A DNA stretch of 64,000 nucleotides from an uncultured Chloroflexia bacterium (GTDB lineage Bacteria; Chloroflexota; Limnocylindria; Limnocylindrales; CSP1-4). Below, in pieces: positions 1 to 64,000 of this stretch (positions within the stretch are counted from its first letter, which is position 1; each line of letters starts with the position of its first letter). The position numbers and the translations under genes were made by a program. Below the pieces are notes generated by a model that worked only from the letters and a program-made list of their open reading frames with translations, was not told the DNA's origin and ran no database searches. The stretch is from the NCBI GenBank assembly GCA_963819655.1, contig CAWFXA010000002.1, positions 416,001 to 480,000 of the forward strand. The letters run 5' to 3'.

Positions 1-162
1 GCGTATTTCCCGTTCCCCGACGGGATCCAGGCGGCCGCGACGGCGGGCATCACGGCCATCATCCAGCCCGGCGGCTCGATCCGCGACGAGATGGCGATCG
101 AAGTCGCCGACCGACACCACCTAGCGATGGTCTTTACGGGGCGGAGGCACTTTCGACATTGA
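1..162 (+). CDS. purH: Bifunctional AICAR transformylase/IMP cyclohydrolase, C-terminal end (partial)
   Basis: Frame 1 reads AYFPFPDG...[10 protein letters not shown]...[11 protein letters not shown], the canonical PurH C-terminus. Confidence 0.95.
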
Positions 163-164
163 GC

Positions 165-280
165 GGACGGCTGATGCTGGACCGACGCGTCGTTGCGCCC
201 TCCGCCCCTCGCTCACGCACGTCTGAGTGCGCTCGCTCAGGTACTCGGGCGCGCCTAGCCTCGGTCCGCCTGAGCCGCCC
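165..280. repeat. Structured intergenic hairpin element, copy 1
   Basis: Core GGACCGA..CGTTGCGCCC..TCGCTCA-CGCAC/GTGCG-CTCGCTC..GGGCGCGCCTAG..TCGGTCC (179-267) is shared with 12441-12531 and 19500-19634. Confidence 0.8.
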
Positions 281-361
281 TGGCTGGGGCCGCGATACGG
301 TCCGGGCGCGGCGTTGGGCGCTGCGCGCGAACCGCCTTGCGACCCCTGACAATTCGGGCTG

Positions 362-1345
362 ATGGAGCAACTTCTCGCGCTCGAGATGGTGCGCGTCACG
401 GAGGCCGCGGCGATCGAATCGGCGCGGTTCATGGGACGGGGCGCCAAGGACGAGGCGGACGCCGCGGCCACGACCGCGATGCGCAAGACCATGGACGAGA
501 TCGAGTTCGCCGGCCGCATCGTCATCGGCGAGGGCGAGCGCGACGAGGCGCCGATGCTGTACATCGGGGAGCGGGTCGGCAAGACGGGCGCGGACCGTGC
601 CGAAGTCCCGGCCATCGACATCGCGGTCGATCCCCTCGAGGGCACGAACCTCGTCGCGCACGGCCAGGCCGGCGCGATCACCGTGCTCTGCGCCAGTGAA
701 GCCGGCGGGCTCACCAACGCGCCCGACACGTACATGGACAAGCTGTGTGTCGGCCCGGTCGTCGCCGGCAAGGTCGATATCCGTGTCAGCCCGACAGAGA
801 ACCTCGGGCGCATCGCCGAGGCGCTCGGCCGCAAGGTGTCGGACATCACGGTCGTCATCCTCGAGCGTCCGCGCCACGATGACCTCATCGCGGAAGTCCG
901 CGCCGCCGGCGCCCGGATCAAGCTCATCGGCGACGGCGACCTGTCCGCGGCGATCTCGTGTGCCGTGTCCGGCACGGGCGTCCACGCGGTGATGGGTATC
1001 GGTGGTGCGCCCGAAGGCGTCATCACCGCAGGCGCGCTGCGCTGCCTCGGCGGCGAGATCCAGGCGCGCTTCCGCTACCGGTCGCCCGAGGAGCGCCAGC
1101 GCGGCGCGGCGATGGGACACGGCGATGAGGACCGGGTCTACCACACGGAGGACCTCGCGCCGGGCGAGAACCTCGTGTTCGCAGCCACCGGCGTGACCAC
1201 CGGCGACCTTCTCCAGGGGGTCCGGTTCTTCGGCGGTGGGGCGCGCACCCACTCGCTGGTCATGGCGTACCAGGCCAAACAGGTCCGGTTCGTCGATACC
1301 GTCCACATGTTCGATCGCGACAGCCCGCCCCGGGTCCGACTCTGA
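362..1345 (+). CDS. glpX: Class II fructose-1,6-bisphosphatase
   Basis: [31 protein letters not shown] and GIGGAPEGV motifs. Confidence 0.97.
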
Positions 1346-2382
1346 CGGCCGCGCCTCCAGCGAGGCTCGGCCTCGTCCTCGGTCTGCTCGCGTGCGTCGT
1401 CGTCGCCGGGCTGGCTCGGTGGATCGGCGGCGCCCTCCAGCTCGGGCTCGAGACCGCCATCGCGCTGGCGCTGGGCCTCCTCCTGGGGGCGTCCGCCGGG
1501 ATCCGGGCCCGGCTGCTGCCTGGCGCCACGCTTGCAGCGCGCTTCGCGCTCCGCATCGGGATCACCCTGCTCGGGGCCCGACTCACACTCGGCCAGCTCC
1601 TGGCGACGGGCGCCGGGAGCGTCGTCGCGATCGCCCTGACCGTCACGGCAGCCCTGCTGCTTGGGACTTGGCTGGCGCGGCGGCTTGGCATCGTCCCGCC
1701 GCTGTCCGCGCTGATCACGGTCGGCATGGCCATCTGCGGCAACTCCGCGATCCTCGCGCTGTCGCCGATCATCGGCGCGCGCCACCGGGAGACCGCGTAC
1801 GCCGTGTCTGCGATCACGCTCTTCGGGCTGATGGGTGTGCTGGCGCTGCCGGTGCTCGGGCGGCTGATGGGGCTCGGCGACGCGGCCTTCGGGATGTGGG
1901 CGGGCCTGGCGGTCAACGACACCGCCCAGGTCGTCGCGACGGGCTACGCCTACTCGGCGCCGGCCGGGGACGTCGCCACGGTCGTCAAGCTGACGCGCAA
2001 CCTGGCCATCCTGCCCGTGCTGCTCGGGGCGACGTGGTGGGCGGCCCGTTCCCTCGATCGGCCCGGCGAGGCGTCTGAGCCGACATCGACGCCCGCCATG
2101 GTCGCGCGCGCCGTCCCATGGTTCGTCGTCGGCTTCGTGGTCTTCGCGGCGTTGCGCTCGGCGGGCCTTCTGGACGCTGCGCTGCCGACCGGCGGCACAC
2201 TCGCCGACCTGTGCTCGACGCTCGCGGCGCTGCTGATCCTCGTCGCCCTCGCCGGGGTGGGTCTGGCGACCGATGTCCGGGCGATGCTCGGGGTCGGGGC
2301 GCGTCCGTTCGTGCTCGGCGCCTCGATCTGGATCGCTATCGGCCTGCTCGGGCTGGGCGTCGCACGGGTCTACCATGGCTAG
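1342..2382 (+). CDS. YeiH/putative sulfate exporter family membrane protein (probable CTG start)
   Basis: [10 protein letters not shown] and [10 protein letters not shown]...VKLTRN motifs. The hydrophobic frame stays open upstream of the listed ATG (1726) back to CTG 1342, which overlaps the glpX stop (CTGA). Confidence 0.8.
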
Positions 2383-2386
2383 GCCC

Positions 2387-3793
2387 ATGGACGTGGAGTT
2401 GGTCCTGACCCCCGGGCTCGGCAACGGCGCGTTCCTGATCGCAGCCGGGCGGGACGCCGTCGTGGTCGATCCGCCGCGCGATGCCTGGCGCGTGATGGCC
2501 GCGGCGGAGGCGCGCGGCTGGCATGTCACGCATGTGCTCGAGACGCACGTCCACAACGACTACCTGTCGGGCGCGCTCGAGCTGCGCTCGGCCGTCGGGG
2601 CGGAGATCCTCGCCCCGGCGCGCGGCCGGTACGCGTTCGCCCATCGACCGATGGACGATACCGACGCACTCGAGATCGATGGGCTCCGGCTGACGGCCCG
2701 GGCCACGCCCGGTCATACACCGGAGCACCTCGCCTGGGAGGTGTGGACCGACGGCGACACGGGACCGGCCGCCATCGCCACTGGCGGCAGCCTGCTCGTC
2801 GGGAGCGCGGGAAGGACCGACCTGCTCGGCGCGGACCAGACGGACGACCTGACCCGGGCGCAGTTCCACTCGCTCCGCGCCCTCGCGATGCTGCCGGACG
2901 ACGTGGCGGTCCTGCCGACCCATGGCGCGGGCAGCTTCTGCTCGGTCGGGCCGGCCGATGCGGCACGCATGACGACGATCGGACGGGAACGCCGGTCAAA
3001 CCCGCTGCTGCGGCTCGCCGACGAGACCGCCTTCCGGGCCGCGCTGCTGGACGGCCTCGGGCCGTATCCCAGGTACTACGCCGAGATGGGGCCGGTCAAT
3101 CGCGCCGGGCCAACCGTGGTCGGCCGGCTCGCGCAGCCCCCCGAGATCGGACCCGATGCGGTCAGGACCGCGGTCGCCGGCGGGGCGCACATCGTCGATG
3201 GCCGATCGCGCGAGGCGTTCGCAGCCGGTCACATCGGGGGCTCGCTGAACATCGAGCTGGCCGACTCGTTCGCGTCGTACGTGGGGTGGTTCGTGCCGTT
3301 CGGCGCGGCGGTGGTGCTCATCCTCCCGGACCCGTTCGAGGACGCGCTGGTTGAGGCGACCACCCAGCTGTTCCGGATCGGTTACGACCGGATCGTCGGC
3401 GTGTTGGCCGGTGGCGTCGAGGCCTGGGGCGATGCCGGCGGGACCTTGGCCTCATATCCGGTGGTGTCAGCGGCGGCAGCGGCAGACGAGCTCGCGAACG
3501 GGGCGCGGCCCAATCTGCTCGACGTCCGCTACCCGCACGAGTGGCGCGACGACGGCGTTGTCCCGGGCTCGCTCGAGCTGTCGATCGGCGACCTCGCGGA
3601 TCGGCTCGACACGTTGCCGCGCGACCGGCCGATCACCGTCATGTGCAAGAGCGGCTCGCGGGCGTCGATCGCGGCCAGCATGCTCGACGCCGCCGGTTTC
3701 GATGTCCGCCTGGTCTCCGTCGGTGGCGCCCCGGACATTTTGGCGTCGCTCGGTGCGGCCGGACACGGGGCGGCGCCCACGCCGACGCGATGA
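2387..3793 (+). CDS. MBL-fold hydrolase (persulfide dioxygenase-like) with tandem rhodanese domains
   Basis: ETHVHNDY, TPGHTPEH and PTHGAGS motifs; C-terminal rhodanese CKSGSRA. Confidence 0.9.
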   Translation: MDVELVLTPGLGNGAFLIAAGRDAVVVDPPRDAWRVMAAAEARGWHVTHVLETHVHNDYLSGALELRSAVGAEILAPARGRYAFAHRPMDDTDALEIDGLRLTARATPGHTPEHLAWEVWTDGDTGPAAIATGGSLLVGSAGRTDLLGADQTDDLTRAQFHSLRALAMLPDDVAVLPTHGAGSFCSVGPADAARMTTIGRERRSNPLLRLADETAFRAALLDGLGPYPRYYAEMGPVNRAGPTVVGRLAQPPEIGPDAVRTAVAGGAHIVDGRSREAFAAGHIGGSLNIELADSFASYVGWFVPFGAAVVLILPDPFEDALVEATTQLFRIGYDRIVGVLAGGVEAWGDAGGTLASYPVVSAAAAADELANGARPNLLDVRYPHEWRDDGVVPGSLELSIGDLADRLDTLPRDRPITVMCKSGSRASIAASMLDAAGFDVRLVSVGGAPDILASLGAAGHGAAPTPTR

Positions 3794-5071
3794 CCACGCT
3801 CAAGACCACGCTTGGCGAAGCCAGCGCCCGGGCCCTCGACGCCGCCGATCCGTTGGCCGGCTGGCGCGAGCGATTCCACATGCCGGCGGGCGCCGGTGGG
3901 CGGCCGAAGGCGTATCTGGCGGGGATGTCGCTCGGTGCCCAACCGGTCGGGGCGCGCGAGGCGGTCGAGCGTGAGCTCGATCGCTGGGCAGAGCTTGGGG
4001 TCGACGCCTGGTTCGGTGCGCGCGAGGGCTGGCTCGATGGCCGACGGGGCCATCCGGGAGATGGCGGCCGGCGTCGTCGGTGCTCGGCCGGACGAGGTCG
4101 CAACGGCGAACACCCTGACCGTCAACCTGCATCTGCTGCTCGCGGGCTTCTATCGTCCCGAGGGACGTCGCACCGCGATCCTGATCGACGCGCCGACCTT
4201 CCCGTCCGATCGGTACGCGGTCGACTCGCACCTGCGGCACCACGGTCTCGATCCCGCCGACGAGCTCGTTATCGTCCGCCCGCGCGAGGGCGAGGCCACC
4301 CTCCGCACCGAGGACCTGGAGGGCGCGATCCACGACAACCGCGACCGGCTCGCACTTGCGTTGCTCGCGGGTGTCAACTACGCAACCGGACAGCTCCAGC
4401 CGATCGAGCGTCTGACGGCCGCCGTCCACGCCGCGGGCGCGGTCGCGCTGTGGGATCTCGCGCACGCTGCCGGGAACGTGCCCCTCGCCCTCCATGACGC
4501 CGATGTCGACGCCGCTGCCTGGTGCACCTACAAGTACCTGAACAGCGGCCCGGGTGCGCTCGGCCAGTTCTTCGTCCACGAGAGGCACGGCGAGGCCGCG
4601 TCGGCCCGTCGACTGACCGGCTGGTGGGGCAACGACGAAGCGACGCGGTTCGAGATGGCCGAGACGATCGACCCCGCACGGGGTGCCGGTGGATGGCGGA
4701 TCTCGACGCCACCGATCCTGTCGCTCGCCCCGATCGGGGTCTCGCTCGCGATGTTCGATGCGGTCGGGATGGCGGCCCTGCGGGAGCGGTCGGTGGCTTT
4801 GACCGCGTATCTCGAGGCGGCCATCGACGCCCTTGCACCCGACGCTGAGATCATCACGCCACGGGACCCCACGGCGCGCGGAGCGCAGCTGTCGGTGCGC
4901 GTCCCGGACGCGCCGGCTCGCCTGGCGGCCATCGAGGCGCTCGACGTCGTGGCGGACTTCCGCGAACCGGATATCGTCCGTCTGGCACCGGTCCCGCTGT
5001 ACTCGACCTACTACGACGCCTGGCGCGCCGCGCGAGCGCTGGCCGATACGACCCGAAGGAGCCCCGGATGA
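3790..5071 (+). CDS. kynU: Kynureninase, with a single-base frameshift at ~4039
   Basis: N-terminus DAADPLAGWRERF..YLAGMSLG in one frame; LTVNLHLL, WDLAHAAGNVP and PLP-Lys motif WCTYKYLNSGPG in the next. Join reads GAT-G-GCC. Confidence 0.88.
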
Positions 5072-6063
5072 CCAAGATCGGCTACGCGGCGATGATGGAG
5101 CAGTTCCACCCGACCGACCTCCTCGACTGGTGCGCCCAGGCGGAGGCGGCGGGCTTCGAGGCCGGCTTCATGGTCTCGGAGCATTTCCATCCGTGGACCC
5201 CGCAGCAGGGCCAGAGCGGCTTCGCCTGGGCGTTCATGGGCGCGCTCGGACTGCGGACGTCATTGCGGTTCGGGACGGCGGTCACGTGCCCCGGTTTCCG
5301 CTACCACCCGGCAGTCATCGCGCATGCCGCGGCCACGCTCGGCGCGATGTACCCGGGTCGCTTCTACCTCGGTCTGGGCGCCGGCGAGGCGCTCAACGAG
5401 CACGTCATCGCGCCGGTATGGCCGGAGGTGCCGATCCGTAGCGCGATGATGTTCGAGGCGATCGAGGTCATCAGCAAGCTGTTCAGCGGTGACGTCGTGC
5501 GCCACGACGGCAAGTACTTCACGCTCGAGCGGGCCAAGCTCTACACCAGGCCGCCGGACGACCAGCGCGTGCCGATCTATGTCGCCACCGCCGGGCCGAT
5601 CAACGCGAAGAAGACCGGCAAGTTCGCCGACGGACTCATCACGGTCGGTGCGGCCGACGACAAGATGAAGATGATCTGGGGCAAGTTCGAGGAGGGCCGC
5701 AGCGAAGTCGGCAAGGACGGGCCCGGCCCCAAGTTCCTCCAGCTCCACATCTCCTGGGCGCCCACCGACGACGAGGCGATGGAGAACGCCCTGGTCGAAT
5801 GGCCCAACGGCGGCATGGCGTTCTTCCCCAAGCAGGACATCAAGAACCCCGAGGACTTCGCCGGGATAGCCAAGCTGGTGCGCGCCGAGGACTTCACGAA
5901 CCGGGTGATGATCAGCGGCGACCTCGAGGAGCATTGCCGGCATATCCAGCACTACGTCGACATGGGCTACGACGAGATCCACCTCCACAACGTGGGGCGC
6001 AACCAGGCCGAGTTCATCGAGACGTTCGGGCGGGAGGTCCTACCCAACCTCAGGCTCGACTGA
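5068..6063 (+). CDS. F420-dependent LLM-class oxidoreductase (G6PDH-like family)
   Basis: EQFHP, SEHFHPW, TAVTCP..RYHPA and GLGAGEALNE motifs. Confidence 0.88.
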   Translation: MTKIGYAAMMEQFHPTDLLDWCAQAEAAGFEAGFMVSEHFHPWTPQQGQSGFAWAFMGALGLRTSLRFGTAVTCPGFRYHPAVIAHAAATLGAMYPGRFYLGLGAGEALNEHVIAPVWPEVPIRSAMMFEAIEVISKLFSGDVVRHDGKYFTLERAKLYTRPPDDQRVPIYVATAGPINAKKTGKFADGLITVGAADDKMKMIWGKFEEGRSEVGKDGPGPKFLQLHISWAPTDDEAMENALVEWPNGGMAFFPKQDIKNPEDFAGIAKLVRAEDFTNRVMISGDLEEHCRHIQHYVDMGYDEIHLHNVGRNQAEFIETFGREVLPNLRLD

Positions 6064-6697
6064 CCCCTTCGCCTGTCACGGGCCGCCACGTTCGTCGGGC
6101 TGGGTCCCATACCCCCACGACGCGGACGCTGCCTGGCGGCTCCCGCGCGGCGGCCCGCCGGCGTGCGGTCTCCACTGTCTCCGTCCGGCCCGGCGCCACG
6201 AGGCGCGGCGCGAGGTCGGCGAGCGGGGCGAGGACGAACAGCCGCTCACCGAGGTACCGATGCGGGACCTCGAGGCGTTTGGCGGCCTTGGCCGGGTCGA
6301 CGTTCGCGTCAACGGAGCGCGCCGCCAGGGACCGCTCGACGTCGATCCGATGGCGCCCGAACACCAGCAGGTCGAGATCGAGCTCGCGGGGACCCCAGCG
6401 CCGTCGCCGGCGACGGCCGGCGGCTCGCTCGATCGTCTTGAGCCGGCCGAGGATGCCGAGGGCTGCGTCCGCGGGAGCGCGGTCGTCGTAGCGGATGTCG
6501 GCTGCGACGGTGGCGTTGCGGAACTCTGGCTGGTCCGTCACGCCCCAGGGCACGGTGGCGTAGAGCCGCGAGACCCCGGCGACTCGCACGCCGGGCAGAT
6601 CCGCGATCGCCTCGACCGCCGACGCCAGGGTTCGGGCCGGATCGCCGACGTTTGATCCGAGGCCGATATAGGCACGGGCCGTTCGGCGGGCTGTCAT
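6050..6697 (-). CDS. folK: 2-amino-4-hydroxy-6-hydroxymethyldihydropteridine diphosphokinase
   Basis: AYIGLGSNVGD, QPEFRN, RWGPRELDLDLL and LEVPH...RLFVLAPL motifs. Confidence 0.95.
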   Translation of the reverse strand: MTARRTARAYIGLGSNVGDPARTLASAVEAIADLPGVRVAGVSRLYATVPWGVTDQPEFRNATVAADIRYDDRAPADAALGILGRLKTIERAAGRRRRRRWGPRELDLDLLVFGRHRIDVERSLAARSVDANVDPAKAAKRLEVPHRYLGERLFVLAPLADLAPRLVAPGRTETVETARRRAAAREPPGSVRVVGVWDPARRTWRPVTGEGVSRA

Positions 6698-6806
6698 CGA
6701 CGGCACCTTACTATCCGGCCATGGAGGCCGGACCGACTCCCACCTTACGCCGGCTGCGCCGCCCGACCGCCTCGCTCCGCGTCCGCGTCCCGGCTGGGGG
6801 CTCGAC

Positions 6807-7862
6807 ATGACCGAGGTCGATGTCGCCGTCCTCCACGCGGAGCCAGATGCTGACGCGGGTCCGCTGACGCGCGCCACCGCGGCGGCTCGGCTGGACACCG
6901 CCGAGCGGCATGTACGCGGATTCCTCGAGGCCGGAGCGACTCGGGCACGGATCCACGCTGGCCCGCCTGACGGACGTCCGTTCGGGTCGCGGCTGCGCGA
7001 CGTGGTCGCGGAGCTCGGGGATGGTGGCTTGATCGTCCTCGGGTCCGGGGCCGTGCCGCTTGCGACCCCGTCGGACCGTCGCGATCTCGTCACCGCGGCG
7101 GCCGCCGACGGGCCCCGAGCCCTCACGAACAACCGCTACTCGGCGGACGTGATCGCGGTGGCGCAGGCACGCCGAGCGCTCGGGACCGTCCCGGATGTGC
7201 CGACCGACAACGCGCTCCCGCGCTGGCTCGAGGAGCACGCCGGCGTGCCCGTCGACGACCGGCGCAGACGAACCCGACTCGGGATCGACATCGACGGACC
7301 ACTCGACCTCGTCCTGCTCGGCGGTCGATGGCGGTCATGGCTCCAGGGTGCCGACACGGCCCGCGTGCGCGCGATCCTCGATGCCGTCGGATCCGTCGTC
7401 GCGGACCCCGCCGCCGAGCTCGTCGTGACGGGACGGGTGTCCGCCACGAACCTTGCCTGGCTGGAGGCACGGACCGCGTCGCGGACCCGGGCACTCATCG
7501 AGGAGCGCGGCCTGCGGACCCGCCGCGCCGACCAGCGACCGGCGGCGTCGGTGCTCGGCGCGCTGCTGGACCGCGATGGTCCCGAGTCGCTCGGCGAGAC
7601 GCTCGCGCAGCTCGCGGACGCCGCGATCGTGGACACGCGGGTATTGCTCGCACACCGGTTCGGCGCGGATGAGGCCGGTTGGCCGGTGGCGGAGGACCGG
7701 TTCGCATCAGATCTCCTCTTGACCGCGAGCATCGAGGACGCCTGGCTGCGCGCCCTCACGGCGTCCGCGGTGCATGCGCCGATCCCGGTCTTGCTCGGCG
7801 GGCACACGCTCGTGGGCCCGGGCCTGCGCTTCGCCCTCGGACGCGCGCCCGGACGCCGATGA
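6807..7862 (+). CDS. CofC/MobA-like nucleotidyltransferase-fold protein of unknown function
   Basis: GSGAVPLA, NNRYSAD, DNALP and DIDGPLDL resemble CofC/DUF2064-type motifs; extra C-terminal domain. Confidence 0.5.
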   Translation: MTEVDVAVLHAEPDADAGPLTRATAAARLDTAERHVRGFLEAGATRARIHAGPPDGRPFGSRLRDVVAELGDGGLIVLGSGAVPLATPSDRRDLVTAAAADGPRALTNNRYSADVIAVAQARRALGTVPDVPTDNALPRWLEEHAGVPVDDRRRRTRLGIDIDGPLDLVLLGGRWRSWLQGADTARVRAILDAVGSVVADPAAELVVTGRVSATNLAWLEARTASRTRALIEERGLRTRRADQRPAASVLGALLDRDGPESLGETLAQLADAAIVDTRVLLAHRFGADEAGWPVAEDRFASDLLLTASIEDAWLRALTASAVHAPIPVLLGGHTLVGPGLRFALGRAPGRR

Positions 7863-7887
7863 CGAACGCGCACGTAGCGTCGGCACC

Positions 7888-9099
7888 GTGACGGACCTGC
7901 GACCCGAGCTCCGGCGCGACGGGCCGACCGATCTCTCGGACGTCGGCGAAGATGCTGCCCTCGTGGAGCGGATCCGCGACGAGATCCAGCGCGGCGGGCC
8001 TATGCCCTTCGCGCGCTTCATGGACCTCGCGCTGTACGACCCCGACGGCGGCTATTACCGGTCGGGCGATGCTCGGCCCGGTCGCGGCGGCGACTTCCTG
8101 ACCGCCCCTGAACTTCATCCGATCTTCGGCGAGATGCTCGCCCGGGCCGTCGTCCAGGCCTGGGAGCGCACGGAGCGTCCGGACCCGTTCGTCGTCGTCG
8201 AGCACGGCGCGGGCGAGGGTGCGCTGGCGACATCGCTGCTCGACGCCGTGCGTGACACCCCGCTCGCGGGCTCCATCCGCTACCGCCCCGTCGAGGTCGA
8301 CGACAAACGGATGCTGGCGCTGCGGGATCGGCTCGAGACGTCCGGCCTCGCCGATCGGCTGGACATCGGGTCGTCCGATGCTCCGTTCGATGGGGTCGTC
8401 CTCGCCAACGAGGTCCTCGACGCGCTCCCTGTCCATCGCGTTCGGCGGGTGGACGGCGTGCTGCGCGAGCTGGCGGTCGTTCTCGGGCCGGACGGCGCGT
8501 TCGTCGAGGTCGCCATCGCGCCGACGACGGTTGCGCTCGCGGAGCGGCTCGCCGCCGAGGGCGTCGAGCTCGTCGATGGTCAGACGGCCGAGATCTGCCT
8601 CGCCCTGGACGCCTGGATCGCGCGTGCGACTGCCCCGTTGCGGCGCGGGCTGGCACTTCTCATCGACTACGGCGCAATCGCGGCCGAGCTGTACGACCCC
8701 GCGCGCCGACGCCACGGTACGCTGCGCGCCTACGTGCGACACCAAGTCCACGACGATCCGTATCGGTTCGTCGGGCGTCAGGACCTGACCGCGCACGTCG
8801 ACGTGACGGCGGTCGAGCGAGCCGCTGTCGCCGCGGGCCTCACGACGGTCGGGATCACGACCCAGGCCGAGGCGCTGATGGGCCTCGGCATCGAGGAGCG
8901 GCTCCGCGAGATCCAAGGGGACCCGGCGACGACGTTCGAGGACTACACGCTGCTGCGATCCGCCCTGCTGCGGCTGCTCGACCCGGCTGCCATGGGCCGG
9001 TTCCGGTTCATGGTCTTCGGCCGCGACTGGCCGTCGGTAGCGGGTCTGGACCTGCTCGGCTATCGATTGCCGGGCCGAGCGGGGCGACCGACCGACTAG
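7888..9099 (+). CDS. MidA/NDUFAF7-family SAM-dependent methyltransferase
   Basis: GPMPFARFMDLALY..GYY, DFLTAPE, EHGAGEG, ANEVLDALP, IDYG and QDLTAHVD motifs. Confidence 0.92.
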   Translation: MTDLRPELRRDGPTDLSDVGEDAALVERIRDEIQRGGPMPFARFMDLALYDPDGGYYRSGDARPGRGGDFLTAPELHPIFGEMLARAVVQAWERTERPDPFVVVEHGAGEGALATSLLDAVRDTPLAGSIRYRPVEVDDKRMLALRDRLETSGLADRLDIGSSDAPFDGVVLANEVLDALPVHRVRRVDGVLRELAVVLGPDGAFVEVAIAPTTVALAERLAAEGVELVDGQTAEICLALDAWIARATAPLRRGLALLIDYGAIAAELYDPARRRHGTLRAYVRHQVHDDPYRFVGRQDLTAHVDVTAVERAAVAAGLTTVGITTQAEALMGLGIEERLREIQGDPATTFEDYTLLRSALLRLLDPAAMGRFRFMVFGRDWPSVAGLDLLGYRLPGRAGRPTD

Positions 9100-9373
9100 G
9101 GCGAATGCCGTATTGCCCCGACGGGGCCTTCGGCGTCAGGCTGACCGTGGTCGTCGCACGACCGCACCGTCACGGGGGGCGCGACGTGAACCTGCACGCG
9201 CGCTCGGCGCGTCGCGCCCCCCGCTCCGGTGCCCACGAAGCCATCGGCACGGTCCCCCAGCGTGCCCGGATCCGGATCAGCGCTCCTCCTCTGCCGATCC
9301 GGCGGCTCCCACGGCGAGGCGTCCCCCAGCGCCTCGCCGACCCCTGTCGTGACCCGTTCGAAGGCGTGCCCGC

Positions 9374-9382
9374 TGATAGAAT
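9374..9382 (+). promoter_or_regulatory. Extended -10 promoter (TGATAGAAT) upstream of the nuo operon
   Basis: TGnTAGAAT about 70 nt before the nuoA TTG; SD-like GAAGGGAG precedes the TTG. Confidence 0.6.
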
Positions 9383-9451
9383 GGCCGTGCGTGGAGGCTC
9401 CACGGAGCCACCCCTGCCCGCCGCCTCCGACCGGTCCCGAAGGGAGTTCGC

Positions 9452-9817
9452 TTGGAACAGCTCTGGTACGTCGTGGGCTTCGCCTTCGCCGGCGTGTCGT
9501 TCGTCTTCCTGACGATCGGTGCCGCGTGGTTGGTCTCACACCGCAATCGCGGCGACGTCCACAAGGGCCTGCCGTACGAATCGGGCATCGATACCTATGG
9601 CGATACGCACGGCCGGTTCGGGCTGTCGTTCTACATCTACGCCCTGCTGTTCGTGGCCTTCGACATCGAGGTGATCTTCATCTACCTCTGGGCGATCGTC
9701 TTCCAGGATCCCGCGCTGAACCCGGCGGCGCTGTTCGTGAGCATGGTGGTCTTCGTGGCGATCCTGCTCCTGGGCCTCGCCTACGCCTGGCGGAAGGGGG
9801 CCCTGACGTGGCGCTGA
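9452..9817 (+). CDS. nuoA: NADH-quinone oxidoreductase subunit A
   Basis: [22 protein letters not shown] and [10 protein letters not shown] motifs. Confidence 0.96.
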
Positions 9818-10563
9818 AGACGACACCGGATGGCCTCGGGGCCGGCCCCTCGGACGAGACCGCGATCTCGTCGGACGTCCCGGCCCAGCCCGGCCTCCCG
9901 GCGACCCGCCCGTCCGACGCTGTCGCGAATCCGATCGTCGTGCGGAACTCGCTCTGGCAGGCGGCGGATCCGTCCGCGTACGACGGCGGCCGCCCCACCG
10001 ACATCACCCACCTCGCGGAGCTCGAGGCGAGTGGCGCGGGCCGGCGCGACGATGCGCGCTGGAGTGGCGTCCTCGAGGTCATCCCCACCAAGGCCGACTA
10101 CGTGCTCGACCTCATCCGGATGAACAGCCTGTGGCCACTCCTGTCGGGGCTCGCGTGCTGCGCGATCGAGATGATGTCGGCGGCGACCTCCAAGAACGAC
10201 ATGGACCGGTGGGGCATGTTCCCGTTCCGGGCGAGCCCGCGTCAGGCCGACGTGCTCATCGTCGCCGGCACGCTGACGACGAAGATGGCCGGGCCACTGG
10301 TCCGCCTCTGGGAGCAGATGCCGGAGCCGAAGTGGTGCGTCGCGATGGGCGACTGCACGTGCTCGGGTGGCCGGTACAAGCGGAGCTACTCGACGGTCGA
10401 GGGGATCGATCGGGTCATGCCGGTGGACGTCTACGTCCCGGGCTGCCCGCCCCGGCCAGAGGGCCTCATCTACGGGATGATGAAGCTCCAGCAGCTGGTC
10501 AAGGACCGTCGCGGTCATTGGCCGGAGCGAGCCATCGGCCCGACCGTCCCCGAGCAGGTCTGA
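9808..10563 (+). CDS. nuoB: NADH-quinone oxidoreductase subunit B (N-terminal extension)
   Basis: [21 protein letters not shown] and [13 protein letters not shown] motifs. Confidence 0.96.
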
Positions 10564-10565
10564 CC

Positions 10566-11114
10566 GTGGACCGAGCCTTCAAGGCCCGCCTCGAGCGGCG
10601 GTTCGGCGAGCAGCTGACGGGCCCCATCCGGCAGCGCCACGACGAGACGGAGATCCGGATCGGGCCGGGCGACGTGACCCAGGTCATCACCGCGCTCCAC
10701 GACGAGCCGGAGTTCGGCTTCGAATTCCTGGCCGACCTGGCCGGGGTGGATACGGGCGACGTCATGCAGGTCGTGTACCACCTGTGGAGCGCGACCACGC
10801 CCGACTGGCTTCGGGTCATCGCCGACGGCCTGCCGCGCGAGGACCCGCGCGTCCCGTCGGTGACTTTCATGTGGAAGGGCGCCGAGTGGATGGAACGCGA
10901 GGCCTACGACATGTTCGGCATCACGTTCGAAGGCAATCGCGACCTGCGCCGCATCTACCTCCCTCCCGACTACACGAGCTTCCCTCTCCGAAAGGACTTC
11001 TACCTTCCGGACGACGCGGCCCGTTCCCCGGGCGCGGGCGTCCGACCCATGGAACGGACGCACACCCCACGCGAGACCCCGGCGACGGCGAACGTCCGTC
11101 GGGGCGGTGCGTGA
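10566..11114 (+). CDS. nuoC: NADH-quinone oxidoreductase subunit C
   Basis: DLAGVD, WMEREAYDMFGI.F.G and FPLRKDF motifs. Confidence 0.95.
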   Translation: MDRAFKARLERRFGEQLTGPIRQRHDETEIRIGPGDVTQVITALHDEPEFGFEFLADLAGVDTGDVMQVVYHLWSATTPDWLRVIADGLPREDPRVPSVTFMWKGAEWMEREAYDMFGITFEGNRDLRRIYLPPDYTSFPLRKDFYLPDDAARSPGAGVRPMERTHTPRETPATANVRRGGA

Positions 11115-11142
11115 CCTCCCGCGCGAACGGCAAGGACCTGCG

Positions 11143-12408
<1,266 letters not shown>

Positions 12409-12553
12409 CGTGCCGATCGACTGTCGGCGACCCGTGGGACGGCCGATGCCGGCGTTGCCGCCTCCGCTGCAGTCGCTCACGTAGCTCGGGCTACGCTCGC
12501 TCCGCTGCTCGGCGGCGCCTTGGCCTCGGCTCGGGTGCCGACGAGTCGGCACG
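12409..12553. repeat. Structured intergenic hairpin element, copy 2
   Basis: Outer stems CGTGCCGA/TCGGCACG and ACCCG/CGGGT; core GGCCGA..GGCGTTGCCGCC..TCGCTCA-CGTAGC/GCTACG-CTCGCTC..GGCGGCGCCTTG..TCGGCT. Confidence 0.85.
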
Positions 12554-12586
12554 AGCCGTTCGACAGGGCGCCGGGAAGACGGCCGG

Positions 12587-13936
12587 ATGACTGTGATCGG
12601 GCGGTCGTGGAGCAGGCTGACGCTGCCGGGGAAGGTCGTGTTCACGGTCGTCCCGCTATTGCTGCTGCTGACGATCGGGGCGATCGCGCTGATCGTGATC
12701 TTCGGCCAGGCGATCGTCGACATCCTCGTCGCCAACCTGCCGATCGTCCGCTTCGTCGTCGCCGTCACGGTCATCCTGATCGCGACCGTCCCGACCGCGT
12801 TCCTGATCATCTACATGGAGATGAAGATCATCGCTCTGATGAATCTTCGGATCGGGCCGGACCGGGTCGGGCCGTTCGGGTCGCTCCTGTCAACGGTCCA
12901 CGGGTTGAAGGTCCTCATGAAGGAGGACTTCACGCCGACCGGCGCGGATTCGCTGGTCTTCACGTGGGCGCCGGTCGTCGTCTACCTCGCGAGCGTCCTG
13001 TCGCTGCTCGTCATCCCGTTCGCACCCGGCTTGTTCGGGTATGACCTCAATCTCGGGCTGCTGTATTTCTTCGCGATCGGCGGCCTGGCCGTGGTCGGCC
13101 TGCTGATGGCCGGCTGGTCGAGCTACAACAAGTACTCGCTCCTGGGCGGATTGCGCGCGGCGGCCCAGGTCATCAGCTACGAGATCCCGCTGACGCTGTC
13201 GGTCGTCGGCCTGATGCTCCTGGCCGGGACGATGAGCCTGAACACGCTCGTCGAGAACCAGACCGGCTGGTTCACCGACTGGTACATCTTCCAGCAGCCG
13301 CTCGGGGCTCTCATCTTCTTCATCGCGGCTACCGCCGAGGCGAACCGCACCCCGTTCGACCTGACCGAGGCCGACTCGGAGATCGTCGCCGGGTTCGCGA
13401 CCGAGTACTCGGGCATGCGGTTCGGGTTCTTCTTCTTTGCCGAGTACGTGAACGTGTTCATCGTCTCGGCCCTGTTCGTCACGCTCTTCCTGGGTGGCTG
13501 GAATGCGCCGTTCCCGTGGCCATGGCCGGTCGAGCTGAACATCGATCCAGCGTCGTTCAACATCGGCCTGCTGTTCATCCTCGGCCTGGTGCCGGTCGTC
13601 CTGACGCTGTTGTTCGGCGCGCCCTTCTACCTGCTGAACTCGCGCATCAGATGGTGGCAGGCGCTGCTCATCGGGTTCGTTCTTGCGAACCTGTTCATCG
13701 TCACGCTGCTCGGCGCGTGGGCGTACCTCGGACTGCCGTGGGTCGCCGGTATCCTCTGGTTCATGCTCAAGACCTACACGCTCGTGTTCACGTTCGTGTG
13801 GATGCGCGGCACCTTGCCCCGGGTCCGGATCGACCAGCTGATGGACTTCGCGTGGAAGTGGCTGCTGCCGGTGTCGCTGCTCAACCTGTTCGTGACGGCC
13901 GGCGCGATCGTCGTCATCAAGGGACTGGGTCGATGA
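12587..13936 (+). CDS. nuoH: NADH-quinone oxidoreductase subunit H (with extra hydrophobic segments)
   Basis: RIGPDRVGPFG, NKYSLLGGLRAAAQVISYE, NRTPFDL.EA..E and TLPRVRIDQLM motifs. Confidence 0.96.
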   Translation: MTVIGRSWSRLTLPGKVVFTVVPLLLLLTIGAIALIVIFGQAIVDILVANLPIVRFVVAVTVILIATVPTAFLIIYMEMKIIALMNLRIGPDRVGPFGSLLSTVHGLKVLMKEDFTPTGADSLVFTWAPVVVYLASVLSLLVIPFAPGLFGYDLNLGLLYFFAIGGLAVVGLLMAGWSSYNKYSLLGGLRAAAQVISYEIPLTLSVVGLMLLAGTMSLNTLVENQTGWFTDWYIFQQPLGALIFFIAATAEANRTPFDLTEADSEIVAGFATEYSGMRFGFFFFAEYVNVFIVSALFVTLFLGGWNAPFPWPWPVELNIDPASFNIGLLFILGLVPVVLTLLFGAPFYLLNSRIRWWQALLIGFVLANLFIVTLLGAWAYLGLPWVAGILWFMLKTYTLVFTFVWMRGTLPRVRIDQLMDFAWKWLLPVSLLNLFVTAGAIVVIKGLGR

Positions 13937-14610
13937 GCTTCGTCCCCGGCCTCGGCATCGTGAAGGGAATGGCCCTGACCCTTCGGCGCTTCTTCGAGCC
14001 GAAGGTCACGATCATGTATCCGGAGGTGCGGCTCGACGTCCCGCACAAGTTCCGCGGCCGTCTGCAGCTGCTCTACGACGAGTGGGGCACGCTCAAGTGC
14101 GAGACCTGCTTCCAGTGCGCCCAGGCGTGTCCGATCGAGTGTATCGACATGGGCGGCATCGACACGCGCGGCCGCTACCACGTCCACTGGGGAGCGCCCG
14201 AGACCTATGGCGAGCGACGCGAGGAATCGGCGATGCGCCGCTCGGGCCGGCCCGTCCCGGACCCCGCCTATCGGCCGTTCGAGCCGATCGCGATGGGCGA
14301 GGTAGACCGCGTCCTCGAGGAGTACGACCACGACCCGGCGCGGATGCTCGACATCCTCGAGGCGACCCAGGACGCTTACGGCTATCTCCCCGTAGCTGCC
14401 CTCAAGCGCATCAGCCACGCGACCGGCGCCTGGTACGCGATGATCTACGGTACCGCCAGCTACTACGCCCACCTGCGGTTTGAGCCGGCGAGCGCCAGCG
14501 AGCAGGCAGCGGCGGTCGCCGAGCATCGGCCAGCCGAGGGGACATACCTGTCTGCCCTCGGCGCGGCGCTCGAGGGAGGCGGTCGCCCGGGCGCGCCCGC
14601 CCGCGCCTGA
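13933..14610 (+). CDS. nuoI: Fusion of the NuoI N-terminal half (one CxxCxxCxxxCP) and the NuoE N-terminal helical domain
   Basis: VTIMYPE..FRGR..KCETCFQCAQACP, then NuoE-like ILEATQDAYGYLP..ISHATG..IYGTASYY. No second ferredoxin motif and no NuoE 2Fe-2S cysteines. Confidence 0.85.
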   Translation: MSFVPGLGIVKGMALTLRRFFEPKVTIMYPEVRLDVPHKFRGRLQLLYDEWGTLKCETCFQCAQACPIECIDMGGIDTRGRYHVHWGAPETYGERREESAMRRSGRPVPDPAYRPFEPIAMGEVDRVLEEYDHDPARMLDILEATQDAYGYLPVAALKRISHATGAWYAMIYGTASYYAHLRFEPASASEQAAAVAEHRPAEGTYLSALGAALEGGGRPGAPARA

Positions 14611-14612
14611 CG

Positions 14613-15908
14613 ATGGTGACCCTGCTCAAGACCCCGGCCAGTTGGCCGCGGATCCTGCTGGCCCGAGCCGGCGAGAAGGACCCCACCGACCTCGATGCCG
14701 CCGTCGCTGCCGGGGCCTTCGACGGCCTGCGGCGCGCGATCCGCGACCTCGGCGGGGCCGCCACGATCGCGACCATCGCGGCCTCCGGCCTGCGCGGGCG
14801 TGGCGGCGCGGGCTACCCGACCGGTGACAAATGGCGGACGGCGGCAGACACCGATGCCGACCGCCGGTACGTCGTCGCCAACGGCTACGGCGCCGACCCG
14901 GCGTCGCACACCGATCGAACGCTCATGCTGCGCGACCCGTTCGCGGTCATCGAAGGGACCGCCATCGCGGCCAGCGCCATCGGTGCGACCGAGGCCTTCA
15001 TCGCGGTCCGCGCCGAGGACGCCGACGTCGTCGCCCGGTTGTCTGCGGCGATCGGCGCGGCGACCGATGCAGGCTTCATCGGCGCCGACGTCCTCGGGTC
15101 GGGCCGTGACCTGTGGCTCACGGTCCGCCCGGTGCAGGGCGCATACATGCTCGGCGAGGAGACGGTCCTGCTCAAGGCGCTCGAAGGCAAGCGCGGCCAG
15201 CCCGAGCAGAAGCCACCGCATCCCGCCACTGTCGGCCTGTACGAGCGCCCGACGGTCGTCAACAACGTCCAGACGCTGGCCGCCGTGCCGTGGATCGTGC
15301 GCTCGGGCGCCGACGCCTACCGCGCGACCGGTTCGACCAGGTCGTCGGGCACCGTCCTCGTGCAGCTCCGGGCGCCCGGCAAGCAGGGCGTCGCCGAGGT
15401 CCCGCTGGGCACGCCGCTTCGCGACATCGTGAAGCTCGGCGGGAAGATGCCGGCCGGCCGGACGCTCCAGGCGGTGCTCATCGGCGGGCCGTCCGGCGGC
15501 CTGCTCCCGCCCGATGCGCTCGATACCCCGTACGACTTCGGGACGCTCCGCGAGGCGGGCGCCCATCTCGGCTCGGGCTCCGTTGTCGCGGTCGACGACC
15601 GTACGGACCTGCTCGAGCTGGTCGGGGTGCTGATGCGGTTCTGCGCGAACGAGGCATGCGGCAAGTCGATCCCCTGCCGCATCGGGACGAAGCGGCTGGC
15701 CGAGATCGTCGCCCGTCGCGAGGACGGGCTCCTCCGCCCGGTCGACACCCAGCTGGCGGCCGACCTGGCACACGACATCGTCGAGTCCGCCCTGTGCGAC
15801 CACGAGCGGCTCGCGACCCTCCCGCTCACGAGCGGGATGCGATACTTCGGGTCCGACTTCGACCCCGCCAACCGACCCCCGCCGGTCGCGACCGAGGCCG
15901 CCCGATGA
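14613..15908 (+). CDS. nuoF: NuoF-like flavoprotein subunit, degenerate
   Basis: SGLRGRGGAGYPTG.KW, GAY..GEET.LL..LEGKRG and PTVVNNV.T motifs; the NADEGEP motif and one N3 Cys are altered. Confidence 0.85.
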   Translation: MVTLLKTPASWPRILLARAGEKDPTDLDAAVAAGAFDGLRRAIRDLGGAATIATIAASGLRGRGGAGYPTGDKWRTAADTDADRRYVVANGYGADPASHTDRTLMLRDPFAVIEGTAIAASAIGATEAFIAVRAEDADVVARLSAAIGAATDAGFIGADVLGSGRDLWLTVRPVQGAYMLGEETVLLKALEGKRGQPEQKPPHPATVGLYERPTVVNNVQTLAAVPWIVRSGADAYRATGSTRSSGTVLVQLRAPGKQGVAEVPLGTPLRDIVKLGGKMPAGRTLQAVLIGGPSGGLLPPDALDTPYDFGTLREAGAHLGSGSVVAVDDRTDLLELVGVLMRFCANEACGKSIPCRIGTKRLAEIVARREDGLLRPVDTQLAADLAHDIVESALCDHERLATLPLTSGMRYFGSDFDPANRPPPVATEAAR

Positions 15909-18553
15909 CCGACACCCTGGCCCGCCCAGAGCGCCTGCCCTCCGGGGCCCCGACCGAGACGTCGGCGTCGCCGGACTCGCTCGCCGAGCGCCTGCTCGAC
16001 ACCCAGGCGCCACAGCGACCGCAGTCGACTCCGCGCATCCGGATCGAGGTCGATGGTCGCGTCGTCGAGGGGTTCGAGGGCCAGACGATCCTCGAGGTCT
16101 GCCGCGACAACGGCATCGAGATCCCGACGCTGTGCTACGAGCCAAAGCTGCCCGGGTTCGGGGCATGCCGGATGTGCGTCGTCGAGGTCGAAGGCGAGGA
16201 ACACCCGCCGATCTCGTGCTCGCGCTCGTGCGAGGACGGGATGAAGGTCGAAACGCAAACAGAGGAGATCCGTCGCCTGCGCCGCACCAACCTCGAGCTG
16301 ATCTTCTCCGACCACAACGCCTACTGCCTGCCGCCCTGCCAGAACAAGTGCCCGAGCCACATCGACATCCCGGGCTTCCTCAAGGCGAATGCCGAGGGCG
16401 ACTGGCGGGAGAGCACCCGCATCTTCAAGCGGACGATCCCCTTCCCGTCGGTGCTCGGGCGGGTCTGCCCGGCGCCGTGCGAGGAGCACTGCCGGCGCGA
16501 CGAGGTCGACGAGGCGATCGCGATCCGCGACACCCACCGCTACGCGGGCGACCAGGTCCTCAAGTCGATGCTCGACGAGGACGTCGATCCGCCCGTGCCG
16601 TTCGAGCGCCAGGCTCCGTCCGGGCGACGGGCCGCCGTCATCGGCTCGGGCCCGGCCGGCATGGCCGCGGCGTACTACCTGCTCATCGCCGGTCACGACG
16701 TCACGGTCTTCGAGCGCGACCCGTCGCCGGGCGGCATGCTCCGCTACGGCATCCCGCAGTACCGGCTGCCGAAGGTCGAGGTGCTCGAGGCCGAGTACGA
16801 GTCGATCTCGCGGCTCGGCGGCACGGTCGTCTGCAACGCCGGTCTGGGCCGAGACTTCACGCTCGACGACCTGACGAACCAGGGCTTCGATTCGGTCATC
16901 GTGGCGATCGGCTGCTACGACACGAACAAGCTCGGGATCCCCAACGAGGACGCCGACGGCGTCATCGACGGCCTCGAATACCTGCGAACGGCGACGCTCG
17001 GGCTGCCGTATCCGGGCCACGTCGGCAAGCGCGTCGTGGTGATCGGCGGCGGCTTCACCTCGATGGACTGCTCGCGGACGTCGATCCGCCAGGGCGCGGC
17101 CGAGGTCACGCTCGTGTACCGCCGCGACATGAAGGACATGCCCGCGGCCGACGAGGTCCACGAGGCGATCGAGGAAGGCGTCACCACGATCTTCCAGGCG
17201 GGCCCGACGCGCGTCATCACGAACCCCAAGACCGGAGCCGTGACCGGCGTCGAGTTCATCCGGATGCAGCTCGGCGAGCCGGACGCCTCCGGCCGGCGGC
17301 GCCCGGAGCCGGCATCCGGCACCGAATTCACGATCCCCTGCGATCGCGTGCTGCTGGCCATCGGTCAGGGTCCCGAGCTCGACTGGATCGGGACGCCCGG
17401 CAATGAGGGGCCCGAGGCGACGAAGCAGCGTCGTCTCAAGGCGGACGCGGTCACGTTCTGGACGGGCCGGCCCGGCGTCTTCGGCAGCGGCGATGTGCGG
17501 ATCGGCGCGGCCACGGTCGTCGAGGCGGTCGCAGAAGGCCGGCGCGCGGCCTACGCCGTGGACGCCTACATGAAGGGCATGGACCTCGACGCCATCCGCA
17601 CGCGCCAGACGCTGGCCGAGCCGCAGCCCGAGTTCCTCTCGATCGTGCCGTTCACCGGCGAGATCAAGGAGCCGCGCTATCGGATGACGCCACTGCCCGC
17701 GGAGGCGCGCAACGACAGCTACATCGAATACGAGCTGCCGTATACGCGCGAGGCGGCGATGGCGGAATCGACTCGCTGCCTGCAGTGCACGTGTGAGGCG
17801 ATCGGGTTCTGCGACCTGCGCCGGCTCGGGATCGAGTACGGCACGACCCTCCAGACGCTCGAGCCGCAGTACCACCAAGGCGCCGGCTATCGGAGCGTGA
17901 CCGAGAACCGGTTCACCGGCATCAACCACGACTACATCCGCGACGACTCCCATGCGTTCATCCTGCGCGAGCCGTCGCGCTGCATCGACTGCGGGCGCTG
18001 CGCGAACGTGTGCGCCGAGGTCGTCGGGGCGGCGTGCTACGACTTCATGCGCATCGGCTTCGACACGCTGGTCACGACGCCGCTCGACATGAGCCTCAAC
18101 GACACCCCGTGCGTGTCGTGCGGTCGCTGCGCGGAGACCTGCCCGACCGGCGCCCTGATGCCCAAGCCGCGCATCCTCGAGAAGTACGAGGTCGACGAGA
18201 GCCGCTGCATCCTGTGCGGCATCTGCGTCGACGCCTGCCCATACGACGCGCTGCGCGACGGTGCCGACATCGAGCTCGCCCACACCGGCCGCTCGGAGCC
18301 GACGATCGACCTCATGGCGCTCGCCGCGATCGACCGCGAGACCGAGGTGACCTACATCCAGCGCGAGCGCGACTGGCTCACCCGGGCGCGTGCCGAAGGC
18401 CGCGTGGTCGACCAGTCGCGACTGCTGCCGATGCTGCCCCCGGCGATCGATGGCGTGCCGAGCAACGGCGGACGCTCGAACGGGAACGGCCACGGTCACG
18501 GTCACGACGGTCATGGGGCGGTCGCCGCGCTCGGCCCTGGCCGGCACGAGTAG
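15905..18553 (+). CDS. NuoG-N/GltD-type FAD-NAD(P)H Fe-S flavoprotein fused to the NuoI C-terminal half
   Basis: 2Fe-2S domain (IPTLC..GACRMC..C); GltD-like PCQNKCP/LGRVCPAPCE; GSGPAG; GGGFTSMD..VYRR; two ferredoxin motifs; then YEVDESRCILCGICVDACPYDAL..GADIELA. Confidence 0.88.
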   Translation: MTDTLARPERLPSGAPTETSASPDSLAERLLDTQAPQRPQSTPRIRIEVDGRVVEGFEGQTILEVCRDNGIEIPTLCYEPKLPGFGACRMCVVEVEGEEHPPISCSRSCEDGMKVETQTEEIRRLRRTNLELIFSDHNAYCLPPCQNKCPSHIDIPGFLKANAEGDWRESTRIFKRTIPFPSVLGRVCPAPCEEHCRRDEVDEAIAIRDTHRYAGDQVLKSMLDEDVDPPVPFERQAPSGRRAAVIGSGPAGMAAAYYLLIAGHDVTVFERDPSPGGMLRYGIPQYRLPKVEVLEAEYESISRLGGTVVCNAGLGRDFTLDDLTNQGFDSVIVAIGCYDTNKLGIPNEDADGVIDGLEYLRTATLGLPYPGHVGKRVVVIGGGFTSMDCSRTSIRQGAAEVTLVYRRDMKDMPAADEVHEAIEEGVTTIFQAGPTRVITNPKTGAVTGVEFIRMQLGEPDASGRRRPEPASGTEFTIPCDRVLLAIGQGPELDWIGTPGNEGPEATKQRRLKADAVTFWTGRPGVFGSGDVRIGAATVVEAVAEGRRAAYAVDAYMKGMDLDAIRTRQTLAEPQPEFLSIVPFTGEIKEPRYRMTPLPAEARNDSYIEYELPYTREAAMAESTRCLQCTCEAIGFCDLRRLGIEYGTTLQTLEPQYHQGAGYRSVTENRFTGINHDYIRDDSHAFILREPSRCIDCGRCANVCAEVVGAACYDFMRIGFDTLVTTPLDMSLNDTPCVSCGRCAETCPTGALMPKPRILEKYEVDESRCILCGICVDACPYDALRDGADIELAHTGRSEPTIDLMALAAIDRETEVTYIQRERDWLTRARAEGRVVDQSRLLPMLPPAIDGVPSNGGRSNGNGHGHGHDGHGAVAALGPGRHE

Positions 18554-18555
18554 AC

Positions 18556-19149
18556 GTGCGCGCGAAGCTGCCCCAGATCATCTTCGCGCTCCTGATCATG
18601 GGCGCAGTCCTCGGCATCGCTGCCCTCCTGGTCGTCGTCCTCCACCAGGACTGGGAGGACGCGCTCCTGTGGATCCTCGGAGTCGTGATGCTGGGCGCGG
18701 GGCTCCTGGTCGTGACGATGCGCGACATCATCCGCTGCGGCCTGGCCATGATCGTCTGCTTCCTCGCGCTGGCCGGCATCTATGTCCTGATGGGCGTCCC
18801 GCTCCTCGGGGCGGCGCAGGTCATCGTGTACATCGGCGCGATCAGCGTGCTGGTCCTGTTCGCCATCATGCTGACCCAGACCAAGGACGCCCCGAGCCGG
18901 CTCGTGTTCCAGACCCAGGCCGGTCCGGCGGCGATCGCGGCGGTCGTGGTCGCGATCCTCATCGCCCTCGCCGTGGGCGCCACGGACTGGCATGAGGTCG
19001 CCCGCCGGGCGCGCCTGAGCACGACCGAGATGGCGCGGGTCCTGTTCGAGCAGTTCGTGTTCCCGTTCGAGATCGTCAGCGTGCTGCTGCTGGCCGCCGT
19101 GATCGGCGGCGTGTTCCTGGCCAAGCGCGAGCCGGGCGGTCCGTCGTGA
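18556..19149 (+). CDS. nuoJ: NADH-quinone oxidoreductase subunit J
   Basis: [20 protein letters not shown] and [15 protein letters not shown] motifs. Confidence 0.94.
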
Positions 19150-19463
19150 GCGACAGCCTCGACACCTACCTGATCCTGTCCGGGATCCTCTTCGCGATCG
19201 GCACGTTCGGCTTCCTCGCGCGGCGCAACGCGATCAGCATGCTCATGTCGATCGAGCTGATGCTCAACGCGGTCAACCTGACGATCGTGGCTTTCGGCCT
19301 GTTCGGGCCCCGCCCCGACGCGATCGCCCAGGGCGCGGTGTTCGCGCTGATGGTCATGGCGGTCGCTGCGGCTGAGGCGACGGTCGGGCTGGCGATCGTC
19401 ATCGCGATCTACCGCAACAAGAGGACTCCGCTAGTCGATGAGTACGACTCCATGAGGCAGTGA
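19146..19463 (+). CDS. nuoK: NADH-quinone oxidoreductase subunit K
   Basis: [20 protein letters not shown] and [11 protein letters not shown] motifs. Confidence 0.96.
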
Positions 19464-19485
19464 TGGGGCTGCGGCGGACAGTTCG

Positions 19486-19649
19486 GCGTGCCACCGGGCA
19501 GCCGATGGCGGCGTTGCCGACTGCGGGCGATCGCTCACGCATACCGCCCCGAGGCCTGAGGCGACGCCCCACGAGCCATCAGCCCGAGGGTTCGTGCGCT
19601 CGCTCCCGTCCTCGTCGGCGCCTTGCCCTCGGCTCCCCCGCTGACACGC
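19486..19649. repeat. Structured intergenic hairpin element, copy 3 (expanded apical loop)
   Basis: AGCCGA..GGCGTTGCCGAC..TCGCTCA-CGCA...TGCG-CTCGCTC..GTCGGCGCCTTG..TCGGCT; outer stem GCGTG/CACGC. Confidence 0.8.
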
Positions 19650-19704
19650 ACGGTAGTTCGGCAGACATGCACGGTCGTTCGGGCGGGCTGCCGGGCAGTT
19701 CCAC

Positions 19705-21696
19705 GTGACGATCGAGACGCTGCTGCCGCTCCTGCTCGTCCTGCCGATGGCGGGCTTCCTCATCACGGCGCTGATCGGCCGGCGGCTGGGCAAGCAGGCG
19801 CACTGGATCCCGGTCGGGGTCATCTTCCTGGCCTGGATCGTCGCGATGCTGGCGGTGTGGAACGTGCTGACAGGGGCGGCGCCCTTGCTGCCCGGCTCAG
19901 AGGACACGCACGGTTACGTCGTCGGGCCGTGGGAGTGGATCCCGGCCGGCGGCTTCCACGTCGAGCTCGGGATCCTGGTCGACCCGCTGACCGCCTGCCT
20001 GCTGATCGTCGTCACCACGATCGGCCTGCTGGTCCACGTCTACTCGATCGGCTACATGAGCCACGACCCCGGCTACTGGCGGTTCTTCGCGTACATGAAC
20101 CTGTTCATGTTCTCGATGCTGCTGCTGGTGCTCGCCGACAACTGGCTGGTCCTGTTCGTGGCGTGGGAGCTGGTCGGCCTGTCGAGCTACCTGCTCATCG
20201 GCTTCTGGTACCGCAAGCGGAGCGCGGCTCTTGCCGCCAAGAAGGCGTTCATCGTCAACCGGGTCGGCGATGTCGGGTTCGCCCTCGGGATCATGGCCAT
20301 CTTCCTGAACACGGGCACGCTGAACGTTCGCGAGTCGATCGAGATCCTGATCAACCCGACGCTCGTCGCCTTCCCGATCCCCGTCCCGATCGTCGCGCTG
20401 TTGGTCTTCGCCGGTGCCATGGGCAAGAGCGCCCAGTTCCCGCTCCACGTGTGGCTGCCGGACGCGATGGAAGGCCCGACTCCGGTGTCGGCGCTCATCC
20501 ACGCGGCCACGATGGTCAACGCCGGCGTGTACCTCGTGGCCCGTGCCAACCCGCTGTTCGCGGCCGCGCCGTCCACGATGGTCGTCGTCGCGGCGATCGG
20601 CATCTTCACGGCGATCCTGGCCGCGTCGATCGCGATGACCCAGACCGACATCAAACGGGTGCTCGCGTACTCGACGCTATCCCAGCTCGGCTACATGTTC
20701 GCGGCGCTCGGGGTCGGCGCGTTCACCGCGGCGATCTTCCACCTCATGACCCACGGCTTCTTCAAGGGCCTGCTGTTCCTCGGATCGGGCTCGGTCATCC
20801 ACGCCGTCCACGACGAGCAGGACATGCGCCGGATGGGCGGCCTGGCGAAGAGGATCCCCATCACCTACGCCACGATGCTCGTGGGCTCGATCGCGATCTC
20901 CGGGATCCCACCGCTTGCCGGATTCTTCTCGAAAGACGAGATCCTCGGCGAGGCCTTCAAGTTCGGCTTCTACTGGGTCTGGGCGGTCGGCCTGTTCGTG
21001 GCGCTGCTGACCGCGTTCTACATGTTCCGGCTCATGGGTCTGACCTTCTGGGGCGTGTTCCGCGGCCCAAAGGAGATCTGGGACCGCATCCACGAATCAC
21101 CGGCAGTCATGACCGTGCCGCTGATCCTGCTGGCGATCCCGTCGGTGCTCCTGGGCATCGCCCTCGGTCTGCCGTTCGGCGACAGCACCATCCACCGCTG
21201 GCTCGAGCCGGTGTTCCACCACGCGACCGAGATGCTCGCCTTGCCGCACGAGCCGTACGCCCTGTTCGGCATCGACGGCGGTCTGATCCTCGCCAGTGTG
21301 ACCGTCGCCGTGATCGGCGTGGTCCTTGCCTGGCGCTACTTCGGCGTCGAACTGGGCGGGTTGCGGCTGCCGGCCCGGCCGGAGGTCGTCCGCGAGATCA
21401 GCGCGAGGCCCGGTCTATCCTTCCTGTACCGCGCCTCGCTCAACAAGTGGTGGTTCGATGAGCTCAACCACCTGCTCTTCATCGTCATCGGCGGAAGGCT
21501 GGCGCAGGCGATCTGGTGGTTCGACCGCGAGGTCATCGACGGGACCGTCAACGGCATCGGCAGCGCGACCATCTCGGTCGGCCGCGGCCTTCGCCGCGTG
21601 CAGACCGGTCGGGTCCAGAACTACGCGCTCGGGATCGCCCTCGGGCTGATCGTGATGGCCGGGTCATACCTGCTTCTCGCGGGGAACGGCGGATGA
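19705..21696 (+). CDS. nuoL: NADH-quinone oxidoreductase subunit L
   Basis: YSIGYM, KSAQFPLHVWLPDAMEGPTPVSALIHAATMV and HLMTHGFFKGLLFL motifs. Confidence 0.97.
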   Translation: MTIETLLPLLLVLPMAGFLITALIGRRLGKQAHWIPVGVIFLAWIVAMLAVWNVLTGAAPLLPGSEDTHGYVVGPWEWIPAGGFHVELGILVDPLTACLLIVVTTIGLLVHVYSIGYMSHDPGYWRFFAYMNLFMFSMLLLVLADNWLVLFVAWELVGLSSYLLIGFWYRKRSAALAAKKAFIVNRVGDVGFALGIMAIFLNTGTLNVRESIEILINPTLVAFPIPVPIVALLVFAGAMGKSAQFPLHVWLPDAMEGPTPVSALIHAATMVNAGVYLVARANPLFAAAPSTMVVVAAIGIFTAILAASIAMTQTDIKRVLAYSTLSQLGYMFAALGVGAFTAAIFHLMTHGFFKGLLFLGSGSVIHAVHDEQDMRRMGGLAKRIPITYATMLVGSIAISGIPPLAGFFSKDEILGEAFKFGFYWVWAVGLFVALLTAFYMFRLMGLTFWGVFRGPKEIWDRIHESPAVMTVPLILLAIPSVLLGIALGLPFGDSTIHRWLEPVFHHATEMLALPHEPYALFGIDGGLILASVTVAVIGVVLAWRYFGVELGGLRLPARPEVVREISARPGLSFLYRASLNKWWFDELNHLLFIVIGGRLAQAIWWFDREVIDGTVNGIGSATISVGRGLRRVQTGRVQNYALGIALGLIVMAGSYLLLAGNGG

Positions 21697-23348
21697 CGAA
21701 CCCGTTCGGGATCCTCACGGTCGTGACGTTCCTGCCGTTGGTCGGAGCACTGGTCGTCGCGATCCTGCCGAGCCGTTGGACTCGCCCGATCGCGCTCGCG
21801 TTCGCGCTGGCAACGTGGGTGGTCTCGTTGATGATGCTGATCGGCTACCTGCCGAACCGCGCAGGCAGCCAGTTCCTCTTCCTCGAGGCGTTCGACTGGA
21901 TCCCGATCTTCGGCATCCAGTACAAGCTCGGCGTCGACGGCCTGTCCGCCGCCCTCGTCGTCCTCACGACGACGTTGACCTGGATCTGCATCCTCGCGTC
22001 GTGGGTCCCGATCCAGACCCGGATCAAGGAATTCATGATCTCCTTCCTCGTGCTCGAGGTCGGGATGATCGGAGTGTTCCTGGCGCTCGACCTCTTCCTC
22101 TTCTACATCTTCTGGGAGATCGTGCTCGTCCCGATGTACCTCATCATCGGGATCTGGGGCGGCGCCAACCGCATCTACTCGACGATCAAGTTCGTGCTGT
22201 ACACGCTGGTCGGGTCGCTGCTCATGCTCGTGGCGATCCTCGCGACAGCATTCGCCTACCAGTCGGCCACCGGCTCATGGACCGGCGCGTTCGACCTGGT
22301 CGCCCTCCGCGCGCACGTCCAGACCGTCGGCTTCGCGCCGGTCCTCCAGGTCGGGGCGTTCCTCGCGTTCTTCCTGGCGTTCGCGATCAAGGTCCCGATG
22401 TTCCCGTTCCATACGTGGCTGCCTGATGCGCACACCGATGCCCCGACCGCGGGATCGGTCATCCTGGCCGGCGTCCTGCTCAAGCTCGGGGCGTACGGGT
22501 TCCTGCGGTTCGCGCTGCCGCTCTATCCGGACGCGGCCCATACGTTCGCCCCGACGATCATCGTCCTGTCGCTCATCGCGATCATCTATGGCGCGATCGT
22601 CGCCCTCGTCCAGCCCGACCTCAAACGGCTGGTGGCCTACTCCTCGGTCAGCCACATGGGCTTCGTGACCCTCGGCACATTCGTGTTCACCGAGCAGGGC
22701 ATCCAGGGCGCCATCCTCCAGATGATCAACCACGGCCTGATCACGGGAGGCCTGTTCCTGCTCGTGGGCATCATCTATGAGCGAACCCACGACCGGACGA
22801 TCGCGAAGATGGGCGGGCTCGCGGCCCGGATGCCGCTGTGGGCCGCGACGCTCGGGTTCTTCGTGTTCGCGTCGGCCGGCCTGCCCGGGCTGTCCGGTTT
22901 CGTGGGCGAGTTCCTCAGCCTGCTGGGGACGTTCATCGTCAATCCGCCGGCCGCGGCGGTCGCGACGTTCGCCATGATCCTCGGGGCGGGCTATCTCCTG
23001 TACATGTACGGTCGGGTCGTCTTCGGCGAGGTGTCCGATTTCATCGTGGGCCTGGGGGGCCACATCACGGACATGACGCCGACCGAGATCCTGACGCTCG
23101 CGCCGCTGGCGACGCTGATCGTGGTGTTCGGCATCCAGCCGGGTCTCTTGCTGACGCTCGTGCAGGGTTCCGTCACGGACACCATCGAGGCTGTGCGTGA
23201 CGGGGTCCCGCTCCCCATCAGCACCGAGGTCGTCGTGATCGGCCTGGGGTTGGTCATCGTGCTCGTCGTCGCGCGCACGATCTCCGCCGCGCTGAGCTCG
23301 CGGTCAGAGCGGACCGGGGTCGTGACCGAAGGCGGAGCCGCGCATTGA
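21693..23348 (+). CDS. nuoM: NADH-quinone oxidoreductase subunit M
   Basis: GVDGLS, IKVPMFPFHTWLPDAH and LKRLVAYSSVSHMG motifs. Confidence 0.96.
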   Translation: MTNPFGILTVVTFLPLVGALVVAILPSRWTRPIALAFALATWVVSLMMLIGYLPNRAGSQFLFLEAFDWIPIFGIQYKLGVDGLSAALVVLTTTLTWICILASWVPIQTRIKEFMISFLVLEVGMIGVFLALDLFLFYIFWEIVLVPMYLIIGIWGGANRIYSTIKFVLYTLVGSLLMLVAILATAFAYQSATGSWTGAFDLVALRAHVQTVGFAPVLQVGAFLAFFLAFAIKVPMFPFHTWLPDAHTDAPTAGSVILAGVLLKLGAYGFLRFALPLYPDAAHTFAPTIIVLSLIAIIYGAIVALVQPDLKRLVAYSSVSHMGFVTLGTFVFTEQGIQGAILQMINHGLITGGLFLLVGIIYERTHDRTIAKMGGLAARMPLWAATLGFFVFASAGLPGLSGFVGEFLSLLGTFIVNPPAAAVATFAMILGAGYLLYMYGRVVFGEVSDFIVGLGGHITDMTPTEILTLAPLATLIVVFGIQPGLLLTLVQGSVTDTIEAVRDGVPLPISTEVVVIGLGLVIVLVVARTISAALSSRSERTGVVTEGGAAH

Positions 23349-24844
23349 ACGGCACCGACATCAGCGCGATCGCGCCGCTCATCGCCGCGGTGCTGACCGC
23401 GGCCGCGGTGCTGGTCGTGGACCTCGTCCGACCCGGCCGCAGCGGCCCGGCCGTCGCGACCGCCCTGATCGGGCTGGCGATCACTGCGTTCGTCACGATC
23501 CAGGTCGGCATGAGCACGCTGACGGCGTTCAACGGGACCTACAAGGTCGACGCGCTCAGCACGTTCCTCGACGTCCTGTTCATCTCGATCGTCGCCATGA
23601 CCATCGTCTTCGCGCCCGACTACCTGCTGCCGCGCAACCTGCCGATCGCCGAGTTCGCGACGGTCCTCATCTTCGCGATGAGCGGGGCCATGCTGATCGC
23701 CGGGTCGGCGGACCTGCTGCTGCTCTTCCTCGGGCTCGAGCTGATGGTGCTGCCGGGCTACCTCCTGGCGGGCTATCACAAGACCGACTCGTATTCGACC
23801 GAGGGGGCCATCAAGTACTTCCTCCTCGGCTCGTTCAGCTCGGCGATCTTCCTGTTCGGCGTGGCCTTCATCTGGGGCCTGACGGGGACGACGCTGATCA
23901 ACAGCACCGACCCGGCCCAGCCCGGCGTCGCGCAGGCGCTCGCGTCGGTGGTGGCTGGGACCGCGCCGCTGTCGGCGGGTCTGGCGATCGGGCTCGCGTT
24001 CCTGACCACGGGCGTCGCGTTCAAGATCGCCGCAGTCCCGTTCCACTACTGGACCCCGGACGCGTACCAGGGCTCGCCGACGCCGATCACCGGATACCTG
24101 TCGGTCGGACCGAAGATCGGCGCATTCGCGCTGATCCTGCGGCTCTTCGTGGAGGCGCTCGGGCCGCTGGCCGCGTGGTGGCTGCCGGTCATGATCGTCC
24201 TGGCCGCTCTGACGATGACGCTCGGCAACCTCGTCGCGCTCACCCAGGACAACGTCAAACGGATGCTCGCGTACAGCTCCATCGCCCACACCGGGTACAT
24301 GCTCGTCGGGCTGGCGGCGTACGCCGGCGGCCAGGTCCTCGGACTCGAGGGGCTCCTGTTCTACGGGGCGGCCTACACGTTCATGAACCTCGGGGCGTTC
24401 GCGGTGGTGTCGGCCGTCCAGAAGAGGGCGGGCGTCACGTCGTCGCTCGAGAACTTCTCGGGGCTCGTGCGCCGTGAACCGGGCCTGACGATCTTGATGA
24501 CCCTGTTCCTGTTGTCGCTGGTCGGCATCCCGCCGCTCGCCGGGTTCTGGGCGAAGGCCTATGTCATCCTCGCGGCCGTGCAGGCGGGCGGATCGCTGAC
24601 CGTGCTGGCGGTCCTCGTCGTCCTGAACGCCGCGGCGGCGGCGTTCTACTACCTGCGGGTCGTCGTGTACATGTGGATGCGCGACCCCGTCACAGACACG
24701 CCGCCGCTCACCCATGGGGCGCTCCTGTGGGGCGGGCTCGCCACCGCGACGGTGCTCACGCTGGTGTTCGGGCTGTTCCCATCGGTGTTCGAGATCGTGC
24801 AGCACGCCGCCGCCGCGATCTCGACCCTCCCGGGCGGGGGCTAG
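23345..24844 (+). CDS. nuoN: NADH-quinone oxidoreductase subunit N
   Basis: EGAIKYF, FKIAAVPFHYWTPDAYQG and KRMLAYSSIAH motifs. Confidence 0.96.
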   Translation: MNGTDISAIAPLIAAVLTAAAVLVVDLVRPGRSGPAVATALIGLAITAFVTIQVGMSTLTAFNGTYKVDALSTFLDVLFISIVAMTIVFAPDYLLPRNLPIAEFATVLIFAMSGAMLIAGSADLLLLFLGLELMVLPGYLLAGYHKTDSYSTEGAIKYFLLGSFSSAIFLFGVAFIWGLTGTTLINSTDPAQPGVAQALASVVAGTAPLSAGLAIGLAFLTTGVAFKIAAVPFHYWTPDAYQGSPTPITGYLSVGPKIGAFALILRLFVEALGPLAAWWLPVMIVLAALTMTLGNLVALTQDNVKRMLAYSSIAHTGYMLVGLAAYAGGQVLGLEGLLFYGAAYTFMNLGAFAVVSAVQKRAGVTSSLENFSGLVRREPGLTILMTLFLLSLVGIPPLAGFWAKAYVILAAVQAGGSLTVLAVLVVLNAAAAAFYYLRVVVYMWMRDPVTDTPPLTHGALLWGGLATATVLTLVFGLFPSVFEIVQHAAAAISTLPGGG

Positions 24845-25794
24845 GCAGGCTGGGCTCCCGCCAGCTCCGGCCGCCGCGCCAGGGCGGAGAGCAGGCGGCC
24901 GACCTCGTGCGCGCCGGCGATGCGCAGGTCGGCGACGTCGAGCAGCTCGGACGGTGCCGGGCGGCTGGCGCCGTGGACCGCTACCGTGACCCCGACCTCG
25001 ACCGAGTGCTCGGAACGGCCCGGTTCGCCCGACCCGCGCGCCGCGGTGCGCGCCGCGATCACGGCCTCGAACGCGTCGATATCGCTCATCTCGTCACCGA
25101 GGGCGACCACGCCTCCCGGCCGATGCCGCGCGATGAGGCGCTCGACCGCCTCCCGCTTGCCGCCGGCGTCCTCCGGACGAAGATCGACGACCGTCCGACC
25201 GCGATAGTGGGCGAGCCCGTGGACCAGGCCTGCGCGGCGCTCGACGGTCTCGATCGCCCCGACGACTGCCGCCCGGGCCACAGCGACGTCGTCGGCCTGG
25301 CGGACGTGGAAGGCGACCGATGGACCTTTGCGCTCCACGAACAGCCAGGCGGGATCGCCGAGCTCCGCCGCGACGCCGCTGGCGAGGATCTCGGCAGATA
25401 CCCGATGGACGGCGTACGCGGGGTCGGTCACCGCGACCAGGGCCTCAGCGCGAGCGCCACGAGCCAGGACCCCGTGCTCCAGGCCGTGATCGCCGAGGTA
25501 TTCGACACCACCGACCCGCACGCGAGCCGCGACGTCGGCGACGACCCTGCCGGTCAGGACCGCGACGTGCAGCCGCTCAGGATGCTCGGTCGCGATGCCG
25601 CCCAGCTTTCGCAGGGCGCGCTGCGCCGACGGCTCGACCCGGGCGACGGCCGGGTCGCGCGACCCGACCGCGAGCGTCCCGTCGAAGTCGACGATGACCA
25701 GCAATGGCGGCCTGGCCGCGACGAGGGCATCGAGCGCCGCCGCGATCTCGGCGCCGGTCGACACGGCCGGCGCCGGTCCGCCGGCGGGGGTCAC
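24841..25794 (-). CDS. otsB: Trehalose-6-phosphate phosphatase (HAD IIB)
   Basis: DFDGTL, VLTGR, GDHGLE, VERKG.SVAFHVR and GDEMSDIDAF motifs. Confidence 0.88.
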   Translation of the reverse strand: MTPAGGPAPAVSTGAEIAAALDALVAARPPLLVIVDFDGTLAVGSRDPAVARVEPSAQRALRKLGGIATEHPERLHVAVLTGRVVADVAARVRVGGVEYLGDHGLEHGVLARGARAEALVAVTDPAYAVHRVSAEILASGVAAELGDPAWLFVERKGPSVAFHVRQADDVAVARAAVVGAIETVERRAGLVHGLAHYRGRTVVDLRPEDAGGKREAVERLIARHRPGGVVALGDEMSDIDAFEAVIAARTAARGSGEPGRSEHSVEVGVTVAVHGASRPAPSELLDVADLRIAGAHEVGRLLSALARRPELAGAQPA

Positions 25795-26471
25795 GGCTGG
25801 ACGTCGACGCCCGGCATGATCGTCCGCAGACCGCTCGCCATGATGTCGGGGCCGATCCCGCCGAGGGCACCGTCGCGGATGACCCCCTCCTTGTCGATCC
25901 AGAAATGGACCGGCAGGGCGACGGCATCCCAGCGCAACGCCGCGGATCCGTCGCTGTCGAGCCCGAGTGGGAAGGTGGCACCGAGCTGCTCTGCAAAGGC
26001 CGCAACGATGCCCTCGTCCTCCTTGACGTCGACGGCGATCACGACCAGCCCGTCGGCCGCGTGGCGGCTCGAGAAGCGGTTCATGAGCGGGAACTCGTCG
26101 ACGCAGGGCGGGCAGTAGGTCCCCATGAAGTTGATCCAGACTGGCTTGCCGCGCAGATTCATGAGGTCGATCACGCCGCCGCCGACCTGAGGCACGACCA
26201 GCGCCGGCGCCGTCTCGCCGACGTGGAACGCCTGACCGCCGTCGCCCGACGGGGATGCCCCGGCCGACTGCGACGGACCACCGGAGGCGCTCGCGCTGGC
26301 GACCTGGGTCGGCGTCGCAGTCGGCTCGAGGCCGAGCGACGCGGACGGCTGGGGCGGCGGCGTCATCGCAGCGGAGGGCTCAGGGGCGAGGACGATGATT
26401 CCCCCGATGACCATCGCTGCGGCCGCGATACCGGTCAGGAGACCGGCGACGATCGAGATCCGGGGCCACAT
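25791..26471 (-). CDS. Membrane-anchored TlpA/ResA-family thiol-disulfide oxidoreductase
   Basis: N-terminal TM, Ser/Pro/Thr linker, then GKPVWINFMGTYCPPC. Confidence 0.9.
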   Translation of the reverse strand: MWPRISIVAGLLTGIAAAAMVIGGIIVLAPEPSAAMTPPPQPSASLGLEPTATPTQVASASASGGPSQSAGASPSGDGGQAFHVGETAPALVVPQVGGGVIDLMNLRGKPVWINFMGTYCPPCVDEFPLMNRFSSRHAADGLVVIAVDVKEDEGIVAAFAEQLGATFPLGLDSDGSAALRWDAVALPVHFWIDKEGVIRDGALGGIGPDIMASGLRTIMPGVDVQP

Positions 26472-26542
26472 GCTGGCGCGGAGGGTACCAGTACCGACGG
26501 CCTGCGGCGTGCCTCGTGGGGCCACGGTACGATGCCCGTCCC

Positions 26543-27259
26543 ATGGCCGGCCCCACCGAACAGATCCGCACGCGCGTGCTGCCCGCGTTGCTCACCGCGT
26601 TCGGCGTGACCATCCTGGCGGCGGGGCTGCTGACCTATTCCGTCCCGGTCGAGGCGGGGCATCCGGTGGCCCCATCCGGATCGCCATCGCCCGAGCCATC
26701 GACCGCGCTCGTCCCGACGCCGACGCCGCTCATCACGCTGCCGCCGATCGGCACCGCCCGACCGACGCCATCCGAAGCGGCGCCGACGCCGCCTCCCGAT
26801 CGCGTGGCGACGCGCGTCCGCATCGCCGACCTCGACATCGATCTGGCGGTCGTTCGCGGCAACACGGGCTATCCGTACTGCAACGTGGCGATGTACCTGC
26901 CGTCGCTCTCGCAGCCCGGCTTCGGCCTGGCGACATACCTGTATGCGCACGCCCGTGAGGGCATGTTCCTGCCGCTCTTGCGCACGAAGGGCCGAGACCA
27001 GCGTGGACTCGTGGTCGACGTGTGGACCAGCGACGACTGGCTCTTCCAGTACCGCATCACCGAGGTCCGCCGCGACCAGGACGTCCAGGACGGCCTCGCC
27101 GACCCGGCGGCCGCGGCGACCGAGCAGCTCTGGCTGCAGACGTCGCAGGGCCCGAACCGCTCATTCGGTTACACCCAGGTCCTCGCCGAGCCGATCGGAT
27201 CCCGGCCGGCGAGCCACGCCACCGCCAACCCCAGGGCGCGCCCGGTCGTCTGCGGCTGA
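26543..27259 (+). CDS. Sortase-fold membrane protein with Ser at the catalytic Cys position
   Basis: TM plus Pro/Thr linker; RVRIADLDIDLAV, PG..ATYLYAH, YRITEV and LWLQTSQG in place of LTLxTC. Confidence 0.7.
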   Translation: MAGPTEQIRTRVLPALLTAFGVTILAAGLLTYSVPVEAGHPVAPSGSPSPEPSTALVPTPTPLITLPPIGTARPTPSEAAPTPPPDRVATRVRIADLDIDLAVVRGNTGYPYCNVAMYLPSLSQPGFGLATYLYAHAREGMFLPLLRTKGRDQRGLVVDVWTSDDWLFQYRITEVRRDQDVQDGLADPAAAATEQLWLQTSQGPNRSFGYTQVLAEPIGSRPASHATANPRARPVVCG

Positions 27260-27273
27260 TCCCGCGGCCGAGC

Positions 27274-28338
27274 CTAGATCCAGCCGATCCTGCGCAGGAA
27301 GACGGCGGCCCCAGCGGCGGCGGCAACGGTCATCGCGGTCACGAACCAGAAGCCGGCAGCCTCCTGGCCGCCCACGGCGGCACCGGCCTCACTCATGCCG
27401 AAGATGCCGGCGACCGCGCCGACTCCGGCGAGGATGACGGTCACCCCGGTCAGGCGCTTCATGATCACCGACAGGTTGTTGTTGATCTGAGTGAGGTACA
27501 CGTCGAGGGTCGCCGACGCGAGCTCGCGGTAGTTGTCCATCTCGTCCGTCAGCCGGATGACGTGGTCGTACACGTCACGGAAATAGACGATCTCCTTTTC
27601 GTCGATCAGCGACAGGTCGCGGTTGGTGAGCTGGTTGAAGACCTCCCGGGTCGGGCTGGCCGCCCGCCTGACTTCGATGAGCTCGCGCTTGAGGGCGAAC
27701 AGGCGCTCGAGGGTCTGGGGCGTCGGCTGCGCGATGACGGCATCCTGGATCTGGTCGATGGCGTCGCCGAGCCGGTCGGCGTACGGGAAGTAGCCGTCGA
27801 CGATGTCGTCGCTGATCGCCCAGAGGAGGTGGTCGGCCCCGTGGGCCATGACGACCGACAGATTCGACCGCAGCTGGTGCGACTGCCGTGGATCCCAGCT
27901 GCCGTCGTGCACCGTCATCAGGAAGCCGAGACCCAGGACGATGTCGATCTCGTTGATCGCGAGCGAGTCCGTGCGGTCCAGCGCGAACAGGACGATGTGG
28001 ATGACACCGTCGGTGGTTTCGATCTTGGCACGCTGGTTGCCCTCGAGGACGTCCTCGACGATCAGCGGATGGAGGGCCAGGGCCGACCCGACCGCCTCGA
28101 CCTGCTCGGGCGAAGGTCCGAGGAGGTCGACCCAGACGCAGGCGTCGGGCTGCGTGAGCAGTCCTGGCAGGGCCTTGAGGGCCGCGTCGCCCTCGAGCTC
28201 GCGAAGCGCACCACCGACCATCGCCCCAACGCGGATCCGACCGGGCCCGCTGGTGGATGTCGGCGCGCGGCGGCGGGCGACCGGTTCGCCGAGGCCGATC
28301 GCAGGGTCAGAGGATGAGGCCGGGGTCGGCAGCGCCAT
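27274..28338 (-). CDS. corA: CorA-family divalent cation transporter
   Basis: WVDL, LHPLIVED, YFRDVYDH and NNLS.IMKRLT..AGIFGMS (GMN-like) motifs. Confidence 0.92.
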   Translation of the reverse strand: MALPTPASSSDPAIGLGEPVARRRAPTSTSGPGRIRVGAMVGGALRELEGDAALKALPGLLTQPDACVWVDLLGPSPEQVEAVGSALALHPLIVEDVLEGNQRAKIETTDGVIHIVLFALDRTDSLAINEIDIVLGLGFLMTVHDGSWDPRQSHQLRSNLSVVMAHGADHLLWAISDDIVDGYFPYADRLGDAIDQIQDAVIAQPTPQTLERLFALKRELIEVRRAASPTREVFNQLTNRDLSLIDEKEIVYFRDVYDHVIRLTDEMDNYRELASATLDVYLTQINNNLSVIMKRLTGVTVILAGVGAVAGIFGMSEAGAAVGGQEAAGFWFVTAMTVAAAAGAAVFLRRIGWI

Positions 28339-29953
28339 CGCCGGCCAGCATACGCGCGGGCGCTCGGCGGCGTCCGGCACCGCCGCCGAGCGCGAGTGCC
28401 GGCGGCACCGCGACCAGCGTCACGATCGCCGCAGCCACGAAGAGCCCGACCATGATCGACGCGGCCTCGCGCGAGGCCCACGTTTCGAGGGCCTCGACGA
28501 CCAGCGGGTCCTTGAGTGGCCGGTCGCGCAGGTCCTCCGGGATGTAGGCGAGGTAGGCGTCGGGCGTCGCGTAGACCTCCGCCGACAGCCGGTCGATCGT
28601 CGTCGAGCCGTAGGCGGTGAGGACCGCCAGCCCGACTGCCATGCCGAGCATCCGGGCGACCGTCACGACCGACGACGCCGCCCCAAAGGCGGCCCGGCCC
28701 GCCGACTCGACCGCGGCCGCCGAGCGAGGTGTCACCGACAGCCCGAACCCGAAGCCGAACAGCGCGAGGGCCAGCGCGGCATCGCCGATCGAGGTCGCCG
28801 GGGTCCAGCGCGACATCGCGAGAAGGCCGACCGCGGCGGCGGCGAGCCCGACCAGCGTCACCACGCGGTAGCTCGCGACGCGGACCGCGAAGCCGGACAG
28901 CAGGGCACCCAGCGCGGTCGCGCCGGCCAGTGCCCCGAGCGCCAGACGCTGCTCGTCCGGGCCGCCGTACAGGACCCGGTCGACGAAGACCGCCCCACCG
29001 ATGATCGCGGTCGCGAACGCATAGCCGGTCAGCAACGAGACAAGGGCCGCAGCGCTGAACGCGACGTCACCGAAGAGGCGGACATCCAGGAACGGATCCG
29101 AGCTGCGCAGCGCCAGCGCGATGGTCAGGCCGGTCGCGACGAACGAGATCGTCGCGAGGATCGCGGTCAGCTCGATCGGCTCGAGGGCTGCTGCGGGGTC
29201 CGGCGTCGCGCCGATCAGCGTCAGCGCCACGAGCCCGCTCGCGAGCGCAAGTCCGAAGAGCGCGGCACCGAGCAGGTCGATGCGACCGCTGCGGCGTGGC
29301 GTCTCCCACCCCGGTGACGCCGCCCAGGCGAGCAGCATGGCGCCGATGGCGATCGGGACGTTGACGAAGAAGATCCACCGCCACGCGGGGCCCAGGACGG
29401 CGGCGACCGCCGAGTCGGCCCAGCCAGCGCCGGCGAGCGCCGAGTCCGGATGGATCGCGGACAGGATCGCGGCGCCAAGGAACGGTCCGGCGGCCATGCC
29501 CAGGAACGTGAGCGCGCCGATCGCGCCGAGGGCACGCGCGCGCCCGTGCCCGTCGTACAGGTGGGCGGCCGCCGCCGTGCCGACCGGCACGAGCACGCCA
29601 CCGCCGACTGCCTGGACGACCCGACCCGCGATGAGCTGGTCGAGGTCCTGGGCCATGCCGGCCAGCAGGGAACCGACCGTGAAGATCCCCAGCGCCGCGA
29701 TGAACAGCCGACGCGCGCCCCACAGGTCAGCCAGGCGGCCGGCAAGCGGCATCATCAGGATGTACACCAGCAGGTAGCCATTGATGATCCAGCTCGCCTT
29801 GCGGAGCTCGATCCAGGCGGACGTCCCGTTCGCGGCCACGAGATCGGCGAGGATCGAGGGGAGGGCGACCGCGGTGATCATGAGCTCCAGTCCCGCCAGG
29901 AACACACCCGTCCCGAAGACCGTGAGCAGCACGAATCGCGAACCGGCACTCAT
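28307..29953 (-). CDS. DHA2/EmrB-type MFS transporter
   Basis: VALPSI, WIINGYLL, GRLADLWGARR and WRWIFFVNVPI motifs. Confidence 0.9.
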   Translation of the reverse strand: MSAGSRFVLLTVFGTGVFLAGLELMITAVALPSILADLVAANGTSAWIELRKASWIINGYLLVYILMMPLAGRLADLWGARRLFIAALGIFTVGSLLAGMAQDLDQLIAGRVVQAVGGGVLVPVGTAAAAHLYDGHGRARALGAIGALTFLGMAAGPFLGAAILSAIHPDSALAGAGWADSAVAAVLGPAWRWIFFVNVPIAIGAMLLAWAASPGWETPRRSGRIDLLGAALFGLALASGLVALTLIGATPDPAAALEPIELTAILATISFVATGLTIALALRSSDPFLDVRLFGDVAFSAAALVSLLTGYAFATAIIGGAVFVDRVLYGGPDEQRLALGALAGATALGALLSGFAVRVASYRVVTLVGLAAAAVGLLAMSRWTPATSIGDAALALALFGFGFGLSVTPRSAAAVESAGRAAFGAASSVVTVARMLGMAVGLAVLTAYGSTTIDRLSAEVYATPDAYLAYIPEDLRDRPLKDPLVVEALETWASREAASIMVGLFVAAAIVTLVAVPPALALGGGAGRRRAPARMLAGDGAADPGLIL

Positions 29954-30007
29954 CGGCGGGAGTGTAGTCGGGGCAGGGCCATTGACCGCCGTGACGCCGC
30001 GTCGCGG

Positions 30008-30136
30008 ATGTCGCGCCACCCGACGTCGATCGGTCGCTGGCCGCGCGGAACGACCGTGGTGCGGGTCATCCTCGGAGCGATCGTGGCGATCATCGTCGGA
30101 GGCTGGCTGGTCACGCTGCTCGCCGCGGCGCTCTGA
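30008..30136 (+). CDS. Possible 42-aa single-pass membrane protein
   Basis: MSRHPTSIGRWPRGTTVVRVILGAIVAIIVGGWLVTLLAAAL*: basic N-terminus plus one TM, in otherwise empty intergenic space. Confidence 0.45.
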   Translation: MSRHPTSIGRWPRGTTVVRVILGAIVAIIVGGWLVTLLAAAL

Positions 30137-30160
30137 CCGACATCGCGGCAACGGTCGCCC

Positions 30161-30364
30161 CCGTTGGTGACCGACGGTCAACGTTTTCCACTCCGGCAGC
30201 CCCCGGGATCGCCTGGAGGAATCCTGCCCGCGGGGCTCGGTGACCGACGGTCAGCAGAAAGGGTCGATCGCGGCATTGCGGTGACCTGGAGTCACCATCG
30301 AAAGCGCACCGGATCTAGCAGATCGAACCGTGGCGCGAAAACGTTGACCCACGGTCAGCAACGG
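30161..30364. mobile_element. MITE-like element with 28-bp terminal inverted repeats
   Basis: 30161-30188 (CCGTTGGTGACCGACGGTCAACGTTTTC) matches the reverse complement of 30337-30364 at 25/28; internal TGACC-n3-GGTCA-type palindromes. Confidence 0.55.
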
Positions 30365-30419
30365 ATCGGTCCGTGGGCCTGCGCCCGGCAGCGTGAGCCA
30401 CTACCTGCCCGCGGCGCCC

Positions 30420-30480
30420 TTGACACCCATCAGTCCGCCGCAATAGCATCAACGCCCGTTGATATCAACCGCCGTTGATG
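30420..30480 (+). promoter_or_regulatory. Sigma70-type promoter with tandem ArsR-type operators
   Basis: TTGACA 30420-25 and TAGCAT 30444-49; ATCAAC-n4-GTTGAT twice (30448-63, 30464-79). Confidence 0.8.
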
Positions 30481-30520
30481 CGACGGTCGACGTCCCCCGA
30501 TCTCGGAGTTCCCCCCACCC

Positions 30521-30853
30521 GTGCCGACCCCCGCGCGATTCCGGTCCACGCTCGCCTCGATCGTCGTCCAGCCCGACGACCTCCGCGAGCTGCGTGCGTT
30601 CCACAAGGCTCTCGCCGACGTGAACCGCCTGCGCATCGTCCGCCGGCTCGCGGAGGGTGAGGCAAGCGTCGCCGACCTCATCGCGCACGTCGGGCTATCA
30701 CAGCCGCTCGTGAGCCACCATCTGAAGCGCCTGCGCGTGGCGGGACTCGTCGAAACACGGCGGGTCGGCCGCGAGACCATCTGCACGCTTCGCCCCGAGG
30801 CGTTCGGCGAGGTCGCCGCGCGTGAGCGCGCCATCCTGGGCATCGCCAGTTGA
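30521..30853 (+). CDS. ArsR/SmtB-family transcriptional regulator
   Basis: KALADVNRLRIV..LSQPLVSHHLKRLRVAGLV winged HTH. Confidence 0.93.
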   Translation: MPTPARFRSTLASIVVQPDDLRELRAFHKALADVNRLRIVRRLAEGEASVADLIAHVGLSQPLVSHHLKRLRVAGLVETRRVGRETICTLRPEAFGEVAARERAILGIAS

Positions 30854-31496
30854 CGATCTCGAACCAGGCCCGTGACCGGGTCAAGGGCGTCTTCGAGCCG
30901 ATCGCGCTGGCGCTGGGCCGGCTCGGCTTGACGCCGGATGGCCTTACCCTCATCGGCTTCGGGATCACCGTCCTCGGCGCCGGCCTGATCGCGCTCGGCT
31001 ATTGGACCGTCGGCGGTATCGTCGTGTTCGCCGGCGGCGTGTTCGACATGTTCGACGGCACCCTGGCCCGCGCGACCGGCAAGGTCAGCCGCCTGGGTGC
31101 GTTCATGGATTCCGTCTTCGACCGGTGGGGCGAGGCGCTCGTCTACCTCGGCATCGTCGCCGGCGCGGTCCTGGGCGGCCACCAGCGTGTCCCGATCCTC
31201 GCCGCCGCGGCGATGGGCGCAGCGTTCATGGTGAGCTACGTCAGGGCGAAGTCCGAGGGTCTCGGCTTCGCAACCGGGAAGGGCATGGCGGCGGTCGGGA
31301 TCATGCCCCGCGAGGTCAGGCTGGTGATCCTCGCCGTGGGGCTGGTGCTGACGAACGGCCCGGACATCAAGGCCATCGAGTTCGCCCTCGCGATCATCGC
31401 GATCGGAGCGACCATCACGACGATCCAGCGGATCCTGCACGTCCGCGCGCAAGCCAACCGGGAGGCGTCGAGCCGACCGACCGAACAGGAGCACAC

Positions 31497-31500
<4 letters not shown>
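30850..31500 (+). CDS. CDP-alcohol phosphatidyltransferase (phosphatidylinositol-phosphate synthase-like)
   Basis: [26 protein letters not shown] and VSYVRAKSE motifs; adjacent to ino1. Confidence 0.9.
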
Positions 31501-32753
<1,253 letters not shown>

Positions 32754-32868
32754 TGTTCCTCGCGCTCCGAAGACCGAGGGGGAGCTCCGTCGACCCCATC
32801 GGCCTGAGGATCCCAAGGCGGAGCTCCGCGAAGCCATTGGCCCGAGGATTCGCGACCAACGCGCGCCG

Positions 32869-32933
32869 ATGACGGCGGGCGAGGGCCCGATATGACGGCG
32901 GGCGAGGGCCCGATGACCGCGGGCGAGAGCCCG
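32869..32933 (+). repeat. Three tandem ~21-23-nt copies of the acyltransferase start region
   Basis: ATGACGGCGGGCGAGGGCCCG(AT) twice, then ATGACCGCGGGCGAGAGCCCG. Confidence 0.9.
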
Positions 32934-33965
32934 CAGCCGGCGGCGAAAGCCGCGCGGTCGACCGAGCGCCGGCTCGAGGCTCCGCACCGGCGACGGGGCG
33001 CCGGGCCGCGGATCGTCGAACGGGTGGCCGTGCTCGGCTACCGCGCGACGTCCTGGCTGCTGGCCGTGTTGCCGCCGGGTCCGGCGGCGACCGTCCTCGG
33101 CTGGTTCTCGCAACTGTCGTACCTGGCCTGGCCGACCAAGCGCCGCTGGTCGAACCGGAACTTCGGTCATGTCCTCGGCCTGCCACCCGACCACCCACGC
33201 GTCCGCGCCGAGGCGATGCGCGCCTACAAGGGCTACGGTCGCTACCTGGTCGAACTGATGCGGCTCCCGTCGCGCCGGCCGGAGGAGGTCGCCGGACTGG
33301 TGCCCGACATGGACATCGACGAGGTGCGCCGGCTGTGGCGAGAGGCGCCCGGCGGCGGGATGATCCTCGCTGTGGGCCACGTCGGCAGCAACGAGGCAGT
33401 CGCCGCGGCGATCGCCGATCACGGGATGCCGATCAGCGTGGTCGCCGACGACTCGTCGTTCCCCGAGCTCTTCGAGCTCCTGCGCCGGCAGCGAGAAACG
33501 TGGGGCGTCACGATCATCGCGTGGCGGAACCTGCGCGAGATCTTCGGTGTCCTTCGCCGCCGCGAGATGCTGGGGCTCCTGGTCGACTGGGGATATCGAT
33601 CGGACGGCATCCCGGTGCGGATGTTCGGCGCATGGACCGCGCTGCCGGCCGGACCGGCGACGCTGGCGGCCAAGACGAGCTCGCGTATCCTGCCGATCAG
33701 CATCCGACGCCGGCCGGACGGTACGTTCCATGTCTCGTGGCCCGACCCGATCGACGTCACCTCGTCGGACCCGGCGGAGCTGTTCCGCGCCACCCAGGCG
33801 ATGGCCGACGCGCTGGCCGCCACGATCGCCGCGGCACCGGACCAGTGGTATAGCTTCAAGCCCATCTGGCCGGCGACACCGGACGAGGCCGCCGATCTGG
33901 AGCGCCGGGCAACTCTCATGCAGGCGGGCATCGCCGATCCCGGGCCGGCCCCGGAGTTCGCCTGA
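32892..33965 (+). CDS. Lipid acyltransferase (HtrB/LpxL-PatA family) 1
   Basis: Y.RY..E, GHVGSNE, LLVDW, FG..T.LPAGPA.LA and APDQWY.F.PIW motifs. Confidence 0.88.
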   Translation: MTAGEGPMTAGESPQPAAKAARSTERRLEAPHRRRGAGPRIVERVAVLGYRATSWLLAVLPPGPAATVLGWFSQLSYLAWPTKRRWSNRNFGHVLGLPPDHPRVRAEAMRAYKGYGRYLVELMRLPSRRPEEVAGLVPDMDIDEVRRLWREAPGGGMILAVGHVGSNEAVAAAIADHGMPISVVADDSSFPELFELLRRQRETWGVTIIAWRNLREIFGVLRRREMLGLLVDWGYRSDGIPVRMFGAWTALPAGPATLAAKTSSRILPISIRRRPDGTFHVSWPDPIDVTSSDPAELFRATQAMADALAATIAAAPDQWYSFKPIWPATPDEAADLERRATLMQAGIADPGPAPEFA

Positions 33966-33967
33966 TC

Positions 33968-34960
33968 GTGTCCGGTCTCGGCCGCCGACTCGGGAGCCGG
34001 GCGCTCCGCGCGGCCTCGTGGCTCGTCTGCCGGCTGCCGGAGCGACCCCTCATCGCGCTCGCCGAGCTGGGCGGGGACGTCTGGTATCGCACGACCCCCG
34101 TTCGCGCCGCACGGGGGCGCCGCAACCTCGCCCGGGTGGCGTCCTGGCTGGATGCGCACGGCGCCGGCACGACGCTCGCCCGCGCAGCGGCCACAGATCC
34201 CCGTGCCCTGGAACGACTGGTCCGGCTGGCGTACCGCCACGCTGCCCGCTATTACCTCGAAGTAGCGCGCACGCCCGCGCTCAGCCGCGAGGACGTTCGA
34301 TCGCGCATGACGATCGAGACCGTGGGTGTCGTCGAGGATGCGTTCACGCCCGGCCGACCGGCGATCTTCGTCGGGCTCCACTTCGGCGCGATCGAGCTGC
34401 CGGCGCTGTATCTCGCCTCGCGAGTCGGTGAGGCGGTCGCACCCATGGAGACGCTGTCGGATCCGGACCTGCAGGACTGGTTCGTCCGGACGCGCGGCGC
34501 GGCCGGGGTTCGCATCGTCGGCCTCAGGGAGGCGCGCCGGGAGCTCTCGACGGCGCTGCGAGCCGGGACGAACGTCGGGCTCGTGGGCGACCGCGACCTG
34601 ACCGGTGGCGGCACGCTGACGGAGTTGTTCGGAGCGCCCGCCAGGCTGCCGCTCGGACCGGCGCTGCTCGCGATCGAGAGCGGGGCGCCCGCCTACGTCG
34701 TGGGTGTGCGCCGGACGACGCCCGGACGATATATCGGCCGCCTCGAACCCGTCGACGTCGCGACCGACGGCTCCCGCCGCGAACGAGCGACCGCGACCAC
34801 AACCTCGATCGCACGCGCCTTCGAGCGGGTCGTGACCGACGCGCCAGAGCAATGGTGGGCCGTGTTCTTCCCGATCTGGCCGGACCTCGAGGCGGCGGAG
34901 GCGCCGGCGGGCTCGGCGGGCTCGGCGACCCCGGCGGTCGCGGAGACTCCGGCACGGTGA
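33968..34960 (+). CDS. Lipid acyltransferase (HtrB/LpxL-PatA family) 2
   Basis: ARYYLE, HFGAIE, LVGDRDL, FG...LPLGPALLA and PEQWW..F.PIWPD motifs. Confidence 0.88.
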   Translation: MSGLGRRLGSRALRAASWLVCRLPERPLIALAELGGDVWYRTTPVRAARGRRNLARVASWLDAHGAGTTLARAAATDPRALERLVRLAYRHAARYYLEVARTPALSREDVRSRMTIETVGVVEDAFTPGRPAIFVGLHFGAIELPALYLASRVGEAVAPMETLSDPDLQDWFVRTRGAAGVRIVGLREARRELSTALRAGTNVGLVGDRDLTGGGTLTELFGAPARLPLGPALLAIESGAPAYVVGVRRTTPGRYIGRLEPVDVATDGSRRERATATTTSIARAFERVVTDAPEQWWAVFFPIWPDLEAAEAPAGSAGSATPAVAETPAR

Positions 34961-35793
34961 CCGAACCGCAGGGTCGTGCCGACCTGCACATCCACACACT
35001 GGCCTCCGACGGGATCGCCGACGTGGTCGCGATCGTCGAGCACGTCGCGAAACGCGGAGGCCTTGACGTCATCGCCATCACGGACCACGAGCGGATCGAT
35101 GCCGCCCTCGCCGGACGTGCCATCGCGCGCGACCGCGGCCTGCCGATCGAGGTGGTGGTCGGCGAGGAGGTGACGACGCTCGGCGGCCACCTGTTGGCGC
35201 TATTCGTGGAGCGCCGGATCCGGCCGTACCGCACGCTCGGTCGGACCATCGCCGACGTCCACGAGGCGGGCGGCATCGCGATCCCGGCCCACCCGCTGGT
35301 GCCGTACCCGCTATGCGCCCAGGGCTGGGTCCTGCGCCGGCTCCTCGACGACCCCGACGACGCCGTGCGGCCGGATGCGATAGAGACGTTCAACCCCACG
35401 GCACTCGGTCGCCCGTGGCACGATCGTGTCGTGCGGTTCGCCGACGACCACCGACTCGCCCACATCGGGAACAGCGACGCCCACGCGCTCGACGCGGTCG
35501 GTCAGGGCTGGACGACGTTCCCCGGCCACACGGGGGACGAGCTGCGGGCCGCGATCGCGGCCCGCACGACCGAACACGGCGGAGCGTTCCACGGCGCCAC
35601 CGGCCAGTTCGGGGTGTTCGGGCAGCAGCTCCGGAAGCGCGCGATCGACGCTCGTGACGAAGTTGCCGGTCGTGTTCGGCGGACCGGGACGGGACGTGAC
35701 CACGGCTATCCGGGCGGCCGGACGCGGCCGCCGCGCTACGTCTCGGCCGGGGACCCGAACGGGCACGCTCGGAGCGGCGTCGAGCGACCATGA
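34957..35793 (+). CDS. PHP-domain phosphoesterase
   Basis: ADLHIHTLASDG, AITDH, GEEVTT..GHL, AHP and GNSDAH motifs. Confidence 0.9.
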   Translation: MTEPQGRADLHIHTLASDGIADVVAIVEHVAKRGGLDVIAITDHERIDAALAGRAIARDRGLPIEVVVGEEVTTLGGHLLALFVERRIRPYRTLGRTIADVHEAGGIAIPAHPLVPYPLCAQGWVLRRLLDDPDDAVRPDAIETFNPTALGRPWHDRVVRFADDHRLAHIGNSDAHALDAVGQGWTTFPGHTGDELRAAIAARTTEHGGAFHGATGQFGVFGQQLRKRAIDARDEVAGRVRRTGTGRDHGYPGGRTRPPRYVSAGDPNGHARSGVERP

Positions 35794-37085
35794 AGATCGG
35801 CCTCGTCTGTCCGTACATCTACCCGGCGAGCGGCGGCGTCGCCCAGCACGTCCAGTTCCTGTATCAGAACCTGCGTCAGCGCGGACACGACGTCCGCATC
35901 CTCACGGCGAGCCACGGCCCGCAGAGAGCCTCCGAGGGCGACATCATCCGGTTGGGTGTCGGCTTCTCGGTGCCGATCAACGCGTCGGTCGGCACGCTCA
36001 CGTTCTCGCCGCGCTACCTCAGCCAGATCGGCTCGATGCTCGAACGGGAGCAGTTCGACATCCTCCATTTCCACGAGCCGTTCGTGCCGTTCCTGTCGCT
36101 CTTCCTGCTCCGTGAATCGACGAGCGTGAACATCGCCACGTTCCACGCGTATGCGGGTTTCTCGCCGTCGTACGAGTTCGGCAGCCGGGCCCTCCGCGGC
36201 TACGCCGAGCGGCTCCACGGCCGGATCGCGGTCAGCGCGGCTGCCCGGCATTTCATCGACCGCTTCTTCCCCGGCGACTACAAGGTCATCCCCAACGGCG
36301 TCGATGTCGCGCGGTTCGCGAACGCCGTCCCGATCGCGCGCTGGCAGGACGGCACGCCCAACGTGTTGTTCGTCGGCCGGCATGAACCGCGCAAGGGCCT
36401 GCTCGACCTGCTCAAGGCGCATCGGATCCTGCGCAAGACCGGTCCCGAGTCGCGCCTCCTCGTCGTCGGATCGGGCCCGCAGGAACGCGAGGCGCGCCGC
36501 TACGTGGCCACGCGCGGCCTCAACGGCGTCGAGTTCCTGGGGCGAGTGTCGGACGCCGAGAAGGCGCAGCTCTACAGGACGGCCGACGTGTACGCCTCAC
36601 CGGCCACCGGCGGCGAGTCGTTCGGGATCGTGCTGCTCGAGGCGATGGCGGCCGGGACGCCGATCGTCGCGTCCGACATCCACGGCTACAAGGGAGTGGT
36701 CCGACGCGGCCGGGAGGGCCTGCTCGTCCCGCCGCGCCAGCCGCGCGAGCTCGCCATCGCGATCGATCGATTACTGCGCGACCCGGCACTCCGCGAGCAG
36801 ATGGGCGCCGCCGGTCAGGCCCGCGCCGAAGAGTTCTCCTGGCCGCGGGTGACCGCCAAGGTCGACGACTACTACGGCTTCGTGATCCGCCGGCTCGCGG
36901 CGACAGGCTCGCTGCCGGAAGGGTTCCGGGCGGAGATCCCTCAGGCGCCCCCGCCGCTCCGTGCGAGGCCGCTGCTGGCTTCCTCGCCTGTCGACGAGCC
37001 GGTCGAGCCAGCCGAGCCGCCCCTGCCCGAGGCCGCGCTCGCACGCGACTCGGCGAGCGCGAGCCGCCAGACGGAGGCCGAGTAG
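35790..37085 (+). CDS. GT4 glycosyltransferase, PimA-like phosphatidylinositol mannosyltransferase
   Basis: MKIGLVCPY..GGV..H, HFHEPFVP, ATFH, EPRKG and GGESFGIVLLEAMAAG motifs. Confidence 0.88.
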   Translation: MKIGLVCPYIYPASGGVAQHVQFLYQNLRQRGHDVRILTASHGPQRASEGDIIRLGVGFSVPINASVGTLTFSPRYLSQIGSMLEREQFDILHFHEPFVPFLSLFLLRESTSVNIATFHAYAGFSPSYEFGSRALRGYAERLHGRIAVSAAARHFIDRFFPGDYKVIPNGVDVARFANAVPIARWQDGTPNVLFVGRHEPRKGLLDLLKAHRILRKTGPESRLLVVGSGPQEREARRYVATRGLNGVEFLGRVSDAEKAQLYRTADVYASPATGGESFGIVLLEAMAAGTPIVASDIHGYKGVVRRGREGLLVPPRQPRELAIAIDRLLRDPALREQMGAAGQARAEEFSWPRVTAKVDDYYGFVIRRLAATGSLPEGFRAEIPQAPPPLRARPLLASSPVDEPVEPAEPPLPEAALARDSASASRQTEAE

Positions 37086-40000
37086 GCGACGACCAGGCAC
37101 GTCGCAGCGATCGCCACGGTCAACGCCAGCGGGATGGGGCTGAGCAGCGGTGCGGCAGGCCGTGCCGCCGTGTTCACCGGGAACTGGAACGCGTACAGGT
37201 AGGTGGGCAGGAAGCCCTGGTACGCGTTCACCACGGTCGACGGTAGCGGCAGAGCCGCGAGATTCGGATACCAGATGACGAACCACGCCACGGTCGCGGT
37301 GCCCAGCCCGACGACGAACCGACGCGCGTCGCGGGCGGCCAGCACCTGGCCCGCGAGGTAGAGGAGCGGCAGGATCACGACCAGGGCGATCGGCTCGACC
37401 GGGATCCCGCGCCACGTCGCGATCGGCGTATCGGGCACGAACGACGCCGCGATGAGGCCGAGGCCGACCGCCGCCGCGCCCGCCACGACCCCCCACATCG
37501 TCGGGCTGCGTGCCCCGTCCTCGGCGTCCGCCGTGCGCTGCAGACCCGCCACCGCGCGCCACAGCACGACGCCCCCGATCGCGACCATCGCCAGCAGGGC
37601 GGCGGTGCGGTATGTCAGGACGACATCCGGGATGACCGCCGGGCAGGCCGCGGAGCTCGGGTTCGCGATGGACACCCCGACCAGGGCACACAGCGGTCGT
37701 GAGAACAGCCACATCGCGGCGGGCGCGACGATCGCCACGGCCCCGGCGACGCGCACCCAGAGCCACGTCCGGCGCGAGGCACCGTGCCACAGCTCCGCGA
37801 TGAGGTAGGCCAGGGCGAGGATGACGAACGGCAACGCCGTGTAGTAGTGGTACTGGAAGGCGGCCCGGTCGATACGCGCCCACGGCACCCACTGGGCGGC
37901 GAAGCCGATCGCGATCAGTGCCAGGGCCGGCGACCGGCGCCGGAAGGCCATCACGGACACGAACACGAGGCCGACGATCCCGAGCCACCAGATGACCAGG
38001 TTCCCCGAGTCGTAGATCGCGGCACTGGTCCCACCGGCGAAGCCCTCCTGGTAGAACCACACTGGTTTGAGGTCGAACGGGAAGGCCCACCACGGCGACG
38101 ACGCGGGGTGCCCCGAGGTGAGGCCGTTGTGGTAGTCGTACATGCTGCGGGTCAGGTCGAGCAGCGTCTGCCCGCTGTGCGCGGCCGGGAAGCCGTCCCA
38201 CAGCCGATGGTTCTCGATCGCGGTCCACGGCAGGTAGGACACGATGTAGACCCCCAGCGGGATCGCGATGAGGCAGACGGCCGTCCAGACGATCGGAATG
38301 CCGAGCAACCAGCCGGGCCGCAACCAGCCGATCGGGGCCGGATCGGGCGGGTCGAGGAGGCGCTGCGGATCGTCGGGACGCGGCGGCGCGGCGAGCGGAC
38401 CGTAGCCGACCATCCCGCCGACACGGAACGCGGCGTAGACCACCACGGACCCGAGGGCGGCGGCGATCGCGGCGAGGAGCGGGGTGACCGAGATGGGGCC
38501 GATGACCACGGCCTGATCGAGCCTGCCCAGCGCCAGCGCACCGAAGAACAGCACCGCGCCGACGGCGCTCGGGGCGATCAGGGCCAGCCACATCTCCTCG
38601 TCGGTCCAGGCGATGGGATGGAAGATCGCGACGACGACGGCGAGCAGGGTGAGGCCGATCATGATCACGAGGAATGGCAGGTTGCCGTAGCCCGGACCGG
38701 CCATCGCCAGGTAGCCGAGCGCCCCGGTCATCGCGATGAGACCGAGGATGGCGAGGACACGGCCGAGGGCGCTGCGCACCAGGAGCAGCAGCACCAGCGC
38801 CCCGATCGCGTACGCGGCCACCCATTTCGAGGCCAGCGCCAGCCCGAGGAGCAGCCCGATGATCGGCATCCCCACCCAGAACGCGGCACGGCCCTGCCAC
38901 CAGCCCGTCCAGATCGCGGCAAAGACCGTGTAGGCCGCGACGATGAACAGGCCGACGTACGCGTCGTTCATGCCGATGCGCGACTGGACGAACAGCATGC
39001 CCTCCACGAGAGCGAGGCCACCGACAGCGAGTGCCACCGTGCGCCGCTGGAACAGGATCCTCGCGAGGATGTAGAGGCAGGCGGCCATCAGGACACCGGC
39101 GATCACGCCTGGCAGACGCCACGCGAACGCGTGCGAGCCGACGTCGATGGACACGGCCGTCCCGCCGGCATCGAACACCAGGAGCTGCTGCCGGTCGTCC
39201 GTCATGTATTCGGGCTCCGCGTCCATCGCCACGGCGACCGGCTGGAACCCCACGGGCAGCACCGCATCCGCGTAGACGGCGTCCGCGTGCGGCTCGATGA
39301 CGTACACCGTCCAGCGATCGGGTCCGTACCGGTCGACGCCGTCATCGACCGGAGGCCGGCCGAGGATGTGGACCTGCTGGCTGGCGGCGTCGTAGGCAAC
39401 CTCCGAGCCGAGACCGGGCAGTGGGTGGCCGCCCTTGTCCTTGGGTCCCTCGGCCGCGTCCGTGCCCGACACGACGAGCACGTGATAGCCGGGGTCCTCG
39501 ACCGACCCGGTCGAGACGTACAGCTTGGTGTCGTCGATCCCCGTCACGAGCGCGATGCCGTGCGCGCCGCCATCGATCGCGATCGTGGACGAGGTCGCCC
39601 CAGTCGATGGGTCGATGAACGACACGCCTTCCGACGTCGCGACCGCGGCCCGCGGCAGATCGACGATCTCGATCCCGGGTAGCCGACCCTCGGCGATCGC
39701 GGCCTCGATCTCGGTGCGGCGTTCCTCGCGACCCGGGCTGCCGAAGAGGACCGTGGTGCCCGTCGCGGCGTTGACGATGCGGGACTCGTAGTCGAGCGCG
39801 TCGCCGCCGAGCAGCTCGGCTAGCACGTCGGCCACGGCAGCTGGTTCAGGGATCGCCGCCGGGTCGCCCTGTACGACAGGACCCGCGCCGGCGGTCGACA
39901 GGTCGGCGATGCCCGTAAACTCGGTCCTGCCGAGGATCTCGCCAGTGCTGCCGTCGATCACGGTGAGGTCGGCGTCCGACGCTGCGAGGATCGTTCCCTC

Positions 40001-42302
40001 GTCCGTGACGAGCAGATGGTCGACCGGGTGGCCGACCGAGGCGAGCTCGACCGGCGTGATGTCGCCCTCCGGAGCGCCCAGACCGATCAGGTCGAGCTCG
40101 ACGGTCGAGATGGTGCCCTCGTCATCGCCGAGGAAGAGCCGCGGCTCGGTCGGGTCGATGGCCAGGGCGCCGACGCCCGGGGCAGTGATCCGGCCGATCG
40201 TCTCGACGGGTGCGCAGGTCCTCGGTCCGGACGATGTCGCCGGTCGCGATATGGAGTCGTTCGCCCGCCCGCGCCGTGCCTGGATCGTCGCGGCGATGCT
40301 CGATCGCCACGGCGCGGACCGGGTCACCGAGCTGGCTCGTCGCCTGGACGTTGTCGTCGCCCCATAGGGCCAGACCGCCGGCCATCGCGTACTTGGCCAG
40401 GTGCGGGTGGGTCCACTCGTAGATCGAGTGCGATTCGCCGTAGCGCCAGTCCTGGAGGAACTCCGTGGCCGTCCGGGCGTGGTAGACCTCGTCGAAATGC
40501 ATCTGGTACGGCTCTTCGAGGCGGAAGGTCCGGAGCCCGAACGTCGCCAGGACGAGCACGACGAGGAGCCACGCGTCCAGGCGATCCAGTCGCCCGCCCC
40601 GCTCGCCCATCAACGCACGGCTGCGATCCGCCCGCCACGGCACCGCCCGTAGGCGATCGTCGATCCAGCCGCGCAGGCCCGTTTCCTCAAATCGCGCGGG
40701 CTCGGACCAGGTGGGCATGGTGACGGCGGCCGGGGGCGCGGCGGCCTGGATGACGGCGGACGGACCGGCCGGCCGGCCGAGCTCCTCGCGCGACTCGTCG
40801 CGGGCCGGCTCCTCGGACGCGCTGAGGACCTCGCCGGTCAGGCGAGCCATGGCCGCCGGCCGGAGCTGGAGCCAGGCCCACGCGAAGGCGACGGTGTGCA
40901 AAGCCGCGACCAGGGTGACCCCGATCTCGGAGCGGATCAGCGACCCGACGCCGAGCCAGTCGGCGACAGGGTTGAGGGCGGGGTCCTTGGGCGGGTAGAT
41001 CGTCGTCAGGACGACATACATGTTGGCGAACGTCGCGATCGCGAGGATCACGTAGGCGATGCGCCACCGCGGCGAGACCGCGAACAGGATCGCCCCGAGC
41101 GCGAAGAACGGGAACCCGTAGCGCTCGTGGACGCGGGTCGGCGCGGCGAAGAAGGCAAGGGCGGTGACCGCCAGGACGACGAGGATCGTGATGCGGTCCG
41201 GGCGACGCCAGACGGCCCACAGCCCCGTGAGGATGGCCAGGATCAGCAGCGCCGCGCCGACCACGACAGCCGGGATCGCGCCGAACTGCACGACGCCCGC
41301 GCCGCACGCGTTGTTCGGCACCACGGCGTCGCAGACCCATTGGCCGGCGTTGGCGAGGCTGATCCCGAGGTTGCTCGGGACGACCGCCCACGCGTTGTAC
41401 GCGTTGACCGTGACGTACGGGTAACCGCCCCCGGCGAGCGCGATCTGATCGATCAGCCCAGACGCCAGGAACGGGGCCTGTGGCGCGAGCTCGATCACAC
41501 TGAGGCCGAACGGCAGACACAGCGCCAGGGCGGTGAGGTAGCCGGCCAGGCCGGTCGTCAGGATGCGCACCGGATGATCCGTTCGCGCCTCCCATCGGCG
41601 GAACCTGCCCTCCGGCAGAGGAGCATCCGGCAAAGGGGCATCCGGGTCCCGCTGCGGCGGGCGCAGCGCGCGCCGGATCGTGACGACGGCCACGATCGGC
41701 ACGAGGATGCCGAGCTGCGGCTTCACGATCGCCGCGATGACCGTGAAGATCGCCGCCCGTTCGGGCTGGTCGCGCCACAACGAGCGCACGCCGAGAAGCA
41801 GGAAGAGGACACCGACCGAGTCGACCTGGCCCCACACGACGTTGTCGAACCAGAAGACGGGGTTGAGCATCACGACGCCGGCACCCACCAGGGCCAGCCG
41901 CTCGCGTCCGCCGAGCTCGCGGACCATCGACCACACGAGATAGCCGAGGCCCAGGTCCGCGAGGATCGGCGGGATCTTGATGAGATCGCCGATCCCACCG
42001 GCCGCCCGCCCGACCGTCCCGACCAGCCACAGGACATACATGTAGCCCGGCGTGTAATCGTGGAAGAAGTCGCGCTGGTAGAACCCGGACAGGCCGTTTC
42101 GGGCGAGGTCGTCCGCCCAGAACCGGAACGAGACGAGGTCCGCGTCGAAACCCGAGCCCGGGAGCAGGTATAAAAGGATGAACCGGAGGGCGAGTCCGAG
42201 GGCGAGGACGATCAGGACTGCGCCGACGGCCCCCTGCGTCCCGGTCGACCGAGGCGGCGCTCCTGTGCCTCGCTCGTACGCACCAGGATCGGGGCCAGTC
42301 AC
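36941..42302 (-). CDS. Very large (~1790 aa) GT-C + PMT-family glycosyltransferase fusion, frameshifted at ~40206
   Basis: N-domain DYTPGY, KIPPILAD, WGQVDS, KPQ, RVHERY; PMT motifs FDEVYH, EWTHPHLAK, AWRLP, FVQSRIGMND, HPASSPWW, FQYHY; the two listed ORFs join at ACC-CGT-C-GAG. Confidence 0.8.
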
Positions 42303-42334
42303 CGGGGAGATCGGCTCCTGAACGAGCGTGGAAG

Positions 42335-43798
42335 GTGGATCTGAGCGTAGCACAGGGTCGCCCGACCGACCCCCCAGAGGACCTGGCGGCGAGCGGCCCG
42401 GCGACGATCGCCGTCGCCGTGGCCACCGGCGTGCTGCTCGCGGTCGCCGCGTTCGGCGTCTATCGCGTCACGCACGCCGACCGCTACTACGATCATTTCG
42501 TGTGGCAGGCCGCGGCCTTCCTGGAGGGCCAGGCGGCGATCCGCTACCCGGTCGCGACGACCGCGGAACGACTGGGCAACTGGTTCTTCCAGGACGTTCT
42601 CCCGATCGGCCGCGTCGATGGCATCGATCGCGGACTGATCCCCTTCCCGCCGCTCCCCGCCGTGCTGCTGGTCCCGTTCGTCGCGGCTTTCGGGTTCGCG
42701 ACTGATGAGCAGCTGCTGTTCACGATCCTGGCAGCGATCGACGTGGCGCTGTGTTGGTGGATGATCGGCCGCCTGCCCGTGTCGACCGCGGTGCGGTTCG
42801 GCACGACCGTGTTCTTCGCCTTCGGCACGGCGTTCTGGTACACGGCCCAGAACACGACGACCTGGTACCAGGCCCACATCGTGGCGGTCGCGTTGACCAT
42901 GCTCGCGGTCGGACTGGCGTTGGGTGCGGATCGGTCGCGTCATGTGGTCGTGGGACGCCCCGGCGCGCGCGACAGTGACAGCGACGGAGCGCGGTTCGGT
43001 GTCGATCGACGCGGTTTCGCGATCGGGCTGCTCTTCGGTCTCGCGACGACGGCCCGCCTGACGGTGATCCTCGCAGCGCCCTTCTTCATGCTGGTCGGTC
43101 CGGGCAATGGCTGGTGGCGCCGCAGCTGGTCGGTCGGGATCGGGGCGGCCATCCCGGTCGTCGCCCTCCTGGCGTACAACATCGCCACGACCGGCCACGT
43201 CTTCCACCCCGCATACGACCACCTCTACCAGCTCGAGGCGCGTGCCTACACCGGGCTGGGCTACCACCCCGACTGGGCGGCCGAGGATCCGCGCTACCTG
43301 CCGCAGAACCTGGCGATCATGCTGTTCGCGGCCCCGGAGATCCTGCCAGAGCGCCAACGCGACACGCTCGGGACGATGGACCGGCCGCTGTGCACCACAC
43401 CGGACGCCGGCCGGGGCCTGTTCGACGCCGCGTGCCCTCTCGCCCTGCCGCGCGACATCGGGATGAGCATCCTGCTCACGAGCCCGGCGTTGCTACTGGG
43501 CCTGGCCGCGTTCCGGGACCGGGCTCGTCGCCGGATCGTGGCCGCGGCCGCCATCGCCGTCCTGCTCGTGACGGTCGCCAACCTCATGCATTTCAGCCAG
43601 GGCTGGGTCCAGTTCGGATACCGCTTCGGCAACGACACGCTACCGTTCGCCCTCGTGCTGGTGGCGTTGGGGTTCTCGCGGCTCGTCGACCGGGATCCCC
43701 GGCCGCGCTGGGCGATGCCTGTCGCGGTCGGTCTGATCGCTGTGTCCGTCGCCGTCAACGCCTGGGGTGTCGTGTGGGGGCGTCTCCTCGGGTGGTGA
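42335..43798 (+). CDS. GT-C-fold membrane glycosyltransferase-like protein
   Basis: Polytopic; PFPPLPAVL, WYQAH, LAYN..TG and GWVQFGYRF.ND motifs. Confidence 0.65.
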   Translation: MDLSVAQGRPTDPPEDLAASGPATIAVAVATGVLLAVAAFGVYRVTHADRYYDHFVWQAAAFLEGQAAIRYPVATTAERLGNWFFQDVLPIGRVDGIDRGLIPFPPLPAVLLVPFVAAFGFATDEQLLFTILAAIDVALCWWMIGRLPVSTAVRFGTTVFFAFGTAFWYTAQNTTTWYQAHIVAVALTMLAVGLALGADRSRHVVVGRPGARDSDSDGARFGVDRRGFAIGLLFGLATTARLTVILAAPFFMLVGPGNGWWRRSWSVGIGAAIPVVALLAYNIATTGHVFHPAYDHLYQLEARAYTGLGYHPDWAAEDPRYLPQNLAIMLFAAPEILPERQRDTLGTMDRPLCTTPDAGRGLFDAACPLALPRDIGMSILLTSPALLLGLAAFRDRARRRIVAAAAIAVLLVTVANLMHFSQGWVQFGYRFGNDTLPFALVLVALGFSRLVDRDPRPRWAMPVAVGLIAVSVAVNAWGVVWGRLLGW

Positions 43799-45297
43799 CG
43801 CGCTCGTCCCTGGCAGCGTGGCTGCCGGCTGTCCTCGTCGGGGTCGTCGCCCTCATCGCGGCTCGGATCGCGATGCTCCCAGGGCTCGGCTATTGGGATA
43901 CGGCAGAGCTCCAGACGGTCGCGCCGATCCTCGGGACGGCCCACCCGACGGGTTTCCCGACGTACGTGCTGCTCGGCTGGATCGCCAACCTGCTGCTCAC
44001 GCCGTTCGGGGAGCCGGCGCTCCGGATGAACCTGTTCGCGGCACTCAGCGTGGCGGTCGCCGCGGCCGTGACGGTCGACCTGGTCCGTGCGCTGACCCGC
44101 TCCGTCCCACTCGGGGTGATGGCGGGGATCGGCCTCGCACTGACAGGCATCGTCTGGGACATCGGCACGCACGCGGAGGCACACGCGCTCCATCTCGCGT
44201 TCATCGCGATCCTCTTCCGCCTGCTCGTGGCGTGGGAGGACGGGCGGCGCGACCGCACGCTCGTCGCGGCGGCGATCGTCTTTGGGCTGGCGGCCGGGAA
44301 TCATTCGCTGACGCTGTTGCTCGGGCCACCGATCGCCTTGTACGTCCTCGCCGTGGACCCGGGCATCGTGCGCCGGCCGCGTTTCATCGCCGGCTGTGCA
44401 GCGGCGCTCGTGCTCACGGTCGTGCTCGTCTACCTGGAGCTGCCGCTGCGTGCCGGGCCGCTCCGGACCGCGGGCACGCTCGTGTATGGACGCCCGGACA
44501 CCTGGGACGGGTTCTGGTACGTCGCGCTGGCAGAACAGTTCCGTGGCAGTGTCGTCGGTCCCTTCGACGACCTGCCCGGCAAGGTGGCGGCGCTCGTGGA
44601 CCGCACGGTGGTGGCTTTTGGTCCGCTCGCAGCGCTCCTGCCGGTCGCGTTCGGGGTGACGGCGATCCGGCGTCCGACCTACGCGCTGCTCAGCGGCACG
44701 GCCGTCCTCATCACGTGCTTCTTCGCGGCGTCCTACGTGAACGCCCTGATCGAGCGCTACTACCTGGGTCCGGTGCTGATCGGCTGGACCTGGCTCGCGA
44801 TGCTCGGAGCGGGTCTCGCGACGGTCGCCGGCATCTCGATCGAGGGGCAACGCCGGCCGGATCGGGTCATCGCGACCGCGTTGGCGGTCCTGCTCCTGGT
44901 CCCGACCGTCGCGGCCGCGCCGTCGCGCCTCGAGGGCCTCGACCGGAGCGGCGATGTCGGGGCGCGCGAGTGGGTCGACCACGCCCTTCGGGTCATGCGA
45001 CCCGATGCGGTCATCGTGAGCTGGTGGAGCTATTCGACACCGCTGTGGTACGCACAGCTGGTCGAGGACCGGCGCCCCGACATCGATATCATCGATGACC
45101 GCACCCGGCTCGATCGGAACCTGGGAGACATCTACGACGTGATCGACGCGAACCTGCCGACGCGCCCCGTGTACGTGATCCGCATCGAGCGGAGTGAGAT
45201 CGAAGGTCTCAAGGAGCGCTACGTCCTCGACGTCATCGGTGGGACGGAGGCCAGCGTCCTGACCCGGATCATCGGCCGCCGCGAGACCGCCGGATGA
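43795..45297 (+). CDS. DUF2723/TMEM260-like GT-C protein
   Basis: WDTAELQ..LGTAHPTGFPTY.LLG, RMNLF, NH and Y.ELPLRA motifs. Confidence 0.8.
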   Translation: MTRSSLAAWLPAVLVGVVALIAARIAMLPGLGYWDTAELQTVAPILGTAHPTGFPTYVLLGWIANLLLTPFGEPALRMNLFAALSVAVAAAVTVDLVRALTRSVPLGVMAGIGLALTGIVWDIGTHAEAHALHLAFIAILFRLLVAWEDGRRDRTLVAAAIVFGLAAGNHSLTLLLGPPIALYVLAVDPGIVRRPRFIAGCAAALVLTVVLVYLELPLRAGPLRTAGTLVYGRPDTWDGFWYVALAEQFRGSVVGPFDDLPGKVAALVDRTVVAFGPLAALLPVAFGVTAIRRPTYALLSGTAVLITCFFAASYVNALIERYYLGPVLIGWTWLAMLGAGLATVAGISIEGQRRPDRVIATALAVLLLVPTVAAAPSRLEGLDRSGDVGAREWVDHALRVMRPDAVIVSWWSYSTPLWYAQLVEDRRPDIDIIDDRTRLDRNLGDIYDVIDANLPTRPVYVIRIERSEIEGLKERYVLDVIGGTEASVLTRIIGRRETAG

Positions 45298-46088
45298 CCG
45301 ACGCGGCTGATCACACGAAGCGCGTCGCACGCCTCTCCTACTTCTTCCCGGCCCACAACGAGGAGGCGAACATCGAAGGCCTGATCGAGGAGGCGCTCGA
45401 AGGTCTCCCGGCGATCGCCGAGACGTTCGAGATCATCGCCGTCGATGACGGCTCCCGCGACCGGACGCGCGTGCTGGCCGACGAGCTGACGGCGCGGCAC
45501 CCGGGGATCGTCCGCGCCGTCCACCACCCGACCAATCTCGGGTATGGGGCCGCCTTGCGCTCCGGGTTCGGAGCCGCGCGGTACGAGTTGGTCGCGTTCA
45601 CCGACGGCGACCGCCAGTTCCGCGTCGAGGACATCGGGCGCCTGACGGAACGCCTCGCCGAGATCGACCGCCCGGACGTCGTCGTCGGCTTTCGCATCCG
45701 GCGGGCGGACCCCATCGTCCGGACCGTCTACGCCCGTGCCTACCGGCTGGCGAACCGGATCTTCTTCGGCCTGTCGGTCAGGGACGTCGACTGCGCCTGC
45801 AAACTCTTCCGCCGGGAGGTGCTCGACGGGGTCCAGGTCGAGTCGGAGGGGGCGTTCTTCTCGGCCGAGCTGCTGATCAAGCTCCGCGCGGCCGGGCGCA
45901 GCGTCGTCGAGGTCGGGGTGCCGCATTACCCACGCACTGCCGGCTCGCCGACCGGCGCGAAGCCGCAGGTCATCCTGCGCGCGGTCCGCGACTTCTGGCG
46001 CCTGCGGGTGGCGATGTGGGTGAACCGCCAGGGAGCGCTCCGCCGCGGCCGACCGATCGTCGCGGGGATCGACCCGGGCGCGGTCTAG
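45294..46088 (+). CDS. GT2 polyprenol-phosphate glycosyltransferase (DPM1-like)
   Basis: PAHNEE, VDDGSRD, NLGYGAAL, TDGDRQF and DVDCACKLFR motifs. Confidence 0.88.
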   Translation: MTDAADHTKRVARLSYFFPAHNEEANIEGLIEEALEGLPAIAETFEIIAVDDGSRDRTRVLADELTARHPGIVRAVHHPTNLGYGAALRSGFGAARYELVAFTDGDRQFRVEDIGRLTERLAEIDRPDVVVGFRIRRADPIVRTVYARAYRLANRIFFGLSVRDVDCACKLFRREVLDGVQVESEGAFFSAELLIKLRAAGRSVVEVGVPHYPRTAGSPTGAKPQVILRAVRDFWRLRVAMWVNRQGALRRGRPIVAGIDPGAV

Positions 46089-46639
46089 CTCTGGCGGTTC
46101 TCTGCGTCCGGATCGACGTCGAGCGAGTTGACGAAGTCGCGGAACACGTCGAGCCGCGGGTCGACGATCCGTTCGCCGGTCGACTCGAGCATCTCGCCAC
46201 CGCCCTCGCCTTCCTCGCCGAGACCGCCGTCCGCGCCGAGACCGGCCTGGTCGAGCACTGACGGGACCGCGAAGATCGGGGCCCCCACCCGCACGGCGAG
46301 AGCCAGCGCATCGGACGGCCGCGCGTCGATCTCCCCGATATGCCCGTCGCGCTCCACGAAAAGCCGCGCGTGGAAAGTCTCCTCGGCGAGGTCCGAGATG
46401 ATGACGCGGGAGACACGCGCGTCGACCGCCTCGAGGGTACTGGCGAACAGGTCGTGGGTCAGCGGGCGTTCCGGCGTCAGGCCCTGGAGGCGCATCGCGA
46501 TGGCGCTCGCCTCCCACGGTCCGATCCAGATCGGCAGATAGCGCTCGCGCCCGGTCTCCTTGAGGATCACGACGTGGCGGCTGGAGAGCATGTGGACACG
46601 GACGCTCTCGACGACCATCTCGACCAATCCGTCGTCCAT
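46085..46639 (-). CDS. Bifunctional nuclease domain (DUF151) protein
   Basis: LPIWIG..EA.AI, RPLTHDL and DARPSDALALA motifs. Confidence 0.92.
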   Translation of the reverse strand: MDDGLVEMVVESVRVHMLSSRHVVILKETGRERYLPIWIGPWEASAIAMRLQGLTPERPLTHDLFASTLEAVDARVSRVIISDLAEETFHARLFVERDGHIGEIDARPSDALALAVRVGAPIFAVPSVLDQAGLGADGGLGEEGEGGGEMLESTGERIVDPRLDVFRDFVNSLDVDPDAENRQS

Positions 46640-46646
46640 GCGGCGA

Positions 46647-47369
46647 TTATCCCACGGCCCGCGGGGGCGGACGCCCATCGCCACGGGCCAGCCGCATGAG
46701 GAGCGCGATCCCGGCGCCGAAGACGAAGCCACCGATATGGGCGAAGAAGGCGACGCCACCGACCTCGGTCGAGTCCCGCACGCCGAGCGAGCCGAGTCCG
46801 TCGAGCAGCTGGAGGACGAACCAGAACCCGAGCACCAGGGCCGCCGGCACGTCGATGAGCTGGAAGAAGAAGACGAGGAAGATCGCGGTCGTCACCCGGG
46901 CGCGGGGGAACAGGACGATGTACGCGCCCAGGGTCGCGGCGATCGCGCCCGACGCGCCGATCGTCGGGATCGTCGACGTCGGGGCGATGGCGACCTGCGC
47001 AAGCGCGGCGACGACGCCGCCGACCAGGTAGAACACGAGGAAACGCAGCGGTCCGAAGCGATCCTCGACGTTGTTCCCGAAGATCCACAGGTAGAGCATG
47101 TTGCCGCCGATGTGGAGCAGGCCCCCGTGCAGGAACTGGCTCGTGATCAGCGTCGCGGTCTCCTGCGAGATCAACGCGCCGGACGTCAGGGCCGCGACGA
47201 GCTCGGCCGGCACGACCCCCCACGTCGTGACGAACTGCCCCAGGGCGGCGTCGCCGCGGGTGGCCATGATCCCGAGCTGGACCGCGAAGACGACGGCACA
47301 CGCGCCGATCAGCCCGAGCGTGACGACCGGTGTTCGCCGGGTCGGGTTGGCGTCGCGGAGCGGGATCAC
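46647..47369 (-). CDS. Rhomboid intramembrane serine protease
   Basis: VIPLRDANP start, FLHGG..H..GNMLYLWIFGNNVED, GASGAI and AHIGGF motifs. Confidence 0.92.
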   Translation of the reverse strand: MIPLRDANPTRRTPVVTLGLIGACAVVFAVQLGIMATRGDAALGQFVTTWGVVPAELVAALTSGALISQETATLITSQFLHGGLLHIGGNMLYLWIFGNNVEDRFGPLRFLVFYLVGGVVAALAQVAIAPTSTIPTIGASGAIAATLGAYIVLFPRARVTTAIFLVFFFQLIDVPAALVLGFWFVLQLLDGLGSLGVRDSTEVGGVAFFAHIGGFVFGAGIALLMRLARGDGRPPPRAVG

Positions 47370-47385
47370 CTCGTTCGGGGGCGGG

Positions 47386-49635
47386 CTACGAGCTGGGAGC
47401 GGCGACGGCGACACGCTCGGCCCGCCTGAGCCGGACGGCGCGGGCGAGGCGCCGTCGGTCGTCGGGACGGCCTCGAGGACGGCCTGGTTGACGGTATCGC
47501 TCGACAGCCAGACCACGGTATCCGGCGCTTCCTCGACCCCGGCGATGATGTACATGGAGCGGAGGTCCAGCCAACCATCTCCCTCGGCGAGCCGGTACTG
47601 GGCGACGAAGTCGCCGCTCCGCTTGTCGTAGGCGATGAGCCGGGCGTTCTCTCGATCGTAGGTGTACACCCGTCCCGAGTTCCGCTCGCCCGCCCCGGCG
47701 ACCAGGACCTCGTTCGTCTTCGGCCGGAGCAGCTGGTCGCCGGGCTTCCCGGGCTCCCATGCGTCGCTCTTCCCGGAGGTATAGCGGTCGAGGACGCCGT
47801 TCTCCGTGATGTACATGTCGCCATCGATGTACAGCGAGGTCATCTTGTCGACCGCGCGGGCGGTCGCCAGCCAGGCCGACGACTTGGCGGGGAACCCGCC
47901 GCCGTCGCTGGCCGGTGGGTAGTGCCGGATCTGCTGTTCGGATGGGTCGACGACGTAGAGGTTGTACAGGCCCCGGCTCGCGTCGCGGAGGTACGTGCCG
48001 ATCCCGAGGATATCGTCGCCCCAGCCGGTCGAACCATTGACGGTGATCCTGTTCGTCGTGCCCTTGCCGGCGTCATTCGACGCGCGCCAGCGCCAGAGGA
48101 CGTTCTTCGCGTCGAGGATCAGGAGGTCGCGGCCACCGACCGACAGGAACTGCGGAGCGGCCATCTTCTGGTTCCCGACGGATCGCCCGTTGCGCGCGAT
48201 GTTCGTGGCCCGCTTGCGCTTGAGGTCCACGCGATAGACCGCATTGGTCGCACGGTCGATGACGTACGGCGCGCTGTCGTAGCCACGCACGAGCGTGCGC
48301 AGGTCGAACGGGGCGGCGCCCTCCGCCGGCGTGAAGGTGAACAGGGGGGTCGATGCCACCAGGACGACGCCGTACGCTCGGTCGAGCAGGGCCGTGACGT
48401 CCTCGCGGACAGGGTCGACGACGCCGGCGCTGATGCGCGCGTCCTCGGCCGTCTCGAGCTGGTCGTACGCCTCCGTGAGCAGCTGGATGGCCTGATCGCG
48501 GTCATCCTCGATGAGGTCGATGCCCGGGCCCGACACGAGCGCCAGGTTCGCCTTGGCCTTGTCGAGCGCGTCCTGACCCGCGTTGACCGAGCTGATGGCC
48601 TGCTGTTGGCGTTGCCCCCCGAACGCCCAGACGGACATCGCGAGGCTGCCGACGACGACCAGCAACGCGATGACCGCGATCGCCGCCCGCCGCTGCGTCT
48701 CGCGGCGCGATGCGAGGGGCGTGACGCGGCGGTACGCCGGCTTCCGACGCGGCAGGACCTCATGCAGGCGGGCGATGGTCCGCTCCATCGCGTTGCCGGC
48801 GACGACACGGGCGCTGTCCGCCGCCGCGGACATCGCGGCACCCGCGGCCTGCACGTTGTCGGCGAGCGGGATCGGGGAGCGGTCGGGCGCTCCGGCGAGG
48901 GGCTCGGGCGGGCGTACGGGCACCAGGACCCGGCCACGGGTCGTCGGCGCGACCTCCGTCGCCTCGAAGGCGATCGCGCCGTCACTGCCGGCGCCCTCGG
49001 CCGCCCGGAACCGCTGGTGGAGATGCTCCATCGCGGACTGCGGATGGAGGGTGACCATCGCGTCCTTCAGCTCGTCGGCGCCGAGCCGCGCGACGATGTT
49101 CGGCGAGATGAGCACCAGCGAGTCACCGACCGTGACCTCGCCGCGCCAGACCTCCGGCTCCAGGCCGCTGGACGGCAGGCCACGCTCGCGATGCGGGTCG
49201 GGCAGGGTCGAGAGACGGGCCTGGCGGATGAGGTACGCCTCGGCCGGGCCCGACCGTCGCCACGTACATCTCGTTGCCACGAACGACGCCCACGCCCACG
49301 CCGATCGGCCCATTCTCGCCCGCCACCTTCAGGCCGAGACGGTCGGCCTGATGGAGCAGGCGCTTGTTGGCCGTGGCGATCGATTTCTGGAGGCAGACGC
49401 GGATCCCAGCCGACTCGTCGTAGTAGTACTCGTTGCGGATCGTCTCGGCCGCGAGGCGCGTCGCCTCGAGCGCGTGGCGCGAGCTCGTGCGCGACGTCAC
49501 CAACAGGTACAGGTTGCCCTTCGACCGGGCGACCGAGCCGACACTCGGCTCGACGACGACGAGGGTGTCGGGAGAGTCGTCGAGGCGGTCGTGCTCGGCG
49601 ACGATCCCTAGTTTCAGTTGGAGTCGGGCGGCCAT
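47386..49635 (-). CDS. Membrane protein: degenerate PP2C-like domain, TM, extracellular beta-propeller (frameshift ~49250; 3' end uncertain)
   Basis: PP2C-like fold cues (LQKSIATANKRL, MYVATVGP-AEAYLIR, GDSLVLISP); TM AAIAVIALLVVVG; NHL-like YVID/LILD/NLYVVD/IDGDMYI repeats. Confidence 0.6.
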
Positions 49636-49726
49636 GCGGGCCTCTCGATAGGGAAGTCAGGCGACGGGACGATCCTGGCCGGATCGGCTTGACGCTCGCC
49701 CCGAGATGGCTGGCAGGTTCGGTGGA

Positions 49727-50059
49727 TTATACGCGGGGACCTGCGCGCCGGACGTGGACCCGAAGGTCCCGGATGCCGATCCCTCCCGGCGCCGCCGCGA
49801 ACGCCGTGACCAGCTCGCCGGCGCGCAGGCGGAGCTCCTGGGCGACGATCGGCGCGTCGGCCTCGACGTCGATCCAGAATCCCTCGAGCCGGACCACCCG
49901 GCATGACCCGGCCGCGGCGGGCACCCGTTCCGCCACGATCGCCTCGAACGTCGCGATGGCCCGCGCGAGCCGGAGCTCGTCCTCGAGTCCGAGCGCGCGG
50001 GCGGCGTCGGGGATCAGCTCGCCGATCCGGCGCATCGGTCGCCGGCGAGGGGTCGTCAC
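49727..50059 (-). CDS. DciA (DUF721) family protein; in frame with recF in this sequence
   Basis: PMRRIGELI..ALGL, VEAD.PIVAQELRL; the usual position after recF; GTG preceded by GGAGCGGGGG. Confidence 0.75.
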   Translation of the reverse strand: MTTPRRRPMRRIGELIPDAARALGLEDELRLARAIATFEAIVAERVPAAAGSCRVVRLEGFWIDVEADAPIVAQELRLRAGELVTAFAAAPGGIGIRDLRVHVRRAGPRV

Positions 50060-51229
50060 GCCCCCGCTCCCGTCCGCACGCTCGCGATGCCGGGCCTCAG
50101 CGGGTCGGACCTCCGCGCCATCGGGGCCGGGGCGGACCTCCCAGCCACGGGCGATCGCCAGCAACCCCGGGTCCAGGTCGTCCGGGGTCGTGGTAGTCAC
50201 GAAGGCCTGGGGCAGCTCGGCGATCCTCCGCACGAGATGCGCCCGCCGCTCCGGATCGAGCTCACTGAAGACGTCATCGAGGAGAAGCAGTGGCGGCCTC
50301 CCGTCGAGCTCGGTCAGGAGATCGAGCTCGGCCAGCTTGAACGCCAGGATCGCCGTGCGCTGCTGTCCGCGCGAGGCGAACCCGGCCAGATCGCGCCCGG
50401 CAAGATCGAATGCGAGGTCGTCTCGATGCGGCCCGATCACGGTCGACCCGTTCCAGGCCTCCTTCTCGGCGGTGTCGATGAGCCGGCGCGCGAGCGCGTC
50501 GCGCGGGCTCTCACCTGCCAGGGCCGGGGCATTCGTGACGTAGCGAAGGGTCAGCCCACCGGCCGACGCCTCTTCGGGGGCGATCTCGCGATGGGCGGCC
50601 GCGAGCGGCGCACTCAGCGTCTCGAGCAGGCTCAGACGGGCCGCCACGACCCGTCCACCGGTCTCGAGGAAGCTGTCGTCCCAGAACCGCAACTCTTCGC
50701 GCGTCGCCTGCTCCTCGCGGATCGCCCGCAGGAGACTGTTGCGCTGCTGGAGCGTTCGCCCGTACGTCCCGAGGTCGTCGGCGTACGTGGGAAAACGAGC
50801 CGCGGCGAGCGCGTCGAGTGCCGCGCGCCGGAGCGATGGCGAGCCCACCACCAGCAGCATCTCTTCGGGGGCGAACAGCACGACCCGCAGGTACCGGCCG
50901 AGACCGCTCGCGCGTCGGCCGACGCCGTTGACGCGGATCCGTTTGCGACCGCCCGAGCCGTCGGCGCCCGACCGCTGGACGGCTACCTCGAGGGTATCGC
51001 CCCCGACGCGGCCCTCGACCCGGGCGAGGTCCTTGCCCCAGCGGATCAGCTCGCCGTCCGAGCTCGTTCGATGCGACCGGCCCCACCCCAACAGGGCGAT
51101 GGCCTCGAGCAGGCTGGTCTTGCCGGCCGCGTTCGGGCCCCAGATCAGGTGCGCGCCGGGCGCGAACGCGACCTCGAGCCTGGCGTATCCGCGCAGGTCG
51201 AGGGCCGAGAGCGAATTGAGCGAGGCGAT
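50060..51229 (-). CDS. recF: DNA replication and repair protein RecF
   Basis: Walker A GPNAAGKT, GRSHR, LQQRNSLL, GPHRDDL, SRGQQRT and LLLDDVFSELD; no canonical start, ATC at 51229. Confidence 0.93.
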
Positions 51230-51230
51230 G

Positions 51231-52349
51231 CTAGGACGTCGTCCGGACGGGCATCACGACATGGACATAGCGGTCATCGCCGACCGGCTTGAAAACGCCC
51301 GGTGACAGCGGCCCATTGAGTTCGAGGGCGAACTGGTCGGCCGCCACGTTCGTCAGGACATCCGCCAGGTAGCGGGCGTTGAAGGCGATCGTCGTGTCGT
51401 CGCCTTCGACCGCCGCCTCGACCTGGCCGACGTGGTCGCCGACCTCGGCGTTGGCGCTGACCGTCACGCCCGCGTCGCCGTCACCGCCGATCTGGAGCTT
51501 GACGATGTTCGCCAATTCGTGGGCGATCAACGCGGCCGGCCGGACCGCTCGCAGGAGCTCCTCCCTGTCGAGCACCGCTCGGGTCGCGTGCGCCTGCGGC
51601 ATGACCTGCTGGTAATTGGGGAACTGCCCATCGATCAGGCGGCTGACCAGGTCGATCCCATCGAGATGGAACAGGACCTGGTTCCGCGCGCTGGCCAGGA
51701 CGACCTCGACCGGATCGTCGACATCCGCGAGCACGCGCGCGAGCTCGTTGAGTGCGCGGGCCGGGATGACCACGCTGGTCTCCGGGACCGGGTCCAGGAT
51801 CGGCAGGGTCTTGACGGCGATCCGGTAGTTGTCGGCCGCGGCCAGCGTCAGCTGGTCGCCCTCGAACCGTGCGAGCACACCGGTCAGGATCGGTCGCGCC
51901 TCGTCGCTCGCGGCTGCGAAGGCCGTCTCCGCCAGGGCGCGTCGAAGGACGTTCTGCGCGATGCGGGTGGTCGGCCGCTCGCCGGCCGTCTGGATGGCCG
52001 GGAACTCCTCGTCGCTGATGCCCTTGATGTGCGTCTGGAACCGACCGGCCTTCACATGCAATGTGTCCCCGGCGGTCACCTCGAGCTCGACCTTGTCGCC
52101 GGCCGGCAGTGAGTTCACGAGATCGGTCAGGAGCTTGGCCGGGACAGTGGTCGCGCCGTCCTCGTCGATCTTGCCCGGCACCCAGTAGGTGATGCCGATC
52201 TCGAGATTCGTGGCGGTCAGCTTGAGACCGGCGTCCTCGGTCTTGAGTAGGACATTGGCGAGGACCGGGAGCGTGCTCCGGCTCGAGACCGCCCGGCTGA
52301 CGACGGACAGGCCGCGCGCCAGATTCTCCTGCATGACCGAGAGTCTCAC
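51231..52349 (-). CDS. dnaN: DNA polymerase III beta clamp
   Basis: STLPVLANVLL, ATNLEI, RPILTGV, SRLIDGQFPNY, AFNARYL and VVMPVR motifs. Confidence 0.97.
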   Translation of the reverse strand: MRLSVMQENLARGLSVVSRAVSSRSTLPVLANVLLKTEDAGLKLTATNLEIGITYWVPGKIDEDGATTVPAKLLTDLVNSLPAGDKVELEVTAGDTLHVKAGRFQTHIKGISDEEFPAIQTAGERPTTRIAQNVLRRALAETAFAAASDEARPILTGVLARFEGDQLTLAAADNYRIAVKTLPILDPVPETSVVIPARALNELARVLADVDDPVEVVLASARNQVLFHLDGIDLVSRLIDGQFPNYQQVMPQAHATRAVLDREELLRAVRPAALIAHELANIVKLQIGGDGDAGVTVSANAEVGDHVGQVEAAVEGDDTTIAFNARYLADVLTNVAADQFALELNGPLSPGVFKPVGDDRYVHVVMPVRTTS

Positions 52350-52760
52350 GTCGGCTTCACTCCGTCTCGCATCGCTCGAGGCCGCATCGCGGGTGACGGC
52401 AGGTCGGGTCGGACGGAGGTCCGGAGCGATCCCGACCGGGGTCGCAGTGGTTGGTGGGTATCTTCTCTCTTTCTTCTTACTCCGTCATCACCGTAGTAAC
52501 GGTGTGGAGGCCGGGGACGGCCGTGCGCGATCGTTCGGGCGGAGCGGGTGGACGGGATGTCGGATGGCGTGGACAAGATCGCGTCGTTCGGGGAGGTCAC
52601 GGTCGACAGGCTGGGGACAGGCGGCCGTCGGTCGGCGACGGACAGGTCGGGAACGCCCGCGCGTCCACATGCGACGAGGAGTGCTCCACGTGGTTTCCGC
52701 GCTTCGCCGGCCACAGCGGGCGTCGCGCCGGCGCGCCGTGTTCGTCCGACGACCCCGCCC
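52350..52760. other. Probable oriC (dnaA-dnaN spacer)
   Basis: DnaA-box-like TGTGGAGG (52503), CGTGGACAA (52569), GTCCACA (~52663) and TGGGGACA; the minus strand reads TCCACA-CCGT-TACTAC then an AT-rich tract (52459-52480). Confidence 0.7.
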
Positions 52761-54149
52761 CTATTCGGCGTAGATCAGCTCGCGGACGGCCGCGATCTCG
52801 CGCCGCAGCTCGTCGTTGTTGGCGATCTCGCGCGAGATCTTGTCGCATGCGTGAAGGACCGTGGAATGGTCCCGGTTCCCGAGCTCGGCGCCGATCCTGA
52901 GCAATGAGACGTCGGTCTCCTCGCGCATCAGGAACATCGCGATCTGGCGCGGCATGACGATGGCCTTGTCGCGCTTCTGGCCCTGGAGCGCCTCCATCGG
53001 GACGCTGTAGTAGTCCGACACGGCCTTGGCGATGCGCTCCGGCGTCACCTGCCGCTTCTTCGGGTTGTACAGGACGTTGGAGAGCACGGCCTGGGCGAGC
53101 TCGATGCTGATCGGGGTCGCGCCCATGCTCGCGAACGCAACGATCCTGTTGAGCGCCCCCTCCAGCTCGCGCACGTTCGAGACGACCTTGCGCGCGATGA
53201 ACTCGACGACGTCCGACGTGATCGGCACGGCGCCCTCTTCGGCCTTGGCCCGCAGGATGGCGATACGGGTCTCGAGATCCGGCGCGGTCAGGTCGGCGAT
53301 GAGCCCCCACTCGAAGCGCGACCGGAGCCGCTCCTCGAGGGTCAGGATGGCCTTGGGCGGCCGGTCGCTGGAGAGGACGATCTGCTTGCCGTCCTCGTGG
53401 ATCGCGTTGAAGGTATGGAAGAACTCTTCCTGGGTCCGCTCCTTGTCGGCGATGAACTGGATGTCATCGATGAGGAGCAGATCGATGCGCCGGTAGCGAC
53501 CACGGAACTCGTCGATCTTGCCCTGCTGGATGCTCGTGATGAATTCGTTCGTGAACTTCTCGGACGTGGCGTAGACGACGCGCTTGCGCGGGAACCGGGC
53601 CATCACCTGGTTGCCGATCGCATGCATGAGGTGCGTCTTGCCGAGGCCGACGCCGCCGTACAGGAACAGCGGGTTGTAGGCATGACCGGGTCGTTCGGCG
53701 ACCGACAAGCTGGCCGCGTGACCGAGCCGGTTGGCCGAGCCGACGATGAAATTGGCGAACGTGTAGCGCGGGTTGATGTTGGTCGCTCCGCCCTCGCCGC
53801 CGACCCGCGTCGCCTCGACGCGGACCTGCGGGCTTCCGTTCACCGGGGGAGCGGGCGCCGCCACGGCGCCCTCGTCGGCGACGCCGTCCGTCGGGTTCGG
53901 CGATGGGGCCCCGACCACGAACTCCACCTGGACGCTGTAGCCCACGATCCTCGCCAGCGTCTGGCTGATGAGCGAGCGGTAGCGGGTCTCGAGCCAGTCC
54001 TTGGCGAAGCCGTTCGGGACGGCGATCCGGAACCGCTGCTCGTCGACGTCGACGAGTTGGGTGTCGCGCAGCCATGTCTCGTAATTGGCGGGCGACAATG
54101 AGACCTGGAGTTCACCCAGGGCGGCTCGCCAGACCTGCTTGGCGTCCAT
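52761..54149 (-). CDS. dnaA: Chromosomal replication initiator DnaA
   Basis: YNPLFLYGGVGLGKTHL, LLIDDIQF, QEEFFHTFN, RLRSRFEWGL and RDHSTVLH motifs. Confidence 0.98.
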   Translation of the reverse strand: MDAKQVWRAALGELQVSLSPANYETWLRDTQLVDVDEQRFRIAVPNGFAKDWLETRYRSLISQTLARIVGYSVQVEFVVGAPSPNPTDGVADEGAVAAPAPPVNGSPQVRVEATRVGGEGGATNINPRYTFANFIVGSANRLGHAASLSVAERPGHAYNPLFLYGGVGLGKTHLMHAIGNQVMARFPRKRVVYATSEKFTNEFITSIQQGKIDEFRGRYRRIDLLLIDDIQFIADKERTQEEFFHTFNAIHEDGKQIVLSSDRPPKAILTLEERLRSRFEWGLIADLTAPDLETRIAILRAKAEEGAVPITSDVVEFIARKVVSNVRELEGALNRIVAFASMGATPISIELAQAVLSNVLYNPKKRQVTPERIAKAVSDYYSVPMEALQGQKRDKAIVMPRQIAMFLMREETDVSLLRIGAELGNRDHSTVLHACDKISREIANNDELRREIAAVRELIYAE

Positions 54150-54511
54150 TCGTTCGATAGGACCTGCGTACGGGGTTGACGGTTGATGAGATGCGGCGGG
54201 CACGGTCCCGGGATGAGTGCGAGGGCGGCGGACCGTCCGATCGACGTCCCTCCGACGAGGCCGGACCACCGCTGCCTGCGCCCCCTCCACGAGGCCTGCT
54301 GGCGTCTCCCGCGTACGTCTCCGGCGCCGAGGGCCCGGAGAGGATAGCACCGCGCCAGACGCCGTCGCAAGGCGATTCCCACATACTCCCCAGGGGTATC
54401 CGTGCGAATGCCCGGAGCTGGCCTCCGTGACCGCTCGGCCAGGGTCCTCCGTCGATGATCCGGTGATCCCCCACGTCGGCCCGTGAGGGTGAGACTCGGG
54501 CGATCCCCCGT

Positions 54512-54541
54512 TTGACACCCCTTCTGGCGAGGTCCTATCAT
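54512..54541 (+). promoter_or_regulatory. Sigma70-type promoter for the rpmH operon
   Basis: TTGACA-n18-TATCAT. Confidence 0.65.
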
Positions 54542-54658
54542 CCGCCGGACGACGACGCGCCATGTGCCCGCAGGGCACCGGCGCGTTTGCGTGCCTCTAG
54601 GGGTAGACGGAGCGACCGTTCCCCGAGGTCGGATCGAGAGGATCACAGGACCGCCCGG

Positions 54659-54793
54659 ATGAAGCGAACCTACCAGCCCAAGAAGCGCCATCGCGCCAAG
54701 GAGCACGGCTTTCGCGCCCGCATGAAGACCACGGCGGGGCGCCGCATCCTTGCCGCGCGGCGAGCTCGGGGTCGGAAGCGACTGACGGCCTGA
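54659..54793 (+). CDS. rpmH: 50S ribosomal protein L34
   Basis: [27 protein letters not shown]. Confidence 0.98.
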
Positions 54794-54825
54794 CAAGCGA
54801 TCGCGGCATATCCACGCCGCGACTC

Positions 54826-55161
54826 ATGATGCTCTCCCGACCGCAGGACTTCGCGGCGATCCAGGAGGCGGGAACGACCAAGTCCCACGCCCTGCTCTCC
54901 GCCCGGTTCCTGCGGACCGATCTCGAGACGACCCGCTTCGGGCTCGCGACCGGCCGCCGCATCGGCAAAGCGGTGGTCCGCAACCGGGTCCGGCGCCGAA
55001 TCCGAGAGGTGCTCAGGGTGATGACACCCTCGTTCCAGCCCGGCTGGGACGTCCTCATCATCGCCCGGCCTGCGATCGTCGAGGCCGACCACGACGCGCT
55101 GGTCGGGGCGTTGCAGCGAACGCTCGTTCGAGGGGGCGTGCTCGAAGGGATCAAACCATGA
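54826..55161 (+). CDS. rnpA: Ribonuclease P protein component
   Basis: [23 protein letters not shown] motif; synteny with rpmH. Confidence 0.95.
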
Positions 55162-55364
55162 AGCAGATCGGGATCGGGCTCATCAAGCTCTACCGGATCG
55201 TGTTCGCGTGGCTTCCGCCGTCTTGCCGGTTCGAGCCCACCTGCTCGCACTACACGGAGCAGGCCATCGCCAAGTACGGGCTGCTGAAAGGGAGCTGGAT
55301 GGGGGCCAAGCGCATCGCTCGATGTCACCCATGGAACCCGGGTGGGTATGACCCTGTCCGCTAG
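55158..55364 (+). CDS. yidD: Membrane protein insertion efficiency factor
   Basis: [27 protein letters not shown]. Confidence 0.96.
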
Positions 55365-55379
55365 CGAGGCCGCCCGCCC

Positions 55380-56546
55380 GTGACCCTGTCCCCCGCCGCG
55401 CGCCGGATGCTGCCGGCGCTCCTCATCGCTCTCGTCATCCCGATCGTCGCCGCGTGCATCCCGGGTGTCACCGGCGTCCCCGGCTCGTCCCCCACGCCAC
55501 CTGCCCCTCCGCTGACCCCGGCTCCCGCGGGGGCCGACCCGGTCAGCCTGCTCGCGTGGCTCTTCACCCCGATCTTCCAGGCGATGTTCATCGTGATGGT
55601 CGCGGTCTACGAGTTCCTGTACAACCTCGGTTTTCCTGGCGCCATCGCCTGGGCCATCGTCGTGTTGACCCTCGTCGTGCGGGCCGTCCTGATCCCGCTG
55701 TACCGAAAGCAGCTGGTCTCGCAACGGCGGATGCAGCTCCTCCAGCCGGAGCTCAAGGAGATCCAGCGGCGCTTCAAAGGCGACTCGATGAAGGTCCGCC
55801 TGGCCCAGCAGGAACTGATGCGCGAGCGAGGCGTCAACGCGCTCGCCGGCTGTCTGCCGCTCCTTCTCCAGCTGCCACTGCTCTTCATCATGTACTCGGT
55901 CATCCAGAACGGACTCACGAACGTCGACCCGAGCGCGATGCTGACGGTCTTCGGGCAACAGGTCGTGCCGTTGACCTGCACCAACCTCGATCCGGTCACC
56001 GGGGTCCCGAATGCCGCCCTCGGCCCATGCATCGACACGGTCATCCCATTCTTCGGCACGTCGATCGACGTGAGCCAGCCGTCGACGCTCTTTGCGATCG
56101 CCGGCTTCGGCATCAGCATCCTGGCGATCCTGTCCGCATTGCTGCAGCTGGTGCAGTCGCGGATGATGCTCCCGCCGGCCGACCCGACCAACGACGATCC
56201 CAACGTCCGGATCCAGCGCCAGATGATGCTGTTCCTGCCGATCATCTCGGTCGTGTACGGCGGCTTCCTGCCGGCCGGGCTGTTCATCTACTGGATCGTT
56301 GCCACGATCTTCTCGATCATCCAGCAGTACCTGATCGTCGGCTGGGGCGCCATGTTCCCGATCTTCGGGTGGACCCCGGCCTTCGCGGTCGACCACACCC
56401 CGCGCTTCCCGGTGTCCATGCCACCGCCACCAGAGCCCAGTAAGCGTGCGGCCATCCTGACCGACGCACAGAAGAAGACGACGGCCGACAAGACGATCCG
56501 CCACCGCGAGCGTGGCCGTCAGGGCCGACGAGGGAGACGACGCTGA
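55380..56546 (+). CDS. yidC: Membrane protein insertase YidC (lipobox-like N-terminus)
   Basis: AIVVLTLVVR, MQLLQPEL, GCLPLLLQLP and PAGLFIYW motifs; IVAAC lipobox-like sequence. Confidence 0.95.
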   Translation: MTLSPAARRMLPALLIALVIPIVAACIPGVTGVPGSSPTPPAPPLTPAPAGADPVSLLAWLFTPIFQAMFIVMVAVYEFLYNLGFPGAIAWAIVVLTLVVRAVLIPLYRKQLVSQRRMQLLQPELKEIQRRFKGDSMKVRLAQQELMRERGVNALAGCLPLLLQLPLLFIMYSVIQNGLTNVDPSAMLTVFGQQVVPLTCTNLDPVTGVPNAALGPCIDTVIPFFGTSIDVSQPSTLFAIAGFGISILAILSALLQLVQSRMMLPPADPTNDDPNVRIQRQMMLFLPIISVVYGGFLPAGLFIYWIVATIFSIIQQYLIVGWGAMFPIFGWTPAFAVDHTPRFPVSMPPPPEPSKRAAILTDAQKKTTADKTIRHRERGRQGRRGRRR

Positions 56547-56548
56547 CC

Positions 56549-57577
56549 ATGAGTGCCTACAAGGAATTCTCCGGCAAGACCGTCGAAGAGGCGCTGAAGG
56601 CCGCCCGGGACGAGTTCGGCGCGGAGCTCAACGACCTCGACTTCGAGATCCTCACGCCGGGCAGCCGCGGCGTCCTCGGGATGGGCGCAGAGCCCGCGCG
56701 GATCGTCGCTGCGCCGCGTACTGCGCTCGGCGGAGCCGCGCCCAAGCGGGATGCCGCGGCGGCCGTCCCGCTCCCCCGCCCGCCGGCGCGCGAGTTCGAC
56801 GACCGCCCCGACCGCGGCCCGCGCCGTGACGATCGAGGCGATCGAGGTCCCCGCCGCGATGACCGCGGCGACCGCGGCCCACGACGTGACGATCGACCGC
56901 TCGAGTCCACTGGGGTTGACCGCGCCCCCGACACCGCTCCCCGCCCCGACCGCGCCCCGCGCCGCGATGACCGGCCGCGCGAGGATCGCGGCCCGCGCGG
57001 CCCACGCCGCGGCGGAGCCGATGTCTCGGCGTCGGAGGCCGCCGAAGTGGCCGCCGCCCGTGGGTCCCTCGCCGCCGAGCGCGCCGACCTCGAGGCCGCC
57101 GAGGCGTCGCCCGAAGCGCTCGCCGCCGGCCAGAGGATCCTCGAGACGCTGATGACCCATCTCGGGTTCGATGCCAAGGTCGAAGTCGCCGCAGGCGAGA
57201 CCAGCCGCCTGAACGTCGTCGCCCAGGGCGACGACCGCGACTCGCTCGGCGCCCTCATCGGGCGCAAGGGCGAGCGGCTCTCGGCCCTGCAGCACCTCGT
57301 GAACCTGATGCTGTCCAAGGAGATGGGCTCCTGGACTCGGGTGCTGGTCGACGTCGAGGATTACCGCGGCCGCCGCGAACGGCAGCTCCGCGAGCTCGCG
57401 GACCGCGCCGCAGCCCGGGTCATGGAGACCGGCAAGATGCTCCAGCTCGAACCGATGCCGGCCCTGGAGCGCCGCTGGATCCACCTGTCGCTGCGCGACC
57501 ACGCAGGCGTCGCGACGCAGTCGATCGGTGAGGAGCCGAACCGCCGCGTCGTGCTCGTCCCTCGCGGTGGCGGCTGA
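56549..57577 (+). CDS. jag: Jag/EloR (KhpB) RNA-binding protein
   Basis: GKTVEEAL Jag_N domain, KH LIGRKGE.L.ALQ, R3H ERRWIH..S.GEEPNRRV. Confidence 0.95.
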   Translation: MSAYKEFSGKTVEEALKAARDEFGAELNDLDFEILTPGSRGVLGMGAEPARIVAAPRTALGGAAPKRDAAAAVPLPRPPAREFDDRPDRGPRRDDRGDRGPRRDDRGDRGPRRDDRPLESTGVDRAPDTAPRPDRAPRRDDRPREDRGPRGPRRGGADVSASEAAEVAAARGSLAAERADLEAAEASPEALAAGQRILETLMTHLGFDAKVEVAAGETSRLNVVAQGDDRDSLGALIGRKGERLSALQHLVNLMLSKEMGSWTRVLVDVEDYRGRRERQLRELADRAAARVMETGKMLQLEPMPALERRWIHLSLRDHAGVATQSIGEEPNRRVVLVPRGGG

Positions 57578-57692
57578 CGACCGGTCAGGTCGTAGGCGCC
57601 TCGCGGCCGTAACGGAAACCTGTCCTTCCGCGTCTCCAAGGCACCCAGATGCAACCAGAACGTTTGCTCACGGCTGCTAGGATGTCGCCTCC

Positions 57693-59531
57693 ATGACCAC
57701 GACCACGCCCGAGACGGTCCTGATCGAGACCCCGGAAACGCGCCGATCGTCGACCCGTCTCCGCTTTGCCGTCGCGTTCCTGGTCGGTCTGATCGCATCG
57801 ATGGCGATCGGCGTGGGCGCGCTGTACGCCTACGACCGCCAGTACGTAGGGCGGATCCTGCCCGGCGTTGCCGTCGGGTCGCTCGATGTGTCCGGGCTGG
57901 ACGCGGTCGCGGCGGGCGCCGCGATCCGGCAGGTCTATGGATACCTGGGCGAGGGCTCGATCACGTTCAAGACGCGGGAAAGCGTGCGCACGGTCAGCTT
58001 CGCCGAGATCGGCCGCGGACCGGACGTGGACGCCATGGTCGCCGAGGCGCTCGCGGTCGGCCGCGACGGCAACGCGGTCGAGCGGTTCATCGCCGATGCC
58101 CGCACTGCGCTCCGGGGCGTGTCGCTGACGCCGAAGGTCACCTTCGATGCCGACGCTCTCGCCGAGCACGGCCTGGCGTTCGCCGACTCGCTCGCGCGTG
58201 AGCCGCAGGATGCCTGGGTCGCTGTCGTCGGCAAGGAGTTTGCCGTGGTGCCGGCCATCGATGGCCGGTTGGCCGACCCGGCGGTGCCGGTCGAGGCGGC
58301 CCTGGCCGACCTCGGCGAGCTGACTGCCCAGCCGGAGCTCACCTACGAGATGCCAGTCAGCGCCGTCCCGCCGGCCACCACGACCGACGAGGCCACGGTC
58401 GCCAAGACCGACGCCGAGCGGATCACCGCACCGATCCTGTTCGCCGGTAGGGCGCAGGACCAGCAGATCACCGCCGCACGACTGCGGACGTGGCTGTCGT
58501 TCGGGCCCACGGCCGATGGCGGGTACGGCGTCTCCGTCGATACGTCCGGTCTCGAGGCCCTGCTCAAGAAGGTGGCCAAGAACGTCGATCGGGCACCGGT
58601 CAACGCGTCCTTCAGGACGAGCGGCTCGCGGATCACAGGTGTGACGGAGAGCCAGACCGGTTACAAGCTCGACCTGGCTGCCACGAAGCAGCAGGTCCAG
58701 GACCTCATCGACGCACGCGTCGCCGGTGGGACGACTGCAGCGCTCGAGCCGGCGATCAAGGTCCTGCAGCCGCGACTGACCACCGAGGAAGCCCAGGCCG
58801 CCCGTCCGAAGATGCGCAAGATCTCGCAGTGGACGACCTACTTCCCGATCGGTGAGAAGAACGGCTTCGGTGCCAACATCTGGATCCCCGCGCGCCTCAT
58901 CAACGGCTACGTCGTCGCACCGGGCGCGACGTTCGACTTCTGGAATGCCGTCGGTTCGGTGACGCGCGCGAAGGGCTATCGCTCGGGCGGCGCGATCATC
59001 AACGGACGCACCGAACCGCAGGGCGCCCTGGCCGGCGGCATCTGCTCGTGCTCCACGACCCTGTTCAACGCGGCAGCTCGCGCGGGCTACAAGATGGGCG
59101 CCCGGCGCAATCACTACTACTACATCGACCGCTATCCGGTGGGCCTCGACGCGACCGTGTTCATCAGCGCGTCCGGCTCGAAACAGACGATGTCGTTCAC
59201 CAATGACACCGATTACCCGCTGCTGATCCGCGGCCTCGGCTGGAAGAACGGGGGCAAGGGCTACGTCAAATTCGAGATCTACAGCGTCCCGACCGGCCGG
59301 AAAGTGTCCTTCGCGACCGGACAGCGGCGGAACTACCGGTCGGCGACCGACACCATCCAGTACACGAACAGCCTGCCGTCGGGTGCCGCGAAGCGGATCG
59401 AATACCCGGTCGCCGGCTTCCAGGTGACGGTCGTGCGGACCGTTCGTGACAAGTCGGGCAAGGTCATCCACAGGAACACCTGGTTCTCCAACTACGCGCG
59501 CATCACAGGCATCACGCTCGTCGGTCGCTGA
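57693..59531 (+). CDS. VanW-family protein with PG-binding repeats and a G5-like tail
   Basis: TM, ILPGV.VG, ING.VV.PG.TF.F, GGIC..STTLFNA and RYPVGLDAT motifs. Confidence 0.88.
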   Translation: MTTTTPETVLIETPETRRSSTRLRFAVAFLVGLIASMAIGVGALYAYDRQYVGRILPGVAVGSLDVSGLDAVAAGAAIRQVYGYLGEGSITFKTRESVRTVSFAEIGRGPDVDAMVAEALAVGRDGNAVERFIADARTALRGVSLTPKVTFDADALAEHGLAFADSLAREPQDAWVAVVGKEFAVVPAIDGRLADPAVPVEAALADLGELTAQPELTYEMPVSAVPPATTTDEATVAKTDAERITAPILFAGRAQDQQITAARLRTWLSFGPTADGGYGVSVDTSGLEALLKKVAKNVDRAPVNASFRTSGSRITGVTESQTGYKLDLAATKQQVQDLIDARVAGGTTAALEPAIKVLQPRLTTEEAQAARPKMRKISQWTTYFPIGEKNGFGANIWIPARLINGYVVAPGATFDFWNAVGSVTRAKGYRSGGAIINGRTEPQGALAGGICSCSTTLFNAAARAGYKMGARRNHYYYIDRYPVGLDATVFISASGSKQTMSFTNDTDYPLLIRGLGWKNGGKGYVKFEIYSVPTGRKVSFATGQRRNYRSATDTIQYTNSLPSGAAKRIEYPVAGFQVTVVRTVRDKSGKVIHRNTWFSNYARITGITLVGR

Positions 59532-61333
59532 GCCTGCCGCGTAGTCGTCGGAGGACCTCTCCAAGGCCGCGTGGACGGCTCTCGTCGACGACGACCGCCC
59601 GCCCGCGCAGGCCTTGCGCGATCGCCTCGGCCTCCACAGCGCTGAGGCCGAACCGCCGCAGCGCGTAGCGTGCCATCTGCACGGCCAGCTCGCGCTCACC
59701 GTGGATCGCCTGCACCTTGGCCCCGAGTGAGCGCATGTGCGCCGCCTCGGTGTCGCTGTGGGTCCGCACGATGAGGTCGACACCCGGGTTCATCGCCCGG
59801 ACGCGCTCGACTATGAGCCGCGTCTCGTTGGGCTCGGCCGTCGCGACCACGACCAGGCGAGCGTGCGACAGATCTGCCATCTCGAGCACAGCCTGGTTCG
59901 CGGCATCGCCATAGATGGCAATGACGCCGGTGGCGCGCAGTCGATCGACCTCGTTGCGCTGCTGGGTGATCACGACGTAGCGGAAGCCGCGCCGCTCGAA
60001 CGCCGGGCCGATCAGCCGGCCGACCCGCCCGTAGCCGCAGATGATCGCGTGGAGTCGGAGGGTCTCGCGCTCCTCGGGCCGGAGCCGCGCCAAGTCGCCG
60101 GCCCGCCGGTCCATCAACCTGGTCATCACGCGACTATCCCGGAGCCGTGCCTCGAGCGGCGGGATCAGGCCGAACAGGAACGGGTTGAGCGTGATCGACA
60201 GGAGGGCCCCCGCGACGATCAATTGGTAGCCCTCTTCCGGGAGCAGGCCTAGCGAGCGGCCCACCGTTCCGACGATGAACGAGAACTCGCCGATCTGGGC
60301 CAGGCCCGCGGCGACGGTGAGCGCGACCCGTGGCGGATAGCCGGCGACCGCGACGACGACGAACTTCGTGACCGCCTTGCCGACGACGATCAGGGCCAGC
60401 ACCGCGAGCACTGGCCCCGGGTTCGCGAGGAGATAGGTCGGGTCGAGCAGCATGCCGACCGACACGAAGAACAGGACCGCGAAGGCGTCGCGCAACGGGA
60501 GGGCGTCCGCCGCCGCCTGGTGGCTCATGTCGGACTCGCCAACGACCGCGCCGGCCAGGAACGCGCCGAGCGCGAAAGACACCCCGAAGACGCTCGATGA
60601 GACGTATGCCAGGCCGAGCGCGATCGCCAGCACCGCCAGGGAGAACAGCTCGCGCGAGCCCTCGCGCGCGACCACCAGCATCAGCCACGGGACGAGCCGC
60701 GCACCGGCCACCACCATGAGGATCGCGAAGATCGCGGCCTTGCCGACGGCGAGGGCGATCGCGATCATCGGGTTGGTGCCGGCCGCGTCGGGCGGGCTCG
60801 TCCCGCCGACCATGGGCGCGATGGTCGGGAGCAGCACGAGCACCACCACCGCCAGCAGGTCCTCGACGATCAGCCAGCCAACGGCGATCTGCCCCTGCAG
60901 CGTGTCCTGCTCGTTCCGGTCGGCGAGCAGGCGCAACAGCACGACCGTACTCGCGATCGAGAGCGCCAACCCGAGGACCAGTCCCGCCACCGACGCCCCA
61001 ACCGAGCGCGGCCCCGAGCCACAGACCGAGCGCGACGCCCACGATCGTCTGGATGAGCGCCCCGGGGATGGCGATCGAGCGGACGGCGAGGAGGTCGCGG
61101 ATCGAGAAATGGATCCCGACGCCGAACATCAGCAGGATCACGCCGACCTCGGCCAGCTGGGTCGCTATCTCGACGTCGGCGATGAGGCCCGGCGTGAACG
61201 GACCGATCGCCACCCCGGCGAGGATGTACCCGACCAGCGCGGGCAGCCCGAGCCGGCGCGCGATGAAACCGCCGATGAACGCAGCGGTCAGGCCGATCGC
61301 GATAGTCGAGATGAGAACGGGCTCGTGGTCCAT
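59512..61333 (-). CDS. CPA2 cation:proton antiporter (YbaL/Kef-like) with TrkA-N domain, frameshifted at ~60990
   Basis: GYILAGV.IGP.TPG, LAEVGVILLMFGVG, ASTVV, GWLIVEDL, LAQIGEFSF and ICGYGRVG motifs. Confidence 0.9.
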
Positions 61334-61438
61334 GGCTCTTCCCGATCGGACGGGGGTGGTGCGCAGGACTGGCGCGGGTCCGTGCCAGAACGACGGCTGG
61401 TGGCCGCCTCACGATACCCGACGCCGTAGCCTGTACCG

Positions 61439-61933
61439 GTGGACATCGAACACGAGCGAGCGTCGATCCCTCCGCCATCGAAGGAGCGGCGCTGGGACAT
61501 CGATGAGCGCGGGGAGGGCATTGGGGACGCCAACGCCGAGGCGCGCCGGGTCGACGACCTGCGCGCCCACGCCGAACGGCCGGGCTGGGTCGCCGAGGAG
61601 CCCGAGGCGCACCTGTGGCCGCATCTCGAGCGAGCGATCCAGGAGCCGGGTTCGCCCTGGGTCTCGGTGGACCACGCCATCGACGAGGACGGACGTCTCA
61701 TCGTCGACCTCGTCCACGCGCCGGTCGAGGGCGACCGGGCGCGAGCGGGCGTTCAAGTCGACGTGCTGCGTCTCGTGGGCCTGGTCATCGAAGGCGCGAC
61801 GTTCGTCGAGATCGAGGAGCGCGGCCTCGACGACGCGCTCGTCATCGACGTCGTGACCGGGATGCTGGACGACCAGACGCCGTTCAAGGCGCACGGCCAC
61901 ACACTCAGATTCCGGGTGACGACCGCCAGCTGA
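61439..61933 (+). CDS. Hypothetical protein
   Basis: Globular-looking acidic 164-aa ORF (WVAEEPEAHL, VTGML...F..HGH) with a -10-like TAGCCT 6 nt upstream. Confidence 0.7.
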   Translation: MDIEHERASIPPPSKERRWDIDERGEGIGDANAEARRVDDLRAHAERPGWVAEEPEAHLWPHLERAIQEPGSPWVSVDHAIDEDGRLIVDLVHAPVEGDRARAGVQVDVLRLVGLVIEGATFVEIEERGLDDALVIDVVTGMLDDQTPFKAHGHTLRFRVTTAS

Positions 61934-62038
61934 CCTCCGTAGGCGAGGCGGCCAGACACGATCCAGCCCCGGGCCCGGCACGAGATGTGCCGCTGGTCCG
62001 GGGCCGAGAGGGAGGTTCGGCCGGGAGGACGCTCCCGA

Positions 62039-62629
62039 TCAACCCGGGGTGTCGAGGCCTTCCTGGAGGAACGACTCGACCTGGGCGGCCGAGATGTCAC
62101 GATCGAACGTCAGCTCGAGGATACGGCCCTCGCCCATCGCGTCGGCCGGACCGCTCGGCGCGGGCTGGACGAGGACGAACCGCAGACCGGCGCCGGCCGG
62201 ATCGACGAACAGCGACAGCGCGTTGTCGATCGGGTAATCCGTCCAACTGAGACGCAGCGTCCGTGGGTCGATGTTCTCGACCTGGACGGTGTATGGCTCG
62301 ACCGTCGCTCCGTCGCCTGGCTGCCCGGTCGTCGCGACTTGAAGGAAGCCGCTCCGATCGAGGATGTCGACATATACGTCCTGGCCGGTCGTGCTGTCCA
62401 GCTCGACACGGATCGGCAGCAGGTCCGTGCCGGGCTCCTGGCTCGGGACGGGTGCGGGCGTCGCCGGAGCCTGGGTGTTCGGCGCGGGGACCGCGGTCGG
62501 TGCGGGAGCGGGAGGCTCGGTGGGGGCCTGGCCCGCCGCGCCGGCGCTGCATGCCGCGAGCACCGCCGCGATCGCGAGGGCCGCGATCACCGGCGCAAAC
62601 CGGGATCGAGCGTTCGTGGTGGAGAACAT
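62039..62629 (-). CDS. Hypothetical lipoprotein
   Basis: Signal peptide with VLAAC lipobox and Pro/Thr linker; SD-like AAAGGGA. Confidence 0.75.
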   Translation of the reverse strand: MFSTTNARSRFAPVIAALAIAAVLAACSAGAAGQAPTEPPAPAPTAVPAPNTQAPATPAPVPSQEPGTDLLPIRVELDSTTGQDVYVDILDRSGFLQVATTGQPGDGATVEPYTVQVENIDPRTLRLSWTDYPIDNALSLFVDPAGAGLRFVLVQPAPSGPADAMGEGRILELTFDRDISAAQVESFLQEGLDTPG

Positions 62630-62772
62630 GGTCGTGGTCCCTTTCAGTGGTCCATCCATGACGGTCGTCTCGACCGCCTGCACCATGGATGAGGGACCGA
62701 AGGCGGCGTTCCTTCGAAGTCTTGGGGCCGTGTCGGCTAGTTGACAGCGTCCGTCGATGCCGGTCCCGTCGA

Positions 62773-62801
62773 TTGGCCCTGGCGGCGACGCGTGGTAACA
62801 T
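62773..62801 (+). promoter_or_regulatory. Promoter of ssrA
   Basis: TTGGCC-n17-TAACAT with extended TG. Confidence 0.6.
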
Positions 62802-62834
62802 TCGTGAACAAACCGAACCGACGTTCGGTCCTGT

Positions 62835-63210
62835 GGGGATGCGTGGTTTCGACAGGGCTTGGTTGTCGGAGAGTGCGAGCCGAGGATGCTGCTCAGGCCT
62901 CGTTAATCAGGCAGCAAAACGAAGTACCTGGCAACCGCCAGTCGACTCTCGCCCTCGCCGCTTAGGCGGTAAGGTGAGCGTGGAAGCTACCTCCGCTCCG
63001 CGGGTAGTGGAAGCGTCATGCAGCGGGGCTGCGATCCGGATGAGCGTCGCGTAGTCCGGAGTCAAGCCCGATCTAGGGACACGTGACTGGACCGTCCGGC
63101 AGGGTGCCGATGCCCGATCGGGCGGTTGACGACAAAGCATCGGACACGCTCGTAGTGGTCTCCGGCGAAGGGTCTTGGACGGGGAGTTCGACTCTCCCCC
63201 ATCTCCACCA
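62835..63210 (+). ncRNA. ssrA: tmRNA
   Basis: 5' GGGGATG..TTCGAC and 3' GTTCGACTC..CATCTCCACCA with a G3.U acceptor pair; tag frame GNRQSTLALAA* (62930-62965). Confidence 0.97.
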
Positions 63211-63271
63211 CCTTGTTCCTGCTGTCCCAGTCGATCGGAAACGGGACCGCGCCAGTCATTAGGCTGGCAGC

Positions 63272-63676
63272 GTGCAGGTCTTTCGCCCGTCCGACATCGA
63301 TCTCGAGGGGACGACCGCGCCGGCTCGCGGCTTCGCCGGCGCATCGGCACCCGGTGGCGTGATCGCTCGCTCGGCAGCACGCCTGCAATCGGCGGATGGC
63401 GGCTTGCGGAGCGGCGTCTGGGAGAGCGAGGCAGGCACGGCGGAGTACGTCTTCAGCGTCGATGAATGGGCCTACATCCTTGAGGGCGAGGCGACGGTGA
63501 CCGCGTCCGGCGCGACGCACGTGCTCCGGGCCGGTGACGTGTTCTACACCCCGGCGGGCGAACGCATGAGATGGGTTGTCACCGCCCATGTCCGCAAGGT
63601 CTGGGTGCATCGGCGGCCGCCGCTTCGCGGACGGATCAGGCGCAAGCTGGCCCGCTTGGTCGCTCGCGTCAGGTAG
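63272..63676 (+). CDS. Cupin (DUF861/EutQ-like) protein
   Basis: SGVWESEAG, DEWAYILEGEATV, L.AGD.FY.P.G and VRKVW motifs. Confidence 0.85.
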   Translation: MQVFRPSDIDLEGTTAPARGFAGASAPGGVIARSAARLQSADGGLRSGVWESEAGTAEYVFSVDEWAYILEGEATVTASGATHVLRAGDVFYTPAGERMRWVVTAHVRKVWVHRRPPLRGRIRRKLARLVARVR

Positions 63677-63714
63677 GCCCGACGGGCCGGCCACGCGCCG
63701 CTACGATGGCGGGC

Positions 63715-64000
63715 ATGCGGCTGACGGCGTGGGAGGAGGAGCGGCTCCTCATCTTCACGGCGGCCGAGCTGGCCCGGCGTCACCGGGATCGGGGCCTCCT
63801 CCTGAACGCGCCTGAGGCGGTCGCGCTCATCTGCGACGCCATGCTCGAGGCAGCCCGCGCGAGCGCGAGCTACGCCGAGGTCGAGGCTGCGGGACGGGCG
63901 GCCGCACAGCCGGACCAGGTGCTCCCCGGGGTGGCCGCCCTCGTCGGCGACGTCCGGCTGGAGGTGTTGATGGACGATGGCGTCCGGCTCGTCGTCCTGC
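63715..64000 (+). CDS. ureA: Urease gamma subunit-like protein (partial, runs off the window)
   Basis: MRLTAWEEERLLIF.AAELARR...GLLLNAPEAVALI....LEAAR...LPGV...VRLE....DG. Confidence 0.85.
   Translation, partial: MRLTAWEEERLLIFTAAELARRHRDRGLLLNAPEAVALICDAMLEAARASASYAEVEAAGRAAAQPDQVLPGVAALVGDVRLEVLMDDGVRLVVL

Follow-up and report, generated by a model that had tools for sequence, protein, structure and literature searches.

What is the repeated hairpin that occurs three times in a 64,000-nucleotide (nt) stretch of DNA from an uncultured Chloroflexia bacterium (the whole stretch is termed the window herein), and what does it do at the gene junctions where it lies? The preliminary description of the window had reported three cores, and their positions were borne out, with covariance model boundaries as given in Table 1. 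The stems (CGCCC/GGGCG, CCGCC/GGCGG, and CCGAC/GTCGG), the apical stems (CGCAC/GTGCG, CGTAGC/GCTACG, and CGCA/TGCG), and the motifs TCGCTCA and CTCGCTC were all found in the sequence as quoted there. The hairpins are real, but the cores had been drawn too short, since the variable flanks pair as well. The resulting repeat of ∼120 bases (element A) has all three window copies on the plus strand, and the covariance model built here detected no further copy in the window at an E value of ≤1e-6. The 53-amino-acid purH fragment in the window gave no Pfam match. The left flank motif of copy 3, GGCGGACAGTTCGGCG, was also found at the nuoK-nuoL spacer in relatives, with similar forms at other sites, and the last of the degenerate repeats in the right flank of this copy lies directly before the nuoL GTG start codon.

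Table 1. Positions of element A and neighbouring features in the window
Feature	Position	Strand	Remark
purH stop codon	160-162		precedes copy 1; name from orthologous loci
Element A, copy 1	165-283	+	sense, 88.2 bits; between purH stop and glpX
Copy 1, invariant centre	209-238
glpX	starts 362		3' of copy 1; assigned by Pfam
nuoD	11107-12408		upstream neighbour of copy 2
Element A, copy 2	12427-12547	+	sense, 96.1 bits; between nuoD and nuoH
Copy 2, centre	12473-12502
nuoH	12587-13936		downstream neighbour of copy 2
nuoK	19146-19463	+	stop codon precedes copy 3
Left flank motif GGCGGACAGTTCGGCG	19473-19488	+	by copy 3
Element A, copy 3	19486-19650	+	sense, 78.4 bits; between nuoK and nuoL
Nested element B	19538-19598	+	replaces apical loop of copy 3
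Right flank of copy 3	19650-19707	+	three degenerate GG.AGTTCG-like repeats
nuoL	19705-21696		GTG start at 19705; downstream of copy 3

Each copy of element A is a long imperfect hairpin of about 115 to 125 nt; its centre is near-invariant, and the arms, although they vary from site to site, stay paired. RNAalifold analysis of 14 copies gave 27 pairs, 18 of them with compensatory change, and the covariation proposed from the three window copies was upheld once 99 distinct copies were aligned: 91.4% of cells pair, compared to 72.5% in shuffles (0 of 500 shuffles matched that level), both sides change in 22 of the 27 pairs, and slid controls pair at only 23 to 49%. The centre has two-fold symmetry, and CTCGCTCA is read on each of its strands. 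The outermost 10 to 15 bp of the arms pair within a copy and are unalignable between copies, and they are site specific even where paralogues are 81 to 86% identical inside.

The count of three copies is true of the window, but the 3.49-Mb genome (G000; 91% complete) carries 18, and relatives carry hundreds. The genome-wide covariance model search recovered 17 copies, and nhmmer found 18 (17 full and 1 truncated) at E values of ≤7e-10, with the next-best match at 0.21, a score gap that places the similarity between copies far above chance. Element A is old in its own genome, where paralogues are at most 71% identical (median, 58%); the maximum in the relative G016 is 86%. It was detected in each of 24 genus genomes searched and, at the level of the family, in 84 of 108 sampled genomes (20 of 27 genera). 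The family is one of soil Chloroflexota whose records are labelled Candidatus Limnocylindrales or Chloroflexia. Some genera of this family showed none (for example, 0 of 3 genomes in genus g10), as did the 42 genomes of the sister family. Within the genus, copy numbers range from 1 to at least 35 per genome. The collection used below has 101 copies, and 99 distinct copies served for the alignment.

The additional 45 nt of copy 3 belong to a separate repeat, element B, which is nested in the apical loop and has the core CCGAGG..CCGAGGCGACGC..GCGAGCCATCGG..CCCGAGGATTC. Element B has 18 matches in the genome at an E value of <0.01, 3 of which lie inside element A copies, and in the copy on contig 3 it is inverted relative to element A. 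Nine relatives carry element A at the nuoK-nuoL spacer without the element B insert.

Copies of element A follow directly on a stop codon, in the space between two genes that run in the same direction; most of these are core housekeeping genes, and the neighbours include ribosomal protein genes, nuo, atp, recA, lexA, secY, and lon. In sense copies, the stop codon mostly falls ∼13 to 35 nt before the CGTTG motif, i.e., at or inside the hairpin base. In the own genome, the upstream gene was of the core class (translation, replication, recombination, respiration, ATP, or proteostasis) or a tRNA gene for 14 of 18 copies, in comparison to 6 of 30 random co-directional junctions (Fisher P = 1.8e-4), with gene classes assigned by us by hand and an approximate ORF caller. 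Some copies follow a tRNA gene or sit between convergent genes. The 101 copies comprise 63 in sense and 21 in antisense orientation, 4 between convergent genes, 1 between divergent genes, and 12 that are unclear. Counted by site, 24 are sense only, 9 antisense only, and 5 mixed; copies that share descent are not independent, so that these orientation statistics, like the mismatch and energy statistics below, are overstated. The single orientation and the preceding TGA stop codon that had been noted thus hold in the window, but elsewhere there are antisense copies, and TAG and TAA stop codons occur too. The GC skew of the genome is weak for a comparison of orientation with replication. Of 99 copies, 22 carry the motif (A/G)AGGCAGTTCG in their right flank (background, 3%; reverse strand, 1 to 2 of 99); in sense copies, it places an AGG 8 to 10 nt ahead of the next start codon.

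Comparison of orthologous spacers revealed gain and loss. The nuoK-nuoL spacer is filled in 10 of 30 genus genomes and is ∼50 nt long without a hairpin in 5, and in the other 15 the nuoK stop codon overlaps or nearly abuts the nuoL start codon and the element is absent. Of 30 family genomes, 5 hold a copy in the rplQ spacer, 3 in sense and 2 in antisense orientation, and others retain relics; among genus loci, 4 of 7 are filled at this spacer. At both the lon and the H+-PPase sites, the copy in one relative (G024) is opposite in orientation to that in the own genome and has unalignable arms; the H+-PPase copy of another relative (G005) is about 85% identical to the own copy. More than 10 further sites gave filled and empty pairs, and many sites keep the element in the same orientation across species. 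No clean target-site duplication was seen in the filled/empty comparisons; at junctions with a former gene overlap (GTGA), a filled site retains the stop region as well as the start region, and the two agree in ∼5 of 8 letters. Because the same spacers may be filled, empty, occupied by a relic, or filled in the opposite orientation, these comparisons indicate that element A is or was mobile and that it is dispensable.

The two strands of the element are not equivalent. Folding energies favour the minus strand, by 9.3 kcal/mol for sense copies (n = 47) and by 9.7 kcal/mol for antisense copies (n = 15), with no difference between the two (P = 0.60); for copy 2 (positions 12420 to 12552), the minus strand reached −74.7 kcal/mol (z = −4.17) and the plus strand −69.3 kcal/mol (z = −1.19). 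On the plus strand, A.C mismatches outnumber G.T mismatches (97 to 53), and pyrimidine-pyrimidine mismatches outnumber purine-purine mismatches (98 to 31), a bias that runs the same way in sense and antisense copies. Both the energies, at 9 to 10 kcal/mol in either orientation, and the mismatch spectrum agree with the earlier proposal of a fold on the opposite strand.

The preliminary description had also proposed to look for a linked HUH/RAYT-type transposase, and here the search was negative: Y1_Tnp (RAYT/IS200) gave no match in the own genome or in any of 111 family genomes from 49 genera, while the control search gave matches in 6 of 14 known genomes. TnpB and IS110 were not found in the own genome, and Y2_Tnp gave no match in 5 genomes or in the control genomes. 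No small ssnA-like GIY-YIG gene was found in the own genome (91% complete); its sole GIY-YIG match lies inside a 658-amino-acid open frame of UvrC size that is not beside an element A copy. Against Rfam release 15, the three element loci, searched at an E value of ≤10, gave nothing above chance-level matches (≤20 bits, compared to cutoffs of 40 to 88), and element A thus matches no Rfam family. Elsewhere in the window, a tmRNA at positions 62835 to 63210 was the sole Rfam match at gathering thresholds. Neither end of the 99-copy consensus carries a GTAG or CGTC tag, and the pattern HGTCWY..RNCYNB, taken from the description of SRM sequences in Chenal et al. 2025 (PMC11893778), had no match on either strand of the 101 copies (mean in shuffles, 0.06).

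Among known repeats, element A resembles ERIC in kind, being an imperfect palindrome of ∼125 bp with a conserved centre in transcribed intergenic DNA in either orientation; this is a likeness of kind rather than a demonstrated sequence kinship. ERIC is an imperfect palindrome of ∼125 bp whose central part is best conserved, and longer ERIC variants with internal insertions are known, which resemble the three element A copies with a nested element B. Like element A, ERIC (or IRU) sequences of Enterobacteria and Vibrionaceae are described as present in tens to hundreds of copies whose number varies with lineage; in the part of PMC10969869 that deals with them, they are usually intergenic, at gene 3' ends, in either orientation, and occasionally intragenic, and are reported to affect mRNA decay via RNase E. 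Unlike ERIC, element A has site-specific arms, a two-fold symmetric centre with G.A-rich loops on one strand, and copies concentrated at core housekeeping operon junctions, and it occurs in a different phylum at 69% G+C. REP, BIME, and REPIN sequences are described, in the account of them in PMC3733652, as GC-rich extragenic palindromes in operons, behind stop codons and in both orientations, conserved at orthologous sites of related species, with proposed roles in mRNA stabilization, termination, and supercoiling; REPs are given there as 20 to 40 bp long, with a GTAG or CGTC tag, and paired with a Y1 HUH transposase. Element A shares the location within operons behind stop codons and the two orientations but differs in its length, the untagged consensus, and the lack of Y1 matches. 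The Correia elements (CREE) of Neisseria, summarized in a section of PMC10969869 as gene-adjacent sequences of 100 to 160 bp that form a long RNA hairpin cut by RNase III, are similar in their long hairpin. Like MITEs, they are non-autonomous and have no transposase of their own, but MITEs are defined by conserved terminal inverted repeats and target-site duplications, and the termini of element A are its least conserved part. The suggestion of a REP/MITE-like mobile hairpin is supported in kind, since the element is a dispersed non-coding hairpin that, at one and the same spacer in related species, may be present, absent, degraded to a relic, or inverted, but it is 3 to 5 times the length of a REP, does not fit a REP-RAYT system, and has no termini conserved between copies as in a MITE. 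Integron attC sites lie behind cassette genes together with an intI integrase and have conserved outer R''/R' boxes and a variable centre, whereas element A has a conserved centre and lies in housekeeping operons. In NTS/dRS3 and Ssn-related motifs, as far as they are treated in the relevant part of PMC11893778, asymmetric conserved letters orient the hairpin, which is read on single-stranded DNA (ssDNA) by the GIY-YIG nuclease SsnA, and this mode of reading is the model that we favour for the centre of element A; these motifs are ∼30 nt long and differ from that of element A. Rickettsia palindromic elements are noted in PMC10969869, where it covers them, as able to sit in frame inside genes, which resembles one degenerate element A copy read through by rplE; the remainder of the 18 genome copies are extragenic.

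The main alternative to a mobile repeat is a host cis-regulatory RNA module, in which the hairpin is selected to set the relative expression of neighbouring cistrons (as a 3'-exonuclease barrier, an RNase III/E site, a partial terminator, or a break of translational coupling) and its repeat character reflects one solution re-used at many operon junctions. We consider it unlikely. In its favour, copies lie inside operons, directly after the stop codons of genes whose products are generally required in greater quantity than those of the following gene (recA>recX, atpA>atpG, rpsI>OTCase gene, rplQ>truA, H+-PPase>uppP, and lexA>dnaB), many sites keep their orientation across species, the centre is conserved family-wide, sense sites are in excess (24 versus 9), and the right-flank AGG precedes the next start codon by 8 to 10 nt. 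ERIC and Correia elements are, moreover, reported in the portion of PMC10969869 on such repeats to alter mRNA fate via RNase E and RNase III. However, even within the genus many genomes lack a copy at a given junction (10 of 30 are filled at nuoK-nuoL and 4 of 7 at rplQ), which means that the host can do without any one of them. Species also differ in the orientation of the copy at one and the same junction, about three-quarters of the copies transcribe the worse-folding strand with its pyrimidine-pyrimidine and A.C mismatches, the folding asymmetry is independent of the direction of transcription, and the copies behind tRNA genes or between convergent genes fit poorly.

That same independence of transcription is in favour of a chromosomal DNA site, a cruciform or ssDNA hairpin behind heavily transcribed genes that would be bound by a topoisomerase, a nucleoid protein, or a replication or repair factor, as has been proposed for REP/BIME sequences and gyrase. 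The symmetric centre would suit a dimeric binder, and element A is enriched beside core, presumably heavily transcribed genes; yet a copy number that varies from 1 to at least 35 within a genus and falls to zero in genus g10, orthologous sites that are often empty, and a binding protein that is only hypothetical make this reading rather improbable. Membership in a REP-RAYT or Ssn/NTS (SRM) system, which the asymmetry of the conserved part of this intergenic hairpin might suggest, is very improbable given the negative Y1 search with its positive controls, the length of ∼120 nt, the missing tag and SRM pattern, and a lone GIY-YIG match that is no small ssnA-like gene. Least probable is a short protein-coding module. 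The three window copies do share the frame of the "bridge ORFs" over the core, and the rplE frame, unbroken by a stop codon ahead of the element, continues through one genome copy for ∼60 codons, but the common frame is a by-product of conserved DNA, substitutions are compensatory between the arms rather than periodic, and most copies start after the upstream stop codon. Judged from the alignments, element A is non-coding, because one-base indels fall at different places in different copies and both orientations relative to genes occur.

We thus favour, at a probability of roughly 60%, a lineage-specific non-coding palindromic repeat of the ERIC/REP/Correia kind, spread behind stop codons by a putative mobilizer, with a centre read as ssDNA and a transcript that forms a passive intercistronic barrier. 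A DNA unit of ∼115 to 125 bp would spread into the short interval that follows the stop codon of co-directional, mostly core genes, and the near-invariant centre would be the part under selection. On the complementary strand, TGAGCGAG is predicted to pair with itself, forming two G-C pairs with tandem G.A and G.U pairs on either side, and since the direction of the host genes has no bearing on which strand folds better, the centre is most likely read as ssDNA (or as a cruciform) by a protein that moves or maintains the element. The site-specific outer 10 to 15 bp of the arms are not predicted by a simple copy-and-paste model, and the family-wide near-invariant centre together with conserved sites and orientations could equally point to a host function. 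Under the favoured mobile repeat, the transcribed ∼60-bp hairpin is probably a passive intercistronic barrier or processing site, which would stabilize the upstream cistron and uncouple the downstream one. The right flank of some sense copies may supply a Shine-Dalgarno-like AGG for the next gene, which would account for the better survival of sense insertions where genes used to overlap. Element A is a new family of a known kind, the small palindromic repeats similar to ERIC and REP, in a class that is little studied.

The three mutually similar stretches that the preliminary description had placed in the window are present there, and each is a copy of a repeat, here termed element A, lying in a spacer between genes. 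In the 3.49-Mb assembly (G000; 69% G+C, three contigs), of which the window is C2:416001-480000, a profile built first from seven copies and then from all matches found element A at 18 places (E ≤ 7e-10; next match, E = 0.21), of which contig 2 carries 16 and contig 3 the other two, with contig 1 lacking a match. R1, a covariance model built from 14 short complete copies, recovers 17 of them. Of the families in Rfam, the window matched only that of tmRNA at gathering thresholds, which left nothing for element A, and a permissive scan (E ≤ 10) of three element A loci returned chance-level matches only. A limited literature search found no prior description of repeats in this lineage.

Positions of element A, element B, and adjoining features (window coordinates, or contig and position in G000 and its relatives G009, G016, and G024)
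Feature	Position	Strand	Observation
Element A, copy 1	window 165-283	+	purH (stop 160-162) > glpX, both genes on +; glpX by Pfam, purH from orthologous loci
Element A, copy 2	window 12427-12547	+	nuoD > nuoH, both genes on +; Pfam
Element A, copy 3	window 19486-19650	+	nuoK > nuoL, both genes on +; Pfam
Element B, nested in copy 3	window 19538-19598		
Element B, nested in other element A copies	G000 C2:1669998-1670058; C3:893443-893502		
Element B, standalone (about 15 places)	e.g., G000 C2:538279-538340; C3:363522-363583		
tmRNA gene	window 62835-63210		Rfam RF00023, 120.9 bits, full length
Element A, truncated	G000 C2:1615649 (C2:1615600-1615770, locus L015)		breaks off after apical stem
tRNA-like 3' end (GGTTCGAATCC...CCGCCA) directly followed by element A	G000 C2:1615600-1615770; G016 C1:46366-46795; G024 C3:101543		downstream of tadA-like deaminase gene
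Element A, head-to-tail pairs	G024 C3:161947-162184; G016 C2:2225842-2226082		rpsI > OTCase gene junction; in G016, GAGGCAGTTCGG motif between the two copies
Element A, head-to-tail pair	G009 C51:11430-11649		
Element A, degenerate	G000 C2:1665354		after rplE, no intervening stop codon
rplE frame	G000 C2:1664684-1665514 (L013:831-1661)		continues ~60 codons through degenerate element A

As modeled from the alignments, the element A unit is a long imperfect hairpin. RNAalifold predicted 27 pairs from 14 copies, with compensatory change in 18. The covariation first described from the three window copies holds with more copies aligned (105 matches from 23 genomes, giving 99 distinct rows): standard pairs make up 91.4% of cells, versus 72.5% in column shuffles (0 of 500 as high) and 23 to 49% in partner-slid controls. 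These figures are tilted towards structure, as the rows were aligned to the model itself and the copies share descent, but the signal remains large. Among the 99 distinct rows, 22 of the 27 pairs show change on both sides. The consensus reads ..cggcc.atg.c.GCGTTG.cg.cT.CGc....TCgCTCACGcac-loop-gTgCGCTCGCTc..gTgCTCg.cg.CGCCTTg.cct.., and beyond it another 10 to 15 nt per side are paired within each copy and different between sites. Minimum-free-energy folding with 35-nt flanks over-extended in this 69% G+C DNA (median, 174 nt), and its boundaries were therefore not used.

The center of element A is two-fold symmetric, with CTCGCTCA in both arms around a two-pair G-C step. Since both arms read CTCGCTCA, the partners on the plus strand (the strand read as TCGCTCA/CTCGCTC in the preliminary description) are C.A, U.C, and C.U; those on the complement are U.G, G.A, and A.G, in line with the G.A pairing proposed there for the opposite strand. 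The other internal loops likewise place pyrimidine opposite pyrimidine on the plus strand. On the minus strand the center could form a TGAGCGAG self-duplex with sheared G.A pairs, which we take, by analogy, to resemble the d(ATGAGCGAAT) duplex.

Predicted RNA folds of the plus and minus strands averaged −68.0 and −77.3 kcal/mol, respectively, for 47 copies in sense orientation relative to the flanking genes and −68.9 and −78.6 kcal/mol for 15 antisense copies, with an equal gap in the two classes (Mann-Whitney P = 0.60). For copy 2, the minus strand (−74.7 kcal/mol; RNA z, −4.17; 0 of 200 shuffles as good; DNA z, −2.75) can be set against the plus strand (−69.3 kcal/mol; RNA z, −1.19; 21 of 200; DNA z, −1.38). 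Non-Watson-Crick combinations at variable pairs on the plus strand comprise 97 A.C versus 53 G.T and 98 pyrimidine-pyrimidine versus 31 purine-purine, a bias that is a trait of the family consensus rather than of ∼100 independent events, since some mismatches are inherited and reappear at the same alignment columns. The same direction is seen in sense copies (A.C 60 versus G.T 34; pyrimidine-pyrimidine 49 versus purine-purine 22) and antisense copies (21 versus 6; 27 versus 7), and a transcription-linked mutation bias as the source of the asymmetry was rejected for this reason. The limited conclusion from these predicted folds is that the element itself, rather than the direction in which it is transcribed, would determine which strand folds better; in about three quarters of the copies, the version present in the mRNA is the one that folds worse. 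What most calls for an explanation is the invariant symmetric center, which folds on a single, fixed strand; we take it as a putative recognition site of some protein acting on folded single-stranded DNA.

All 18 copies in G000 lie in spacers, the rplE copy being a partial exception. By their Pfam neighbors, sense copies are found at purH>glpX, nuoD>nuoH, nuoK>nuoL, petB>petD-like, rpsI>OTCase gene, rplQ>, secY>adk, the rplE region, recA>recX, lexA>dnaB, and before an amidohydrolase gene, and antisense copies at atpA>atpG, H+-PPase>uppP, rplA>rplJ/L, lon>, and aconitase>MFS; one further copy stands behind a tRNA-like 3' end and one is of unclear class. The 58 copies of the relatives G016 and G024 together add rplL>rpoB, rpsJ>rplC, infB, lepA, obg, rsfS, dnaE, dnaX, holA, dinB, cysS, purF>purM, folD, fhs, ppk, corA, and others. 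With gene classes assigned manually by us, 14 of the 18 upstream neighbors belong to translation, replication, recombination, respiration, ATP, proteostasis, or tRNA; among 30 control genes, each upstream at a co-directional junction found by an ORF caller in 20 random 7-kb regions, 6 are of translation, replication, or recombination (Fisher P = 1.8e-4).

The single orientation reported initially applies to the window but not to the family: the 101 unique copies comprise 63 sense, 21 antisense, 4 convergent, 1 divergent, and 12 unclear, and the 43 sites comprise 24 sense-only, 9 antisense-only, 5 mixed (one or two of these calls, at the nuoK site, being ORF-caller errors), and 5 other. In sense copies the stop codon mostly ends ∼13 to 35 nt before the CGTTG motif at the hairpin foot, and the petB frame has its final five codons within the hairpin. 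At rplE, read-through of the degenerate copy appends ∼60 residues after the domains of ribosomal protein L5, either as a real repeat-encoded C-terminal tail or through an assembly error. Tandem copies occur in G024, G016, and G009. The GC skew of the three contigs (|skew| mostly below 0.02, without clear turning points) was too weak to define replichores, codon adaptation (17-gene reference, 1,756 ORFs called) scored even ribosomal protein genes low and was uninformative on expression, and assembled metatranscriptome contigs from four runs were short pieces of mixed relatives (88 to 95% identity) without ends or strand.

Model R1 matches element A in all 24 other genomes of the genus (1 to 35 per genome) and in none of 16 sister-family genomes. 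In an even draw from the order, with at most 24 candidates scored per genome so that copy counts are lower bounds, element A was detected in 84 of 108 family genomes and 20 of 27 family genera, in 0 of 3 genomes of genus g10, and in 0 of 42 sister-family genomes (these ∼1.1 Mb). Among the family genera, g1, g5, g7, and g9 carry it abundantly. An exact-pattern scan, with one genome per species, returned at least 122 loci; 62 of the 122 listed fit the whole-element profile, and the labels among the matches listed are Candidatus Limnocylindrales, uncultured Chloroflexia, Chloroflexi/Chloroflexota, one Dormiibacterota, and one Eisenbacteria.

The nuoK-nuoL spacer, compared in 30 genomes of the genus, contains element A in 10, always sense. 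In 15 of the 30 the nuoK stop overlaps or nearly abuts the nuoL start, and in five (L038, L044, L046, L050, and L061) a ∼50-nt spacer has the same flanks, including the motifs that border the element, together with a brief GCGCGC palindrome (a GCGC-TGAC-GCGC mini-hairpin in L044) but not the element A hairpin, and is either a pre-insertion target or a post-deletion scar. Behind rplQ, 5 of 30 family genomes are filled, in five genera and with 3 sense and 2 antisense copies, and arm fragments are kept at three more loci (L123, L129, and L133); outer arm sequence is common to the sense copies in g1 and g3, so that this insertion predates both genera. When relatives' copies were mapped onto G000, many orthologous sites were filled, more than 10 were empty, with ∼0 to 16 nt in place of element A, and two of the empty sites hold a second repeat, element B, instead. 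At the lon and H+-PPase sites the G024 orientation is opposite to that in G000 and the arms are unalignable, the purH copy of G016 is antisense, and at the PPase site the relative G005 is ∼85% identical to G000 across the whole copy. Paralogues within a genome have a median identity of 58 to 60% (best pair, 71% in G000 and 86% in G016), so that G000 shows no recent burst, with some younger copies elsewhere.

Paralogue pairs of the highest similarity are alike over ∼90 to 125 nt, and in two of three such pairs the resemblance ends before the outermost arm segments, although these pair within each copy. Template-switch correction between arms is a known mechanism that might account for such site-specific complementary ends. 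Insertion into a pre-existing hairpin would suit nuoK-nuoL, where the palindrome stands in the hairpin-less spacers, but does not suit rplQ and rpsJ, whose empty sites have no such palindrome. No clean target-site duplication was seen in the filled/empty comparisons; at formerly overlapping genes the old stop region and the start region are both present after insertion and weakly alike.

The motif (A/G)AGGCAGTTCG directly follows the hairpin in 22 of 99 copies, at no fewer than eight unrelated sites (background, 3% per window; reverse strand, 1 to 2 of 99), and a similar GGCGGTCA(A/G)TTCGG stands left of some copies. Since one antisense copy has it too, the motif is a trait of an element A subfamily rather than of the host spacer. 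The distance from its AGG to the following start codon is 8 to 10 nt in sense copies (petD-like, nuoH, and nuoL), and sense copies may be in excess simply because they bring a ribosome-binding site for the downstream gene. Separately, the truA start is directly preceded in most family genomes (loci L119 to L148; in L121, after the rplQ stop) by a short conserved hairpin, GCGCYCGAGAGGGCGCGCC, whose loop contains GAGAGG and probably holds the truA ribosome-binding site.

The extra 45 nt of copy 3 are element B, which has 18 matches in G000 (E < 0.01) on all three contigs; two of its loci had no match in an Rfam scan. It is about 50 to 60 nt long, and its inner stem, CYGAGGC..GCCATCRG, covaries and is surrounded by three CGAGG motifs. 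Three of the 18 matches lie inside element A, replacing the apical loop, one inverted relative to A, while standalone copies occupy spacers in either orientation with site-specific closing stems. Nine relatives with element A in the nuoK spacer have no element B there, so that B arrived later, and in one metatranscriptome contig 7 other letters stand between 19541 and 19594, as in a relative's copy without the insert.

The mobile hairpin proposed initially fits in kind, with filled, empty, and oppositely oriented sites, whereas our searches found no mobilizing enzyme. The search for a linked transposase, also suggested there, found no Y1 HUH (RAYT/IS200) transposase in G000 or in any of 111 family genomes (49 genera), with a control search positive in 6 of 14 reference genomes, and no TnpB-type or IS110-type transposase in G000; Y2_Tnp was matched in 0 of 5 genomes, the same search being matchless in all control genomes as well. 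The one GIY-YIG match in G000 lies within a 658-aa frame. An IS91-type mover, of a group that prefers GTTC targets, would be at most a candidate: the motif with GTTC next to the right end occurs in only 22 of 99 copies and does not abut it. Knowledge of small palindromic repeats comes mainly from Proteobacteria, and RAYT and SsnA were found only decades after their repeats. Element A fits the known kind of small palindromic intergenic repeat as a new family, outside REP-RAYT, Ssn, and the Rfam-listed families, because their defining features were tested and not found in it. The SRM pattern of Chenal et al. (2025) matched 0 of 101 copies. ERIC is closest in build and habit (PMC10969869), and REP, Correia, and NTS are functional analogues (PMC10969869, PMC3733652).

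The position of element A makes a role in mRNA plausible, whether as barrier, processing site, or uncoupler, but such a role would not be needed at any one site. A more novel and improbable reading, with a probability of only about 0.18 as a whole, is an undescribed single-strand hairpin element that homes to stop codons, nests in hairpin tips, is partly adopted by the host, and carries a new recognition motif. Its mover would be either a host process or an enzyme that belongs to none of the known HUH, TnpB, and IS110 sets, and its target would be the bases that immediately follow the stop codons of the genes with the heaviest transcription, with nesting into hairpin tips (A in local spacers, B in A). 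For the host, it may in part have become a movable module, hairpin plus ribosome-binding site, that stands in for the stop/start overlap between core genes, and the G.A-zippered, two-fold symmetric center would represent a new motif by which proteins recognize folded DNA or RNA.

For annotation, the model flags about 10 to 35 intergenic hairpins per genome that are not to be called ORFs, and element A accounts for operon junctions that are split and for an apparent C-terminal extension in one gene or more (rplE). Element A comes from a widespread, uncultured soil class, and its covariance model is clean enough for ∼100-bit matches. It offers a test case in which no known mobilizer was found among 111 genomes, the spacer behind core housekeeping stops is markedly preferred, including at junctions that otherwise overlap, and an invariant symmetric center folds well on one strand only, whatever the direction of transcription. 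If a partner protein exists, phylogenetic profiling of genera with and without element A should reveal a candidate.

Follow-up and report, generated by a model that had tools for sequence, protein, structure and literature searches.

The window, the whole 64-kb stretch of DNA analysed here, contains a single operon on the + strand, at about 9.45-24.84 kb, that encodes NuoA, B, C, D and H, three unusual proteins, and NuoJ, K, L, M and N. The upstream genes are nuoA (9452..9817; Pfam Oxidored_q4, 6.8e-30), nuoB (listed ORF 9229..10563; Pfam Oxidored_q6, 8.7e-27, ORF residues 310-420), nuoC (10560..11114; Pfam Complex1_30kDa, 1.2e-37), nuoD (11107..12408; Pfam Complex1_49kDa, 4.8e-87, with matches to 49-kDa/Nqo4 chains in the PDB of up to 3e-95) and nuoH (12587..13936; Pfam NADHdh, 1.7e-105). 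We note that nuoB is given as the ORF was listed; the actual start is downstream of nuoA, close to 9.8 kb. Its translation shows CC..., GDCTC and GCPP, which we take to be the N2 ligand pattern. The downstream genes are nuoJ (18553..19149, approximate start; Pfam Oxidored_q3, 1.2e-32), nuoK (19146..19463; Pfam Oxidored_q2, 1.4e-26), nuoL (19705..21696; Pfam Proton_antipo_M, 1.2e-88, plus Proton_antipo_N), nuoM (21696..23348, approximate start; Pfam Proton_antipo_M, 3.8e-77) and nuoN (23345..24844; Pfam Proton_antipo_M, 1.5e-67). By their Pfam and PDB scores, all of these Nuo subunits are ordinary.

The three unusual genes lie between nuoH and nuoJ. We refer to their products as IE (13933..14610), a NuoI N-terminal half joined to a NuoE/StnA-like part (E') and recognized through NCBIfam TIGR01971 and PDB chains; F' (14613..15908, 431 aa), a NuoF/StnB core recognized through Pfam, PDB and motifs; and G' (15905..18553, 882 aa), a StnC-like protein joined to a NuoI C-terminal half and recognized through Pfam, NCBIfam, PDB and motifs. 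Nucleotide coordinates of motifs were calculated from protein residue numbers. Relatives are encoded in 494 genome stretches, the best 80 of which were fetched as Limnocylindria loci. The modified operon architecture is conserved across these best 80, none of which has a deviating gene order, and all eleven genes from C to N were covered in 29 of the 80.

The two halves of NuoI

The most unusual structural feature of the locus, absent from the preliminary description, is a NuoI sequence in two pieces. Profile and structure matches indicate that nuoI has been split, with its N-terminal half fused ahead of E' and its C-terminal half behind G'. The first half occupies about nt 13957-14151 of IE and includes that protein's single CxxCxxCxxxCP (14098-14133); the second occupies about nt 18170-18304 of G', with motif C at 18206-18241. 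Against TIGR01971 (NuoI, 121 positions), IE residues 11-74 match profile positions 1-63 and G' residues 756-800 match positions 71-115. NuoI/TYKY chains in the PDB match IE residues 8-72 and G' residues 757-810, and hhalign pairs IE 4-82 with E. coli NuoI 7-87 at a probability of 97.9%. The two halves occupy exactly the place of nuoI in the H-I-J gene order. Six-frame translation of the 64-kb window yielded only three CxxCxxCxxxCP motifs, of which IE has one and G' has two, so the window holds no intact nuoI.

On the Stn-like chain 9bov_A, motifs A (nt 17981-18013) and B (nt 18110-18145) of G' fall within the dicluster domain, so that motif C and the IE motif are the sole half-motifs still unpaired, and we infer that the two NuoI halves pair with each other. 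Alternatively, motifs B and C could form a complete NuoI-like 2x[4Fe-4S] domain within G', the N-terminal half in IE then being just the NuoI membrane-contact helix plus a cluster motif that is left over or additional. When E. coli NuoI alone is the target, motifs B and C fall on NuoI motifs 1 and 2, respectively, with BLASTP (E 2e-11) and hhalign (97.9%) both pairing G' 732-801 with NuoI 56-132; T. thermophilus Nqo9 likewise aligns over residues 50-171 of the C-terminal piece of G'. Motifs B and C are also 20 residues apart, a spacing typical of small ferredoxins. We nevertheless consider this arrangement unlikely. In Stn/Hyd/Fdh-type large subunits it is the dicluster domain that motifs A and B match, and they do so as a pair. 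Pairing B with C would leave motif A and the IE motif without partners, although all four cysteines of motif A are kept in 80 of 80 loci and the IE cysteine motif shows no change in 61 of the 62 loci that yielded it. In addition, the NuoI profile at its best reaches just its second half (positions 71-115) on G', and IE residues 39-110 are nearly invariant.

The NuoE- and NuoF-like proteins

E' is the C-terminal half of the 225-aa IE protein and corresponds to the helical N-domain of NuoE/StnA, at about nt 14290-14493. Pfam 2Fe-2S_thioredx is covered only at positions 2-63 of 145, and NuoE-type PDB chains are matched only over their N-terminal 65-70 residues, so that by both comparisons the cluster-binding 2Fe-2S domain is absent. 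The best solved relatives of this part (IE residues 119-186) are 9bov_C, 8oh5_A and 9n5u_C.

F' contains the Pfam domains Complex1_51K (1.9e-40) and NADH_4Fe-4S (5.1e-17) and is a bare NuoF core, without the N- and C-terminal cluster domains of the Bfu type. Its strongest PDB matches are 9n5u_B (NfnB, 1.6e-93) and 8oh5_B (StnB, 1.4e-90), compared with 1.3e-79 to 3.3e-69 for complex I NuoF chains; the corresponding bit scores are 317-303 for NfnB, StnB and HydB versus 271-237. F' has lost canonical residues of the NAD(H) loop together with a cysteine of N3. Residues 90-96 (nt 14880-14900) read NGYGADP where the alignments place NADEGDP in solved NuoF/HydB/StnB-type chains and NADEMEP in E. coli NuoF, and residues 349-355 (nt 15657-15677) read CGKSIPC in place of the CGKCTxC or CGWCTPC of relatives, at the site of the N3 motif CxxCxxC. 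Across orthologs, A94, D95, P96, C349, C355, C395 and D396-L400 are invariant, and each of the 24 rows has S or T at position 352. Because the altered motifs recur in orthologs from up to 80 other genomes and dN/dS is below 1 (0.12-0.46; 0.12-0.17 for the three closest pairs), these changes are not due to chance or sequencing error.

The preliminary description had noted both motifs at these positions and the missing 2Fe-2S cysteines of the NuoE-like part, and every sequence feature that it named, here and in G', is present where it placed it. It had also named orthologs with intact NuoF motifs as evidence against its reading; none of the 24 aligned orthologs restores NADE..PG or the second N3 cysteine. 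Its term "vestigial" fits poorly, given the purifying selection and the conservation of the altered motifs, and we suggest that F' and E' form a scaffold kept by selection and not a relic in decay.

F' might instead still be an active flavoprotein, with FMN and a three-cysteine cluster completed by a conserved Asp or His beside the last cysteine, and might let electrons enter or leave the complex at a further site, which would make the enzyme either a dual NADH/NADPH dehydrogenase or a transhydrogenase coupled to the proton-motive force. The selection on F' speaks for such a role. So do its flavin-site motifs, each at least 90% conserved (GRGGAG, GAYxLGEET, (K/R)PPxP, NVQT and GGPSGG, the glycine-rich loop among them), the invariant Asp equivalent to StnB D186 and Nqo1 E97, and the invariant C395-D-H-E-R-L. 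However, Tyr and Gly replace two acidic residues of the NADEGDPG loop, and the interchange of S and T at the second N3 cysteine is not ligand-like. The N1a, B2, B3 and B4 cluster domains are all missing. Of the subunits, F' is also conserved least, averaging 72.2% identity to the window against 86.5% for G' in 29 loci, and its Cys/His-containing C-terminal segment has been lost in the window's own subclade. An active F' thus seems improbable to us.

The large subunit and the proposed enzyme

G' contains Fer2_4 (residues 44-119), Fer4_20 (141-220), Pyr_redox_2 (243-545) and Fer4 motifs (686-784); Pfam and NCBIfam searches found no molybdopterin domain. It matches NCBIfam NF009454 at 4e-165 and, over residues of about 44-780, the PDB chains 9bov_A (6.1e-159), 9n5u_A (NfnA, 3.7e-143) and 8oh5_C (StnC, 1.1e-140). 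By these matches, G' retains a 2Fe-2S domain (nt 16034-16261), a FAD/NAD(P)H domain of the GltD type that brings two 4Fe-4S sites, and a NuoG-type dicluster domain; the place of an FdhF-like domain is taken by the NuoI C-terminal half. The H-x3-C and the GltD-type Fer4_20 and FAD/NAD(P)H domain span nt 16313-17539, with HNAYC..PPC...CP at residues 137-150, GGGFTSMD at 381-388 and YRR at 405-407 (nt 17117-17125); CLQCTC.....C (CxxCxCx5C) follows at residues 625-636 (nt 17777-17812), and the protein carries a His/Gly-rich tail at 859-871 (nt 18479-18517). These motifs are conserved in 79-80 of 80 loci, with motif B identical and the CLQCTC cysteines present in all 80. AlphaFold2 models of G' and IE, each alone, had a mean pLDDT of 52.9 and 56.2 and were poor in the relevant parts.

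The GltD-type domain with its YRR is supported as the input arm's only canonical-looking nucleotide/flavin site, and this site is probably specific for NADPH. In the 79 of 80 loci that yielded the region, conservation reaches at least 90% at every position of YRR, and YRR aligns with YRR in 9bov_A and NfnA. The second Rossmann segment has 12 solved relatives, every one of them an NADP(H) enzyme judged by molecule name. These same points make it rather doubtful that the site takes NADH, or both nucleotides, and that the enzyme is a functionally ordinary NADH:quinone oxidoreductase with an unusual head. In favor of that alternative, the operon lacks a canonical NuoF, and its carriers, probably aerobic heterotrophs, would have to oxidize NADH.

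The preliminary description had recognized much of this, including the missing molybdopterin domain, the GltD-like insertion between HNAYC and CLQCTC with its NADPH-type site, the terminal tail and the kinship with Stn-type transhydrogenases, which holds for all three proteins. It had further regarded the input arm as a rewired NuoEFG. This we revise, since each of the three proteins scores better against Stn/Nfn/Hyd (Bfu-type) proteins than against complex I subunits and the genes are arranged as in an 11-subunit operon plus an insert. The locus resembles a nuo operon of 11 subunits whose nuoI has received an stnABC-like operon.

We compared the locus with known systems. The best solved relatives of all three input proteins belong to soluble, electron-bifurcating transhydrogenases of the Stn/Nfn-Bfu type (PDB 8OH5, 9N5U and 9BOV), of which 8OH5 is StnABC (PMC10482914) and 9N5U is T. 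sibiricus NfnABC (PMC12018979). Their large subunit shares with G' the 2Fe-2S domain, the inserted GltD-type FAD/NADPH domain, the NuoG-type dicluster, YRR and the cluster motifs; unlike them, G' has the NuoI C-terminal half, E' has lost the small-subunit 2Fe-2S domain, and F' has neither of the extra cluster domains and is missing one N3 cysteine and two acidic residues of the NAD loop. According to PMC10482914, that 2Fe-2S domain is needed for bifurcation in Stn. Because a nuo operon encodes it and the NuoI halves are fused to it, the present module is presumably membrane-bound and non-bifurcating.

Canonical 14-subunit complex I (E. coli, T. thermophilus) shares the NuoI sequence, here in two pieces, and related NuoE, NuoF and NuoG folds. 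The order here is D-H-[insert]-J rather than D-E-F-G-H-I-J; N1a, a canonical N3 and the NADH loop are absent, and the NuoG-like protein has a GltD-type FAD site added and no molybdopterin-like domain. Among 11-subunit complex I-like enzymes and complexes with other input modules (cf. PMC3144371), the input is ferredoxin in cyanobacterial NDH-1 and F420H2 in archaeal Fpo. With the insert removed, the core order is theirs (A-B-C-D-H-I-J-K-L-M-N), as is a donor module swapped on a constant Q/P core; unlike theirs, the donor here would be a pyridine-nucleotide flavoprotein of Bfu/GltD origin, covalently tied to both NuoI halves. By description, Mbx-like operons also have a GltD-family NAD(P)H flavoprotein in NuoI's place beside a complex-I-family membrane module (Degli Esposti 2015, PMC4758237). 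They are presented there as Mrp/Mbx-type, non-quinone systems said to reduce NAD(P)+, with no mention of NuoE-, NuoF- or NuoG-like parts.

A complex I in which a reduced, transhydrogenase-like module with an NADPH-type flavin site, set within a split iron-sulfur subunit, takes over from the usual NADH-oxidizing head suggests a proton-pumping NADPH:quinone enzyme not described so far. Our preferred reading, to which we assign a probability of roughly 0.6, is a complex I with ordinary quinone and proton-pumping modules and an Stn/Nfn-Bfu-derived input module that landed inside nuoI, acting as a proton-pumping, possibly reversible NADPH:menaquinone oxidoreductase; we infer both the pumping and the direction of operation. 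NADPH would reduce the FAD in G', and electrons would pass through its two GltD clusters to the NuoG-type clusters, which in Stn include the C1/C2 side branch (called a non-functional remnant in that enzyme), then to the two clusters of a NuoI rebuilt from the IE and G' halves, and through N2 in NuoB to menaquinone, driving proton pumping. In reverse, quinol and the proton-motive force would yield NADPH. F' and E' would no longer bifurcate and would strap G' to the NuoI N-terminal half.

The same G' architecture occurs in 110 proteins named as, or related to, Thermoleophilia/Actinobacteria (about 825 aa), all with the NuoI C-terminal-half motif. In a tree built without the NuoI part, these proteins and the Limnocylindria type fall together, separated with support 100 from 45 StnC/Fdh-like representatives. 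YRR is present in 95 of the 110; the other 15 form a subclade missing GGG/YRR, in which the site must take another donor or be dead. That the locus is decaying or misassembled and functionless, as NuoE, NuoF and NuoI might suggest if read singly, is contradicted by intact ORFs with the same architecture (IE in 53, F' in 58 and G' in 65 of 80 loci), by dN/dS well under 1 (in the three closest pairs, 0.06-0.12 for G' and 0.07-0.14 for IE) and by this occurrence in a second phylum, and we give it almost no weight. The host of this modified complex I is a soil and freshwater bacterium.

The nuo operon and its setting

Pfam, NCBIfam and PDB searches located one nuo operon in the window (G+C about 70%), on the forward strand at approximately 9.45–24.84 kb. 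The names of the nearest protein relatives place the window in Candidatus Limnocylindrales (Chloroflexota). The membrane and quinone modules are complete, with ten subunits matched by Pfam and encoded together, all on the forward strand: nuoA (9452–9817), nuoB (ending at 10563), nuoC (10560–11114), nuoD (11107–12408, which also matches 49-kDa chains in the PDB, up to 3e-95), nuoH (12587–13936), nuoJ (18553–19149), nuoK (19146–19463), nuoL (19705–21696), nuoM (ending at 23348) and nuoN (23345–24844). The NuoB translation contains CC.., GDCTC and GCPP, a cysteine pattern that we take to provide the ligands of cluster N2, and the NuoD translation contains HPSTHG and GYLHRG, whose His/Tyr motifs presumably form the quinone site. 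Gene order runs D-H-...-J, compared with D-E-F-G-H-I-J in E. coli, and is presumably that of 11-subunit nuo operons.

Between nuoH and nuoJ lie three unusual genes (13933–18553, forward strand), assigned by Pfam, NCBIfam and PDB matches. These encode IE (13933–14610), a protein of 225 aa that joins the N-terminal half of NuoI to a NuoE-like part, E'; F' (14613–15908; 431 aa), a NuoF/StnB-like core; and G' (15905–18553; 882 aa), a large StnC-like protein. The operon shares ten core subunits with canonical NuoA-N complexes, but its NuoI appears to be divided, and N1a, the four-Cys N3, the NADE(S/G)(E/D)PG loop and the molybdopterin-like domain are missing. We interpret the operon as encoding a complex I in which the usual input module is exchanged for another. 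In the carriers, the three proteins are currently annotated as "ferredoxin", "NAD(P)H-dependent oxidoreductase subunit E" and "FAD-dependent oxidoreductase", with no NuoI.

Complex I is generally regarded as an enzyme of NADH oxidation, and in the known natural exceptions the donor is ferredoxin or F420H2. We propose, at slightly less than even odds (roughly 0.45), that this operon represents a new class of complex I in Limnocylindria (Chloroflexota) and Thermoleophilia (Actinomycetota). In this class, a stnABC-like operon would have been inserted in nuoI, leaving NuoI as two polypeptides, and a GltD-type FAD/NADPH site would be the only working substrate site, coupling the NADPH pool directly and reversibly to the quinone pool and the proton-motive force. 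Full-text searches of openly available papers turned up no account of such an operon. The nearest printed statement encountered concerns Mbx-like operons, in which a GltD-related flavoprotein occurs in place of NuoI (PMC4758237).

Other features of the window were noted around the operon. A Methyltransf_28 gene (PF02636; 7774–9099, forward strand; E 2.8e-52) lies directly 5' of nuoA. We take this family to be that of NDUFAF7/MidA, the mitochondrial complex I assembly factor that methylates the 49-kDa subunit, and the gene product may act in the maturation of bacterial complex I, in connection with the nuo operon. The nuoK-nuoL spacer differs in length among genomes, and its 82-aa ORF (19460–19708, forward strand) is probably not a gene, having no family match and no forward-strand counterpart in the 80 orthologous loci. 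Further downstream, dnaN (51231–52349) and dnaA (52761–54578) on the reverse strand, with yidC-like (55380–56546) and jag/khpB-like (56549–57577) genes on the forward strand, form a block (51231–57577) that marks a replication origin region, some 30 kb distant from the nuo genes. A tmRNA gene (62835–63210, forward strand) was detected with Rfam RF00023 at 120.9 bits but is missing from the ARAGORN output.

A probably divided NuoI and a reduced input module

NuoI is absent from the window as a single two-motif polypeptide, and its halves are found on IE and G'. The N-terminal part of IE matches positions 1–63 of 121 in the NuoI profile TIGR01971, its residues 8–72 match TYKY/NuoI chains in the PDB, and IE aligns with residues 7–87 of E. 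coli NuoI in hhalign (97.9%). This half consists of an N-terminal helix and one CxxCxxCxxxCP motif. The second half is on G', of which residues 756–800 match TIGR01971 positions 71–115 and residues ~757–810 match NuoI chains. G' has two copies of this motif, and beyond these and the IE motif no CxxCxxCxxxCP was found in any frame of the 64-kb window. Of the cysteine motifs towards the G' C-terminus, A and B are of NuoG type and C lies within the NuoI half. The two NuoI halves flank the insert exactly at the nuoI position between nuoH and nuoJ, an arrangement that we read as a stnABC-like operon inserted into nuoI and then trimmed.

In alignments with large subunits of Stn/Hyd/Fdh type, motifs A and B of G' together match the dicluster domain, and since these two are already paired, the unpaired halves that remain are motif C and the motif on IE. 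In the ferredoxin fold of NuoI, a cluster is bound by three cysteines from one motif and a fourth from the other, so neither half could hold a cluster alone. Aligners given E. coli NuoI alone place motif B on NuoI motif 1, which keeps alive an alternative to a divided NuoI, namely that G' contains a complete NuoI-like core made of motifs B and C. Complex prediction for G' 750–850 with IE 1–112, from our own alignments of the G' and IE orthologues, gave scores of 0.24 and 0.22 against a mark of 0.32; with no control pairs folded, these values weigh neither way on binding. In the AlphaFold2 model of IE (mean pLDDT 56.2), the NuoE-like helices alone are confident and residues 20–116 fall below 50. 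Frameshifts as the cause of the truncated NuoI and NuoE parts were rejected because the other two frames across 14082–14827 encode Arg/Pro-rich nonsense and other genomes have the corresponding ORFs intact.

The counterparts of NuoE and NuoF are cut down, and here the features reported in the preliminary description hold. It had described a NuoE part without 2Fe-2S cysteines: E' corresponds to the N-terminal helical part only (Pfam positions 2–63 of 145), and the cluster N1a domain is absent from it in Pfam and PDB alignments. It had also reported altered NuoF and N3 motifs in F', a NuoF-family protein by Pfam. Residues 90–96 are NGYGADP, compared with NADEGDP or NADEMEP in solved relatives, and residues 349–355 are CGKSIPC, compared with CGKCTxC or CGWCTPC. 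Neither change is private to the window, as the canonical NADE loop or the N3 cysteine is restored in none of 24 aligned F' orthologues. Across these 24, residues A94, D95, P96, C349, G350, K351, I353, P354, C355 and C395–L400 are invariant, conservation is 90% or higher at N90, G91, Y92 and G93, and position 352 is Ser or Thr in every row. F' may still hold a flavin: it retains its glycine-rich loop and an Asp at the position of StnB D186.

The best solved relatives of all three input proteins are subunits of soluble Bfu-type transhydrogenases, including StnABC (PDB 8OH5; PMC10482914) and NfnABC of T. sibiricus (PDB 9N5U; PMC12018979). For E' these are 9bov_C, StnA and NfnC. Using PDB bit scores as a proxy for a tree, F' is closer to NfnB, 9bov_B, StnB and HydB (317–303) than to NuoF of mycobacterial (271), E. 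coli (244) or Thermus (237) complex I. The aligned span covers residues 117–521 of the 602-aa NfnB and 102–512 of the 584-aa StnB, and F' lacks both the N-terminal 2Fe-2S domain and the C-terminal 2x[4Fe-4S] domain of B subunits. At its C-terminus, most orthologues (L012, L019, L022 and others) have a conserved ELDDHLLRSSCPAGVC-type segment with Cys and His, possibly what is left of the Zn-bound linker seen in StnB/HydB. In the window (15827–15908), as in the closest relatives L001, L002, L007, L010 and L016, this segment is swapped for a short Pro-rich tail.

For G', the proposed kinship with the Stn-type trio and the proposed domain content were both upheld. Pfam and NCBIfam identify 2Fe-2S, GltD-type cluster and flavin domains and ferredoxin motifs, and no molybdopterin-like domain. 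The strongest PDB matches are 9bov_A (6.1e-159), NfnA (9n5u_A; 3.7e-143) and StnC (8oh5_C; 1.1e-140). Residues 44–780 form one continuous alignment to 8oh5_C and 9bov_A, from the 2Fe-2S domain to just past the second NuoG-type motif; the alignments end at residues 698–701 of chains of 1172–1178 aa, and G' is without the FdhF-like domain. As had been suggested, the GltD domain lies within the H-x3-C ... CxxCxCx5C motif, a layout also described for StnC, where the GltD part occupies residues 102–565 inside a NuoG-like frame (PMC10482914). Matches to PF14691 (Fer4_20), PF07992, PF00070 and TIGR01318/TIGR01316 (1e-89 to 1e-91) cover the GltD-type features. The reported GGGFTSMD and YRR motifs are present and, with GSGPAG, are conserved among orthologues; YRR follows the second Rossmann strand, and motif likeness suggests a flavin site of NADPH type. 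The AlphaFold2 model of G' from a 24-row alignment has a mean pLDDT of 52.9 and drops below 50 over the last 320 residues; like the IE model, it is of too low quality for a fold search.

Proposed electron path

Compared with Stn/Nfn-Bfu enzymes, G' shares a large-subunit plan of 2Fe-2S domain, inserted GltD-type FAD/NADPH domain and NuoG-type clusters. It differs in lacking the FdhF-like domain, the B subunit is a core only, and the small subunit lacks the thioredoxin-like 2Fe-2S domain. In Stn, deletion of the small-subunit 2Fe-2S domain abolishes bifurcation, StnA binds StnB, and StnB binds StnC (PMC10482914). Given E' without a 2Fe-2S domain, F' as a core only and G' without an FdhF-like domain, the bifurcating part is disarmed. 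By analogy with Stn, F' could dock on G' as StnB does on StnC, and F' and E' may serve as a strap, with E' tethered to the NuoI N-half and holding F' as StnA holds StnB.

The sequences show an ordinary Q/P core, a conserved GltD-type FAD/NAD(P)H domain and conserved cluster motifs that lead in series to NuoI sequence. On this basis we propose that NADPH would reduce the FAD of G', whose electrons would travel by way of the two GltD clusters and the His/Cys cluster to the clusters of motifs A and B. From these, the path would continue over the two NuoI clusters and N2 to menaquinone, which we take to be the quinone type in these phyla, with proton pumping; the reverse reaction could yield NADPH. 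In Stn, the branch that corresponds to these A and B clusters, C1/C2, is called a non-functional remnant (PMC10482914).

If this reading is correct, the complex would be a natural proton-pumping NADPH:quinone oxidoreductase, and models of redox balance and reverse electron flow would have to change for two groups that are very common in soil and fresh water. It would also offer a worked example of a membrane pump that has acquired a soluble bifurcating module in disarmed form, of a 2x[4Fe-4S] ferredoxin fold persisting as two polypeptides, and of the remnant cluster branch of Stn serving as a main electron path.

Conservation in Limnocylindria and Thermoleophilia

Relatives of the G' C-terminus were found in at least 494 genome stretches in a scan of one genome per species, and the best 80 of these loci (88–99% identity) were used as the orthologue set. 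No different gene order was seen among these 80. In 29 loci, each of the eleven genes from C to N was covered to at least 80% by one HSP; the remaining loci lie on short contigs or give split matches. Intact ORFs of the right length were found for IE in 53 loci, F' in 58 and G' in 65. Motif B is identical in all 80 loci, and the cysteines of CLQCTC and motif A are likewise retained in all 80. The YRR region was located in 79 loci, and across these each of its three columns shows conservation of 90% or more. For the IE cysteine motif, located in 62 loci, 61 have the identical sequence and the remaining locus has a stop codon.

NG86 dN/dS values against L001, L016 and L002 were 0.12–0.17 for F', 0.06–0.12 for G' and 0.07–0.14 for IE, with higher values in more distant pairs, where dS is near saturation. 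F' is under purifying selection, although it is the least conserved subunit, with a mean identity to the window of 72.2% compared with 86.5% for G' and 86.4% for NuoD (29 loci). We note that one MAG contributes two contigs, L001 and L070, and that a G' gene is present on each; over the query part they are 99% and 90% identical to the window, respectively. This could reflect two operon copies, mixed strains or an artefact of binning. For several other loci the bin carries the label Saccharimonadales, Patescibacteria, Methylomirabilota or Sulfomarinibacteraceae, probably through mis-binning.

Outside the G' family, identity falls to 47% or less in a representative protein search, and in near-length protein searches close relatives filled the matches listed. 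The representative search returned a single distant member, P0141 (816 aa), with the same C-terminal NuoI half. Its C-terminus as query recovered at least 120 proteins of ~825 aa, the named ones from Thermoleophilia or Actinobacteria, and four of the 120 listed also carry a NuoJ Pfam domain. Among the 110 rows of 740 aa or more, the NuoI C-half motif is present in every one and YRR in 95; the 15 without YRR include a coherent GDG subclade with P0141. This subclade (P0141, P0408–P0419 and others) has GDGFAA.E for GGGFTAMD and no YRR, and its motifs suggest that the NAD(P)H site may have been lost or another donor used.

A FastTree tree of G'-type proteins, restricted to the region up to motif B, included 8 Limnocylindria-type proteins, 15 Thermoleophilia-type proteins and the first 45 of 111 full-length StnC/Fdh-like representatives. 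With the root not set, the Limnocylindria and Thermoleophilia types fell on one side of a branch with support of 100, opposite the 45 StnC/Fdh-like proteins. Given this split, the simplest reading of the tree is a single origin of the G'-NuoI fusion.

The His/Gly tail of G' (18479–18517; residues 859–871), also confirmed from the preliminary description, is kept in Limnocylindria-type orthologues, with G860, H865 and H881 at least 90% conserved. It is absent from Thermoleophilia-type proteins, which have another conserved tail, with GWQW. The tail lies just 5' of nuoJ, and P0072, P0461, P0512 and P0525 continue into a NuoJ domain.
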